A stretch of DNA of 64,000 bases from Hyaloraphidium curvatum SAG 235-1. Taxonomy: Eukaryota; Fungi; Monoblepharomycota. Positions within the stretch are counted from its first letter, which is position 1, and each line of letters opens with the position of its first letter. The notes under the pieces were generated by a model. That model had not been told where the DNA came from, did no database searches, and saw only the letters and a list, made by a program, of their open reading frames with translations. Made by a program: the position numbers and the translations under genes. The stretch lies in NCBI GenBank assembly GCA_025558095.1, contig JAIVFI010000032.1:1-64000 (forward strand), written 5' to 3'. This document shows, piece by piece, positions 1 to 64,000 of the stretch.

Positions 1-225
1 CGCCGCGCGGCGCATCGCGGCGCGGAGCCGGCACAGCGAGCCGCGGTGCACGGCGGCGGCGGCGAGGGCCGCGGCGGAGAACAGGGGCCGCACGTCCGCG
101 TCGTCGCCGCCCGGGAAATCGTCGCGCGCGGTCAGCCCCGGAGCGGGAATCGGGACGGCGAGCCAGAGTATCGCCGCGGCGGCGCCGAGGACGAGAGCCG
201 CCGCCGCGGTCCGCCCGGGGATCAT
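1..225 (-). CDS. 5' end of a secretory/type II membrane protein, possibly SGNH/Cap64-like; runs off the window
   Basis: ATG at 225 (minus) opens MIPGRTAAAALVLGAAAAILWLAVP...AVHRGSLCRLRAAMRRAA with no stop to position 1. Hydrophobic N-terminus; G-x3-RLR resembles the helix preceding the GGS block of Cap64-like SGNH proteins. Confidence 0.4.
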   Translation of the reverse strand, partial: MIPGRTAAAALVLGAAAAILWLAVPIPAPGLTARDDFPGGDDADVRPLFSAAALAAAAVHRGSLCRLRAAMRRAA

Positions 226-463
226 CTAAAAGCGCCCCGGGAGGTCATCAATCTCTATCACAGGCGCTGAGCGCCCCCCAACCCCGATACATCACGGCAC
301 GCCAGATACATTGAATTCGGGGAAGAGGGGAGGGGTTAGATGTCCGCCGAGCTGCCGGGTACAGGCTTCCTTGAACCTGTTCATAAGCTGTTGGCAACCC
401 AGTACGCGCCCCCGCTGAACAACGGCGCGCAGACGGCCGGTCTGGCGGGCCATGAGACCAGGA

Positions 464-770
464 GGTCATCATCAACGCCGTGAGCTTGCACCACGACGGA
501 AACCTCGCACCAACTCACGGCCCGCTCTCCAGGCGACCGGCTCGTGCATCCCGGCCTACCTCATTGTCGAGCTGGCCAACATCCTCGCCTTCCACGCCAT
601 CCCCCTCCTCGACGCCGCGGCCCCCAACGCCGGCCTGGACGCGCTCGTCGGCTTGTACCGCGGCGCGCGCTCGCGCCTCCTCCGCCGACTCCTCCGCCGA
701 CGCCCTGCACCCCACCACCCCCCCGGACCCCGCCCTCCCCGCCGTGCGGAAGCTCGTCTCAGTCCACGCG
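464..770 (+). pseudogene. Relic of the local 7-TM (GR-like) family, TM5-TM6 segment only
   Basis: VIINA|ATGSCIPAYLIVELANILAFHAIPLLDAAAPNAGLDALVGLYRGARSRLL matches AAGSCVPAY...LASYNSDVDVISELYGSTASLL of the 44658 gene. It retains a GTGAGC...CTCAC...CAG intron (480-532), has a frameshift near 680-700 and lacks TM7. Confidence 0.65.
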
Positions 771-919
771 ACCAGTGCTCAAGGGTTCGACTGTCAGCCG
801 GGCCTCACACTGCCAACAGCTCATGAACATGTTCGAGGAGGGCGGATTCGCCGCCGTCCACCCATCCGCACTAGTTCCGTCTCGTCCCCCGCCCGACCAC
901 ACCAGCCCGAGCCTGTCCT

Positions 920-2647
920 TCACCATCTCCCCGGCCCGCATTCCCCGCACGTCTCCCTCGAACGCACCCTCCCCTCCCACCCCAGGCTCGGCAGGAACCT
1001 CCCCCTCGCCGCGCACCCCAGGTTCCAGAACCTGTCGGGCCCCAAAACGGCGCGCGGCTTCCCGTCGCGCCACGGGAACCGCGCCGAGAAGTCCACGCCC
1101 GCGCGCCGCGCCTCGTACTCCCGCGCCGCGAGCTCCCCCGGCGCCATGTGCCCGTCGTCCTCGGGCACGGGCGCGCCGTTCGGCACGCAGACCAGCCGCG
1201 CCACCGCGGCCCCGATGGTCCTCGCGCGCCAGGAAAAGGTCGACCAGTGCGTCTGGTAGTAACCCCCCGCCGCCCCGCGGGAAACATGGTCTCCGCAGGA
1301 GAGCAGGATCTGATCGAGCACAGCCATCGCGAGCCCGCGGTGCTTCTCCCTCGCCAGCGGGCCGTAATCGGGCACCCATGCCCGCCAGCCGTCGAAGCCG
1401 ACGCTGGGGTGGTCCAGCAGCGAGGCGAGCGCGGGGTACGCGCCGTGCGCGAACGCGATCCGCGGGCGCGGGGCCGGGGGAGGGAGGACGGCGTCCAAGG
1501 CCGTGCGGAGGGAGCCGGAGAGGTCGCCCGGTCCCCAGGGCGATCCCGGGACGGCGTCGGTGGCGATGTAGGCGACGGTGCGCCCGGGGTCGGCCGACGC
1601 GAGCCTTTCCGCGAGGAAGCGAGCCGCCAGGGACTCCGTGGTGCCGCAGAGGGGAAAACGCAGGCGGGAGTTGCAGTACTCGGCGACGTACCTGGAGGTA
1701 CGGGCGTGGGCGGTGAGCAGGAGCGGGGAGGGGACGGGGTAGGCGTCGTAGGCGGGGTCGTCGAGCCGAGGGACGCCTCCCGGGGGGAGCAGGCGGACAA
1801 TCTTGTCCGCCGGATCCTCGTGAGTGCCGTTGCCCGGCGCGTCCGGGGAGAGGATCAGGTTCCACAGCGCCCATTTGGCAACGCGCAGGAGCTCCTCCCT
1901 GGGCGGCATCTCCCCGCTGGCCTCCTGCTCCGCTGCGCAGCTGATGTTGAACGTGTAGGGATACGGCGCGCCGACCAGCCGGCCTGCGAAGCGGCGGCGG
2001 AAATCCAGCGCCTCCGCTCCCGGGACCGCGTCCGGGGGAGCGTGCGTGGCCCAGGGTCCCAACAGCACCGTCTCGCGGCAGGAGAATGGCTGCGTCCGCA
2101 CGGCGCGGCTGTCACCCACCGCGTGCTCGTCCAGCACGCAGGGGAGTGAGAGCGGCTCGTCGTTATTGTGCTGGTGGATCTGCAGGCGCAGGCGGAACGC
2201 GGCCGCGTCTTGATCCGAGGGCGATCCGGCACCCGTCCCCCGCACGCCCTCCCGCGCCAGCACGCGTCCGACCCACTCCCGCTGGTCCTCCCGGCCGAGG
2301 TCCACGAAAAAATCGCCCCGCGGTGCGTAAAACTCCCCCAGCGGGATCGTCCCGGTGTGCCACGCGTCCCTCCTCTTCCCGCCGCCCGCGCCGCCCTCGG
2401 ACAGGAACAGCGGCAGCACGCGGCAGCCCAGCCTGCGCGCGACGGCGACGATCCGCACGATGCCGAGCATCTGGTTCGAGTGCATGTAGCGGCCCTGCGG
2501 GTACGCGAAGACGAGGCACGGCTCCCGCGCGGCCGGGGCATCCGCCGGGTTCTCCGCCGCGCCGGACGGCGGGCGCCATGGGGTGAGCGCGCCCGCGGCG
2601 ATCGCCAAAACGGTGCAGGCGAGGCGGAGGCGCGTGCGGAAGCGCAT
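920..2647 (-). CDS. O-fucosyltransferase-like GT-B glycosyltransferase, secretory
   Basis: 575-aa intronless ORF; N-terminal signal/anchor; motifs HAR, VAYIATD, LDQILLSCGD and STFS typical of GDP-fucose-using GT-B enzymes (POFUT/GT11/GT23-like). Confidence 0.65.
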   Translation of the reverse strand: MRFRTRLRLACTVLAIAAGALTPWRPPSGAAENPADAPAAREPCLVFAYPQGRYMHSNQMLGIVRIVAVARRLGCRVLPLFLSEGGAGGGKRRDAWHTGTIPLGEFYAPRGDFFVDLGREDQREWVGRVLAREGVRGTGAGSPSDQDAAAFRLRLQIHQHNNDEPLSLPCVLDEHAVGDSRAVRTQPFSCRETVLLGPWATHAPPDAVPGAEALDFRRRFAGRLVGAPYPYTFNISCAAEQEASGEMPPREELLRVAKWALWNLILSPDAPGNGTHEDPADKIVRLLPPGGVPRLDDPAYDAYPVPSPLLLTAHARTSRYVAEYCNSRLRFPLCGTTESLAARFLAERLASADPGRTVAYIATDAVPGSPWGPGDLSGSLRTALDAVLPPPAPRPRIAFAHGAYPALASLLDHPSVGFDGWRAWVPDYGPLAREKHRGLAMAVLDQILLSCGDHVSRGAAGGYYQTHWSTFSWRARTIGAAVARLVCVPNGAPVPEDDGHMAPGELAAREYEARRAGVDFSARFPWRDGKPRAVLGPDRFWNLGCAARGRFLPSLGWEGRVRSRETCGECGPGRW

Positions 2648-3495
2648 GGGGCCGTGGCGCCGGCGGTGGCGGGCAGGGCCCGATCGGATTGCTCGTTCCG
2701 GGAACTAATATACACGAAAAGCGAACCCTTCCATCTCGTAGAGCCACTGAGCCGTGCCCTCCACCCGATGACTTACCTCACCGGCCGCCCTCCCAGCCGC
2801 CGTGGACGCCCCCTGCAGCGACCCCGATCCCGAATCCTGGCCGTCCGAAGAACATCCAGCAGAGCCGCCGCCGTTGCCGCGAACGCAAAGATTGACCCAG
2901 CGTCGGAATATGGGTTCCGTGCCGCGCACCAGGGCCGCCGTAAGCCGCTGGCGTGCCGAAGTCGTGAAGAGGGCCCTCAGTCCATCGATGTCATCCCCGG
3001 GGCCGTCAGGGTCCGGGGCCGCGGGGAAAGGCGAGGAGAGAGAGCTGTTGAAGAAGCCGCGCGAACTCGGGATCGAAGGCCCCCGTAGATTCCATCACTG
3101 CGGGAACGAGAGAGGTCGGAGTGTTGGTCCCGATCAGGTAGTGGCGCTGGTAGTGCCGGATCTTAGCAAGATAGCGCGCCTCTGCGGGCGCAAGCGCCTT
3201 GGTGGCTGCTGCGGGGAGGTGCCGATCCACGCCGCACGATCCCCTTTATTGGATCGCTTGAGACGAACTGTGAGGCTCCTGCGGCCACCGACGACGCAGT
3301 TTGCCCACCCCGGACCTCGAGAGCGGCCGCAGAAGAAGGCGCAACTTGGCGATGCGTCCCACTCCTGTTCACCGACCGGCCGGATCCGGGTGCGGAGAGG
3401 TTTCGAGGGTTGGCCGAGGGTGTGGACAACCAGAGGCTCGCGGGCGGGCGCAGCAGCATCCTCGGGGTCCAATCTCCCCCACCCCACCCAAAGCG

Positions 3496-4746
3496 ATGGC
3501 GAGCGGGCGGCCCCTCCGACGCATGCTGGCGACAGCCGCTCTCGTGGGCGCCGCGTGGCTCGCTGCATCCGGGCCGGCGGGGCGAGCGGGCCCGCCGGCT
3601 CTGCAGGGGGTCGCTTCCGCACTGCAGGGCGTGCCGGAGGGCTGCCCGCCGCAGCGCAAGCTCGGGCCGTACCCGGCCGCGGTGCTGGCGCGCCTCGCTG
3701 CCCCCGATGTCGCGGCCGGCGACCCGCCGCTGCTGCCCCTCGCCGTCGCCTCGTTCCCGCGCAGCGGCACCACGTGGATGCGCGCCGTGCTGCACGCCGC
3801 GCTGGGCTGGGCCGAAACGTCGGTCGACGACTCGTCGGCGCTGGGGCTGGCCGACCCCTTCGTCGTCAAGACTCATTTCCCGGAGCGCATGGGCGCGTGG
3901 GAGCGCGCCGTGCCCGAGGCGGCCCGGGGGTGGGGCATGTTTGCCCGCGCCATGCACCTCGTAAGGAACCCGTTCGACGCCATCGCGTCGTCCATCGCCT
4001 TCGACGAGGCCAACGCCGACCTCAAGCGCGCAAACGTCTCCAGCGCCGAGAGGAACAGGCGCCTGCGGCTGCTCTCGCGGCCCGACGCTCCCGGCAGGCC
4101 GTCCATCTCGCCGGATTCGCCGCACTTTCGGAGGCACCTGGACGGCTACGCCCGCCACCTGCGGTACTGGTCCGCCCCGCCGCGGCTCCCCTCGCGCACC
4201 GAGAGACGGCTGCTGGTGCGCTACGAGGACCTCGCGACGGACCCGCAGGCCGCCCTGCTGAGGATCGCGCGCTTCGTCTTTGACCCGCAGCTCCGAGCCG
4301 CCGCCTCGGCCTTCCTCGCCGACGACCTCCCCGGCAACGCCACCCTCTGGCCCTCCCCCCTGGACCACCCCTTCTTTTACTCCTCCGGAATCGACGCCCG
4401 CGCGCTCTTCTCGCAATTCCACGCCTCCCGCCTCGCCTTCCTCGACACCGCCCCCGCAACCGCCCGCGCCCTCCTCCAGCCGGACGCCTCCCCCCTCGCG
4501 CCCTCGGAACCGCAGCTCGCCACCGCGCTGCGCTGCGCCGCGCTCGCCGACGCCGCCGGCGGGATCGACACCGCGCGGGCCGGCCGCGGCGCGCGGAAGG
4601 CCGGGGACGGGGTGCGGGTGTTCGAGCCGGGGGCGGTCGGGGAGATCGTTCATGCGGTGGGCAAGGAGCGGCTCTGCGGAATGGGGTACGGGGGCTTGCT
4701 CAAGGAGGCGGGGTACGGCGGGCTCGTGGAGGGGTGCGGGGGCTAA
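3496..4746 (+). CDS. Type II membrane PAPS sulfotransferase (WSCD-like)
   Basis: Signal anchor MLATAALVGAAWLAA; 5'-PSB VASFPRSGTTW, VKTH, 3'-PB LVRNPFDAIAS, LLVRYEDL. Confidence 0.85.
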   Translation: MASGRPLRRMLATAALVGAAWLAASGPAGRAGPPALQGVASALQGVPEGCPPQRKLGPYPAAVLARLAAPDVAAGDPPLLPLAVASFPRSGTTWMRAVLHAALGWAETSVDDSSALGLADPFVVKTHFPERMGAWERAVPEAARGWGMFARAMHLVRNPFDAIASSIAFDEANADLKRANVSSAERNRRLRLLSRPDAPGRPSISPDSPHFRRHLDGYARHLRYWSAPPRLPSRTERRLLVRYEDLATDPQAALLRIARFVFDPQLRAAASAFLADDLPGNATLWPSPLDHPFFYSSGIDARALFSQFHASRLAFLDTAPATARALLQPDASPLAPSEPQLATALRCAALADAAGGIDTARAGRGARKAGDGVRVFEPGAVGEIVHAVGKERLCGMGYGGLLKEAGYGGLVEGCGG

Positions 4747-4755
4747 GCGGCCCAC

Positions 4756-5007
4756 GTCGGCCGACCCTCGCGTCACCGTCGCCTACGTCGCGACCGATGC
4801 CGTCGCCGGATCCCCCTGGGGACCGGGCAACCTCGCCGGCACCCTCCGTTCCGCCCTGGACACCGTCCTCCCCCCCCCGCCCCCCGCCCCCGGCTCGTCT
4901 GGAACCTGGGGTGCGCGGCGAGGGGCCGGTTCCTGCCGAGCCTGGGGTGGGAGGGGAGGGTGCGTTCGAACGAGACGTGCGGGGAATGCGGGCCTGGGAG
5001 GTGGTGA
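4756..5007 (+). pseudogene. Inverted, internally deleted copy of the 3' part of the fucosyltransferase-like gene
   Basis: Encodes SADPRVTVAYVATDAVAGSPWGPGNLAGTLRSALDTVLPPP (parent about 1470-1600), joined out of frame to WNLGCAARGRFLPSLGWEGRVRSNETCGECGPGRW-stop (parent 920-1030). Confidence 0.85.
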
Positions 5008-5148
5008 GAGCGGTGCGAATTCCGCGGCCCCTTGTTCTTGCATGAGCAGGCCGGTGCGAACGGCACGTACCCTCGAATATGACGCGGGCTTGCGACCGGG
5101 AAGCGTAGAAGCGGGGCACCACACCGGCCCGATCGGATGTTTTGGTCA

Positions 5149-6810
5149 TCACGCCCCGCACGCCGGCTCCGTCCCCAGCGCCTCCCCCACCCCGCCCAGC
5201 ACCCCCTCCCCGCACGCCCCCCGCACATCCATCCCGGATCCGTCGACCGCGCAGGTGATCCGCAGGTAGCGAAGCCCCGTCTTTGCCGCCAGATGGGCAA
5301 ACACCCTCCTCCTTGCCTCGCCATCCCACCCCGCGGGCTGGATCTCGAGCAGCGCGGCGCCGGGGCGCATGGCGGCCGCGTGGGAGAGGAAGGCGCCGTG
5401 CACGCCGACCACCACCGCAGCGGAGTGGACGAGGGCGAGGAGGTCCGGCAGGGGAGGCAGGTGGGAATCGTCGACCACGCGGATGCGCGCGCGGGGGAAG
5501 CACCCCCGCAGCCTTTCCGCGAGCGGCATCCCGGTGTCGGGGACCAAGGTGCGGTTCCCGTCCGCGCGGCGGCGGAGGTGCAGCAGGACCACGGGGCTGC
5601 GATCTCGCCGGGCGTCCGCGGCGGGGAGGGGGCGCCAGAAGGGCGTGCGCTGCGCGAGGAGGGCGCGGGCGAGCGGGCGCAGGGTGCCCGCGAGGAGGGC
5701 GGCCTGGGAGGGCGAGAGGGAGCCGCAGCCCGATGCGGGCTCGGGGACCCATGCGCGGCGCGCGAGGATGGCGCCGGTGACGAGGCGCGAGGCGGGGATG
5801 CCGAGCAGCGGGAGTAGTCTTTGCAGCAGGCCTCTGTGCACGTGCACGGCAATGTCGGGGTCGGCGACGAGGGCGCCAAGGTGGGGCAGCAAGCGCGGGA
5901 GGGCCTCGGCGAGCGCGTGCCACGGGTTGAAGGACCACAGCGAGGAGGCGACAAAGACGCGGGGGTGTTCGGGGAGGCCGCGGGGCGAGGCGTTGCGCGG
6001 GTCGGGGTTGTAGTCGCACAGGCCGACGACGGGCCAGAATGCGGCGCCGCGGGCGACGACGTTGCCTTCCGTTGTCACGATCGCGTCTTTGAAGGAGAGG
6101 AGCAGCTGGGCGTGGTGTTCCAGGAACGGCCCCCTGCCCTCGACCGGGCCCCACGCGCGGTCCACGGCCGGTTCCAGCTGCGGACGGCAGGTCGCCCACG
6201 CTTCACGCGCGGCGTTGGCAGCGCGGCGGCGGGCGGCGCGCAGGCAGGCTGGGTCGGCGGGCGTCGGGCACGCGTCCGAGAGGTCGGCCCGCGCGGGGAG
6301 GAACTGCGTCGCGTCCCGCAGCGCGTCCGACGCGTAGCCGTCCGCCAAACGCACCGCACATATTCCACTGGAGGCGTTTCCGTCCAGCAGGGCATAGAGG
6401 TCGCGCGCCGTGCGGATTGCCGGTGACCCCCGCGGGTCAAAGTCCAACGGCGCGGGCACTCGGGGTCCTCGGGCGCGCCGGGGGTCGACGGCCGGCAGCG
6501 GGCACGCCTCGCGCGCGTCCGCCGGCGTCGCCGCCACGCGCAGGAACGGCGGGTCGGCGGCGCCCGCGAAGAACGGCGTCGGGGGCAACGGCGGGAGCGC
6601 GGCATCGCCCGAGACGCGGCACGGCGCGGAGGCCCACGCGACGCCATCGGCCGCGTCCCCGCCGCCGGCCGAGTGCGTGAAAAGCACCAAAACGCTGCCC
6701 GCAATCGCCACGAGGAGCAGCGGCCGGAGCGGGGGCAGTGGGGGAGGACACGAGGGGGGCATCGGAGTGGGTGGGACGCGGGACCCAACCCGCCGACCAC
6801 CATACCCCAC
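5149..6810 (-). CDS. Glycosyltransferase family 61 (DUF563-type)
   Basis: Type II anchor LLLVAIAGSVLVLF; FNPWHALAEALPRL and VVVGVHGAFLSHAAAMRPGAALLEI GT61 motifs. Start could be the second ATG at about 6762. Confidence 0.8.
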   Translation of the reverse strand: MGYGGRRVGSRVPPTPMPPSCPPPLPPLRPLLLVAIAGSVLVLFTHSAGGGDAADGVAWASAPCRVSGDAALPPLPPTPFFAGAADPPFLRVAATPADAREACPLPAVDPRRARGPRVPAPLDFDPRGSPAIRTARDLYALLDGNASSGICAVRLADGYASDALRDATQFLPARADLSDACPTPADPACLRAARRRAANAAREAWATCRPQLEPAVDRAWGPVEGRGPFLEHHAQLLLSFKDAIVTTEGNVVARGAAFWPVVGLCDYNPDPRNASPRGLPEHPRVFVASSLWSFNPWHALAEALPRLLPHLGALVADPDIAVHVHRGLLQRLLPLLGIPASRLVTGAILARRAWVPEPASGCGSLSPSQAALLAGTLRPLARALLAQRTPFWRPLPAADARRDRSPVVLLHLRRRADGNRTLVPDTGMPLAERLRGCFPRARIRVVDDSHLPPLPDLLALVHSAAVVVGVHGAFLSHAAAMRPGAALLEIQPAGWDGEARRRVFAHLAAKTGLRYLRITCAVDGSGMDVRGACGEGVLGGVGEALGTEPACGA

Positions 6811-7776
6811 CGGCGGGATCGGACGGATGCAACGCCCCGGATCATCGAACGGATGGTTTTCCGGCTAGGTCATTCCGCTCGGTTGCTTCCGTCCGCGGGG
6901 CTGGAATGCGATGGGGACGCGCCATGCGGCGGCCGGGAGGCGGATCGCGGTCCGCTAGAGGAATGGAGCTGGTATCGGAGCGCTCTTGCGAGCACAGCAT
7001 CACATTCGGGGAGGGGATAAGGAACGCCCGCCGGAATCCGCGGGCGACGGCGGCCTGGAGGGGCGCTCGATCGTCAGCGGGTCCTCGGGGTCCGGGGCGG
7101 TGCCGAGCCCGGGAACGCACTGGCGAAGGACGGATCAGTCTCCGCAAACCGTGCTGGGGCACACGGCCGGGCTCTTGGCCTTGAACGACGTGGGGCCCGA
7201 GGGCTGGTGCGCGCGCAATCGCGGCAACTACGAGACCGAACCTTCCGACAATTGGGCGCGCCAGCTGGCATTGCGAAGATGCTTGCCTGCTGTCGGGACG
7301 GGATGGTACACTGGCCCGGATATGCCGGATGCGAGCAAGGAAAGTGCGCCTGCGAAGTAGCCCCGTACCCGCCTTCGCAGGCAGCCCCGCCTTCCCTTCC
7401 TTCACTTTTGGCTCGAGAAATCAAAGGATCCACTCCGGCGAATCAAGCGCCAAGGGTGCCAATTTGGTGCGCGAGTGTCTACGACGCCGGCAGTTATAGC
7501 TGGGCGCTGGTGGCGCGCTCGTCGGTCTCTCGCGGAACCGCCCTCCCTCCGTAGGCTTCGGCCGCATCGGGGACCTTCCTCGCCGTCATCCTTGTGGCGA
7601 GATCGGTGTTAGGTGCCGCATGCCCCAGGCATAGCGGCCGAGGCGCGGCAACCGCGGTTTCGGCGCCCGCGTCCCCATTTCGGCGCCCGGCCATCCCCAC
7701 GCGACTCACACACCCAAATCGACATCGGCGCCGTTTCCGCCCGTTCCCCGACGCGAACCCCGATCAAAGCACCGCG

Positions 7777-9220
7777 ATGCGGCCCCTGAACGCGCTCCTC
7801 GCCCTCGCCCTCGCCGCGCTCCTCGCGGTCCCCAATGTGGCGGCCCAGGACCTCGGCTACGCCCGCTCCGCCACCGAATGCTCCCGCGTCCTCGGGGGCA
7901 CCGACGTCACCGTGATATTCACCGCCGATCCCGGCCAATCATACGGCGGGATCGGGGAAGGTTACTACATTGCCCTCGCTCTCAAGGCTCCCCGCAACGT
8001 GACCATCGCGGGGTGCTACAACGCCACGGTCGGGACCATCGCCGGGCAGCGCGTCGCGCAGATCGTCACGGGGGAGGGACCTTCGACGGCGCAGATGTGC
8101 ATTTTCCAGGTGCTCTCGTGCTCCTCTGTGATCAAGGAGATCATGTTCTTTGGCACCGCCGGGTTCTCGCCGAGAGTGGGGGGGCTGCTCAACCCGGGTA
8201 ACTGCGAGCCGCCGGCAAACCCGGACCCGGCGACGCTGGTCAGGCCGGGGGACCTCTGCGTGTCGCTGCACGCCATCAACTGGTGCGTCCCCGTCGCGGG
8301 AAGCAGTCATGTCGAACCCAATTCCTGACACTGGTTCCAGGGACTGCCAGGGTGGTCCGTGGTCCCAGACCGCCGCCGCCTTCCCGCAGGAATGCTCCGT
8401 CCCCGGCTCGCCCAACCAGCCCTTCGTCGACGCCTTCACCGACCGCTCCAGCGCCGATTTCCGCGGGTGGGACTGCTTCGTCGACGTGATCCCCAACGCC
8501 GCCTCGCGCCGCCTCGCCGACGAGCTCATGGCCGGCCGCCCCGCCCTGCAATCCGTCGTCCCCCCCGCACCGGTGCAGGAGTACACCCAGTGGTACTTTG
8601 GCAACACCACCCTCGCCATGGGCCCCACCTTCTCGCCCAACGTGTCGGCACCCCCGCGGGCGTTCGGCCCCTCGGTCTGCGCCGAGGTCGACTCGGTCTT
8701 CTGGTGGACCGGCACCCCGTGGGACGCCCAGGCCCGGGGCATGGTCGGCTACGCGGTCAACGTCTCCGGGCTCGCCTCGGTCCCCTCGGGCGCCTTCCTC
8801 GGCGGATCGGTGGTCGCCGCCTCGGCCATGGAATCCATCGGCATGCTCGCCGCGCAGCGCAACGCCCGCCGGCTGACGGGCATCGACGTGCCCTACGCCA
8901 TCGTCCGCAGCGCGTCGGACTACAACCTCGAGCCCAACGTGCGGTCGCCGGCCAACGCCTCGGTGTGGCTGCAGGGGCCGAGCGTGGCCAAGCCCCCGGG
9001 CCTGTCGAGCGATACCGCCACGGCGACGGTGTATGCGATACAGACGGGGTCGCAGCTGATCTTGGGGGCGCTGAGGCAGAGGTGTTTGGCGGCGGGCGGT
9101 TCGGCGGCGGTTTGCAACGACCAGGGGACGCCCAGCGTGGGGGTCAGGGGGGCGGAGATGGGGGTCGCGGCGGGAGGGGCGGCGGCGGTGGCGGGGGCGG
9201 CGCTGAACCTGCTGCTGTAG
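7777..9220 (+). CDS. Secreted, probably GPI-anchored NUP / purine nucleoside phosphorylase-fold protein
   Basis: Signal peptide; intron 8283-8340; motifs GEG, FFGTAG, GDLCVS..AINWD, SAMES, IVRSASDY; hydrophobic C-terminal tail. Confidence 0.7.
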
Positions 9221-9520
9221 ACCTCCTAGTTGCCGGACTACGAGGGGACACCTGCGGCGTAAAAACGGGCGCCAAGAGGGAAGGACGCAACAGATATCCA
9301 CTGACGACAACCTCATAGAACATCCGACATCCACGCCCCACTTTTCCGCCCCGTCCGTCTGGAAAGTCCCGTCCGCACCGTGCAGAAAAGTTCCGACGAG
9401 AGAGGCCGTCAAACGCCGGCGGAACCAACTTCGGCCCTTCCAACGCCCGATTCCGAAAGCGCCGGCATCGGACCGGCGCGGGGCCACCAGCAGATCCCGC
9501 TCCTCCACCCCGGCGGGTCC

Positions 9521-10267
9521 TCAGGTCCTCGGTGGCGCGGAATAGGGCGGCGGGGCCTCCGGGAACGCCTGCCCCCCCTGCGGCGGCGGGTACCCTCCCT
9601 GGGGCTGGGGCGGCGGGTAACCCCCCGAGGGGTACACGGCGTTGGGATCGTACGCTCCCGAGGGGGATCCGTACCCCTGCCCCGTCGGCACGGGCGCGGG
9701 CATCGGGGGCGGGTTGGCGGCGGCCTGCTTGATCTTGCGCATCATCATGATGCCGTAGCCGATGAAGGCCAGGCCGAGGACGATGAGGATGATGCCGATC
9801 CACCAGTAGAAGTTGTACCTGTCGGAACGAGGGGCGAGGGGGTGAGCGGGACGGCGGAGGGGCAGGAGCGGGGCAGCCCACCTGTAGGTCGCGCCGTAGT
9901 ACAAGCCGACCATGACGCCGCCGCTTGCGGCGATGACGATGCCCGAGATGATGTAGCTGCGCGCCTTGCGCTGCAGGTACGCCGGGGCGGGCACGGGGGC
10001 GGCGGGCTGCACGGTGCCGGGGACCACGACGGTGGTCGACGCGTAGGCGCCCGGGGGGTAGCCCGGCTGCGGCGGGTACGGCGGGTACGACGAGTACGAC
10101 TGCTGCGTGGGGTACGAGGCCGGCGCCGGCGGGTACGCGGGGTAGTTGGACGGCGCGGCGGGGGCCGCGGGGAAGTCGGCGTAGTTGTTGGGCGGCGGGT
10201 ACGCCGACGAGCCGCCGTTGGGCACGTCGGTGGCGCCGGGCGGCGCGCTTTTCGTCTCGACGGACAT
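9521..10267 (-). CDS. Pro/Tyr-rich 2-TM membrane protein with PPxY motif
   Basis: YPP-rich termini, two hydrophobic helices separated by an in-frame intron (about 9818-9881), C-terminal APPPYSAP. Confidence 0.7.
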   Translation of the reverse strand: MSVETKSAPPGATDVPNGGSSAYPPPNNYADFPAAPAAPSNYPAYPPAPASYPTQQSYSSYPPYPPQPGYPPGAYASTTVVVPGTVQPAAPVPAPAYLQRKARSYIISGIVIAASGGVMVGLYYGATYRWAAPLLPLRRPAHPLAPRSDRYNFYWWIGIILIVLGLAFIGYGIMMMRKIKQAAANPPPMPAPVPTGQGYGSPSGAYDPNAVYPSGGYPPPQPQGGYPPPQGGQAFPEAPPPYSAPPRT

Positions 10268-10842
10268 GGCGGGAGGGCGCCGGGGGAGGGGGTGTGGAGC
10301 CTGGAAGTGGAGGTGGCGTGGCGGGGGTCCGCACAGCGCGCGAGGTCAGCAGGCGCAAACGGACAAACCCGACGGGATGCGGCCTCGGGATTAACTGCGA
10401 ATTTCCTCCGCAGGTCCATCAAAGGCAAGAGATGAAGGAACTGACCTAGATTGGCCGGATTCGCTTCGGCCGGCTGGCATCCGCGCGAGCACGTGACTCT
10501 CCGGCAGCGGCGGAGAAGGGGCCTGTTCCGGTCCGGATGCATGCAACGATGGGGCAGAGATATCTGAGCTGCTGATTTTGACCCGAACAGGTCCACCTGA
10601 GGCAACCGGCGTTGGAGCCGATGCGACAGGGAAGCGCGGCAGGCGCCCGCGTAGCTCGGAGCTCCCCGCCTTCCGCTGACCCTTCGCTCGTGCTCCCATC
10701 GAGGCCCTCCGGAGTTCGCCACCATCCAATCCATCCATGCAGCTAATCGCATACCTCCAGCTCAAGTAGCCCACCGCTGACTCTCATCCCCGCAAGTCCC
10801 TTGCGTGCGATCGGGCGGCGGTCCCTGCTGCGCCGGACGGCG

Positions 10843-13800
10843 ATGGAGCCCGACGCAGGGGCCGCGGGGCCGCCGGCACCCGGTGCGCCGCCGCGGAGCG
10901 ACACGTCAGTGTGGAGCGAGGCCGAGAAGCGCTGGGTGCCGCTGGCCGAGGTGCCGACGGGGGACACATCGACAGAGACCGCGAAGGCCTCCCCGCCGGG
11001 GCACACGGCCAACGGGGCATCGGCGCCGACGGTCGGCGCATCGCCGGCCACGCCCGCGGGCCCCGCAGCGCCGCAGCGCACGTGGGGCCCCCCGCAGGCG
11101 AGCCCGCCTTCGCCCGCTTCCCCCCACAAACCCTCGCTGTACACCGGCGCCACCTTCGTCACGCGGTACCTGCCGCCCGAGGACGCCCCGCGCGAGCTGC
11201 GGCTGCACCCCGCGGACGCCGAGCTGTTCGACGAGATGATCGCCTGGCGGGCCGCGCGGCCCCACGCCGGCCTGGAGGAGTGCCTTGCCGCCTTTGCCGG
11301 CCGCACGCTGGCGCCGGACCTGCAGATATACACAAACGCAAACGCCCTGGCCCGCACCATGTACGCCCCGTTCTACCCGGACCTGGTGCTGGTCTTCGAG
11401 GCCGACGCGCTGCCCTCGCCCGAGGCCGGGAAGCGGGCCTACCTCCGCGACCGCTACGAGGACCTGATCGTCGGCATGGGCATCATCGTCGAGCGCGAGC
11501 CGCCCCGCCCGCACGCGGACCCGGCCTCGGCGCTGGCCCCGCACCGCTGGTTCGTCAAGCTGTGGATCCCGTTCGAGACCATGTGCAAGGCCGCCGAGGA
11601 GCTGATGCTGCGCATGCCGTTCGTGCCCGCGGCGTCGGTGGCCGCGGGCTTGGAGGCGGCGGGGGTGCCGTACAAGGCCACGCAGCCGTTCGAGAGGGAC
11701 CTGCTGGAGGAGTTTGTCGGGGGGAAGGCGGCCGGCGGGCGGGAGTGGGAGGTGCAGATGAGGTTTTGGGAGGGCGGATGGCGCGCCCTGGCCGGCGCGT
11801 ACCTGGTTGAGCACTTGACCATCCGGGACTACAGCCCGGACCGGCCCAAGGCCAGGCTGAACAGGCTGCTGGGCGACGGCGTCTACACCGGTTCGTTGCC
11901 TTTTCGTCGCCAACGAGACGAACCCCTTCCTTCAACTGACCCTCGCGCTGCCCCCCTCAGACTTCTACCCTCCCCACTCGGGTCCCATCAACGGCCAGGG
12001 CCCCGGCTCCTCCTCCAACGGCCTCTCCTTCCTTCCCCCACCCCCCGACGACCCCGAGGCGCCCCCGCCGTCGGCCCCCTCGACCGTCCTCGTCCCCCCG
12101 AACCCGCGCGTGGACCTGCACCGCGACTGGGCGCGGGTCAAGCTCATGTGGCGCAAGGGGTGGCGGCAGCCGCTGGACGACGTGCGCAAGTACTTTGGCG
12201 AGCGGATCGCGTGGTACTTTGCCTGGGCAGGCGGGTCTCCGCCGACCGATCCCCCGCGTGTCCGCTGACACCCCGCTTCCCCCTTGCCAGGCTTCTACAC
12301 CCTCCTCCTCATCCCCCTCTCCGCCTTTGCCTTTGTCGTCTTCATCTACGGCCTCGTCACCGCCGCCACCGGCGGCGCCTTCTCCGTCGACTTTGCCCAG
12401 GCCAACCTGACCGAGGTCGGCACGGTGATCGTCACGGGCTTCGCCGTGACGTTCGACAACGCGCTCACGCCGTGGTACGGCATCGCCCTGTGCGCGTGGG
12501 CGACGATCGCGTTCGAGTACTGGAAGCGGAGGACGTCGGCGCTCTCGTTCGCGTGGGACACGGGGGATTTCAAGCACTCGGAGGTGACGCGGCCCGAGTG
12601 GATCGGGACCAACACGCGGAGGAGCACGGTGACGGGGAGGTTCGAGCAGTACGCGCCGGACGGGGTGCAGCAGGGGCTCAGGACGCTGTCGTGGTGCCTG
12701 GTCGGGCTGTCGGTACGTGGCGTCCCCGCTGAGTTGCCTGCGTGCCGGCGCTGAACGGCCGCCTTGTTAGATCGGCGTCGTCGTCCTGGCCATCTGCGGC
12801 TTTATCGCCTTCCAGGCCTGGGCCATCCGTTCCCTCGCCGACTACCCCTTTGCCGGCACCATCCTCCCCGCCCTCCTCTCCCTGGTCTCGATCGTCGTGC
12901 TCGACGGCCTGTACAAGAAGCTCGTGGTGCCGTGGCTGCTGCAGATCGAGAACTGGAAGAAGGAGAGCGAGTACGAGAACTCGTACATCATCAAGGTGTT
13001 CCTGTTCGACTTTGTCAACCTGTACGGGTCGCTGTTCTACATCGGCGTGGTGAAGCCGTGGGTGAGCCTGACGGGGGTGTTCAACCGGGACGACTGGAAG
13101 GACACTTGCGCTTGTGGGTTTCCGTCCCTGCCGCCGAACCCTGGCCACCCGCTTACCTCCCCGCCCGGGTAGTCAACTCGTGCATGGCCGAGCTCATGAT
13201 CCAGCTCGTCGTCATCTTCCTCGCGCGGCAGTGGCTCAACTCGCTCGTCGAGTGGGTTCTCCCCCGCCTGAAGACGTGGTGGAACGAGCGCAAGGGCAAG
13301 GTGGTGCGGGACGATGACGTGGTCGAGGACGCGACGAGGGGCCAGTACATCTCGGACGCGGGGAGGATCAAGTACGAGAGGGCGGATTTGTGGGCCGACT
13401 ACACCAAGATCAGTGCGTGCTCTTTCCGGCTTGCCGAATGACCGCAGCTCACCCTGTTTCGGGCCCGCAGTCGCGCAGTACGGCTACATCTCCCTCTTCT
13501 CGGTCGCCTTCCCCCTCGCCGCGCCGCTCGCGCTCTTCAACAATCTCATCGAGATCCGCTCCGACGCCTCGCGGCTGGTGCTCATCTGCCAACGGCCGTT
13601 TTTCCGGCGGGCAAAGGACCAGGGCGTGTACGACAGCGTGCTCAGCGTCATCTCGTACATGAGTGTCATGGTCTGTCCCCGCCCGCCTGCCCCGGCCTTG
13701 GTTGTGCTGACCGTTCCCCGCCGTGCAGTTCAACGCCCTCATCATCTCCTTCTCCTCCACCGCCGTCAAGGTGTCCTACCTGGACCGGTACGGCCCGCAG

Positions 13801-14393
13801 AACGCGCTGGCGGCGCAGTTCGGCTTCGCGCTGGCCTTCACGGGGGTCGTGCTGGTGGTGTCCAAGGCCGCGGAGCTGGTCATCCCGGACGTGAGCAAGG
13901 AGACTAAGACGGCGATGGAGCGAGAGGAGTACCTCGTGGGGACCAAGGTGGGTTTCCGGCTCGGGGCGAGCGGGTAGCGTGGTCGGCCTGACCGCCGCCG
14001 CCCGGGCAGTTCTTCGAGTGGCGCGAGGCCCAGGACGTCGCGGTCCCCCGCGCGCAGCCGTCCACGTGGGAGGCGCTGCAGCGGCTCATGGGCAGCGACA
14101 AGCTGCGGCAGCGCAAGGCGGCCGAGGCGCTCCAGGCCGACAAGAACAAGGCGGGCGTGGTGCTGGAGCCGCCGCCGTCCGACATCGACGCCAAGCGGTC
14201 CGAAACCATCGAGCGCGCGGCGGAGGAGAAGCGCAAGGCGCAGAGGCTGGCGGTGCAGGAGGCCGCGGCGGCGCACGCAGCGTGGAGCGGGCTGCCCATG
14301 TCGGACGAGCTGGACATCGAGAAGCTGCCGCCGACGCAGAGGTACAGGCTGCAGCAGCAGAGGCGGGACAGGGCGTTGGGTGTATCTGGCTAA
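10843..14393 (+). CDS. Anoctamin/TMEM16 (Ist2-like) scramblase/channel, multi-exon
   Basis: QPLDDVRKYFGERIAWYFAW, FEYWKR, YIIKVFLFDFVNLY..LFYI, CMAELMIQL, QYGYISLFSVAFPLA..LAL.NNLIEIRSDA; about 7 short introns. Confidence 0.92.
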
Positions 14394-14476
14394 CGTATCG
14401 CGGGCGGGTCGTCTGTGACTAATGTGAACTGAGTCTGTTTACCTTGTGTCTTCTGCCACCTCCTACACCCTCTTTG

Positions 14477-17273
14477 CTACTTCTGCCTGAAGTTGCAGAA
14501 CCGCAGCGCCAGGTACGCCAGCGCAAACCAGCCCACCCCTTGGACGAACGCCACGCCGACGTAGAAGCTGGTCGGAGTCACGGCGGGGTGGTCGATCCCG
14601 AAGCCGACGACGGCGTTGCTGGCGTTGCGGATGACCCCTGCAGGAAGAACGGATCAGCTTCGGACGGATGGGCTCGGCGAGGACGACACCCACATTCAAA
14701 CTGCAGCACGCCAGCGACAAACTCCTCCCCCGACGACAGCGAGCACACGTAGGTGATGGGCAGCGGGTTGGCGATCAGGTGGTTCGCAAGACCCATGAGC
14801 GCCGACGCCCGCACGGTCCTGTTGAGGCTTTCGTCGAAGGCGGTGACGGAGCTGGTCGGGATCCCGACGGCGGAGGAGAAGGCGGAGGAGGCGTCGGCAA
14901 TCAGGCCGTAGAGGCTTGACAGGGTCGAATTTGGGTTTCCCGCCGAGGCCGCCGCCGCGCGCGCGGTGCGGAGGTTGGCCAGCCGCCGGGCGTCGCGATA
15001 CAGCCCGAACAGGGTGTCGTTGACCGCCAGCCCAGCGTCGCGCCAGATGCCGAATGAGTTGAGGGCGGCTACCAGCGAGGCGTTGCCGGCCGCCGCGAGG
15101 GCGGTGAGGTTCTTTGCCGCGCCGCCAAGGCCCGAGACGGAGATGGAGGTGACCTCGAAGGGGAAGCGCTCCGAGTTGGTGGCGCACGAGAGGGGCTGCC
15201 CGACGAACTCGTCGCGCATCATGGGGACGAACATCATGCGCGCCCAGCTGTACGTGGTTGGATCGGGTCACATCGGGCGCGGGCGGGCAGGTCGGCACGC
15301 AGGAACCCACGAGAGCCACTGCCAGAAGGTCCTCGTCGTCGGGTGCCTCGCGAACAGGAAGGCGTCCGAGACATACATCCCCCCCAGGATCAGGCTGTAG
15401 TAGAACTGCAGCGTGAAGGTGGCGTTGGCGTAGGGGATCGATGCGGCGACGTAGGCGCAGAGCATGTTGACGGCCGTGGTGGCGAATGCCTCGGGGATCA
15501 TGTAGCCGACGTAGCGGCCGGGGTGGAGGAAGCCGGCCATGGAGAAGACGATGCCGCCGACGATCGCCTGTACGTTTGGAGGGTAGTGAGTCCCAGTGAT
15601 CGCGCGGGGATGCCGGTGAGAGTTACCATGATCAGAGAGATGAAGAGCCACTCGACAAGGAACATGGCGGTGAGGTGCGCGAGCCTGTGGTAGTAGCCGG
15701 CCGCCTCCTCGTGGTAGTATAGCTTGCGCTTCTCGACCCAGTAGGCGATGGCGGCCGATCCGAGACCGGCGGTCATGAGCTTGTACAGGAAGGCAAGAGC
15801 CGCGCGGCCCTCGTAGCCACCTGCGCGACGAATGTCGATTATCAGTTGAAGGAGGAGCCAACCATACTCCATGGATGCATACCGAGGTTGCGCTGCAGCT
15901 GGTAGTAGGCCACGCCGAAGAAGAGGGCGACGACAATGCCCGCGATCAGCCGCGAAGCCGACATGACCGGGTTGCGGAAGTAGATGACGACCTGGCGCTT
16001 GACGAGCTCCCAGAGCTGCACGTGGAAGCCAGCGACCTGGTAGAACCCGGCGCGCTCCCAGAAGCCGGGCTGGGCGTCGCCTCGGCCGGCGAGTTCGGCG
16101 ACGGAGCCCTGGCCTGCGTGGATAGCGTCGACCTTGGCGACGAGTGCGGAGTCCTGCCAGGCTTGGATGAGCTTGTCGGACTGGGCGGCGAGGGCCATGG
16201 AGTATGTTTCGGCTGCAAGGCAAATCGCATCAGACGAACTCTGGCTGCAGCGGCAACGCAAAAAACCGACCTGGGTTGCCCGTGACCTGGATTCCGAGGC
16301 CCTCGAAATACTGCACGGCGTCCGCGACCGTGCCAAAGTAGCAGAGCTTGCCCTTAGCCAGCAGCAGCAGGTGGTCGAACTGCTCAAGGATCGTGTACGA
16401 CGGCTGGTGGATGGTCGCGACGCAGGCAAGCTTGCGGAGGCGAGCGACCTCGACGATGTTCGAGACAATCTCCCGGCCCGTGGTAGAGTCGAGGCCTGTC
16501 GTGGGCTCGTCGAGGAAGAGGACTGGCGGGCCCTGCAGGAGCTCGAGGGCGATGTAGCAGCGCTTGCGCTCGCCCGTCGAGAGGCCGCGGACGATGGCCG
16601 AGCCGATGCGGCGGTTCTCGCAGTGCTTGAGCCTCATGACCTCGAGGGCATCGTCAATCTGAAGCGCGCGGGAGATCAGTCAAGCTGTGCTAAGCGGCGC
16701 AACAGGGGGCCAACACCCACGCGGGCCTCGTGCTGGGCATAAGACCAGCCCCCAGGAAGACGGAGATTCGCTCCGAATCGCAGCATCTCCCTGACGGTGA
16801 GCTCCGGTGGCAGCAGGTCGTCCGAGGTCACGTAGCCGGAGCTCTTCATGAAGGTGCGCTTCTGCAACTGCGCGCCGTTCAGCCGCACGTCCTGAGTCCA
16901 CTTCCCGATGGTCTTGCGGAAGGCGAGCACGTCGAGGAGCGTCGACTTGCCGGCACCCGAGGGGCCCATGATGGCGAGGGCCTGTCCGGGCGGCCGGAAT
17001 TCGGGGTTGAAGGGGGAGGCCAGGATGGAAGAGACGACCCACCTTGCAGAAGCCGGAGACCGCATCGAGCAGGATCTTGGGCTTGCCATCGACCTTGAGC
17101 ACGCAGCTGATGTCCTTGAACGAGAAGAATACGGGGTTGAGCTGGTCGTTGTCGGAGACGGCCCATGTGGCCATGCGCGAGGCGCGGCCGCCGGGCTGCG
17201 CAGCAATGGGAGACACCCTCCCGTACGCATCCCCATTCGAGGCCGGTGCCGGAGCAGGGGTTTCGCTCCGCAT
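14477..17273 (-). CDS. ABCG (white-type) half transporter A
   Basis: GPSGAGKSTLLD, LSTGERKR, VLFLDEPTTGLDS, TIHQPS, then a membrane domain with a large extracellular loop; ends ALAYLALRFCNFRQK-stop; multi-exon. Confidence 0.92.
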
Positions 17274-17566
17274 ATTTCAGCGGTTTCCGGCGGTCGGAAT
17301 AGAGGTTGCAGACGTCCGACGGGTCTGCCGGTGCCGTTGCGTCGCCAGGGTTTCCAGACCCGCCTCCAACCCATCGCAATTCCGACTCTGCGGGGCGGTT
17401 CGACGGCGAGCTGACGACAAAGAGCAGACTACCTCGACTAAAGCATTGAATTCCGGACACCGTCGGAAAGCCTTTCCCTCGCGAGAGAACACCGCCGTTC
17501 CCCTCCCCGGGTCCGCCGCCGACCTCCGCCGCGCATTCCGACTCTGCAGCTACGAAACCGCCCGAA
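17274..17566. promoter_or_regulatory. Probable bidirectional promoter of the two ABCG genes
   Basis: 293 bp between divergent start codons; lower GC than the flanking coding DNA. Confidence 0.55.
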
Positions 17567-20129
17567 ATGAACACCGAAATCGAACGCACAGCTCCCGCTT
17601 CCCCCGGCACCGCGGGCACTGGGCAGCCCCTGCTCCCCGCGCAGACCGGCAGCGGGCAGCCCGGCTACACTCTGACCTTCGAGAACGTCAACTGCACCAT
17701 CACCACCACGAGCTGGTTCCCCAGGGAGACAAAGGTCGTGCAGCAGAGCCTCGTAGACTGCAGCGGCTTTGCCCGTCCTGGAGAGTCTCTGGCCATCATC
17801 GGCCCCAGCGGCGCGGGCAAGACGACCCTGCTCGGTTGGCTCCTCGCCAGTCCGCCCCGTTCGGCCCAGCTGATCTCGATTTCCTCCCAGACATCCTCTC
17901 GCAGCGCAAGTCGGTCGGCAAGATCACCGGCGAGGTCCTCGTCAACGGCGAGAAGCCCGACATGTTCTACAAGAAGCGCCTCGGGCACGTCGCCGCGACC
18001 ATGGCCAGCATATCGACCATGACCGTGCGCGAGACCCTTGTGTTCGCCGCCGAGTGCCGCATGCCGCGGGCCTCGACGCGCGAGGAGCGCATCGCCCGCG
18101 TCGACGAGGTCATCGCGGGGCTCAAGCTCGCGGAGGCGCAGAACACGCCCATCGGCGACGAGTTGATCCGCGGCCTGTCGTCGGGCGAGAAACGGCGCAC
18201 CGAGGTGGCCACCGAGATGATCGCCCGCCCGCGCATGCTGTTCCTGGATGAGCCGACTTCGTGGGTGTCCCCACCGTGCGTACCGAGCGCGTGGTTTCGA
18301 GCTGACGCCTCGCTCGTCGCAGGGGCCTCGACGACTTTGGCGCCCGCTTCACCATGGAGACCGTGCTCAAGTTCGTCAAGTCCGAGAACGTCTGCGTGAT
18401 CGTCGTCATCCACCAGCCCTCGGAAGCCGTCTTCCGGCTGTTCGACCAGGTCATGATCATCTGTGCCGGCCGAACCTGCTACTTTGGACGCGTGGCGACC
18501 GCCGAGAACTACTTTGCGGGCATCGGCCACCCGTCCGCCAAGCTCCAGAACCCGATCGAGCACTATCGTAGGCTTTCGCAGTCAGTCTCTCTGCGGCCTC
18601 TGCTAATCACCGTGCCGTCTCTTGCAGTCGACGTCTGCTCTGCCGATCCCGCCGCAACCGCCGACGCCTACGGAAGGTCCGACCTCGCGAAGCAGAACCT
18701 CGCGGAGCTCGCCCGCCTCAAGGCGCAGCAGTTCCAGCCGATCCGCTACTCGCAACACATCGTCGAGCGCCCGTGGTATGACCAGATCGCGCTGGTCGGG
18801 CGCCGCACGCTGCTCCGCTACTACCGCAACCCCGCCACCTCGTGGGGCCGGCTCTTCGTCTTCACCATCCTCGGCCTGCTCTTCGGCATCATCTTCTACC
18901 AGCTCGGCAACAACACCACGGGGATGCGCAACACCCTCGGCGTGGCGACGACGTTCACGTTCCTCGCGGTGTACGTCGCTATCGCGGCGGTTCCGCAGTT
19001 CCTCGAGGACAGGGAACTGTACCTGCAGGAGCTAGATTCCGCCTTTTACGTTACGTGGCCCTACTGGTTCACCTATCTCGCGATCGAGTGCGTACGAGGC
19101 ACGATGCGCCGCCATGCTTCTAACTCTTTTGCCCCGCACAGATCGAACATCACGACCGTCATCACCACCATTCAGATCCTCATGATTTGGCCGATGGCGG
19201 GCTTCCCCTGGGCCCCCTTCGGCCACGTGTACGCGATGATGCTCGTCCAGTTCTGGCTGGCGACGGCGGTCGCGCAGGCCTGGTCGGCGTGGTGCAGGAC
19301 GCTGGTGCAGGCGTACACGGCGCTTTGGGCCGCTGCTCTCATCTTCTACGCTTTCTCTGGGGCGATGGTGCCGCTGGGGACCGTGAGCCCGGCGCTGAGG
19401 TGGCTGGCGGACGTCAACTACTGGCGCTGGTGCCTCCAGTACGTCGTGAGTGTCGATCCGTGCCAACATCTCTTGGTCCACGGTTTTTAAAGCTCCTTCG
19501 TATCGCAGATCTGGCAGATGATGAAGGACTACATCGTCGAATGCGTCCCGACCCCGTCGACCACCTTTGCCGGCGGCGCCGCCCGTGCCTTCGCAGGCGC
19601 TCTGACCGGCAGCTTCGTTGCCAACGCGAGCAACCCCGCCGATGTCTCGAGCTTCTGGAGCGGCGTCGCCACTATGCGTGCCAACGCCGCCGCCTCGCTG
19701 TCCGCCGACCAGGCCGCGCAGGCCGACCTGCTGGCCAACAGCAACGCCGTCGCTGCGGCCATCGCCCCCGTCGCAAACGGGACCACCTTTGGCCCTCTGG
19801 CGAACCAGTACGCCCGTGCGGTGGCGTCGTACGACTTCTACCTGAACGCCTCCGCCGCGGCCGCCGAGATCGCCGCCAACCCCGCCGCCTTCCCGCCGGG
19901 CTTCTTCTGCCCGTTCGGGCAGGGCATCGACTTCGTCAGGAGGTTCCGAGACCTTTCGCCCGAGAACCCGGCATCGACGCCCGTGGCGTTCGCGGTCAAC
20001 ATTGCGCTGCTGGTCTTCTTTTCGCTCATGACTCTGACCGGTGGGTGGCCACCCTGCGATCGATCCCGGCCGAGCTGACGGAATCCGCTTCCAGGCCTCA
20101 TGTACTCCAGGAACTACCGCAAGAGGTAG
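17567..20129 (+). CDS. ABCG (white-type) half transporter B
   Basis: GPSGAGKTTLL, LSSGEKRR, LFLDEPTSGLD, VIHQPS, membrane domain, large extracellular loop; ends GLMYSRNYRKR-stop; multi-exon. Confidence 0.92.
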
Positions 20130-20216
20130 ATCGATGCGTCGGATCGCGTGTAGGCTTTGAAATGGGATCGCGGGGTTGAGTGGGCCGATCGTCCCCCACG
20201 TCCCCCACCTCCAACA

Positions 20217-21066
20217 ATGTCCGCCCCCGACGTCCTCTACGATGTCAGCGACCACATCGCCACGATTACGCTCAACCGTGCCGACCGGATGAACACCATC
20301 TCGGGCCCAATGCTCGACCAGCTGACCGCGCTCATGCTCCGCGCCGACCGCGATCCCGAAGTGCGCTGCATCGTGCTCACCGGCACCGGGCGCGCCTTCT
20401 GCGCCGGCCTGGACCTCTCGGGCGCGCGGCAGGGCAACGTCCAGCCCGAAGGACTGCAGGGCGCGACGGACATCGACCTCCGGGCCACTCCGCCGACCGT
20501 CATTTACAGCCTGAACACGCCGGTGATCTGTGCGCTCAACGGGTCGGCGGCGGGATACGGGATGGACCTGGCCATCGTGTGCGACATCAGGATCATGGCC
20601 CAGAGCGCGAAGCTCGCGGCCGCGTTCGTCAAGCGCGGGGCGATGCCCGAATCGGGAGGTGGGATCCGACACAGAGTTCCGCCGCCTTCCATTCCTGAGC
20701 GACACGTCGTTGACAGGCACCTGGCTCCTCCCCCGTCTCCTCGGCTGGGCGAAAGCGGCTGAAGTGATTTTCACCGGCCGCACCCTCTCCTCGGCCGAGT
20801 GCCTCTCCCTCGGCCTCGTCTCCCATGTCGTCCCCGACGCCGAGGTGCAGCGCACCGCGCGCGCCCTCGCCGCCGAGATCGCGGGCAACGCGCCGCTGGC
20901 CGTGCAGGCGTGCAAGCGGATGATGAGGATGGGGATGGGGCAAACCTTCGACGCCCACGTGCACCATGTGTTCCTGCAGCTGCTGCCGCTATTCAGGACC
21001 AGGGACGCTAGGGAGGGCATGGGCGCGTTCATGGAGAAGAGGGACCCCAAGTTCGAGGGGAACTGA
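20217..21066 (+). CDS. Enoyl-CoA hydratase/isomerase (crotonase family)
   Basis: ITLNRADRMN, GRAFCAGLDL, PVICALNG.AAGYG, PESG, EGMGAFMEKRDPKF; one intron at about 20659-20716. Confidence 0.9.
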
Positions 21067-21142
21067 TCGGAGTGTCAGGAGGGAATCCGCCGGGACCGCG
21101 AGAAGCCAGGAATCGAAGCCGTTGGGTCATCTTCGCCTCCTC

Positions 21143-21955
21143 CTACGGCTGGTCCGGGTACCCGTAGAAGTGCAGCAGCCCGATCTTCCTGTCCCCCGCC
21201 GCCTCCAGCCTCGCGGACACCTCGTACGTCCCCTCCCTTGCCGGCCTCACCCACGCCATCCCGCCAGATCCGTCTTCCCCCGCAGGCGAGTAGTCCTTCC
21301 ACCCCGTCGAGTGCGCCGCCCACAGCGCCGGATCCCTGCGCTCCCGTTCCGTCTTGATCCTCTTCAGCGAGACCGCCCTCACTGGCCCTTCGGAAGGATC
21401 GGGAATGAACAACCGCGGGATCCGGAACTCCCCCGCCGCATGGTTCGCCCAGTGTCCCTCCAGCGCCGCCACGTAGGGCTCGGCAAAGGCGATCCCGGCA
21501 TTGAGGTCAAAAATCTGGCTGTCAGGGCTCTTCGGTGCCGCCGACCACGCGTGCCGGAACAGCGGTACCGGGTCGCCGTGCTGCCCCTTGTCCGTATAGG
21601 CGCGCTGGTTGAGGGTGTCCGCCCAAACGCGCACGAGTGCGCCATCTGGGCCGAGTGGCAGCGAGGCGGGGCACGAGAGCTGCCTCTCCACAGACGCGCC
21701 GTAAAGCGCCTTCTCGAACACGGCGGACGCGTCGTTCGGGCAGGTGACCCAAGATCCGGAGGGACGAAAGAACTTCCATAGCGGGTGCGCAGCCGCGCCG
21801 TCCTCTTGCGCGGGAGCGGGGTCAGGGGAGTCGGCCGGGGCAGTGCGACTTCGGCGGGCCGCGGCCGCGCGAGGTTTCTTGGCCGGCGCGGCAGATTGCG
21901 ATTCTTGGGTTGTGGATCCGCGTTTTCGCTTGGGATCAGCTAGCTTAGGAGGCAT
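21143..21955 (-). CDS. Hypothetical nuclear protein with WWE-like segment
   Basis: 270-aa ORF with basic NLS-like N-terminus (PKRKR, KKPR); LWKFFRPSGSWVTCPNDASAVFEKAL fits W..W..E spacing. Confidence 0.5.
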   Translation of the reverse strand: MPPKLADPKRKRGSTTQESQSAAPAKKPRAAAARRSRTAPADSPDPAPAQEDGAAAHPLWKFFRPSGSWVTCPNDASAVFEKALYGASVERQLSCPASLPLGPDGALVRVWADTLNQRAYTDKGQHGDPVPLFRHAWSAAPKSPDSQIFDLNAGIAFAEPYVAALEGHWANHAAGEFRIPRLFIPDPSEGPVRAVSLKRIKTERERRDPALWAAHSTGWKDYSPAGEDGSGGMAWVRPAREGTYEVSARLEAAGDRKIGLLHFYGYPDQP

Positions 21956-22230
21956 CTGGGGGGCGAACTTGGTTGCGTGTTGGGCGAGTAAACAAACCGA
22001 TGCGTGACGCTATGTCGATACGAAGCCCATCGGCGCAGGATGAAATCTATTTGCTCCATGACAAGGATGCGATGAAGTTCGAGCCCCATTAGTGGCAAAT
22101 TCGAGAGAGCGGATGACGGTTTTCCTTGGGAACATGGAACATTCCGCGTGGGTGGGAGACACCATCCTCGGATTCGCGCCCACTCGTCCCCGAACCCCGA
22201 CTCTCACTTCCCTTCTCCTCGATTTCAGCA

Positions 22231-23383
22231 ATGCCGGCTTATTCCGAGATCAAAAACTTCAAGCTGGGCGACTTTGCCCTCGAGGACGGGTCCGCCACCC
22301 TCAAGGACGCGTTCCTGGGCTACAAGACGATCGGCGACGTCGCCACGGCCTCCAAAGGCACGAATCGCCTCGCTGGCGTCTAGATGGGCCTGCTGACGCG
22401 TCTTTTTCCTACCAGTAATCGTCGTCCCAACGCACTACTCGGGCACCATCGACGAGACCGCGTGGTTCGCCGTCCCCCTCTCGGAACACCCCGACACCGC
22501 GGTTCTCTGCATCGCCATGTTCGGCTCCGGCGAATCTTCCTCACCCAGCAACACCCCCGCCCCCCACGACGGTCCGCGTTTCCCCCGGGTCACGCTGCGG
22601 GACAACGTGCGCGCGCAGAAGGCCCTCCTTGACTCTCTCCACCCAGGCGCCGTCGTCGACGTGGTCGGGTGGTCCATGGGCGCGGGGCAGTGCTGGCACT
22701 GGGCCGCCATGTTTCCCGACGCGGTGCAGTCGATCGTGCCGATGTGCGGGTCGGCCAAGACCTCGCCGCACAACTGGACCTTCCTCGAGGGCGTCAGGCT
22801 GAGCCTGCTCGCGGATCCCAAGTTCGAGGGCGGGGACTACGCCAAGGCCGGCGTGTACCCCGAGGACGGCATGAGGGCGTTCGGGACGACGTACGCGAGC
22901 TACGTGTGCAGCCAGGCGTGGTACCGCAAGCAGCGCTGGACCGAGATCGGGATCGGGAGCCTGAACTCGTTCATCAACGACGTGGTCGTTGCGCTCTTCA
23001 GGAGCAGGGATGCCAACAACCTGCTGCTCCAGCTTCACTCGTGGCAGACCAGCGACGTGGCCGCCGGCGGGTCGGTCGAGGAGGCGCTGCAGAAGATCAA
23101 GGCGCGCTGCCTGATCATGCCCTGCGACACGGACATGTACTTCCCGCCCGAGGACTGCTTCACCGTTGGTGTTCGTTGGCTGCGGGTCGCCTTCCCGATC
23201 TCACCTCCCTCACACTCACAGGAGGAGGCCCAGATCGGCGACAAATCCCGTGCCCGCTGCCTCCCCATCGTCAGCGAGTGGGGCCACATGGCCGGCGGTG
23301 GCTACTCTGCCGCGGACGTCCCATGGATCCTGGGCAAGATCAAGGCGTTCCTGTTTGAGGATGCGGACCTCGCCAGCCTGTAG
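22231..23383 (+). CDS. Homoserine O-acetyltransferase-like alpha/beta hydrolase, copy 1
   Basis: LGDFALEDG...LGYKTIG, MFGSGESSSPSN, DNVRAQ, GWSMG nucleophile elbow, DMYFPP, WGH; introns 22358-22415 (GC donor) and about 23165-23221. Confidence 0.85.
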
Positions 23384-23561
23384 TAGGGGGCCGGGGCATG
23401 CCGCTCGCCAGGCAGTGGAAGTACGGTTGTACATGCTCTGCAGAATGCTATGTTTCAATTCAACATTCAAGCGCGACGACCAATACCACTACGTTGAGCT
23501 CGGAGCTGCCATGTGGGAGCAGCTGCCTTCGGACATCGGGCGTGCCCGCAGCCCGCAGCCC

Positions 23562-25100
23562 TCACGCCGCCGGCACCGGACACACCGTCTCCATCGTGAA
23601 CCCCACCCCCGCGGCCCTCAAGATCGTCCACAGCGCCGCCAGCGCCGTCGCCATTGTCGCCAGCACCGTCCTCACGGTCCCGAACCCGACCGCGGACCCC
23701 CACATGCGGGTCTTGGCGGCGTCGATCTCGAGGAAGGACGAGAGCAGCGCCTCGTGCGCGCGGAGGCCGGCCATGGCGGCGGATTGGGCGGGGGAAGGGG
23801 AGGCGCGGAGGGAGGAGACGGCGAGGAGGCGCAGATCCCGCCGGGCGGAGGAATAGAGGCGGGCCAGGTCGTTGACCTGGTCGTTGCTCGTGGCGATGTT
23901 GACGAGGTCCGTGAGGACAAAGTGCACGAGGAAGAGGAAGTTGAAAATGGCCGCGAAGGGGATGCAATAGCCCCCGAGGATGTTGGAGACGGCCATGGTG
24001 CCGGGCATGAGGAACGCCATCGTGGCGAACGCCGGGGCGATGCCGACGAAGAGGTCGTACCGCCGCGCCCAGCTGCCCGCGATGGCCAGGTGGAGCTGCT
24101 GGTACGGCTCGTCGCCCAGCAGCTGCGCGGGCTCGTCAAAGTCCGAAGAAGTGAGCGCGGTACGGTACCGTGCTACGAGGTTGGCCAGGGCCGACCGCAT
24201 CGCGCGGCGCACGACGCGCCGCGAGAGGTCCAGGGAGGCGAGGTTGCCCGGGTAGCGGAGAAGGTTGTTGACACCGTACCACGCGATCGACGAGGCGACC
24301 GAGAGAGAGAAGAGGAGGGGACCCCACCACGAGGCGAAGAAGGGGCCGCGAAAGGTGATGACCGAGGTCCAGGCGACGAAGAGGTCGATGACGAGGGTGC
24401 CGGAGATCGTGCGGACGGAAAGCTCCAGCAGGTGGAGGCGGCCCGCGAGGACTGGGATGCCGCCAGAGCACCCGGGCCGCGGGCAGGGGCACAGGGTGTC
24501 CGAGGGGTCGTGCTCGAGCAGGCCCGCGGTGACTGCGGCCGGGTCGGGCGCGCCGTCCTCGGCGACCGCGGGCGTCCGCACGAGCTGCAGCCACCTCGCG
24601 ATCCCGGCCCAGATGTGGCTGCTCGCGTCCTGTTTGCCACCCCCGTCACCCAGGCCCCGCGGCCTCCGCACGGCGGGGTAGAATGTCGGGCCCAAGAAAG
24701 TCGCGAAGACCATCCCGAAGGCAAGGACGAGGCCGACCGTGCCCAGGGCCAGTTGCCGCTCGCCAAACCGGCCGTCGTTGAAGACGTACGCGCCCGCGGC
24801 GAAGCACGGCGCGAGGAAGAGGCCCATCGCGCCGCGGGGCACGGCCAATTTGGCGAGAGGGGCAAAGGCAAACTGCATCCGCGTGAGGAGCAGCGTCGGT
24901 CCCGTCCCTTTCAGCTCGTGGAGCAGCGCCACCCGCGTTAGCGGCCTCTCTGCGCGAAGTTCCGCCGCGGGGTCGGCCGAAGCGGCCTCGCCGAGGTCGT
25001 CCGCCGTCGAGAGCGGGGCGGGCACAATGGCGATCCATTCCGCGGCGCTGAAGGCGATCCGCGGGGGCAGGACGCCCGGCGACGCGTGCGTTCCGTCCAT
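23562..25100 (-). CDS. 7-TM protein, GR/OR-like 7TM ion-channel family (member 1)
   Basis: Intronless 512 aa; FSAAEW, ARWLQL, HDPSDTLCPCPRPGC, GYCIP, TRMWGSAVGFGTVRTVLATMAT; seven hydrophobic segments; paralog of 37376, 42728 and 44658. Confidence 0.7.
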   Translation of the reverse strand: MDGTHASPGVLPPRIAFSAAEWIAIVPAPLSTADDLGEAASADPAAELRAERPLTRVALLHELKGTGPTLLLTRMQFAFAPLAKLAVPRGAMGLFLAPCFAAGAYVFNDGRFGERQLALGTVGLVLAFGMVFATFLGPTFYPAVRRPRGLGDGGGKQDASSHIWAGIARWLQLVRTPAVAEDGAPDPAAVTAGLLEHDPSDTLCPCPRPGCSGGIPVLAGRLHLLELSVRTISGTLVIDLFVAWTSVITFRGPFFASWWGPLLFSLSVASSIAWYGVNNLLRYPGNLASLDLSRRVVRRAMRSALANLVARYRTALTSSDFDEPAQLLGDEPYQQLHLAIAGSWARRYDLFVGIAPAFATMAFLMPGTMAVSNILGGYCIPFAAIFNFLFLVHFVLTDLVNIATSNDQVNDLARLYSSARRDLRLLAVSSLRASPSPAQSAAMAGLRAHEALLSSFLEIDAAKTRMWGSAVGFGTVRTVLATMATALAALWTILRAAGVGFTMETVCPVPAA

Positions 25101-25368
25101 CCTCGGCACAGGCAGCACTTCCGCTTCCTCCTCGCCGGGCAAGCGGGCAGCTTTGGGAGACAAACAAAGGTGGAAATGGCGTCGGGAGGCGGCCACGCCG
25201 CGCCGCCCGAACCTCACGCGACCAGCCGGGACTACGTCAGAAAACGTGGAAGCCAGATGAACACCGCTAAATCATGTTCAAGTTGTTCGATAAATCATCA
25301 ATCCGGACCGAGAGGGCGGGACTTCCATGTGTCCCTCAGAGGCCCCGCGTCCCATCATCGTCCCGCGG

Positions 25369-26208
25369 CTAGGCATCATCCGGCTCCCGATCCACCCCTA
25401 TCTTCCACGCGTACTCCTCAAACATCTCCTCCGGGGTCATCCCCAACCACGGCGGGTACTGCATGAGCACCTGCATGCCCAGCTCCGCGATCGTGCCGGC
25501 CTCGTTGGCATGCGGGAACGGCACGTCCGGGACCGGTTTGCCAAGGAAGCGGCACAGGGGCTCCCAACCTTCCTGGGGTCGGAAGACGAGCAGCTGCGAG
25601 GGAGGGACGGCGGACTTGACACGCTGGATGTGGTTGAGGTGGGCCTGGATGGCTCGGGCCTGGCGGGATCGGTGCGGGGTCAGTGCCGAAAACGGGGCCG
25701 GGCGGTGCCGAAATCCCACCTTGTTCATCTTCCCGCCCTTGTCGAGCTTGAACAGCCTGCCCACGCTGTTCCCGCCGTGGTCGAACGCCGTGATGGGGTG
25801 GTCCGGCACCGCCTTCCACGCGTCCCGCTGCAGCCGCCACGTGTTTATCGGCGCGATCCCGTTCGCGTAGGATTTCCACCACGAGTCCATGTCGTCGCGC
25901 ACGGTCAGGATGACCTTGGCGTGGGGCAGCTGCGCCCACGCGTCCTCGAACGCGAAGCCCATGTCCACGAGGGCATCGTACCCCTCGAACGCGCCGAAAT
26001 CGATGTGCTTCCCCGCCGCGGCGGCCGTGAGCAGCTCCTGGTTGTGCGGGTACGTCTGGCCGAATTCGCCCAGCCCGGGGACGACGGTGCCCGGCGGGAA
26101 GCACGCGGTGTAGCTGTGGTGCGATCTGAAGCCCAGGATCTCGAGGGCTACGTGGAGGGAGAGCGTGCCGGTGCGGTGAAATCCCGCTCCGAGGATCGTG
26201 AGGGGCAT
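25369..26208 (-). CDS. P-loop sulfotransferase-like protein (Sulfotransfer_4 type)
   Basis: ILGAGFHRTGTLSLHVALEILG, AKVILTVRD..SWWKS, LLVF...EGWEPLCRFLGKPVPDVPFPHAN; one in-frame intron at about 25660-25719. Confidence 0.88.
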   Translation of the reverse strand: MPLTILGAGFHRTGTLSLHVALEILGFRSHHSYTACFPPGTVVPGLGEFGQTYPHNQELLTAAAAGKHIDFGAFEGYDALVDMGFAFEDAWAQLPHAKVILTVRDDMDSWWKSYANGIAPINTWRLQRDAWKAVPDHPITAFDHGGNSVGRLFKLDKGGKMNKVGFRHRPAPFSALTPHRSRQARAIQAHLNHIQRVKSAVPPSQLLVFRPQEGWEPLCRFLGKPVPDVPFPHANEAGTIAELGMQVLMQYPPWLGMTPEEMFEEYAWKIGVDREPDDA

Positions 26209-26536
26209 TCTGGCGTTGCACGGGCCAAGGGGAACGGCGTTGGGGACCTGTGTCCCCCACGAAGCGCGGAACATTCTCCGAACCCCTCGGCGGAAGCTCC
26301 AGATTCCCCCCCGAAGCTTCTAAAGCGCGTTCTAGGTTATCAAGATACTATTCTGTCGATGGATAATTGTGGAGGAATCCGCGGGCAGGACCCCCCCCGG
26401 TGGATGGGGGACACTCCCTTTCTCCATACACGGCAATACCCATTCACGCGTGTAGGACTTGACCTTCGAAACTGCGCCTTCTGTGCTCGGCTGGGCCCCC
26501 GCCTTCCAGGCGCGACCTGTTTCCGCACCTGCAACC

Positions 26537-27687
26537 ATGCCGCCCTACTCCGAGCTCCAGACTTTCAAGCTGGGCGACTTTACTGTCGAGGACGGGTCCG
26601 CGACCTTGAAGGACGCTTTTCTGGGCTTCAAGACCATCGGCAACGTTGCTACTGCTTCCAAAGGTGGGACCCGCCGTTCAGACGCATCCTGGAGCATCCT
26701 GACGCGTCGCGTGGCCGCCAGTCATCGTCGTTCCCACGGCCTACTCGGGCACCACCGACGCCACCGCGTGGATCGCCGTCCCCCTCTCCGAGCAGCCCGA
26801 CACCGCCATCCTCTGCATCGCCATGTTCGGCTCCGGCGAATCCTCGTCCCCCAGCAACACCCCCTCGCCGCACGACGGCCCGCGCTTCCCCCGCGTCACA
26901 TTGCGCGACAACGTGCGGGCGCAGAAGGCGCTCCTGGACTCGCTGCGCCCTGTCGCGGTCGTGGACGTGGTCGACTGGTCGATGGGCGCGGGGCAGTGCT
27001 GGCACTGGGCCGCCCTGTACCCCGACGCCGTCCGCTCGATCGTGCCGCTGTGCGGGTCGGCCAAGACGTCGCCGCACAACTGGACCTTCCTCGAGGGCGT
27101 CAGGCTGAGCCTGCTCGCGGATCCCAAGTTCGAGGGCGGGGACTACGCCAAGGCCGGCGTGTACCCCGAGGACGGGATGAAGGCGTTCGGCACCGTGTAC
27201 GCGAGCTACGTCGTCAGCCAGGCGTGGTACCGCAAGCAGCGCTGGACCGAGATCGGGATCGCGAGCCTGGGGTCGTTCATCAACGATGCGATCGTGCCCC
27301 TGTTCAGGAGCAGGGACGCCAACGACTTGCTGCTGCAGCTGCATTCGTGGCAGACGAGCGACGTCTCGGCGGGGGGTTCGGTGGAGGAGGCGCTGAAGAA
27401 GATCAAGGCAAGGTGTCTGATCATGCCTTGCGACACGGACATGTACTTCCCGCCCGAGGACTGCTTCATCGTGGGTTGCCATCCGCCTCCGCAGCTTTGG
27501 ATCCTGACCGCCCTCGCCCCCGCAGGAGGAAGCCTACATCGGCGACAAGTCGCGAGCGCGGTGCGTCCCCATCGTCAGCGAGTGGGGCCACATGGCCGCC
27601 AGCGGGTTCTCGCCCGCCGACACGGCGTGGATTTTGGAGAAGGTGAAGGCGTTCCTGTTCGAGGGCGCTGCTCTCGCGAACCTGTAG
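26537..27687 (+). CDS. Homoserine O-acetyltransferase-like alpha/beta hydrolase, copy 2
   Basis: Close paralog of 22231-23383 with the same two intron positions; nucleophile elbow reads DWSMG. Confidence 0.85.
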
Positions 27688-28089
27688 CAGGGTGTGTGTC
27701 TTTGGCAGGGGGTGGATCTTCGACGGCACGGATGGGCGGTGTGTGTACCTTCTTCGCACAACGTGAGCTTTGGTCGGATGCGTAGGGAGGGTGGTGAGCA
27801 CGTGCAGTCGCCGCTCGTCCGCGTACGCTGGAACAGCGCACCCTAAGGCGAACGAGGCCGCGCCATTAAAGCACGCAGTGGCCGGGGGAGGATCCGAACG
27901 CTGTCGGGTGGCGGCAGATGCAGCCGGGGAGGGGGTGGTGAGCCCGGGCTGGGCCCATCAATGAATCGTAGTTCAAGAATTGTCGTTTCCCACCAATTGC
28001 ATTGAATTCCAACTCTTCGCCCGATCGCGGCCGACGGAGAAAGGGGCCCTCGGGGGATCGGCGCCGCAGCTGGACCCCGACCCGCAACA

Positions 28090-29158
28090 ATGCCTCCCCT
28101 TTCGAGCCGGCCCGTGCGGCTCCTCCTCCTCGCGGCCCTATGCGCCGCGCTGCTCCTCCTCCTCTCCGCCCCGCCCGCGGCGGCTGACGCCCCCGCGGCG
28201 TCGATGGAGCCCGACGTATTCGCCAACCTCGAGCACGCGGACTCGCAGGCCCCGGGCGACGCCGGCGCCTTTGCCGCGCAGGAAAAAGCGGCGCCGACGC
28301 AGCCGGGAAGGCCGAGGAAGAGGTCGCTCGCGGCGTTTTTGCTATCTCCTTTCCGGTCGCTGCTGAACGCCGCGGAGAGGGCGCTCTTCGGGCTCGCGGA
28401 CGACGTCTACGACGAGATAGTGGAGTTCGTCACGTTCCCCTTTGTGTGGATATACCAGCACACCATCGGCTTCGCGACGAGGGAGATCAAGGAGGCCGTC
28501 GACGCCCTGGTCGACTGTGGGACTCCGTCCTTGCACCGTGCGCCCGTCTCCTCCGCTAACCCCCGTGCAACCGGATCCCAGTCATCCTCTACCCCTTCCG
28601 CGCCATCTCCTCCGCCATCCGCGCGGCCTTCCGCGCCCTGCACGCGTTCCTCACCTGGCCCTTCCGCAAGCTGTGGGAGCTCCTCACGGCCCCGTTCAGG
28701 GCCGTCGCCGCCTTCTTCGCGCGGATCTGGGCGACCATCCGGAACGTCCTCTCGGCGCCGTTCAAGCTCGTGGGTTCGGCCTTCGCTCCCGCCGCCGTCG
28801 CGGACCGGCTGACCGCCCGCCGCCGCAGCTCTACGCGGTCTTCGTCGCACCCTTCCTCGCACTCTTCCGCCTGATCGCCGCCCCTTTCGTTCTCGGCAAG
28901 GATTTCCTCGAGGACCTCGTGGAGGGCATCGGTCACGTGCTCATGCCGATCTGGTTCGCCGGTCTGTGCCCCTCCGCCGCGTCGATTCCCTTCCGAATAG
29001 GAAGCTGACCACCTCGTTTGACAGCCGTCGCCGTCGGTCTCGGGTACATCTACTTCCGGGTGCCGTACCCGCTGAACTGGCTCTCGATCGGGGGAGTGTT
29101 TGCCGCCGCGGGGGCGCTGCTGTGGAGCGCGGCCGAGTTCGAGCCTGGGCAGCACTGA
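28090..29158 (+). CDS. Signal-peptide protein with amphipathic PF-containing 11-mer repeats
   Basis: Signal LLLLAALCAALLLLL; spliced product contains TWPFRKLWELL-TAPFRAVAAFF, SAPFKL, VAPFLALFRLI-AAPFVLG; three short introns; hydrophobic C-terminus. Confidence 0.6.
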
Positions 29159-29361
29159 GCGTCCCGACAGGGATCGGGGGGGTGTTTGTGCGGATGTAAA
29201 TGGGAATGCAGGTCGCGTGGAGCTGGATCGTCGGCGTCTTTTGCGATCCGGATGCAGGTGGACGTGGAGCGGGCGTAGTCTGTCGCCACGCGGTAACAAG
29301 GCAATCCTACGCTGCCCCCGGCCCACGCCAACATCCGCATCCGCACGCACGGCGCCGGGGC

Positions 29362-31101
29362 TCACGACCTGAACCTCCAGATCTCCTCCGCGTCCTCCCA
29401 CGCCAGGAACCAAGGGCTCGTGTACGCCGGGTTCTCGAACACCGTCGCCTTGCCCGGCGGGTTGCACCGCAGCGCGTCCTCGTTCCCGGCCTTCTGGCAC
29501 ACGTCCCAGCCCCGGCACATCTTGGTGTCCACGGAGCACGCGAGGGCCTCGGATGTGCGGTGGGTCACGCGCGAGTGCTCGTTGGCGTTGTTGTGCGCGC
29601 GCCTTTGCCGGGCGGGGATCAGCGTTGATCGGGCGGCGCGGAGAACGGGGGGGCTCACCAGAACCACTTCGCGATCCCCAGCCTCGTGCCCGCATCGTCC
29701 GGCCCCGTCCCGCGGGAGGGCGGCCCGTACGCGTCCACGAGCTCGCCAAAGTTCCAGCGGCAGAAGATGCAGCTGTGCGTCTGCTTGACGAGGAAGGCGA
29801 GGCCGTCGACGGCGCGGAGCTGCGCAGGGTTGGGAATCTCGGGGGCGTTGTGGGCGAGGGTGTGGAAGATGGTCCCTGGGGGGCTGGTCAGACCGGCGGG
29901 GACGTGGCGGCGACGTACAAGGAACGCCCACATAGGTAGATGTAGTTCATGGCGGTGCTGATGAAGGGGGCCTGCAGCGCCCCGAGGGGGAAAGACGTGC
30001 ACTCGGTGCGCGCACACGGGGTGCCAGCAGGGGCTGGGCACGTGCCGTCGGCGTCGAAGCAGATCGGGAAGGGCCACAGCTGCTTGAGGAGATCGTCTGT
30101 CCGCACGGACCGCCGATCAGCCGGGCAAGAAGCAACGCAACGAGGGTGCGAACCCACTCCCGGCGCGCCAGAGCCCCGCCTGGCTCCCCCCGTAGAAGCT
30201 CACGATCCCCGCGCCGTTCGGCACCGGCACCGCCTCCATCGCGCTCTGGTTGTTGGTCACCTCGTTCATCCCGTTCTGCGAAACCAGGTAGCGCCCCGAG
30301 AACTCGAGCTCGGTCCGGTTGGGCGGCCTCCCCGCGGCCGAGGGGCACCACATGCCCGAGCCGGGGAGCGTGGCGGTGTTGGTGGGATCGAACGCCGGGG
30401 ACTCCCAGCCTTTGAACGAGTTGGTGTAGCACATGTTCCGGGGGCGGCGCTGCACGCAGGTCGGGGGGAGCACGTGGACGGTGTCGCCCGTGCAGAGGAG
30501 CGAGGCGGGGTCGCAGAAGGTGCCGCGCTTGAAGTAGTGGCCGTCCTCCTGGATGGGGTGGAAGGCGGGGCCGGAGAAGGCGGGGGTGCAGGACTGGCCC
30601 TCTTGCGCGTACGCTTGGCAACGACCGCGGTTCATGAAGTTGTCCGAGAAGGGGCGCCAGTTGTCCCGCACGTCGACGAGGCAGAACATCCCGTCGGGAC
30701 AGACGTAAGGCTTGTTGGGCTGCAGGAACGGATCCTCCGAGTTGGCCTTGTACGTGGGCGCCCCCGGCGCGGAGCCCAGCGCGCCGAAGCAGTCCGTGGC
30801 TCTTTCATCGCCCCGCAAGGGGTTCATCGCCCCGCAAGGGGAGGGTCAGATGGGATGGCGAGGTGTTCGACAGCGCGCCCCACAGGGAGTACTTGTACCC
30901 CGCCGCCGCCGGACTCTGCCGCCTGCCGAGCCTCCTGCGCGATGCGGCGTCCAGCAGCGCCTCGTCGACGAGCGGCGGGCGCGCCGAGTCCTCGCGCGCC
31001 GAGTCGGGCTCGCCGAGGATCACATCGTGGCCGTTCAGCAGCGCGGCGTGCGCGGCGTGGGCCGCGAGGAGGGCGCCGGCCAGCGCGGTCGGGAGGCGCA
31101 T
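29362..31101 (-). CDS. Secreted Cys-rich protein with C-terminal Erv1/ALR FAD sulfhydryl oxidase domain
   Basis: Signal MRLPTALAGALLAAHAAHA; after splicing reads LWTIFHTLA...HSCIFCRWNF...KWFWRAHNNAN (W-x3-H, CxxC, W-x3/4-HN-x2-N); about four introns. Confidence 0.75.
30804..30841. repeat. 19-bp perfect tandem duplication
   Basis: ttcatcgccccgcaagggg occurs twice in tandem. Confidence 0.9.
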
Positions 31102-31352
31102 GTCGGCAAACGTCCCTTGGGGGAGCACGGGGGCGGAGATGGGATGGGGGATGCCGAGGCGGAAAATCGGTTCAACTGTCCTTGTTCCTTCCTCCAAGCC
31201 GCAGCAAGTGGGGACGGAGGGTCTTCCTCCAATGCCGAAGGAAGACAGCGGCATTAGAAACAGCGGATCCATCCATCCCGTTTGATCGACCGCGTCATCC
31301 GGCGCGGGCGGGATGAGCGGCCGCCTCGCCTCATCTTGACGTCAACATCGCG

Positions 31353-32264
31353 ATGGCCCCGAAGCGACGCGGGCGCGTTCCCGCCGCGGACTCTGACGGC
31401 GACGACGACGTCGAACCGCAGAAGGACGCGAAGCCGACGAAACGCGCGCGCCACACCGCGCCCGCCGCCGGACCGTCTCCCACCGCCGCCACCCCGGCCG
31501 CCACCCCGCGCCCTGTCTCGATCCCCTTCGACAAACCGATCGCCGCCCGTCTTCACGGCCCCCCTTCCCCGAAATCCCTCGTCGTCGTCTCCCACGGCGC
31601 AGGCGGCTCCCACGACTCGCCCGACATCGCCTCGCTCTCCGCCGCCCTCGCCGCCGCGATGCCCGACCGCGGGGTGCTCGCGTGGGCGGGCACCACGATG
31701 AACCTCGCGCACAGGGCGAGGGAGCTGGGCGCCGTGGTCGAATGGGCCAGGAAGGAGTTCAAGCTGGAGTCCATCTATTTGGTCGGGAGGTCGATGGGAT
31801 GCCGTGCCTCTGCCAAGTACGCGCTGGAGGACGCCGAAATGCTGGTCAAGGGGCTGGCGTTCCTCTCGTACCCGCTCGTCGCCGGCGGCCGCGGTGCCGC
31901 GCCCGAACCAGCGGACAAGAAGGCCAAGGGCAAGCCCGGGAAGAAGGACGACCGCGCCTCCCTCCTCTCCGACCTCGCCCGCACGCGCCCCGACGTCCCG
32001 CTGCTCTTCTTCCGCGGCACCGCGGACCCTATGCTCCCCTCGGCCGCCCTCTCTGCCGCCCTCCGCGACGCCTTCGCGATCTCCGAATTGGACATTTCCC
32101 TGGCCGCGTGCCAAGGCGCGGACCACGGGCTCAAGGTCAAAGGGAAAGGGGCCAAAGAGAGGAGCGAGGGGCTGGAGAAGGCGGTGGTGGAGAAGATCGT
32201 GGCGTGGATCGCGGTTGGGCGGGTGGCGGGAAAGGGGGCCAGGGAGGAGGAGCTTTCGTTCTAG
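31353..32264 (+). CDS. KANL3/Tex30-like alpha/beta hydrolase
   Basis: HGAGG, VGRSMG.R, LSYPL, FFRGTADP, ADHGL; intronless. Confidence 0.8.
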   Translation: MAPKRRGRVPAADSDGDDDVEPQKDAKPTKRARHTAPAAGPSPTAATPAATPRPVSIPFDKPIAARLHGPPSPKSLVVVSHGAGGSHDSPDIASLSAALAAAMPDRGVLAWAGTTMNLAHRARELGAVVEWARKEFKLESIYLVGRSMGCRASAKYALEDAEMLVKGLAFLSYPLVAGGRGAAPEPADKKAKGKPGKKDDRASLLSDLARTRPDVPLLFFRGTADPMLPSAALSAALRDAFAISELDISLAACQGADHGLKVKGKGAKERSEGLEKAVVEKIVAWIAVGRVAGKGAREEELSF

Positions 32265-32327
32265 GTCGGTGCGGGAGCGGTATCGTGGTCACCGTCTAGT
32301 GTCCCTGATGACGACGGTCAACCACCA

Positions 32328-32365
32328 TTGGCCCATCACCGCCCACCCCTCGGCGCGCACGAGGC
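32328..32365 (-). repeat. 38-bp inverted copy of 36891-36928
   Basis: ttggcccatcaccgcccacccctcggcgcgcacgaggc is the reverse complement of gcctcgtgcgcgccgaggggtgggcagtgatgggccaa, with one mismatch. Confidence 0.8.
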
Positions 32366-32482
32366 GTTCGAAAAGCCAAGTGACGGACTGTAGGCGTCTT
32401 CAGATCAGTGGACAGCTCACCCGACGACATCTACAGCAGCTTCAGAGACACAGATCAAAACGAAGCTCAAGCCCACGTCCCT

Positions 32483-35400
32483 TCACTCGCTGTCCTCGTC
32501 CTCGTCCCCCAGCACGAACCCCAGATCCTCCTCGTCCATGTCGTCCTCGTCCAGCATCTCCAGCCCCTCGTCCTCCGCCAGCTGCCCCAGCCCCTCCGGC
32601 ACCAGCCGCGGCGTGTACTCCATCGTCAGCCCCGTGTCCGCGCGCGCCACCGCCGGCGCGCGCGCGGCCATCTCCATCTCCGGGGTGGATGTGACCTTCT
32701 TGGCCGCGGAAAAGGTGGTGTCCTTGCGCAGCGACGCCGCGGTGCCGTCCCGCCTGAGCCCGGCCTCCTTCTCGCGCTCCTTCTCCTTCTCCCGCTCGGC
32801 GCGCGCGCGCTTGCGCTCCTCCCGCTCCGCCTTCTTGTCCTCCGTGGGCGGCTGCAGGATCTGGAAGGGCAGGGGGACGTCGAGCACGGCGCGGTAGAGG
32901 CCGCAGTTGTTGAGGTGCTCGTTCTCCATCCGGAAGCTGGCCAACGCGGGGAAAGCTCGGTCAGCCGACGGTCGGGGGACGCCGACGCGCACCTACAAGT
33001 TCCACTGGAACCGGCGGTACACCTCGAGCAGCGCAAACAGCAGCGCCAGGATCCGGCCGTCGATGAGGATCCCCCAGTAGGACGGGGAGATGAGCAGCAC
33101 CCAGTTGACCCTCAGCGCCGCGTTGAGCACGATGGCGATGTAGTACACCGCGATCGGGGCGTAGCGGAGCTCCTTGCGCAGGAGAAAGTGCTTGTCCCTG
33201 AACTCGAGGATGCGGAACAGGCCCCAGTCTGCGGCCACGGGGAGTCAGCGTGTCCGCTCCGAGCAAAAGAGAGACAGCCCACCGTAGTAAACGTCCCACG
33301 CGTACGAATACGTCGCGCTCAGCGCCGCCGTCGCGATCCACAAACCCCGGGCCGCGTCCCCGCCCGATATCTTGGACCACGTCGAGAACCAGATGACGAG
33401 CAGGGACAGCACGTACTTGCACCCGTTCGCCCCGTGCGGCCACGCGTTCCCCGTCTCGCGCCACCGCAGGAGGCACTGCCCCAGCCGCCACAGCGCCGGA
33501 AACGAAGTCGGCAAGGCGACGAAGTACGTGGCACCCATGGGGCAGGCGGCGCCGAGGTCCTCCCAGTGCGAGATGTAGGCGCACGCAAACGCCTGGATGG
33601 AGGTGAAGGTGTAGGTGACGCTGTTGAGCTCGTCGGTGATGAAGAAATCGCGGAACTCGACCCGCGCGGTGCCGAGGGCGTTGAACGACACGATGCGGGC
33701 CATGGTGCGGATGAACCACCACCGCGCCGAGCGGTGCAGCTGGTCAAAGGGCCAGAGGGCAAAGAGAAGGAGGACGCCGGCGAGGATGGCGGGGTAGAGG
33801 GTGCGCGGGATGAAGGGGAGGAAGTTGAAGCCCACAGAGAGGTACAGGGCGTAGCCGACGAGGACGATGGCCCAGAGGGCGAGCTCCTGCAGCTGGTAGG
33901 GGGTCAGGTAGTCGCGCGGGTTCCACTCGAAGATGAAGGGGTAGTTGATCTGCACCCGGGCGTAGGCCAGGCTGTTGACGCCAAAGAGGTAGAGGAGGAG
34001 CAGGGGGACGAAGAACCCGCCGTAGATCTTTCCTGGTGCGTCAGCACAGACTCCAATAGCCGCGAGCAAGGTGCACTTTACCTGAAGCATGACCCGGATG
34101 TCCTGCGGGAACACCGGCTCGTTGACCGCGATGCTGATGCACGAATACACCGTCGCCACGGCCGGCGGCAGCACCAAGCCCAGCAGCAGCCCGCTCCTGT
34201 ACGTCGGCCCAAAGTCACCCCTCCGCGCCGGCACCGCGGCTAGGGACGCGTGCGGCAGCCGGAGCTGGTGTACCAGCCTGCGGCGCTCCGAGGGCGGGAC
34301 GACGCGTTCTGAGGGGGGGGAGGGGAACGGGGGGGCGGTGCAGAGGTGCACGTAGAGGTCCTCGGTGGCGAGGACGAGCTTGGGGACGAGGGTGCTGGCG
34401 ACGAACGAGGCGGGCACTGGTAGACGGAGGGTGAGACGTCGAGGCGTGCGTCGCGAGAACGAGGGAACCCACGGACGCGCTCCGTGAACCACTTCTTCCC
34501 GAGCCCCTTCTCCACCGTGCCGCCATTCGCCCCTTCGTCGGTCGCCAGGCTCTTGATGCTCGGCGCCTTCCCCCCTCCCGCCGCCGCCCCCTTCTCGGCC
34601 TTCCTCCGCTCCTTCTCCGCCCCCGCCGCGACCCGCAGCACCTCGTCCATCCGCCTCGCCGCGCGCTCGAGCGCCCCCCTGTTGAGCGACTGGAAGTTGC
34701 GCACGAGGCTGAGGAAGCGGTAGTACTCCATCACCGCCTTGGTCAGGTTGTGCCGCGCGTCGGCGAGCGAGCGGACGCTGGCGAGCGGGGCGACGAGGAG
34801 CTCCGCGGGGGAGGCGGGGGAGTACGCGGGGGAGGCGGCGGCGACGGAGCGGAGGGAGGCGGCGGTGGGGAGGCGGCCGGTGGAGATGCCGAGTTCGGTA
34901 GGGGGGCGGTGCGGGCCGTGCGGGGAGGAGGCGGCGGCGGTGGGGCGGTGCCGGAGGAGGTTGGAGGGGGACATTGGGAAGAGCGGGGTGGCGTCGGGGG
35001 GATGTTCGGGGCGGGGAGGTCGGAGGTGCCGGCGAGAGAGGGTTTGGAGGCCGCGGGGCCGAGGACCAAAGGGGTGTTGGGGAGGCCCGGCGGGGGGGTG
35101 TCGGTGCGGGAAGGGGAGAGCACGACGTTGGGGGTACCGGTGATGCCGGCGGGGGAGGGGGTCGCCGACACGGTGCCGTTGAGGGGCGTCCCCGCGGTCC
35201 CGTCTCCGGAAAAGCCGTTGGAAGAGCCCGGCCGCACGGCGGGCGACTTGGAGCCCGAGCCCTTGCCGCCAAAGATGCGCCCCCACTCGGACCTAGACAC
35301 CACCTTTGGCGTCTTGGGCAGGTCCGACGTCTTGTTGGCGCGATTGACGGCCGACGCCGGCACCGAGATGGGCTGGGTCGGCAGCCTGCCCCCTTTCGAG

Positions 35401-35867
35401 GTATCCCAGTCCAGCGTGAAGGCCGCGAAGCCGAACGGGAACTCGTCCGCGCGCCGCCGCGCGCTGGTGTCAAATCTGGCGCCCGCCTTTTCGGTGCGCA
35501 GCCGCTCCTCGAGCTCCTCGATCAGCCGCGCCTGCGAGATGAGCGCGTTCCACCGCTCCACGGCCTCCCTCTCGCGCAGCCGGTAGAAGTCGTCGACCTT
35601 TTCCAGCTGGCGGTCGAGCAGCGCCAGCAGCGGCGCCCACGGCGGTTCCTGTTCCGCACGGTCCGGCGCCGGCAGCTCCTCGGGCACGGCGACCAGCCCG
35701 CCGCCCATCGCGGGCAGGTCCACGCGCGGCGTCGGCACGCGCGGCGGCGCGAGCAGCGCGGCCTCGAGGTCGCGCAGCGCCTTCTTGAGCTTGCCGTACG
35801 AGACGTACTTGGCGCGCCATTCCGAGACGAGCTCCTCCTCGAAGTACAAAGAGAACTTGGTCGGCAT
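32483..35867 (-). CDS. SYG1: SPX-EXS phosphate exporter (SYG1/XPR1/PHO1 family)
   Basis: MPTKFSLYFEEELVSEWRAKYVSYGKLKK, QLEKVDDFY (SPX); INYPFIFE, VEFRDFFITDELNS, YSYAWDV..DWGL, LEVYRRFQWN.FRMENEHLNNCG.YRA (EXS); multi-exon. Confidence 0.93.
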
Positions 35868-36137
35868 CGCGGCAACGTCCTGCCCACCGCGGAACACACG
35901 AACTGCCGGACTACGCGGGACTCGTTCCGCAGCCCCTTAGGAACACTTTAGGCACCGCCTAGCCAGACCCATGGCCGGACCGGCACCAGGTCCGCAGGGG
36001 GAGACGTGGCGGGCCAGGAAAATCCCTTGCCCAAACACCACGTCCGTCTCCGAGCCTCCGGAGTTCGGGGAGCACAGCTTAGTTTCCTCCGTATCTTTCT
36101 CCGGCCCTGCTCTTTGCCAGCTTCAGTCGGCCCGAGC

Positions 36138-36920
36138 ATGGCCGTGGAGTACCACAATGTGACCCTCTGCGTCGTGGCCGGCCTCTGCGTTGTGGCCTGG
36201 CACTTCACGCACGGCTTCCGGCTGCCCGTCGCCGCCGTGCGCAGCGTCATCGCCGCCAAGTCCCTGGCACCGCATTTGCCCGATATTGACGCGTGGAGGG
36301 CCCGCGCCGTCGGCTCGCTGGACCGGACGTGCTACGGCTGCGGCCTCGCCGACGGGGTTACCCTACGCACGGACCTGAACCTGCGGCCCGCCCCCGCGCC
36401 GTCCCACGATCCCAGCGGGCGGGAATGAGTATAAGATAATCTATGGAGCATTACGATAGTCTAGAGAGCTAAGAGGAGGAATGCCAAGAGTACCTCCTAA
36501 TCCTCCTCATCTGATTCTGGAAGGCTGCTTAGTATTCCGACCGTGCGGAAGGAGTACGGATCGTGCTCCCTTCGCGCTACTCTTGTCGGTCGACCTCCCG
36601 GTCGAAAACGTAGGAGCTGGGACCGGTGCTGACCCAGCGCTCGATACCCACATGGCCCCGAACCTCGCTAGGGTCGTCTCACCTCGGGAAATGAGATTGC
36701 ACGAAGCCAGGGACATTTAGCTGTGGAGCACGCGGGGGCCGATCCCGAGGGGCTGGGTGAGGGGAACTTCTGCCCCCGGTGCGACGCCGAGTCGTCGCAG
36801 CGCGACCGTGGGATGCAGCGCTGGGGGAGGTGCAAGTCGGTGCGGTACTGCTCGGTAGATTGCCAGAAAGCACAGGGGCCGGAGAACAAGGCCTCGTGCG
36901 CGCCGAGGGGTGGGCAGTGA
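36138..36920 (+). pseudogene. Degenerate MYND zinc-finger gene, interrupted
   Basis: FCPRC...MQRWGRCKSVRYCSVDCQKAQGPENKASC is a MYND pattern with lost ligands (C to W, WxxH to GPEN). An upstream ORF piece (36138-36428) is separated from it by about 290 bp of lower-GC DNA. Confidence 0.55.
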
Positions 36921-37375
36921 TGGGCCAAGTCGAAGAATGGGAGTTGCTTGCGGCTAGACATCGAATCCTCAGTTGCGGTTCTCGCCCTCCACCAGAGCGG
37001 GGGAACGCCTCAACCACTTGACCATTCGGAGGATTATATACACGACCATTGTCCAGTCCTTTCCATCAGCGTGGCCGTCTTTTCCGCATGTTGGGCGCTG
37101 ATCGTGCAGCCAATCTCCGGACATTGAAGTAGTGCTACTGGAACAGAGCTGCGCCACAGTGGGCGGCCGTCGCGCAAACTCCGGATCTACCAGTCGTCGC
37201 CTGATCGAGTTGTTTACCGATTGTTTACCTTCCGCAGCATTTCCTCACTCCGCCCTGGAATCTCGCCAGCCCCACGAATCCCACGTCTAGTACAGACCGT
37301 CGCGAGCAGCAGACTTCTGGACCCAGGGGATGACTAGAGGGGTGGTGTGACCAGCGTCGATTTCGAGGGGAGACA

Positions 37376-38968
37376 ATGGAGACCGACGCCCGGGATCCCC
37401 CCGCCGACCGGGTTCCGACCGCGCCTCGGCCGCTCTTTTCTCCTGCAGAATGGCTCTGCCTGTTGCCGGCGGCGCGGGAACCCCAAACGCGCGTGTCGAC
37501 GCTGGCGGCGCTGCTCCCGACCAACCCGGATCCCGCGGCGGCACTGCGGACCGCGAAGCCGCTGACCCCCGCGGAAATGAGGCACGCGATGGAAGTCGAC
37601 GGAGGCGCTCTGCTCCGCGCGGCGCTGACGTGGCAGCTCCGGATGTCCGAGCTCGGACGCGCGACTTTCGCCCTCGTGACCGTCTCGACGATGGCGGCGC
37701 TGGTGCCGCTCACTGCCGCCATGGTGCTCTGCGACACCGGCGGCGAGTACTCCCCGGCCAGCCAGGCAGTGGGACTCGCGGGCGTCTGGGCCCTCTGGGG
37801 CATTGCTTTCGTCCAGATCTGGGCCGGCGTGCACAAGTTCGTCGTCGACCGGTACTATCGGGCTATCAAGTCCGGCGAAGAGGAAGAAAGGGACGCCGAG
37901 GGACAGTTGCCGGCGGCACAGGACCTTTCCCGGCACCCTTTTGCGACCATGGCGAGGTGGCTCCAGTTGGTCGGGTCGGACGGCGCACCGCCGAGTTCCC
38001 CCGGATCGATCCTCCTGGCGGAAAGCCACCGCACGGGAGGAAGCGGGCTCGTATCGCACAGGGAAGGCAACGCCGACTGCCCCTGCTTCGCCTGCGCGCG
38101 CCCCCTCGTTCCTCTTGCGGGCCAGCTCCGCGCCCTCGAGTTCGCCGCCCGCGCGGCATTTGTCTTCGCCTCCGTCGTCTTTTCCACCCCTGCGCTGCTC
38201 AGCTATCCTGCAACCGTGTGGACCACCTGGTGGACGGCGCTCGCGGCGGCGGTGTTCCTGGCGGCGCTGGGATTCAGCGGGCTGCTGTTTGCGGGGACCA
38301 GGGTGCCGACCAACCTGGCCCTGCTGGACCTGGAGTCCCGCCTGCACCGCCGCGCGCTGCTCCTGGCCCTGCGCGAGTTCCTGGACCGGTACGGCCGGGC
38401 GGTCTCTGAGGGCAGCGGGGCGGAGGGGCCGGCAGCACCCGCCGACGAAACCTACGTCGTCCTGTTCCGATCCCTCGTCTCGGTCTGGAAAGACCGCTTC
38501 CCCGCCCTCCTCACCGGCACGGCCGTCGTCACGCGCCTCCTCGTGATCCCCGCCGCCGCCGCCGTCGCCTGCATCGCCGCCGGCTCGTGCGTGCCCCTCT
38601 GGACCGTCGTCGTCCTGGCCTCGTGCTTCGTGCTTCTCCTCGTGGACCTGGTCAACCACGCCGCGGCAAACGCGCAGATCGGCGGCTGCGTTGCGCTGCT
38701 GGGCCTCGCCCGCGCCGAAGCCCGGGAGCTCCTCGCCTCCTCCGCCTCGCGCCCGGGGCCCGCGAGGGAAGCCCTCGCGCAGCACGCGGAACTGATGGCG
38801 GCGCTGGCGGGGTCGGCGGGCAGCGGCGCGCGGCTGTTTGGGGCCGTGGTGAGCTACGGCGTGGTGAGGGCCGCGGCGGCGACGGTGTTCACCGTGGCGA
38901 TCGGGCTGTGGGGGGTGCTGAGGGGGACGGGGGTGAGGGTGGAGATTGCGGTGGCGTGCGCGGCGTGA
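37376..38968 (+). CDS. 7-TM protein, GR/OR-like 7TM ion-channel family (member 2)
   Basis: Intronless 530 aa; FSPAEW, MARWLQL, HREGNADCPCFAC, GSCVP, GARLFGAVVSYGVVRAAAATVFT. Confidence 0.75.
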   Translation: METDARDPPADRVPTAPRPLFSPAEWLCLLPAAREPQTRVSTLAALLPTNPDPAAALRTAKPLTPAEMRHAMEVDGGALLRAALTWQLRMSELGRATFALVTVSTMAALVPLTAAMVLCDTGGEYSPASQAVGLAGVWALWGIAFVQIWAGVHKFVVDRYYRAIKSGEEEERDAEGQLPAAQDLSRHPFATMARWLQLVGSDGAPPSSPGSILLAESHRTGGSGLVSHREGNADCPCFACARPLVPLAGQLRALEFAARAAFVFASVVFSTPALLSYPATVWTTWWTALAAAVFLAALGFSGLLFAGTRVPTNLALLDLESRLHRRALLLALREFLDRYGRAVSEGSGAEGPAAPADETYVVLFRSLVSVWKDRFPALLTGTAVVTRLLVIPAAAAVACIAAGSCVPLWTVVVLASCFVLLLVDLVNHAAANAQIGGCVALLGLARAEARELLASSASRPGPAREALAQHAELMAALAGSAGSGARLFGAVVSYGVVRAAAATVFTVAIGLWGVLRGTGVRVEIAVACAA

Positions 38969-39282
38969 TGGACCGGGACGGGCTGCCTTCACTCGGCCGG
39001 GGTGCCTCCGGGCGTGAGTGACATCAACCTATGCTGCTGGACAGTTGGACGGATTCGTGGAGGTGCGAAGGGTGCGCCGCGACCGAGCGCTGTACGCAGA
39101 GCACGTTGCTATAGAGCTCGTCCTCGCTGGATAGGCAGCCGGCTGGAGGACCGATGCCGATGACCGGGGATCGCTGGGTTGCCAACGGCGCCTTTACCAA
39201 GCACCACCGTACACATCCACGGAATGACCAATCCATGCCGATCCCCAGACGAAGCCCAGATCCAATGCCACCCCCCTGCGCC

Positions 39283-40646
39283 TCAGAACGCCTCGGGCCC
39301 GGGCGTCGCCCGCGCCTTGAGCGCGCGCCTGTATCCCTGGTCGGCGAACGCGCGCGCGACCAGCTCGCGCCGCCCCAGGCGGACCGTGGTGATTTCCTGC
39401 GCGCGGGGCGGTCAGCTCGCATGCACGCACGCGCATCGGGATCGGCTCACCGTCGTGGAAACCTCGAAGAAGTCGCCGCCGCCAGGGGGCGCGGGCGGCT
39501 GCCCGCTGGCGTCGGCCTTGAACACCAGGGCGCCGGACTGCCCCTCGATCTGCACGGCGTACGTCTCGCCCGGGTTGAGGTTGGTCGGGAGGCGGATGGT
39601 GCAGCGGCCGTCGGCCAGGGTGATGCACTGCCCGAGGATGACGGTCTGACGGGCGCCGAGGCGGCGGGTGGGGCCGTTGAGGACGACGAGGGCGCCGGAG
39701 CGGGGGGTGTCCGGGGGGTTCTGGTAGATGCCGTCGCCGGCAACGTCTGGAGGAGGCGGGGGAGGGGGTGAGCGGGGCCGGCGGGGGAGCGATGGGGAGG
39801 CGCACCGTTGAAGGCAAACACGGGGATGACCACCGCCGCCGGCTGCGTGACCGTCCTTGTGACCGTCTTGGTGGTCGTCTTGACCGTCGTCGTCTTTATC
39901 CTCGTCGTGGTCTTTGTGCGGGTGCGGTACGACGTGACCTTGGTCAGCCTGCAGCACCGCCTCGTGTTGCCCGAGCCGCTGGCGGCGGGCACGACGCCCT
40001 GCGGGCAGTAGCCGCAGACGCCCGTGCGCTGCTCCTGCCGGGCATACAGGTTGTGCTCGTCGCCGTCGGGGGCCGTGAAGTCTTCCGTCTCGTCGGGGAA
40101 CGACCTCTCGTTGAATGGCTCCTCCACCACCTCCTCGGCCGGGCTCTCGGCGGCGGCGGGCTCGGGTTCGGGCAGATCCCGCTCCAGCACTTGCGCGGAG
40201 GGTGCCTGCTCAACCTCCGCAAAGGGCGCCTCCCCATCGCGGGCTTCGAGCCGGCGCCGGTTGAGAGACGTGGTCGTGACGGTTCGGGTGACTGTTCTCG
40301 TGCGCTTGAGTGTCTTGACTGCCGTGCGCGTCCTGTACTTTGTGGAGATGACCGTCCTGCTCTTTGGGCAGCAGCAGCCGCCGCCCCAGCCGTTGTTGTT
40401 GCTGCCATCGGTGCCCGCGGGTGAGTCCTTATCGCGGGGGACCGGCGTGGGCTGCCCACCAGGTCGGCGCCTTGACCCAGACGAGCGAGGGCGTGTTGGG
40501 GCTGACGCCCTGCGCGGCCGCGGGCAGCGCGGCGGCCAGCGCGGCGGCGGCGCCGAGGAGCGCGAGCAGAGTCGCCGGGAGGACCTGTCGGCGGCGGGCG
40601 GTGTCAGCGGGGCGCGGCGGCCGCCGGCGCGCGGGCGCACCTTCAT
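39283..40646 (-). CDS. Secreted protein with two Cys/Thr/Lys/Arg-rich repeats and an SdrD-B/CnaB-like C-terminal domain
   Basis: MK|VLPATLLALLGAAAALAAALPAAAQ signal after a micro-exon; CCCPKSRTVISTKYRTRT... and CCRLTKVTSYRTRTKT...; VFAFN|DVAGDGIYQ...GALVVL...TLADGRCTI; four introns. Confidence 0.65.
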
Positions 40647-41260
40647 CGCGGCAGATCGCGTCCGGCGCGAGTGCGATGCGGCGGCGGGACGCTGTGGGCC
40701 CCCGGGCACAGCGCTTTTCATGAGTCCCTCTGCGGGCGGCTGACGAGGAACGTCAGGCAGGGGGACTGCCGCACCTCAGCCCCATGACCTAACCCACCGC
40801 CCCGTGGCCGACGAGGTCCGCGACAGGCCCGGCGCTCGTCGGTGATCACCCTGCGAAATGTTCCGTCCATTTCCGGCGCGATTCGCTTCCCCCGGGCCGC
40901 CGAAGCGAGCACGGTGCTTTGGCGGGTCCTCCCCCAGCCGCCATGCAACTTTCCAAGGGGCGGCTTCCGCCGGTGCACGGGCAGCATCGGCACCACGGGT
41001 TCTGTGATCTGGTCCGAGCCATCACCTTGCATTCGTTCTCAGTGTTTTCCGAAGCAAAGCAGTGGGTTGGCGCGGGAAGGGCGCACACAGCGCTTGCGAT
41101 GCGGAGGTGGAAGAACCCGTTTCCCGCCCGCGTCTGATTGCGAACCAATCCCTGTTGGGTTTGATCAGGAATGACACAGCCAATCAGGTGATCTATGAAG
41201 CACGGACGCCATCGTCAGGCGCAAGATCTAGTGCCGCGAACACCATCCCCCTTCCCTCCT

Positions 41261-42214
41261 TCACGCCGCCGCCGCCACCACCGGCACCGGCACCGCGACG
41301 ACCGTCGGCCCTTTGCCCTTGCTCAGCAGCGCCAGCTCCTTGTCCAACACCGCGTCCTGTCTGGCCAGCCACGCCGCGACCCCCGGCCACCCCATCGCCC
41401 CGCGCACCTCCGCGGCCCCCCTCTCGACAGCCGGATCCACGCGCAGGGATCCGGGATCGATCGTCCGCCCCCTATCATCGTCTTCCAGGGCCGCCGTGAT
41501 GGCACCCCTGCCGCCGAACGCCTCCCTCGCGAACCGCTCGGCCTCCCTCCTCCACCCGTCCACGCTCCTCACGGCCGACTTGAGCGCACCCAGCAGCACC
41601 CCCATGTCCGTCGTCCGGACGGTGTTCAGGTACGCCCTCCTGATCAGCTTCGCCTGCCTCTTCTGCTCCCCCGGGTCCGCCGACGCGAGCCACCCGTTGG
41701 CCAGGCACCTGTCCACCGCCCGCGAGAGCAGCAGCACCTCCGCCAGATCCCTCCACACCCCCGTGAACGCCGTCAGCAACGCCACCATCTTCCTGATGGG
41801 GAACAGCAGCAGGGCGAGGGGCAACCCCGCCACCGCCCCGCAGCACCTCCTCGCCACCCCCCCGGCCACCGACCCGCACAGCACCGCCACGATCGCCCCG
41901 GAAGGCTGCCTCCCGTGCGCCCTCCACGTCCGCGCGACGGCAGTCCTGAGCGCGCGGTGCTTGATCGCCCGGTCGGCCATGGGGACGGGGACGAACCGCG
42001 AGGCGGCGGCGGCGAGGGCGCACAGCGCCCATTCGCGCTGCAGGCGGGAGCTGACGGTCATTCCCGGGGCGGGGGAGGGCTCGGTGGAGGCGGAGGTGGA
42101 GGAGGGAGGGCGCGCGGGGTCGTCGGAGGGCGGGGCGAGCGACGGCGCGGGGGCCTCGGAGCCGCGGGTCGAGACGGCGGTGGAGGCCAGGGGGCAGCTT
42201 TCGGTGCTCGTCAT
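41261..42214 (-). CDS. Hypothetical protein, bacterial-type (DUF697-like PVP motif)
   Basis: Intronless ORF with coding-like codon bias; ALAAAASRFVPVPMAD, LLLFPIRK; low-complexity N-terminal extension. Confidence 0.6.
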   Translation of the reverse strand: MTSTESCPLASTAVSTRGSEAPAPSLAPPSDDPARPPSSTSASTEPSPAPGMTVSSRLQREWALCALAAAASRFVPVPMADRAIKHRALRTAVARTWRAHGRQPSGAIVAVLCGSVAGGVARRCCGAVAGLPLALLLFPIRKMVALLTAFTGVWRDLAEVLLLSRAVDRCLANGWLASADPGEQKRQAKLIRRAYLNTVRTTDMGVLLGALKSAVRSVDGWRREAERFAREAFGGRGAITAALEDDDRGRTIDPGSLRVDPAVERGAAEVRGAMGWPGVAAWLARQDAVLDKELALLSKGKGPTVVAVPVPVVAAAA

Positions 42215-42727
42215 TTTGTTGGTCTTGGGCACGGAATCGCTCGGCTTGAGCCCGTTCGGGTGTTTGGGTGCACGAAGGAGATGGTGACGTGGCCCTACGG
42301 TCTGTCCGCTGCGTCGATATGTTGACGCTGCCCGAAACCGCGCAGGCAGCCTTTCTGAGGGCTGGACAACTCCAAGATTCGCAAGGGAAGAAGCAACGTG
42401 GCCGAAATGGAGTGCGGCTTCCGCCCGCGGATGCCGCAGACAGGGGCTTTCGAGCGGCTCAACGTGCCGACGCTTTTGGGGCTAGCGACCGAAGAAGATC
42501 AGAATCGCAGGAGGCACCAATTTGACGATCGGACAGCGGAAGACAACAGTCGAGAGGGGTACCAATCGGGATAGGGCTTGCGTCGCGGCACGGGATAAGT
42601 CATTGACCAAACGCCCCACGGCCAGCAATACGTCCCATCGCACATCATCATTGATTTCGTTGATTCTGCCAAAAACCGACTGAATGGGAGCGGTCAGTCA
42701 CGCGCGACATGTATCAAAACCAGCCCA

Positions 42728-44335
42728 TCACGCCGCGCACGCCACCGCGATCTCCACCCGCACCCCCGTTCCCCTCAACACCCCCCACAGGCCGATTGCC
42801 ACGGTGAGCACCGTCGCTGCGGCAGCCCTCACCACGCCGTAGCTCACCACGGCGCCGAAGAACCGCGCGCCGCTGCCCGCCGAGCCCGCCAGCGCTGCCA
42901 TGAGCTCCGCGTGCTGCGCGAGGGCTTCCCTTGCCGGCCCCGGGCGGGAGGCGGAGGCGGCGAGGAGCTCCCGGGCCTCGGCGCGGGCGAGGCCGAGCAG
43001 CGAGACGCAGCCCCCGATCTGCGCGTTGGCTGCAGCGTGGTTGACCAGATCCATGACGAGGAGCACGAAGCAGGCGGCCAGGACAAGGATGATCCAAAGG
43101 GGCACGCATGAGCCCGCGGCGACGCACGCGACGGCGGCGGCAACGGGGATCACCACGTTGCGCGAGAGGAAGGCGGTCCCCGTGAGGAGCGCCGGGAAGC
43201 GGTCCTTCCAGACCGAGACGAGGGAGCGGAACAGCGCGACGTAAATCTCGTCGGCCGGTGCCGCTAGTTCAGAGATGATGGCTGCTTCGGACGCCTCACT
43301 CGTCCCGCCACCCGCCGAGACCACGCGAGCGTACCGGTCCAGAAACTCCCGAAGGGCCAGGAGCAGCGCACGACGGTGTAGCCGCGACTCGAGGTCAAGC
43401 AGCGCAAGGTTGGTCGGCACCCTGGCGGCCGGGCTCACCAACAAGCCCATGGCCAGTGGCAGCAGGAACATCACGGCGGCAATGGCCGTCCAGGGTGTGG
43501 TCCAAAGTGCCACGGGGTAGCTGAGAAGGGCCGGCGCAGAGACGACAATGTAGGAGAGGGCAAAGGCGTAGCGCACGGTGAACTCCATAACGCGCAGTAT
43601 CCCGGCCAGGGGAACCAGAGATCGGGCGCAGGCGAAACAGGAGCAGTCCCGGTCACCATCTACGTGGGAGACGAGCCCGACACCTTTTGTGCTCTCCACC
43701 CGAACGGTCGATCCCGCGTCGCTGGGGGCTTTCTCCGCGCCGAAAAGCTGGAGCCACCTCGCCATCGTCGCGAAAGGGTGTCGCGACAGGTCCTGTGTTG
43801 CTGGCAGCTGCTTTGGACCCCTTTCGTCGTCGTTCTTGCGGATCTTCCCTCGGTAGTAGCCCTGCACGATGAGTTGGTTCAGGCCCGCCCAGACTTGGGC
43901 AAAGACCGCGCCCCAGAATGCCCAGATAGCCGCAAGGCCTACGCCCAGACTCGCTGTAGGATATCGTCCGCTGGTGTTGAAGAGTACCATCGCCGCCGTG
44001 AGCGCGGCAAGAGCCGCCGTCGAGAGGACTGTCATCGGCAAGAGGGTAACGCGTCCGACCTCCGAAATCCGAAGCTGCCAGGTCAACGCGGCCCTGAGCA
44101 GTGCACCGCCGTCCACGTCCAGCGCATTCCTCATTTCCGCCGGGGTCAGCGGCCTCGCGGTCCGCAGCGCCGCCGCGGGATCCGAGTTCGTTGGAACCAG
44201 CGCCGCGAAGGTCGACACGCGCGTTTGAGGTTCCCGCGCCGCCGGCAGTAAGCAGAGCCATTCCGCGGGAGAAAAGAGCGGCTGCGACGCGGTTGGGACG
44301 GGCTCGGCGGAGGAAACCCCGCCGTCGTCGTCCAT
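42728..44335 (-). CDS. 7-TM protein, GR/OR-like 7TM ion-channel family (member 3; recent paralog of member 2)
   Basis: Intronless 535 aa; C-terminal about 100 aa nearly identical to 37376-38968; HVDGDRDCSCFAC. Confidence 0.75.
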   Translation of the reverse strand: MDDDGGVSSAEPVPTASQPLFSPAEWLCLLPAAREPQTRVSTFAALVPTNSDPAAALRTARPLTPAEMRNALDVDGGALLRAALTWQLRISEVGRVTLLPMTVLSTAALAALTAAMVLFNTSGRYPTASLGVGLAAIWAFWGAVFAQVWAGLNQLIVQGYYRGKIRKNDDERGPKQLPATQDLSRHPFATMARWLQLFGAEKAPSDAGSTVRVESTKGVGLVSHVDGDRDCSCFACARSLVPLAGILRVMEFTVRYAFALSYIVVSAPALLSYPVALWTTPWTAIAAVMFLLPLAMGLLVSPAARVPTNLALLDLESRLHRRALLLALREFLDRYARVVSAGGGTSEASEAAIISELAAPADEIYVALFRSLVSVWKDRFPALLTGTAFLSRNVVIPVAAAVACVAAGSCVPLWIILVLAACFVLLVMDLVNHAAANAQIGGCVSLLGLARAEARELLAASASRPGPAREALAQHAELMAALAGSAGSGARFFGAVVSYGVVRAAAATVLTVAIGLWGVLRGTGVRVEIAVACAA

Positions 44336-44657
44336 TGTCTCCTAGCCTGCTGAAATTGACAACGCGGCGGCAAATACTGCCCTGTCCTCCCCCGGGCTAC
44401 GGACCGCTCGCTGTGCCAGCGCTGGACGTGAAGCTCGTGAGGCAACGAGATTCCAGGGAAGCAGGCAGTTTCCGTGGAAGCTGGGAAAGGGCAAGTCGAA
44501 TCCCGGAAACAGGCAGACGACTCGTGTCGCTTCGTGGAGCACGGAGCTCTGTTTCAACGGGATCTGGCCCAATTGTCCTTGGATACCGAGCACAGTTCTG
44601 CTGCGATACCTCGGGATTCACCGCGATTTCCGCCCACGGAGTGGCCCGCTGTCGAGA

Positions 44658-46224
44658 ATGACTCCGGAGACTTTTACCGACATCGAGGCCCCCAGCAACG
44701 GACTCCCGGCATCCTACGATGGTGCAGAATGGCTGGCCCTGTTCCCTCACCCCGACGGCGCGCCCCCTCCGTCGCCCCTCGCCACCGCGGCGTCGCCCGC
44801 CGTCCCTCGCGGCCCGTTTCCGGCGCTATGGGCCGCAGAACCCCTGCCGATGGCCGAGCTGGTGCGGATCGTGCGGAACATCTCACCGTTTCATGGCGCC
44901 ATCGTCAGGTTTCAGGCCACGACAGCGGGGTGGGCCGCGCGAGTGCTGTTCCGGAACGGGCTCGTCGCTGTTAGCGTGCTTTCCGCCGCTCTGCTTGGCA
45001 TCTGGTTCTATCTCGAGACGGGCCTGTCGCAGCGGATTGTGGGCACCGTGACCGTCCTTCTGGAGCACCTGGCGCCTATGGTCGCTGTGGCCATCAACTC
45101 GGAATCAATCTCCGCGGGCCTCGGCGCCGCCGGAAACGCCGAAGACCAGAACTGGAACCCGCTCGCCGTCCTATATCGGTACCGCATGTTACAGTTGCGC
45201 GCCACAGATGGGAAACCGTGCCCCCTTCTCGAGCATCGCGACATGGATTCGCACTGTCCGTGCCCTGGGCCGAACTGCGCCGGTCCCGTACTCTTTCCGG
45301 CGTCAGCCTTGGGCTGGCACCACCTGATAGCAGCGACCTTGTTTGGATTCAGCAAAGCAATGGTGTCGTGGACGGCTCTAGTCACGTTTGGCGCCGCCTT
45401 CTGGCCGACGCCGTACGGCGCCATTCTTGGCATCGGTTGCGGTACGTTTCCCGCACTCGCCTTGCGTCCCACCTTAACAGCCGTCTCCAGTGCTTTTCAC
45501 CGCCAACGTCGCCATCTTCAGCTACGTCCCCTGGCTCTACAGCCAGAATCCCAAGCTCGGGTGCCTGCAGCAGCGCCTCCGGTACCGAGCTTCGATGCTA
45601 GCCCTGTCATCACTCCTTTCTGCCGCGCAGCATGATCTCCTCGGCGAGAGAGCGGATGGAAAACGGGAACGACTCACCCGCGGCGACGGCCAGCTCGAGC
45701 TGGTCCTGCACGACTCGCTCGCCGCTTCCTGGAAGTACGATTTCAACAGCCTCACAAGCTGGGCTTCAGTGTTTGGCCTTAATGTGGTTGTAACGGCCAT
45801 CGCCATCGTGGCCAACATGGCCGCCGGATCGTGCGTGCCCGCGTACCCGATCGCCACCCTCGTCTACGTTGTGTTCGTTTTTGCGCACAACCTCGTCCTC
45901 CTGGCGTCGTACAACTCGGACGTCGACGTTATCTCGGAGCTCTATGGCTCCACCGCCTCCCTTCTCTCGCGGCTCCTTGCCTCCGCCGCCGCCCAGCCCA
46001 ACACGGACCCCGCCTCCCTGCGGCGGTGGCAGGCGCGCCTCGAGGCCCTACGCCCGCTCGCGGACGGCGAACAGCTGCGGGCGCGGTTCCTCGGCACCGA
46101 GATCGGGTACGGCGCGCTCCGGGCGGTGGCGGCGACAGCGTTCACGGCAGCAGTGGGCATGTTTGGGATCTTCAGGCCGCTGGGGATCAGGGTGACGATG
46201 GACGTCGCGTGTGTGGTTGGCTGA
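44658..46224 (+). CDS. 7-TM protein, GR/OR-like 7TM ion-channel family (member 4)
   Basis: Exons 44658-45441 and 45491-46224 (49-nt GT-AG intron); YDGAEW, HRDMDSHCPCPGPNC, GSCVP, RARFLGTEIGYGALRAVAATAFT. Confidence 0.72.
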
Positions 46225-46331
46225 GGGCACGCGTGGGAAAACCGCATCCCGAGAGTGAAACCCACATCAGTCAATCAAAAAGGATCTATTCGCCGTCTTC
46301 GCCGCCCAAAACGCTCCCCGGCCCGGAGTCC

Positions 46332-47932
46332 TCAGAGCCTCGCCTTGGGATCGTGCCTGTATAGCCCGCCCTCGTCCTTCTTGATGTTCCGCGACGAGTA
46401 CCCCTGGATGCCAAAAAGCACCTGCCCCACGCGCCGCATCTGGATCTCCTCGGAGCCCTCGGTGATCCTGTAGCGGCGGTGGTGGCGGTAGATGTGCTCG
46501 AACGGCTTGTGGCGCGAGTATCCGATGCCGCCGTGGATCTGCATGGCGCGATCCGCGGCATCGCAGCAGAGACGGTTGGCGCGGTAGTTGCACATGGCTG
46601 TGGGAGGGCAGGACAGGATCAGGAGGAGCTCGGGAAAGCACCCGCGGGACCCACCAATGAAGTTCGAGAGGTACAGCGCATGCTCCGGCTTGGGCATCTT
46701 GTCCATCTCGGCCGCGGTCTTGAAGATGAGCCCCCTCAGCATGGTTGCCTCGGTGTGCAGCTCGATCAGGGGCCACTGGATGGCCTGGTTGGACGCCAGG
46801 GGCTTGCCGAACGGCTTGCGTTCCTTAGCATACTTCACCGTCTCGGCAATACAGTACTCGGCGGCGCCGCACGACGATGCGGCCTGGCGGATGCGGTTTT
46901 CGTGGACAAAGTGCGAAGCCACGGCAAGGCCTTGACCGCGTCCGCCGAAAATGTCCGAGTCCTTCACGCGGACGTCCTTAAGGCTCACGAGGGCGTGGTC
47001 GGTGGGCATATTGAAGGTCCAGAGGTACTCCTCGACCTTGAAGCCGGGTGCAGTTACGGGAACAATGAAGCACGTGATGCCGTCGGCGTTGCCGTCCTTG
47101 CCGTCGGTGCGGGCAAAGACCATGTCGTGGGTGGCGGAGTGCATGCCCGAGTTCCACATCTTGGCGCCTGCTCCATCCCGTCAGCAAGGCTACGTTCATG
47201 AATGGCTAGACACTCACCGTTGATGATCCAGTCGCCCGTCTTGGGGTCCTGGACTGCGCGGGTCTCCATGTACGTGGCGTCCGACCCGTGCTTGGGCTCG
47301 GTGAGCCCGAACGCGATTCGCATCTTGTCCTGGAGGACGTCCGTGACCCATTTCTGCTGCTCCTTGGTGCCGAAATCGCGCAGCATGGTGACCGAGTTGA
47401 TGTTGCTGACGATGGACGACTCGCCCTGAAGGTCGTTGAAGAGCCCGAGGCCTTTGCGGGCGAGGTGCCACCGGATCACGGCCATGGCGAGGTTGCTCCC
47501 GTCGCGGCCGCCGAACTCGGGCGGCGCCGGGAACCGGAAGTGGCCCGCCTCCATGGCCAGGGCGCGCATCTTGTCCAGCAGCTCCTCCCACTCCTTGCGG
47601 GGCAGGCCGCCGTGCTCAAAGTCCGTGCGGGCCCACTCGCGGCGGTGGTCGAAGAAGCGGTTGTTGTCGTCCTTCATCTGGAGCGGCGTGATCTGCGGGT
47701 AGGCGCTTCAACTTTCTGTCTCGCCACGGGGACACGTGTTGGCGACCTTCTCGTCGATGAACTTGTCGAGCACCTGGAGGTAGTCCGTTATCTCCTTCGG
47801 AATTGTGAACAGGTCGGGCGTGCCCGCTGCACCCGGCGGGGGACAGTGAGCGACAGAACCGCAAAGCGCCGGCAGCAGGCCTTTCTGCTCACCCGGGTTG
47901 AGCTTGGTCTTCGGGTCCAGGAGCAGCGACAT
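46332..47932 (-). CDS. Acyl-CoA dehydrogenase, probably peroxisomal (C-terminal ARL)
   Basis: FGLTEPKHGSD, WIING|.KMWNSG, RKPFGKPLASNQAIQW, AMQIHGGIGY, RRYRITEGSEEIQ; about five introns. Confidence 0.92.
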
Positions 47933-49252
47933 CGTCGTTCGGCGACGAGGTGTCTGAACGGTGCGGTGAAGTGCAGGTTGCGGTGTGGCGGGACAGTGTT
48001 TGGGTGAGCGTCGGTGGCTCCGGGAGACATACGAGACTGCGGTAGAGAACGAGTGGAAATCTCATCACGGGCACTATGTCGCGGACAAGGGCTGGATCTA
48101 ATAGCTTCTTCGGTCTCATGTGTCCCGACGCATCAAGGCGAGATGAAAACATCTTTGAGATTGTGCGGGTCGCCGCTTCAGGACGCGGTGCGACGGCCGT
48201 CTGCAGAAATGCGGTGCGCCGGACTAGTATACTTTTCGCTCCCGTTGCCTCTAAATTGATTTCGATGTCGAGGTGATGTGGTTTATTGTCGTGCGCCTCT
48301 GATCGATCGATCGGTGCGAACGACAACACGTACCGTGTGACCACCCTCCCGCCAAAATGCCCCCGCTTGCGACGTCGTACCGCCGCGTTGCAGCACGAGA
48401 AGAGCAGATTCAACGCTCCGATACCCCGAACCGGCCGCCCGGGAACGAGGGCATCCCCATCGGCGCGCCCGCCCGACCCCCTCCTCCCCCTCCCCGCCCC
48501 TCCCCGCGCGGCCCCGCTGTGCCGGACTGCTTCCACGACACACACCCGAGAGCCGGGCACGTCTTGCAACTTCGTCAGTCGCCGGGCGGCTTGCGGTAGC
48601 CGGTGGCGCGACGGGCCGATGCCGTCACTGGTGCGAGTCTGGGCCAGACCGGCTATCAGGCGGCAGCGAACGGAGGAAAGATCGAGGCCGCAAGAATGGA
48701 CACGGCGAGCGCGAACGCCTTCCAAACGACCCGAGGTGCCGCAGCAGGACCGGGGAGGGTCGCCCGGTGCCCCCCGTATGCATGGGACTTGGCGCCCCGA
48801 TGGTGCCTAAGCGGAACCCGCCCGACGTTTCCGAGCACGGCAGCTGCAGCAGATGTTTCCGGACTCATCTGTGGATAGGATGGACGGCAATCGATGATCG
48901 TCTCGGACCTGTTTGCACGGCGGCCCTTTGGGCAGCTCGACTTGATGCAACCTGGAAACTCGGAATCTCACCAGCCCAAACTTAACGGCCATCCGGAGCT
49001 CGCACGCGGCGGACCGCTTGCGCCCCTTCTTCAACTGGTCTTTTGCTCGGCATGATCTCTGTGCGGCTGCGGAACCTCGACACTTGCGGCCTCTATTCGG
49101 AGGTGCACTTTCAAACTGGACCCCGGCCTTCTTTTTTCAGGCGATCGGGCGGCCGTGCGGGCCGCTTGGGAGGATCCCCCGACAGGAATCGCGCCGCCCA
49201 CTTGATTTCCGAGCGACTGGGTCCCGCTTCCCCGAAACCCGCGCCGACCGGA

Positions 49253-51781
49253 ATGCCGATGGCGGCGCCGGAGTCTGTCGCCGGTGGCCCAACCCGCGGA
49301 CGCGGCCTGCGGGCCTCCTGCAGCGGTTGCTATGAATCGAAAAAGCAGTGCGACACGCCGGGGCCTCCGGAGAAATGCCGGCGCTGCGTGCGGTTGAACC
49401 TCGATTGTGTCTTTCTCGAGCGCCTCAAGCCCGGGCCCAAGGGCGGTCGTCGCGACGGGCGCGGCAGGCGGCGACGCAAGGGCCGCCACTCCTCCTCCGG
49501 CTCGGCCTCGGACGACATCGATGACGACGATGTTTCGACGCCGATCGACGACCGGCCACCGGTGCTCCCAATCGCGGGGCCCGGTCGGCGCGCCCGCATG
49601 GCCTCGGACGTCGGCGGCGCCCGCCCTGAGCTTCCTCTACTGTCTCGCGCGGTCTCGCTGCCCTTTGCCGCGCCGGAGCCTCCGCCACATGCCTTCTCTA
49701 TGTCTCTTCCGCCCGTCAGGCTCTCGCACAGCATGCAGCTGCCGCCCGCCCCCTATCCCCACTACTTTGCCCACGACCCCGCCGCTGGCACAATGCCGCC
49801 GGCCGCGCTGATGTCGCCAGGCTACTCCGGCGCGATGTACGCCCCGCCCATGGACGGCCAGGTCTATATGCCGGTCGCTGATCCCGCCCTGGGCTGGGCC
49901 GGCGGTTTCCACCCTGCCGCCGCCTATGGCGACCCGAACCTGGGCTCCCCGTTCACCCCTCCCTACCCGCACAGCCCGGCCCCCATACCGCGGCCGATCG
50001 CCGCCGGCCCGCCGCTCCCTGACTCGGACACCCTCAACCTGATCATGTCCTCGTACCTCGGCCCGCTGTACTACACCTTTCCCCTCCCGATCAGGTCGGA
50101 GCTCGTCTCCGGACTCTCGGACGGCACCGTGCCAGAGTACCTCGCCTGCTCGGTGATGTTTTGGGCCCTTTGGTACGGCAGGGATCTGCCCGACGTTCTC
50201 GGCGAAAGCGGGCGCCGCACGGCGTGCTCGCAGTTGTTTGCCCGTGCGACCGTCGGAATCGGGCCTGATCTCGATAGGACGTTGACCGGTTACGACGCAC
50301 TCTTTCCCCCCGGATCAGCGCAGGACGGGTACCGTGCAGCGGCCCTGCAAGAGTACCGGCGCACCGCCGTGAGCGTCTGCATGGCCCTGAACTTCCTCGT
50401 CTCCGTGGCAGCCGGCTTCGGCACCCCGAACGGCGAACCGCACACCGACCTCCACGCGCTGCTATCCCTGGCCTTCCGCGCCGCTCGCGCCGCAAAACTC
50501 AACTCCGAGTCCGCCTACGCGGAGCAACACCCCTCCGCCGCATCGCCTTTCTCCGCCGCCGACCCTTTGATCGAGCATGGCCGCCGCACGTGGTGGTTCC
50601 TCGCCTGTGCCTCCTGGACGGCCTCGGCAATGCACGGCACCTCCCCCGACGGCGGCCCCGCCGGGATAGGCGAATGCGGCGGTGTGGGGATGTACCTCAC
50701 CCCCGGCGAGTACGAGACGGTACGGTCGGGCCGCAACGGAGACAGCCCTCCCGGGCCGCGCGCGCCTGAGCTCCCCGCCGCGGTGCCGTCGCCCTCGATC
50801 GAGCCGGGGAGCCTGTACGCGCTCTCGCCGCAGAGCGAGGGGATGATCCAGGAGCTGGTGCGCAAGCGCGGATCGGTGCCGCGCGCGGGGAGCAGTGGGA
50901 CGATCGGGGGCCTGGCGCCGCGGGCTGAGGCGGGCGGGCACCACGAGGTGCGGCCGAGCAGCGAGCCGTTCGCACCGGCGGCGTCGTGGACGAAGCTGGT
51001 GATGCTGATCGGGCGGATCGCGGCGTTCCGTGCGGGAAGACAGAGGCCGTACGAGACGGAGGACGGGCAGCGGGACGCGCTCCTGGCCGAACTCGGGGGA
51101 TGGTATGCGGACCTGCCCGATGGGGTAAAGGAGCTGGACGTGGCGTTCTTGAGGAGGCCGAAGTGCGGCCTAGAGAAGGAAGGCTCTGAGGCGGACGCGT
51201 GGAGGACTGTGCTCGGCTACGTGTGGGTTTGGATCCCACTCGTGCCGCCACACTTGCAGACCACATGCTGACCAACCTTTGACGCGCCAGGATGTGGCTC
51301 ATTACCTTCCATACCGCGCACGTGCTCCTTTCGAGCCCCGCCGACAGCGGCGCCGCGGCTGCGGAGCTCGACTTCGACTGGCTCGCCAGCCCGGCCTTCC
51401 TCGCGGCGCAGGAGCACGCTATCCGCGCGTCGGCGCTGCTCAAGCAGCTCCTCGACACGAGGCTCAAGATGGAGCTCATGTCGCTCCCGGTAGGCCCCTT
51501 GCTCCTGCCGAGGCGATCCGCAGATCTGACCTCGCCGCCCTGCCTCGCAGTTCTTCCAGTACTGCGCCGTCCGCACCGGGCTCGTCCACCTGGCCTACCA
51601 CCGCTTCGCCTCGGCGGCCTCGGTGCTGCACCTCGACGCGGCGGACCAGCAGCCGGCGGACTACGCCACGCTCGTCGGCGAGGCGGCGAGGCAGCTCGAC
51701 CTGCACACCGCGGCGCTGGTGGCGGGGCTTGGCGGAGGAGGAGGATGGTGGTACGGGATTTGGACCGCGGCCTTGGGCTGA
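49253..51781 (+). CDS. Zn2Cys6 (GAL4-type) fungal transcription factor
   Basis: CSGCYESKKQCDTPGPPEKCRRCVRLNLDC; middle-homology motif EHGRRTWWFL; two 3' introns. Confidence 0.9.
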
Positions 51782-52060
51782 TGTTGATGGGATGGCGGCG
51801 GCTGCCGGCGGACGCTGCCTCGGATGTGGTGGATTGCTCTCTGACGGACATGGCCCGACCGTGTATGTTATTAGCTTTCCAACCGCTGTACCTGATATCT
51901 GACTCTGTTGCAACTGACTTCTTGACCGAAAAGTGAAAGAGCGGCAGATGATGGCTCATTGCATGAATTCCACGACGTTGATTGTACACCATGCTGTTCT
52001 TTGTCGGACTTCTCGGCACGTTGATAATGGAAACAGGGTGACAGCCGATCGATGGTCGAA

Positions 52061-53908
52061 TCAAGAAGCTCGATCGGCCCGCTTGGCGGACGTCCCGGAC
52101 TGCATCCGTTCCTCCGCTAGGCCCTTGAAGAGAACAGGAAGCTGGCGTGATGGCGCACAGGTCAACTTCATCCGCTTCCGGCGGATCAAAACCAACCTGG
52201 GGCGTCCCCAGATCCGTCCAGAATCCTCCGCCGCGCTGAACCTTGCAACCCATGTCGCCGAGCAGTTCCTCGAGATACTCCGGAAAGTGGAGCATGTGCT
52301 GTTTCCGGGCATCAGGCTTCGATCAGGCCTGCCGTGCGGTCCGGGGAACCCACCAGGCACCCGAGCAAGTCCTCGCGACGATTTGTCGGGTACAGCCCCC
52401 TCTGCCAATCCAGAACGGCGTCGATCTCGGCGTTCTGCTGCTCGACGGACGGCATGGGCAAGAGGCTCTGGAAGAATGACGAGATCCAGTGCGCGCCGAC
52501 CTCCGAAGCTGCGCAAGAGATTGCAGTCGAGTGAGACACAGCGGATCAAGATGGTCGCAGGACGATAACCACGCACTCATCGAGTTCATGATGTTCCGCA
52601 CCATCCCGTTGAAGGCGATCCCGCCGATCCCTGGTGACACGAGCTGCCGCCACAGCCTGTACGGCCTCCCCTTCCTCGGGAGTCCCAGCGCCTCTGCCAC
52701 GTGCGGATCGAACAGGTCGGGGAACGCCGGGCGGTATCCGATGCACTCGATGACGCAGTCGGCGTCGATCGTTTCCCCGCCTTTGCTGACCGACAGCGAT
52801 GTTCGCGAGACAAACTCGGGCCGCATGGCGTGGTCGACCACAACCCGGACGGAACCGTCTCGCACGTGTTGGAAAAAGCCCTCGGTGGCGACGATGGCAC
52901 CTGGGTCGCTCCAGAGGTCGAGGTCGGGAGGGGGCCGGAGCACCGGCGCTACAGCTCAATGAGCTCTCACGATGCTGCAGCTTCGCGCGGTATTGGAACC
53001 CACGAGCCTTCGCTGCGAGGCCTCCCGACACGACTTTCCTCATCGCTGCCGCTGCTGCCGATCCCATCCACGTCCCGTGCACCCACGAGTTTCTGCTGTT
53101 CCAGTACGGTGCCAAACCCACGAATGCCTTGCGGAGCACCGGCGCCGCGCCCTTGTTGCTCTCGTCGATCGGGATCAGGTAGTGGTTGCTGCGGCTCAGG
53201 ACCGTGACGGGTCTATCGGGCCCGCTCTTCGAGGCCAGGAGAGTGGCGACGTCGATGGCAGACTTGGAGCATCCGACAATGACCACGCGTTCCGATTCCA
53301 GCACGCGGGAAGCGATCGCGGGGTCGCCGAGCTCGGCCGAATGGACGACTGTCCCGGCGAACTTGTCGCGATCGGCGACGCACGGGGGAAGGGGCTCGTC
53401 ATGAAGGCCCGTGCAGACGGCGAGGAAGGTACACGTTTTGGTCTTGACCTCTCCGCCGTGCTCGTGCGTGATGGTCCAGCGCGGGGAAGGCGAGCCCGAA
53501 AGGTCTCCCAAAGGTTCGATCCCGTCACCCGGGCGCCGAACGTAATCCTGCACCACCGCCGCCTGTCAAGTCATTCCGTGGAGCGCACCAAACGGCCCAC
53601 CTGTCCATCCCGACCCTCTCCTCCGCGAACCTCTCGAGCCCAGCCTGCACCTCCTCCTGGCGAAGGAACGTCTCGCCCGCGTACTGCTCCTCCTCGAACG
53701 GGAAATCGGAGAACCGATAGCTGCCCCTAGGGTTGTTGCTCCGCAGCTCTGGGTAGCCTCTTCCTCTGGCCCAGACGCCGCCCGGACCATGCGGGTGCTT
53801 CTCCAGAACGTCGACGCGCGTAAACCCGTCGGCGAGGAGGACTGCCGCCGTGGCGAGGCCGCTGAGGCCGGCGCCGAGCACAACGACGGGCTCGTCGAGG
53901 CGGGACAT
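52061..53908 (-). CDS. Flavin-containing monooxygenase (class B)
   Basis: VLGAGLSG, GGVW, CTG, FAGTVVHSAE (FxGxxxHxxx), IVGCSKSAID, IECIGY; multi-exon. Confidence 0.9.
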
Positions 53909-54222
53909 TTCCGCTCCCGGGCGAGAGCCTTCCGGGCCCGCAAGTTGTGCGATAAGCGGTTTCACTGACTGGTTGGCTGTGTTGCTGTGTCGACTTGGCG
54001 GCAACCCCCAGACTCTCCATTAGCTCTCTTCGCAGTGCTTGCAATGCACGGCCAGAGCGGTGTGTCACAGATATCGGTCGATCCGCATTTCGGCCTCGCC
54101 TGAGGCACCTTCCGGCCGGGCATCGGTCAAGTGGAATGAAATCGAGATCTAATCGTTTCCCGCCCTCAACTGGCGACCGGGTATGCCTCGAAATACATGC
54201 AATAGGTACATCCCCGCCGCCC

Positions 54223-57200
54223 TCACTTCCTCTCGGGCCCCCCGTGCGCCGCCTCCCTTTGCCGTGCGATGCGCGCCCACAGCCCCTCCTCGAGCGACCG
54301 CTCGTCCGCCAGCACGCCCTTGGCCCTGCGCCGCGCCGCGGGGACCTTGCCCGGGGGCAGCAGAGGGGTGGTGCGCTGCCGCAGCGCGGCCTCGGATCCG
54401 ACGATCACGTTGCGCACGGCGTAGTTTGTGCGCCCGCAGAGGTCCGTCCCGACGAGCTTGATCTCGTAGAAGACGAACTGCTCGTCCGAGGTCAGGCCGT
54501 GCGACTCGACGGTGAAGACGCCGTTCTTGACGCCGGGCATGTTCTCGTAAAAGTGCGTGTGGCACAGGCCGCCCTGGCAGTGGATGAGGTTGACGTACCA
54601 CTGGTACGACGCCTCGGGCAGCGGCTTGTCGTCGTAGGTCATGACGATGCCGGAAAAGACGACCACGTCGCCGACCCCGAAGAGGTTCTTGCTCTCGGGG
54701 TAGGTGATGTCGATGGCGGGCAGGTACGGCGAGTCGGGCCCGCAATACATCTTGGCCTCGGCCCAGTTGAGGAAGTTGAGGCTGGCGTCCATCTGCATCG
54801 CGTTGCCGGCGGGCTTGTACCCATACAGGCCGACGTCCGAGTACCACTCGAGGTTGATCAGGTCGATCGTCTGCGGCAGGTCCCCGGCGCGCATGTAGGT
54901 GCCCATGCGCTCCGAGAGGTTGAAGTGCACCGCGCCGTCCGTCTTGACGACGTACTCGGCGAGCCCGAGCCGGTTCTGCGTCGCCGCGTCGGCCGCGAAC
55001 GAGATGCCCGTCTGGTCGTCTGCGATCGGGGCCGTCAGCGCCTCGCGTGCGGGCGGACCGCGCCGCCAAACACTCACCGAGCCCGACCTCGGCGTAGAGC
55101 CGGTGGCAGTACCCCATCGTCGGCAGATGCACCTCGCTCGTCGTCGCCGTCCCCAGCCCGCGGGTGTACCACACCCCCGCGATGCTCATGATGGTCCCGT
55201 CCAGCGCCTCCTTGGCCCCCACGCTCATGTCGATCTCGACGGGCCCCAGCCCGTTGCGCGCGTACCGCACGTTGGGGAACTTGGGCACGTACATGATCGA
55301 GTCCCACCCGTTGGGCAGCGGGGGCACGGTGATCTTGGGCTTGTCCGAGGGGAAGCACGCCGCGCCCGTGATCACGGGCCCGTTGAGCACCGCGCCGGAG
55401 CCGGGGCCCGTGACGGTGTTGTCCCCCTGGAACGGCAGCGTCTCGTTGCCGCCGGGGGGAATCACCCGGCGGAGCACGCCGTACGAGGAGCACTGCACGC
55501 AGTGCCCGAGCACCCAGAGGTTGCCGTCGGGGCCCATGCGGAACGAGACGGGCTGGTCCATGCCCTGCGCGAGGAGGAGCGGCTTGACCGCCGCGAAGGC
55601 CTGCGAGCCGTTCTGCCGCGCGTCGTACCCGGGCGGCTGCTTGAGGTCTGCCATCACGGACCATTAGCGTCGCATCACCACGTGCATGCACCTCGCAGCT
55701 GCTCACCGTAGTCCCACTCGAGGCAGTACACCCCGCTCCGCACGAAGTCGGCAAACACCCAGCAGTCCCTCCTCTCGCCCTGCCTCTTCTGCGGCGGCCT
55801 CCTCGCCCCGCCGCGGGCCGTCGAGTTGGCCGCGGCCCCCGTGGTCGCGTTGACCCGCGACGCGGTGCCGGCGAGCGTCGAGTTGGTCCGTGCCGTGGCG
55901 GTCGCCGTCGCGCCCGCCGATCCCGACCTCGTGGCGCTGCCGGTGGCCGAAGCGGAGCCGGTGGCAGACTCGGTCGCGGACTCGGTCGCGTTGCCGTTCT
56001 CCCCGTCCGCCACCCTCGTCGGCTCCCCCGTCCCCCCCGTCCCGCCCGTCTCGACCCTCGTCTCGTTGGCCCCCTGGAACCACCACCCCGGCAAAAAGAT
56101 CCCCCCCACGATGGCCGAGGACTGGCCCTTGTGGTCCCACGCGTAGGGCACGGCCTTGTGCGTGAGGGGGAACACAGGGTGCGAGATGCGGGGGTAGCCC
56201 GTCGTCTGGGACTTGTAGAAGGCGGCGCAGGAGGGGTGCTCGTCGGCGGTGACGCGCTTGCCGTTGTACAGGAACCAGGGGGTCTTTTCCGGGCCCTGCG
56301 GAACGCAACCGCGGCGTCAGCAAACCGCATCCAACGCTCCGCCGCCGCGCGGACCCACCTCCCAGCACGGCCATCCCATGTTGCTCCCCTTGGTGATGTA
56401 GTACGCGTTCTCCCACGTGAACCACCCCACGTTGCCGCACAGCAGCTCCGGGTCGGTCCCGTCGGTCCCCGTGTAGGGCACGAACCCGCACCGCCAGGGC
56501 TGCCTGATCCCCGTCGCCCACACCTTGCTCCTGGGGGCATCGGGGTCGCCGTTCCAGAACGGGTTGTCCGACACGCCGCGGCCGGCCTCGTCAAGGCGCA
56601 GGATCTTGCCGGGGAGGTAGTCGAGGTGCATGGGGCCGAGGTAGTCCTGGTCCACCCAGCCGAACCAGTCCGTGCCTTCGAAGGACTGGCCGTCGCCCAT
56701 GGAGACCCAGAGGTGGCCGTCGGGGCCGAATTCCATCCAGTCGATCGAGTGGGTGGAGCCGATCATGGGGATGCAGTCGGCCGAGTAGTACTTGAGCGGG
56801 TTCTGCGGGGTGCCGGGGGCGCAGGAGCCGAGGAGGACGACCTCGGATGTGGGGTCGAGGGTGTCGTTGTTCATGGTGAAGCGCGAGAGGCGGGACCACT
56901 TGGGGCCTGTGGCGGTGCGGGGAAGTGTCAGCAAGGTCACCGGATCGGCGCAGGGGCACCGGCGCGGGCAAGTCCACGGCAGCTGGCGGGCAAGCGGGGA
57001 GCCGCTTCCAGCGCGCAAACACTCCTTCGGAGTTCGCGAGGTTCGCAAGGGGTACCTGACGCAGCGGGGATGCATCCCCGTGCGGCGACTCCCCGCCGCC
57101 AAAACCCCCACGGAGATAGACACCCACCGGGCGTGACGAACGCATCCCCGCCCCAGGTGTCCTTGACGTCGCCGAACGCCTTTGTCGCCACGTCCTTGGT

Positions 57201-57656
57201 CCCCTCCCAGACGTAGCCGACGTAGACCCAATCCTTGCCTGCGCCGGTGCCAAACTCCGGGTGCACGGCGGCCGACACCACGCCCCTGTCGCCGTACGCG
57301 CGGCCGACGAGCGTGGTCAGGTCCGCGGCGATGCCGGTGACCCTGTTGCCCTTGACCATGAGGATCCTGCCCGCCTTCAGGAGGACGAGGATGCGGCCGT
57401 CGGGGAGGAAGACAAAGTCCGTCGCGATGCCGAGGTTGTGCAGCACGTCCATTGTTTTGAAGCCCGGCGGCAGGCCGGTGGGGGCGGCCGCAGCGCGCGG
57501 CAGCGGGACGAGGAGGAGGAGCAGCGCGGCCAGCAGCAGCAGCGGGCGCGCGAGGGCGGCGGGTGCGAATGCGCATCGGCGGGCAGCGTGCGGTGCGGGC
57601 GGGCGGACCCCGGCCGGCCGGTGCCCGGGCAGCGCCGGCGAGTCCTCGGCGGCCAT
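54223..57656 (-). CDS. Secreted glucose/sorbosone dehydrogenase (PQQ-type beta-propeller) with NPCBM domain
   Basis: GLPPGF, FLPDGRILV, DRG..SAAVHPEF, GKILRLD..G.G.SDNPF, WATGIRQPWR, NMGWPCWE; NGLGPVEIDMS.G...DG..MSIAG..YTRGLG (NPCBM); LIHC..GLCHTH; multi-exon. Confidence 0.85.
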
Positions 57657-58721
57657 GGCCGGCCGCCTGCAGTCCGAGTCCGTGCGCGGATGTGCGCGGC
57701 GTGCGGGGGCGGCGGCGGCGGCTGCGCGGGCGCGGGCGCCTGCCCGGCGGCCCGCGCGGCCCGCGGATCCTACGAGGCGCGGCGTCGCGGCGCGGGGAGC
57801 GGAGGCGCGGCGCGGCGACTGCTGGCGGCGGCCGCGGCTGCGGAGGCGGTGTGTTTGTGCGCCGCGGGGGGAAGGGGACCGCCGGCGGAGCGCGGAAGGC
57901 CGCATTCAATAAACCAAACAGGGAAACCGGTGCGCCCCACGCGGCACACACCGCCGAACGGCTCGCCGTTGGTCTACAAGGCGCCCTTTGTATTCAATCG
58001 TCTACATCCGCCGAGTCGGCGCGAAAACACGCCGGTTTGGCTGTTGGGACGATGATGACGGCTGTCCGTGTTTCCAGGGCTCTGCCGTCCGTCCCGGCCT
58101 CCCGAGCCGATCCCGCGCCGCCTACGTTACAGGTCAGGCACCGATCCGTTTCCAGTCATCGGATGACGTGTGTTGGCCCCCCGGTGGACCCCTCCTGTCC
58201 GTTTTGCGGTGAGTCAACCGCATTCGTTTGATTGGCGAGGCGAAGGCGGCGGCTGGAGCAGGGGCCCAATCCGGACGACTGCCGCGTCGATCAGCCAAAA
58301 CCGCACAAAGCGACAGCGCACAGGCACCGGCCGCAGCACCCCTGCGTTCTCCAGAGCCAGCAAGGTCGGTACGCGGGCGACGATGTGCGCGGCGGGGGCG
58401 CCGGAGCCGGAGCCGGCGGTCGGGGTCGGGAGCTCCGCCCCGCGGGGGACGACGGGGCTCCGCTGCCTGCACTCCGCCCCGGGGGGCCCTCGGGCCGCCG
58501 GGCAACCTCGAGGGACCCACGATGGGGCCGTGTGCAATTGGCTGCGGACGGGGACGGCCCGGCGGCGGGGCGATGCGGCGTCCATCGCTCAGGCTCTAAC
58601 CGATTTGCTCGTTTTCGCCCCCCGCATCGGCCCCTCCTCCGCCCTCCGCCGCCCCCGTGCGCCCTCCTACCTTGCATTCCAACCGCCAGGCGCGCCCCCG
58701 CGCGCTGCACCCCCCTCCGCC

Positions 58722-59613
58722 ATGGCGCGCCCGCTCCTCCCGCTGCTCCTCCTCGCCGCCGCCCTGCTGGCCGGCCGCGCCGACGCAAAGGCGTATCCCG
58801 GCTCGGTGCACATCGTCAATGTCGGCGCGGACGGGGAGCTCAAGTTCTGGCCGAGCAAAATGGAGGTCCGCGTGCGGGACACGGTGGTGAGCGTCGGACT
58901 CGGAACGGGGGCGGAAAAGGGGGAAAGGGGTGCGGCGGCGGCGGCGTGCCCGTCATGCGGTGCTTGAAGGCGTCTGCGGTGCATGCGACGCCCGCGATTC
59001 GCTCGGCGTCGCCCGGCACCGGCGCTGCGCGCACGCCCGCCCTTTCCCGCCCCCCTCTCCCCTTCTCCTCGAATCGCCCGCTCACCAACCCCCCCTCCAG
59101 ATCTTCTCCGCCGAATCCGGCATCACCCCCATCTCCCACGTCCCCTCTGCGGGCAGCTGCTCCCCCTCCTCGCCCCTCTTCCAGGGCACCGTCGCCCCCC
59201 CCGGCCTCGCCACCTCCAACCCCGAGACGCTCGACTACACCTTCACCGCCCCCGGCGAGTACCACTTTGCCGCGACGGAGCACTGCGCCGGCGGTTTCCG
59301 CGGGTCGGTCCGCGTGCTCGCCGAGTCGGAAGGGCTGCCCGCGATCCCCGCCGAGTTCGAGGCCGCCACGCCGGTGGACAACGTCCCGCTCCCCGACAAC
59401 GGCGTCATCACCATCGCGCCCAGCACTACCAAGAAGCTCACGCAGCAGACGCCGCCCCCGAACGCGGTGGTGGACAGGCCGGCGGGGAGCACGACGACCG
59501 CCGCGAGGCCGGGGGCGACGACGACCCGGAGCCCGGGCAGCGGCGCCGGGCGCGCCGTGCAGGCGGGCGTGGCGGCCGCGGCCGTGGTGGCAGGTGCGCT
59601 GGCGCTGCTCTGA
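58722..59613 (+). CDS. Secreted, GPI-anchored cupredoxin-fold protein
   Basis: Signal peptide; HIVNVG.DGELKFWP....VRVRDTV|IF, YTFTAPGEYHF...HCAGGF.G.V; intron 58887-59100; Thr-rich stalk and hydrophobic tail. Confidence 0.75.
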
Positions 59614-59818
59614 GCGGTCGATCGGGGGCTTGTGGAGCAGGGTGGGATGGCTTCTTGGGACTCGAAAGGAACCGGCACCTGCCGGACACGGGGGCCCCTC
59701 TGTGGGCCCCGCTTCACCCCATTTGTTTAAATTAGCACGCACACACGAAGCTCGGACATGTAGATTCAACCGCACGATACACGCGATGCACGCGACTTTG
59801 TCCCCGCCTGTCGGGAGA

Positions 59819-60872
59819 TTAGATCTTGGAGGGGAGCGGCGCCGGCGGGCCCCAGTTGGGCTTGCGCTTCTGGGCGAATGCAAGAGGTCCCTCGATGAAG
59901 TTGGACCCGTTGCGCATGGCGACGGCCTGCGTGGTAATTGGGAGGACGATGGATTGGGTCAGCCTCAACGCCTCCTCGATTCCACCACGCCCACGCACCT
60001 CCGGCAGGATGTTGGTGTCCAGGTTGGCCTGCACCCAGCCCACGTTGCGCCCGTTGCGGGCCTGCGCCTTGGACGCGCGCACGCCGTCGGGCGAGTTGGC
60101 GGTGATGAGCTCGGCCCACTCGAGCGCGCGGTCCAGGAGTTTCTGCCCGACCTCGCCATCAGCCCCCGAACCTACGCCGGACGGAACGACCCACCTCGTG
60201 CGGCACAATCTCCTGCACGAACCGGACCTCCTTCATCTCCTGCGCGGACATGTGCCTGCCGGTGAGGATCATGGCCATGGCGTTGTGGTACCCGATCAGG
60301 CGATGCATGTTGGCCGTGCCGCCGGCGCCGGCCGAGAGGCCGACCTTGACCTCGGGGAGGGCGAACTTGGCCTGGTCCGAGGCGAGGATGATCTGTTGGT
60401 GGGGCGGGGGTCGCTTAGATCCGGGGAAGCCGCTGGGAGGAGGGGAAGAGACCCACGTCGCAGGCCATGGCGACCTCGCAGCCTCCGCCCATGGCGATCC
60501 CGTTGACGGCGGCGATGATGGGCTTGTTGCACGTGGTCCTGTCCGTGAGCCCGCCGAACCCTGCTCCCGCCTTTCAGCCCGCCGCGCCGCACCCCGCGGA
60601 CGCCCGGACCCACCGTTGCCGGGCCGCTTGGTGATCGGCTTGCCGCTGCTCATCTCCACGAGGTCGTTCCCCGCGGAGAAGGCGCGCCCGTTGCCGGTGA
60701 GCACCATGACCCAGAGGTCGTCGTCCTTCTCGTAGTAGTCCAGCGTGGTGTACAGGTCGTTGTGCAGGCCCGAGTTGAACGCGTTGAGGTTGGCGGGGCG
60801 GTTCATCTTGACGAGGAGGACGTGCGGGCGGGGGACGGAGAGCTCGACGTTGTCGAGCTTGGGGAGCGGCAT
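59819..60872 (-). CDS. Enoyl-CoA hydratase (CaiD-like crotonase), C-terminal SKI
   Basis: [60 protein letters not shown]; four introns. Confidence 0.9.
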
Positions 60873-61212
60873 CTGCGGCGCACGGGCGCGTCGGCCGGAG
60901 CAGGCGGGTTCAATTTAGCTCCGATGGCGTACCGTGGCGTTCCGGGGCGCGTTTCTGGTCGGATTGGCGAGCGGGAGGCACTCGGGTCGCGGTGTTTTCG
61001 GAGGTCAAGAGCCGAGTCTTGCGGCAAAGAGTCTTCCTAAGCTCAGAAAGCTAATCGTCCGGAATTTCCTGGGATTAACCCTTGCTTGAAACGTCCCCGA
61101 AGTGTCTCCACCCCCACCAGAAGCGCAGAACCGCTCCATTTCGGGAACCATCCCCGCATCGGACACATAAGCAGTCCAAGCGCGCGTTCCGGCGCCGAGT
61201 TTGCCGATCGCC

Positions 61213-62708
61213 ATGTCATACGTGCGCCGGAACTTCGACGACGAACCGGAGCCCCCGAAGGCAGCGCCGCGAGTCGACGCGACGCCTTCCTCCCCGTTTG
61301 CCGTCATCGGCAACGTTGGCTCGCCCTACACCCTCAAGCTCCGGGGCTACCTCCGCTACCGGCGCATCCCGAACGTGTTTATCACGATGAACCCGCAACT
61401 GCGCCAGAAGTACGTGACCAAGGCCCCCGTTATCCCCAAGCTGTTATATCCGGACGGCGAGACGCTGCTGGCGGACAGCACGCCCATGATCCAGAGGCTG
61501 GAGAGGGAGACGGGGCACCTGGGGAGGACCGTGAACCTGCCGGAGCCGTGAGCACTTTCGTGCGCTAGGGCGTGCCAAACCAACCTTGACGCGATCTCCG
61601 GATGCAGGGCGATCCAGTTCCTGGCGCACCTGATCGAGGACTTTGCCGACGAGGTGCGTCTCACGCACGCCGGGAATCCTCCAGGGACAAAGCTGACATA
61701 TCTCATTCCCCTTCGCCTCATTCCCCTCTCGCCTCAAGTGGGTCACCAAGATCATGTTCGCCGCGCGGTGGTTCCATCCGCGGGACCAGCTGTTTGGGCG
61801 GAAGCTGGTCGGCATCGGCAACGCCTTCCCCGAGCGGGCCGAGATCGCAGACCGGTTCGCGACCGAAATAATGAACCGGCAGGTCGGGAGGAACCCGCTC
61901 GTGTTCGGGCCGACCTCCAACATCCACATCATCAACCAGACGTGTGGGTGTCGGGAGCTTGTGCCGCGCACGAGCCTCCTGATTGGCTTGACGTCCTTGC
62001 CAGTCGATGCGGTCATGTCGATCCTCGAAGAGCACCTGGCAAAGGGCCACCACTTTGTCCTCGGCACGCGCACCAGGCCCACGATCGCCGACTTTGCCCT
62101 GTACGGCCAGCTTTACCAGATCTGCGTCATGGATACGACCTATTCTTTGAAGGCGCGGGAGGAGTACGCGGGGCGGGCCTTCTTGTACTGCTTGCGGTTG
62201 GACGACCTGAGCGGGCTGGGATTTGGTTCTTCCGCGACGCCTGAGGAGCCCAAGGTGCGTGCTTCCTTCATCGAAACAAATAGCATCACACATGCTGACC
62301 TCGACCGCAGATCACCTCCCTTCCGCCGACGACTCTGCAGCTGATCCGGCTCGTCGGCCAGCTCTACATCCCCTTCCTCCTCGCCAACGAAAAGGCATGT
62401 CGGACGGAGGGTGCCGACAAGGTACCGTTCAAGGTGACCTTCGGCGACGACTGGGCGAGTTACACCGGAGTAAGTGCTCCCATGCGGCATGTAGATGGTT
62501 GCTAAAGGTTCTCCATCGGTGCTAGAATGCGTTCAGGTATCAACACAAATGCTTGCTATGGCTGCGAGAGCACCTCGCGCACGCGCTACGGACGGCGAGC
62601 TACGAGAACCGGACCGCCCTCGAATCGATCCTCAAGGACGCCGGATGCTGGGACGCCCTCGTGTACGGCGAGGAGGGGATAATGGAGGGCGAAAAGGTGA
62701 AGCTGTGA
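61213..62708 (+). CDS. Glutathione S-transferase-like protein, C-terminal VKL
   Basis: GSPYTLKLRGYLRYRRIP, IPKL, DSTPMIQRLE, LIEDFADE|W, PTIADFALYGQL, YQHKCL.WLR; five introns. Confidence 0.82.
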
Positions 62709-62734
62709 TCGTGTATCTACTGTCTAGAGGTCTT

Positions 62735-64000
62735 CTAGAGCTTGGCACCTGCACCGCCGCCTTTGAGCTGCTCTACCACGCCCTCTGAATTCATCCTCCT
62801 GAGAATCTGTTCCCGTAGCTCTGGAAAAGCTCGTGAGATGTAATCCGAAACGTTGATGAGCGAGGGAACCAACCATTCTTCTTGAGCTTCCCGTTCTGAT
62901 TCCGAGGAAGCCCGGCATCGTCTCCCTCGCCGATCCTCACGTCCACGTAGACCGGGACGGAGAACGCCGGAAGCAGCGTTCGGCAGAACTGCCTGATCGA
63001 TTCCGAGGTCGGCAGAGCCGTCGTCCGCCTGACCACGACGGCAGCGACGGGGAGCTCGCCGAGGGTAATGCCCGGATCGGGGATACCAATCGCGCCCTGC
63101 AGGCCCGGCGTCTCGTCAAATTCTGAACAGTCAGTTGACAAGCAGAACACTCACGGCATCCCAGACTCCGGGAAGCCTGTAAAGGGCTTCTTCGATCGAC
63201 ACAGTGTAGATGTTCTGGACGGGTTCAGTTAGTACAAGCCGTTCCGAATAAACGGAAGCCTCACCTCGCCCCCTCGCACTATCATCTCCTTGCTTCGATC
63301 TACTAGGTACACAAAACCCTCCTTGTCGATGTAGCCGACGTCCCCTGTCGAATCGGGGCGCATCAGATGCTCCAAACAAGATCTGGCGCAGATCCACCCA
63401 CCCGTGTGGAACCAACCGCCACGGAAGGCCCGCTTCGTCGCCTCGGGATTCTTGTAGTACTCCTGCGAGGCCCGTCAGCCGCCGTCCCATGCTCGGTACC
63501 TCTTCTCACTAACCTTGATCACATTTGCTCCGCGGAAGCACAGCTCACCAACTTCACCGACGGGCACCTCGCGATCCTGGTGATCGGGGGAGACAGAGTC
63601 CCAGTCGGTGATCTCGACGACTGCGAGGAGGGAGTCTTCAACGAACGGCACGTAAGCTTGGCCTGTTGACTCACTCTTCATCTCCGAGACGGGATTGAGC
63701 TTTCCCACGGAGCCTGGGTGGGTCAGGTAGTCATCTCCAGCGATCGAAACATTGTTCGAGCTCTCGGTCAGGCCGTCTGTCACGGACGATGGTCAGCACG
63801 TCCAGCCAAAAGAAGATCTTTCAGACCAACATCCTTGTCCAATTGAGCAGCCCGGGAAGACTTCGCGCAGCTTGTCAACGAGCGCCGCAGGGCAAGGTGC
63901 GCCGCCATAGCTGAGGGAGGTCACGCACGAAAGGTCCATCTCCTGTCCAGAGCGCTTGGCCTTTTCGATCGCGTCGAGGATGTTGTAGAACATCGTCGGC
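62735..64000 (-). CDS. AMP-binding acyl-CoA ligase, 3' part (5' end outside the window), C-terminal AKL
   Basis: YGGAP, QG|YGLTES, GSVGK, GELCFRG, WFHTG|[15 protein letters not shown]|NIY, LPRN.NGKL.K; last exon ends GGAGAKL-stop. Confidence 0.9.

Follow-up and report, generated by a model that had tools for sequence, protein, structure and literature searches.

The closest known systems to the proteins described here are the insect OR/Orco/GR receptors (AaegOR10, AgamOR28, MhOR5, ApisOR5-Orco, BmGr9, Gr43a and Gr64a). According to the text in which the 7TMIC name was proposed, function is known almost only for such insect members, and its authors state that channel function is not known for most members (bioRxiv 2023.08.30.555482). 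Non-animal 7TMICs have been described as small families, with one member in Spizellomyces and six in Thecamonas and Vitrella; the fungal members known so far are GRL1 of Spizellomyces punctatus and S. palustris, one gene per genome that keeps one of four TM7 motif positions, and plant genomes carry 4-12 members of DUF3537 (PMC7746228).

Another probable example of this fold is found in the aquatic fungus Hyaloraphidium curvatum SAG 235-1, which lacks a flagellum (PMC6899921) and belongs to the Monoblepharomycota, so that the early-diverging fungus suspected as host in a preliminary description of this DNA is indeed one. Its genome encodes an old, very large, lineage-restricted family of 7TMIC-fold membrane proteins, four members of which lie in the 64,000-nucleotide stretch analysed here (the window). 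As with the chytrid GRLs, 7TMIC features are seen here in an early-diverging fungus, but the family has about 400-475 loci where Spizellomyces has one gene per genome, and H. curvatum is non-motile whereas Spizellomyces has motile zoospores; no sequence relationship to chytrid GRLs was found, the comparison being made with their published description. A literature search found no paper describing the family, and the running text of the 2023 7TMIC screen makes no mention of Hyaloraphidium. The surprising features of the family are its size and its host, and its proteins were previously unannotated.

Family members in the window

Four intact paralogs had been proposed in the window, and all four genes are real, although only three of them are single open reading frames: paralog A (23562..25100, minus strand, 512 aa), modelled as a 7TMIC-fold membrane protein; paralog B (37376..38968, plus strand, 530 aa); and paralog C (42728..44335, minus strand, 535 aa), a recent, inverted duplicate of B. 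Paralog D (44658-46224, plus strand) runs through two reading frames, with exon 1 (44658..45441) covering the N-terminus to about TM3-TM4 and exon 2 (45491..46224; family profile E 1.2e-57) covering TM4 to the C-terminus. Between them lies a 49-nt GT..AG intron (45442..45490), whose donor and acceptor are visible in the sequence, and the public gene model P0116 (505 aa) fits both exons with the same splice junction. This canonical intron rules out D as a frameshifted pseudogene. A relic suspected at 464-770 was recovered by the family profile at 533..757 on the plus strand (E 5.8e-13; E 1.3e-10 with a smaller profile), where it comprises the end of TM5, TM6 and the start of the TM6-7 linker; with the family profile, no other part of this gene was detected in the 64-kb window, nor any further family match beyond A-D and the relic.

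C and D are arranged head-to-head with 322 bp between them. B and C share 72% amino acid and 76% DNA identity, with similarity confined to the coding region, and A and D are each about 27-29% identical to the other window copies and sit on separate branches of the family tree, which was built with FastTree. The window genes fall into three lineages, which rules out a local tandem array.

Family size and genome distribution

In the H. curvatum genome (31.9 Mb, 55 contigs), the family comprises about 400-475 loci, or roughly one per 70-80 kb, a total that includes some broken copies; a large family had been anticipated, and its size underestimated. A genome search with B gave at least 84 matches (81 of 683 candidates scored), and a 24-sequence profile, run against 1.84 billion representatives clustered at 50% identity, retrieved 462 proteins with E<=0.001, 29 of 30 looked up being entered as 'hypothetical protein' of Hyaloraphidium curvatum. 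DNA patterns provided a copy count independent of the profile search: H-x3-D-x2-C-P-C, which fits 67% of retrieved family proteins and is carried by 18 of the 23 B-search loci on contigs C1-C13, occurs 312 times in the genome (control, 2), and H-x3-D-x2-C-x-C, which fits 83%, occurs 435 times (control, 40). The loci are dispersed, with small clusters, and the majority lack introns; compared pairwise, 96 full-length members share 27% identity on average. Word-based homolog searches returned just 2, 3 and 9 of the roughly 460 proteins in the data, and their blanks therefore say little.

Topology and conserved cysteine and histidine residues

Family-mean hydropathy has exactly seven peaks, in agreement with the seven hydrophobic segments first recognised in the window copies. 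Loops on the C-terminal side are short (median 8 aa for TM1-2, 8 for TM3-4 and 7 for TM5-6) and those on the N-terminal side long (about 86 aa for TM2-3, 72 for TM4-5 and 74 for TM6-7); the earlier loop pattern was correct for the three short loops and for TM4-5 and TM6-7, but missed the long TM2-3 loop. Lysine and arginine average 12.6 on the N side versus 2.4 on the C side, and the imbalance points the same way in all 96 members, so that by the positive-inside rule the N-terminus is predicted to be inside, as previously supposed, and the C-terminus extracellular. Under this predicted topology, the extracellular loops are shorter than the intracellular ones (7-8 versus 72-86 aa).

The TM2-3 loop, which is predicted to be cytosolic, holds the most invariant motif of the family, H-x3-D-x2-C-x-C-x(2,4)-C, located at 24468..24512 on the minus strand in A (H197, C204, C206 and C211) and at 38057..38095 on the plus strand in B (H228, C235, C237 and C240). 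Its histidine and three cysteines are invariant in 96 of 96 members and form a candidate zinc site. On the predicted outer side, C379 of the TM5-6 loop (conserved in 100%) and C507 of the C-tail (98%), spanning 23580..23966 on the minus strand in A, are candidates for a family-specific disulfide, and the AlphaFold model of A has short strands at 379-381 and 500-502.

Fold and relationship to 7TMICs

The AlphaFold model of A (pLDDT 91.5, pTM 0.91) finds its best structural matches exclusively among insect OR/GR/Orco proteins, full-length in two models, at rmsd 5-6 Å and 6-10% identity. Foldseek TM scores against solved OR/GR structures are at most 0.34/0.41, with poor alignments, and are not significant alone, the benchmark for the superfamily being a score above 0.5 to a known member; an Atlas cluster without a name, rich in echinoderm sequences, reaches 0.53/0.65. 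By language-model features, DUF3537 is the nearest named 7TMIC cluster (0.88-0.90), and a TMEM39 cluster lies at 0.89-0.93. In model A, helices 259-281/287-317, 332-347/349-377 and 382-432 fall inside the OR-aligned range, and the long TM4, TM5 and TM6 that they form appear to reach into the cytosol as in the 7TMIC anchor. TM6 runs on as a 50-residue helix, followed by helix 437-462, a short hairpin and helix 473-496. Judged from secondary structure, the same split TM7, with a cytosolic TM7a and a membrane TM7b, is present in model B, and this order of helix, hairpin and last membrane helix is that of the 7TMIC definition (bioRxiv 2023.08.30.555482). Structural alignments begin at model residues 52-70 and receptor chain residues 1-16, and helices 56-62 and 68-78 of model A occupy the place of the 7TMIC N-terminal re-entrant loop (TM0), by alignment start only. 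A GPCR was rejected, the N-terminus being predicted inside rather than outside and rhodopsin-type helix packing being absent.

The sequence-link searches, all one-step profile searches, gave nothing credible in Pfam for five window ORFs and 24 paralogs, no match of the family profile to PDB sequences at E<=10, and no match for PF12056, PF12129 (PHTF) or PF08395 in the H. curvatum genome, where controls were equally silent. By its modelled structure, the family has the features of a 7TMIC without a sequence match to GR/GRL, DUF3537 or PHTF; the fold and the distinct subfamily that had been suggested are supported, and homology to 7TMICs is very likely. Compared with insect OR/GRs, to which no profile match was found, the H. 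curvatum proteins are about 100 aa longer (an 85-aa N-terminus and the 86-aa TM2-3 loop with its His/Cys motif), end in a 16-aa C-tail that includes a conserved Cys, and are mostly encoded without introns. A long first intracellular loop, here about 86 aa, is a Class-B (PHTF-like) trait; the PHTFs, however, are conserved and low-copy, as opposed to about 400-475 loci, and no such His/Cys motif is described in them by the available part of the 7TMIC literature. Plant and algal DUF3537 proteins (PF12056) likewise have the 7TMIC fold without a recognisable TM7 motif (PMC7746228), whereas no PF12056 HMM match is found in the H. curvatum family.

The predicted pore helix

TM7b of A (23619..23669, minus strand; residues 478-494) is the predicted pore helix and has the lowest entropy of the seven (1.7 bits, versus 2.9-3.2 for TM1-6). 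One of its faces carries a stripe of small and hydroxyl residues, with T at 478 (52%), 482 (79%) and 485 (99%), G/A at 489 (98%) and S/T/G at 492 (100%). The family shares with insect OR/GRs the pattern of a conserved pore and a variable pocket, and as far as structure can tell it would work like an OR/GR-type repertoire. A pre-TM7 motif drawn up from the four window copies fits all of them but just 14 of 151 family proteins, and the pattern T-x4-(L/M)(W/F)-x2-(L/F)R fits 82 of the 151; the robust positions, in A numbering, are G468, R477 and T485. The animal GR/GRL motif (T/S)Yhhhhh(Q/K/E)(F/L/M), looked for as TY-x5-QF, is found in 0 of 151. At the positions aligned with TYhhhhhQF, the family keeps T in 99%, while Y gives way to V/L, Q to S/T/G and F to V/I/L, and thus differs from insect OR/GRs in the replacement of Y, Q and F as well as of the second gate.

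While the preliminary description compared TM7 with Orco, the register was tested here through BmGr9 and MhOR5 numbering, that of BmGr9, including T436, T429, F444, Q443 and I440, being taken from PMC11100771. In five structures the alignments end with A 493/494/495 opposite BmGr9 444/445/446, and in two with A 494 opposite MhOR5 469. In this register, T485 falls on BmGr9 T436, the T of TYhhhhhQF, as the earlier comparison had implied for the family threonine; residue 478 coincides with T429 of the second hydroxyl ring, G/A489 with I440, the second gate, S/T/G492 with Q443 and V/I/L493 with the gate F444. The register of TM7b onto BmGr9 S7b is probable, not certain, because no gap is assumed and a shift of 1-3 residues is seen with model B.

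Evolution and members outside this genome

Each of eight paralog pairs has a dN/dS of 0.24-0.45, and the genes are therefore under purifying selection; the pairwise tests on these pairs did not point to positive selection. B and C are 50-61% identical over TM1-TM4, compared with 96% from the TM6-7 linker onwards, and dN is 0.30-0.36 versus 0.018 over the same parts; since dS, too, is reduced at the 3' end (0.35 versus 1.0-1.5), partial gene conversion may contribute. Across 30 loci, no shared flanks were found beyond a few pairs, and terminal branches are long (median 1.0, FastTree).

A family member from metagenomes (P0135/P0152; ENA, JGI, Logan) lies on a contig of 54% GC with no DNA similarity to the closest H. 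curvatum loci, its protein being 54% identical to the best H. curvatum copy, and the FastTree tree places it within one subfamily, with P0012 as its sister (support 98). A second environmental member, P0156, shares 60% identity with P0152 and 53% with the best H. curvatum copy, and has different neighbours, so that the family occurs in at least one further organism. Two metagenome contig scans for the family found nothing. An SNF2-like neighbour of an environmental member has its best H. curvatum match about 2 kb from two family members, a weak synteny. As P0152 falls inside one subfamily, the main radiation probably predates the split between SAG 235-1 and this environmental relative. Together with the mean identity of 27% and the dN/dS values, this nesting indicates that most of the radiation is old, with duplication and loss ongoing; the earlier wording 'rapidly diversifying' was too strong.

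Proposed mechanism and alternative explanations

We somewhat favour the reading that these proteins form tetrameric, ligand-regulated ion channels that have the TM7b pore in common, differ in their pockets and sense dissolved chemicals. In such a channel, the N-terminus would lie inside and four subunits would meet via the long cytosolic TM4-6/TM7a anchor, around a central pore lined by the conserved Thr/Thr/Thr/Gly/Ser face of TM7b with a V/I/L plug at the position of BmGr9 F444. The variable TM1-TM6 bundle would give each paralog a different small-molecule pocket, and binding would open the pore and let ions pass, reporting dissolved chemicals to the non-motile cell. The cytosolic His/Cys3 site, probably for zinc, and the putative outer disulfide would be family-specific additions. 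The tetramer, ion conduction and ligands are proposed by analogy with insect receptors, the polar TM7b stripe of the monomer models lending indirect support to a TM7b-lined tetramer, and gating by outside ligands is about evenly balanced, leaning slightly towards being correct.

The same fold could also serve permeases for solutes or ions, or pores with weak gating, acting in uptake or osmotic and ion balance rather than in sensing. Such a role would suit a walled, non-motile host cell, the strongly conserved hydroxyl/glycine pore stripe, and the replacement of the Q/F switch and second hydrophobic gate by small residues. It seems unlikely, as variation is concentrated in TM1-TM6, on the pocket side, whereas among hundreds of permeases the pore itself should differ, and no structural match to any transporter fold was found. 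Another possibility is a convergent or remotely related 7TM bundle that is no channel but an ER or plasma-membrane scaffold, a zinc-dependent enzyme or a sensor. The missing sequence link to 7TMICs, the rmsd of 5-6 Å, the proximity of the TMEM39 cluster (0.89-0.93) and the fact that the most invariant residues are cytosolic His/Cys rather than pore residues all point that way, as does PHTF, a 7TMIC from the literature whose first inner loop is long and which sits in the ER. This explanation is improbable, however, given the full-length OR/GR match in two models and the agreement of topology, loop pattern, helix-hairpin-TM7b end and one-sided polar TM7b stripe.

Large, dispersed, lineage-restricted repertoires with relics are typical of recognition families generally, and the very large repertoire seen here, with its relics and broken copies, would also fit non-self or danger receptors, in which channels sensing algal, bacterial, viral or parasite molecules cause ion flux and then defence or cell death, a role that needs no motility. 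We regard this as quite improbable, since the pairwise tests lack positive selection (dN/dS 0.24-0.45), extracellular loops of 7-8 aa suit small molecules rather than proteins, and no test supports it. That the copies are shadows of GC-rich ORFs, or mobile-element cargo spread by transposons without host function, might be suggested by the GC content of 64-72%, which produces many spurious ORFs, and by the mostly intronless, dispersed copies. This is largely refuted by dN/dS and divergence, and is very improbable in view of the purifying selection in eight pairs, a GC3 of 0.75-0.93, motifs that stay invariant at 27% identity, the lack of a common flank at 30 loci beyond a few pairs, and the confident fold.

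Significance

With about 400-475 loci, the family outnumbers the combined OR and GR genes of Drosophila and is close to the number in ants. It is possible, though on balance slightly doubtful in all its parts, that an early-diverging fungus without motility arrived independently at several hundred ligand-gated 7TMIC channels, a repertoire of insect size, which form a new subfamily marked by a cytosolic zinc site and lacking the Q/F gate, and with it at an ionotropic chemical sense that parallels smell and taste in insects. The family makes it testable whether non-animal 7TMICs conduct ions and sense chemicals, and its hundreds of mostly intronless paralogs lend themselves directly to expression and ligand screening. 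If these proteins are gated channels, a large chemoreceptor repertoire would have arisen independently from the 7TMIC fold, in a cell without neurons or flagellum.

Arrangement of the paralogs in the window

Paralogs C and D, which belong to different subfamilies, lie head to head and are separated by 322 bp (window 44336-44657), a stretch that could possibly serve as a shared promoter. Paralogs B and C lie in inverted orientation (window 37376-44335), and their synonymous sites have diverged far less at the 3' end (dS 0.35) than in the central part (1.0-1.5), which points to possible gene conversion between them.

Neighbouring genes and flanks

Between B and C there is an ORF (39447-40721, minus strand) with repeated Thr/Lys/Arg-rich, Cys-flanked segments, for which a Pfam search returned no match. 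A gene at 10801-12732 (plus strand) carries an anoctamin dimerisation domain (E 4e-7) and is predicted from sequence to encode a TMEM16-type channel or scramblase. Seven other neighbours are ordinary, unrelated genes, namely an EXS family gene (33245-35473, minus), an acyl-CoA dehydrogenase (46332-47159, minus), an ABC transporter (17044-18399, plus), an alpha/beta hydrolase (22517-23383, plus), a gene with a fungal Zn2Cys6 domain (49043-51271, plus), a GT61 gene (5149-6810, minus), and a gene with NPCBM and glucose/sorbosone dehydrogenase domains (54149-57951, minus); among these window neighbours, no functional cluster around the family genes was found.

Repeats of ~70-120 bp (85-96% identical) are common to the flanks of loci L016, L027 and L030 and are perhaps a small mobile element; they are not general to the family.

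Family members beyond the window

Five public family gene models (P0011, P0020, P0050, P0109, P0114) are 650-790 aa long and extend past the family domain, representing either real fusions or annotation merges.

Two family members are metagenomic, one, P0135/P0152, at L031:4-1216 (ENA ERZ28593542) and L032 (JGI 3300043314), and the other, P0156, in ENA ERZ22067504. The contig of P0135/P0152 also carries an SNF2-like gene, whose best match lies within G000:C45:86885-94290 (L036, L037) of the H. curvatum genome, ~2 kb away from two tandem family members (89728-91346 and 92798-94290, each in two frames); gene order around it differs between the two contigs. Both metagenomic members share at most 53-54% identity with any H. 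curvatum genome copy, the contig of one has 54% GC, and their source is probably an unsequenced Hyaloraphidium relative.
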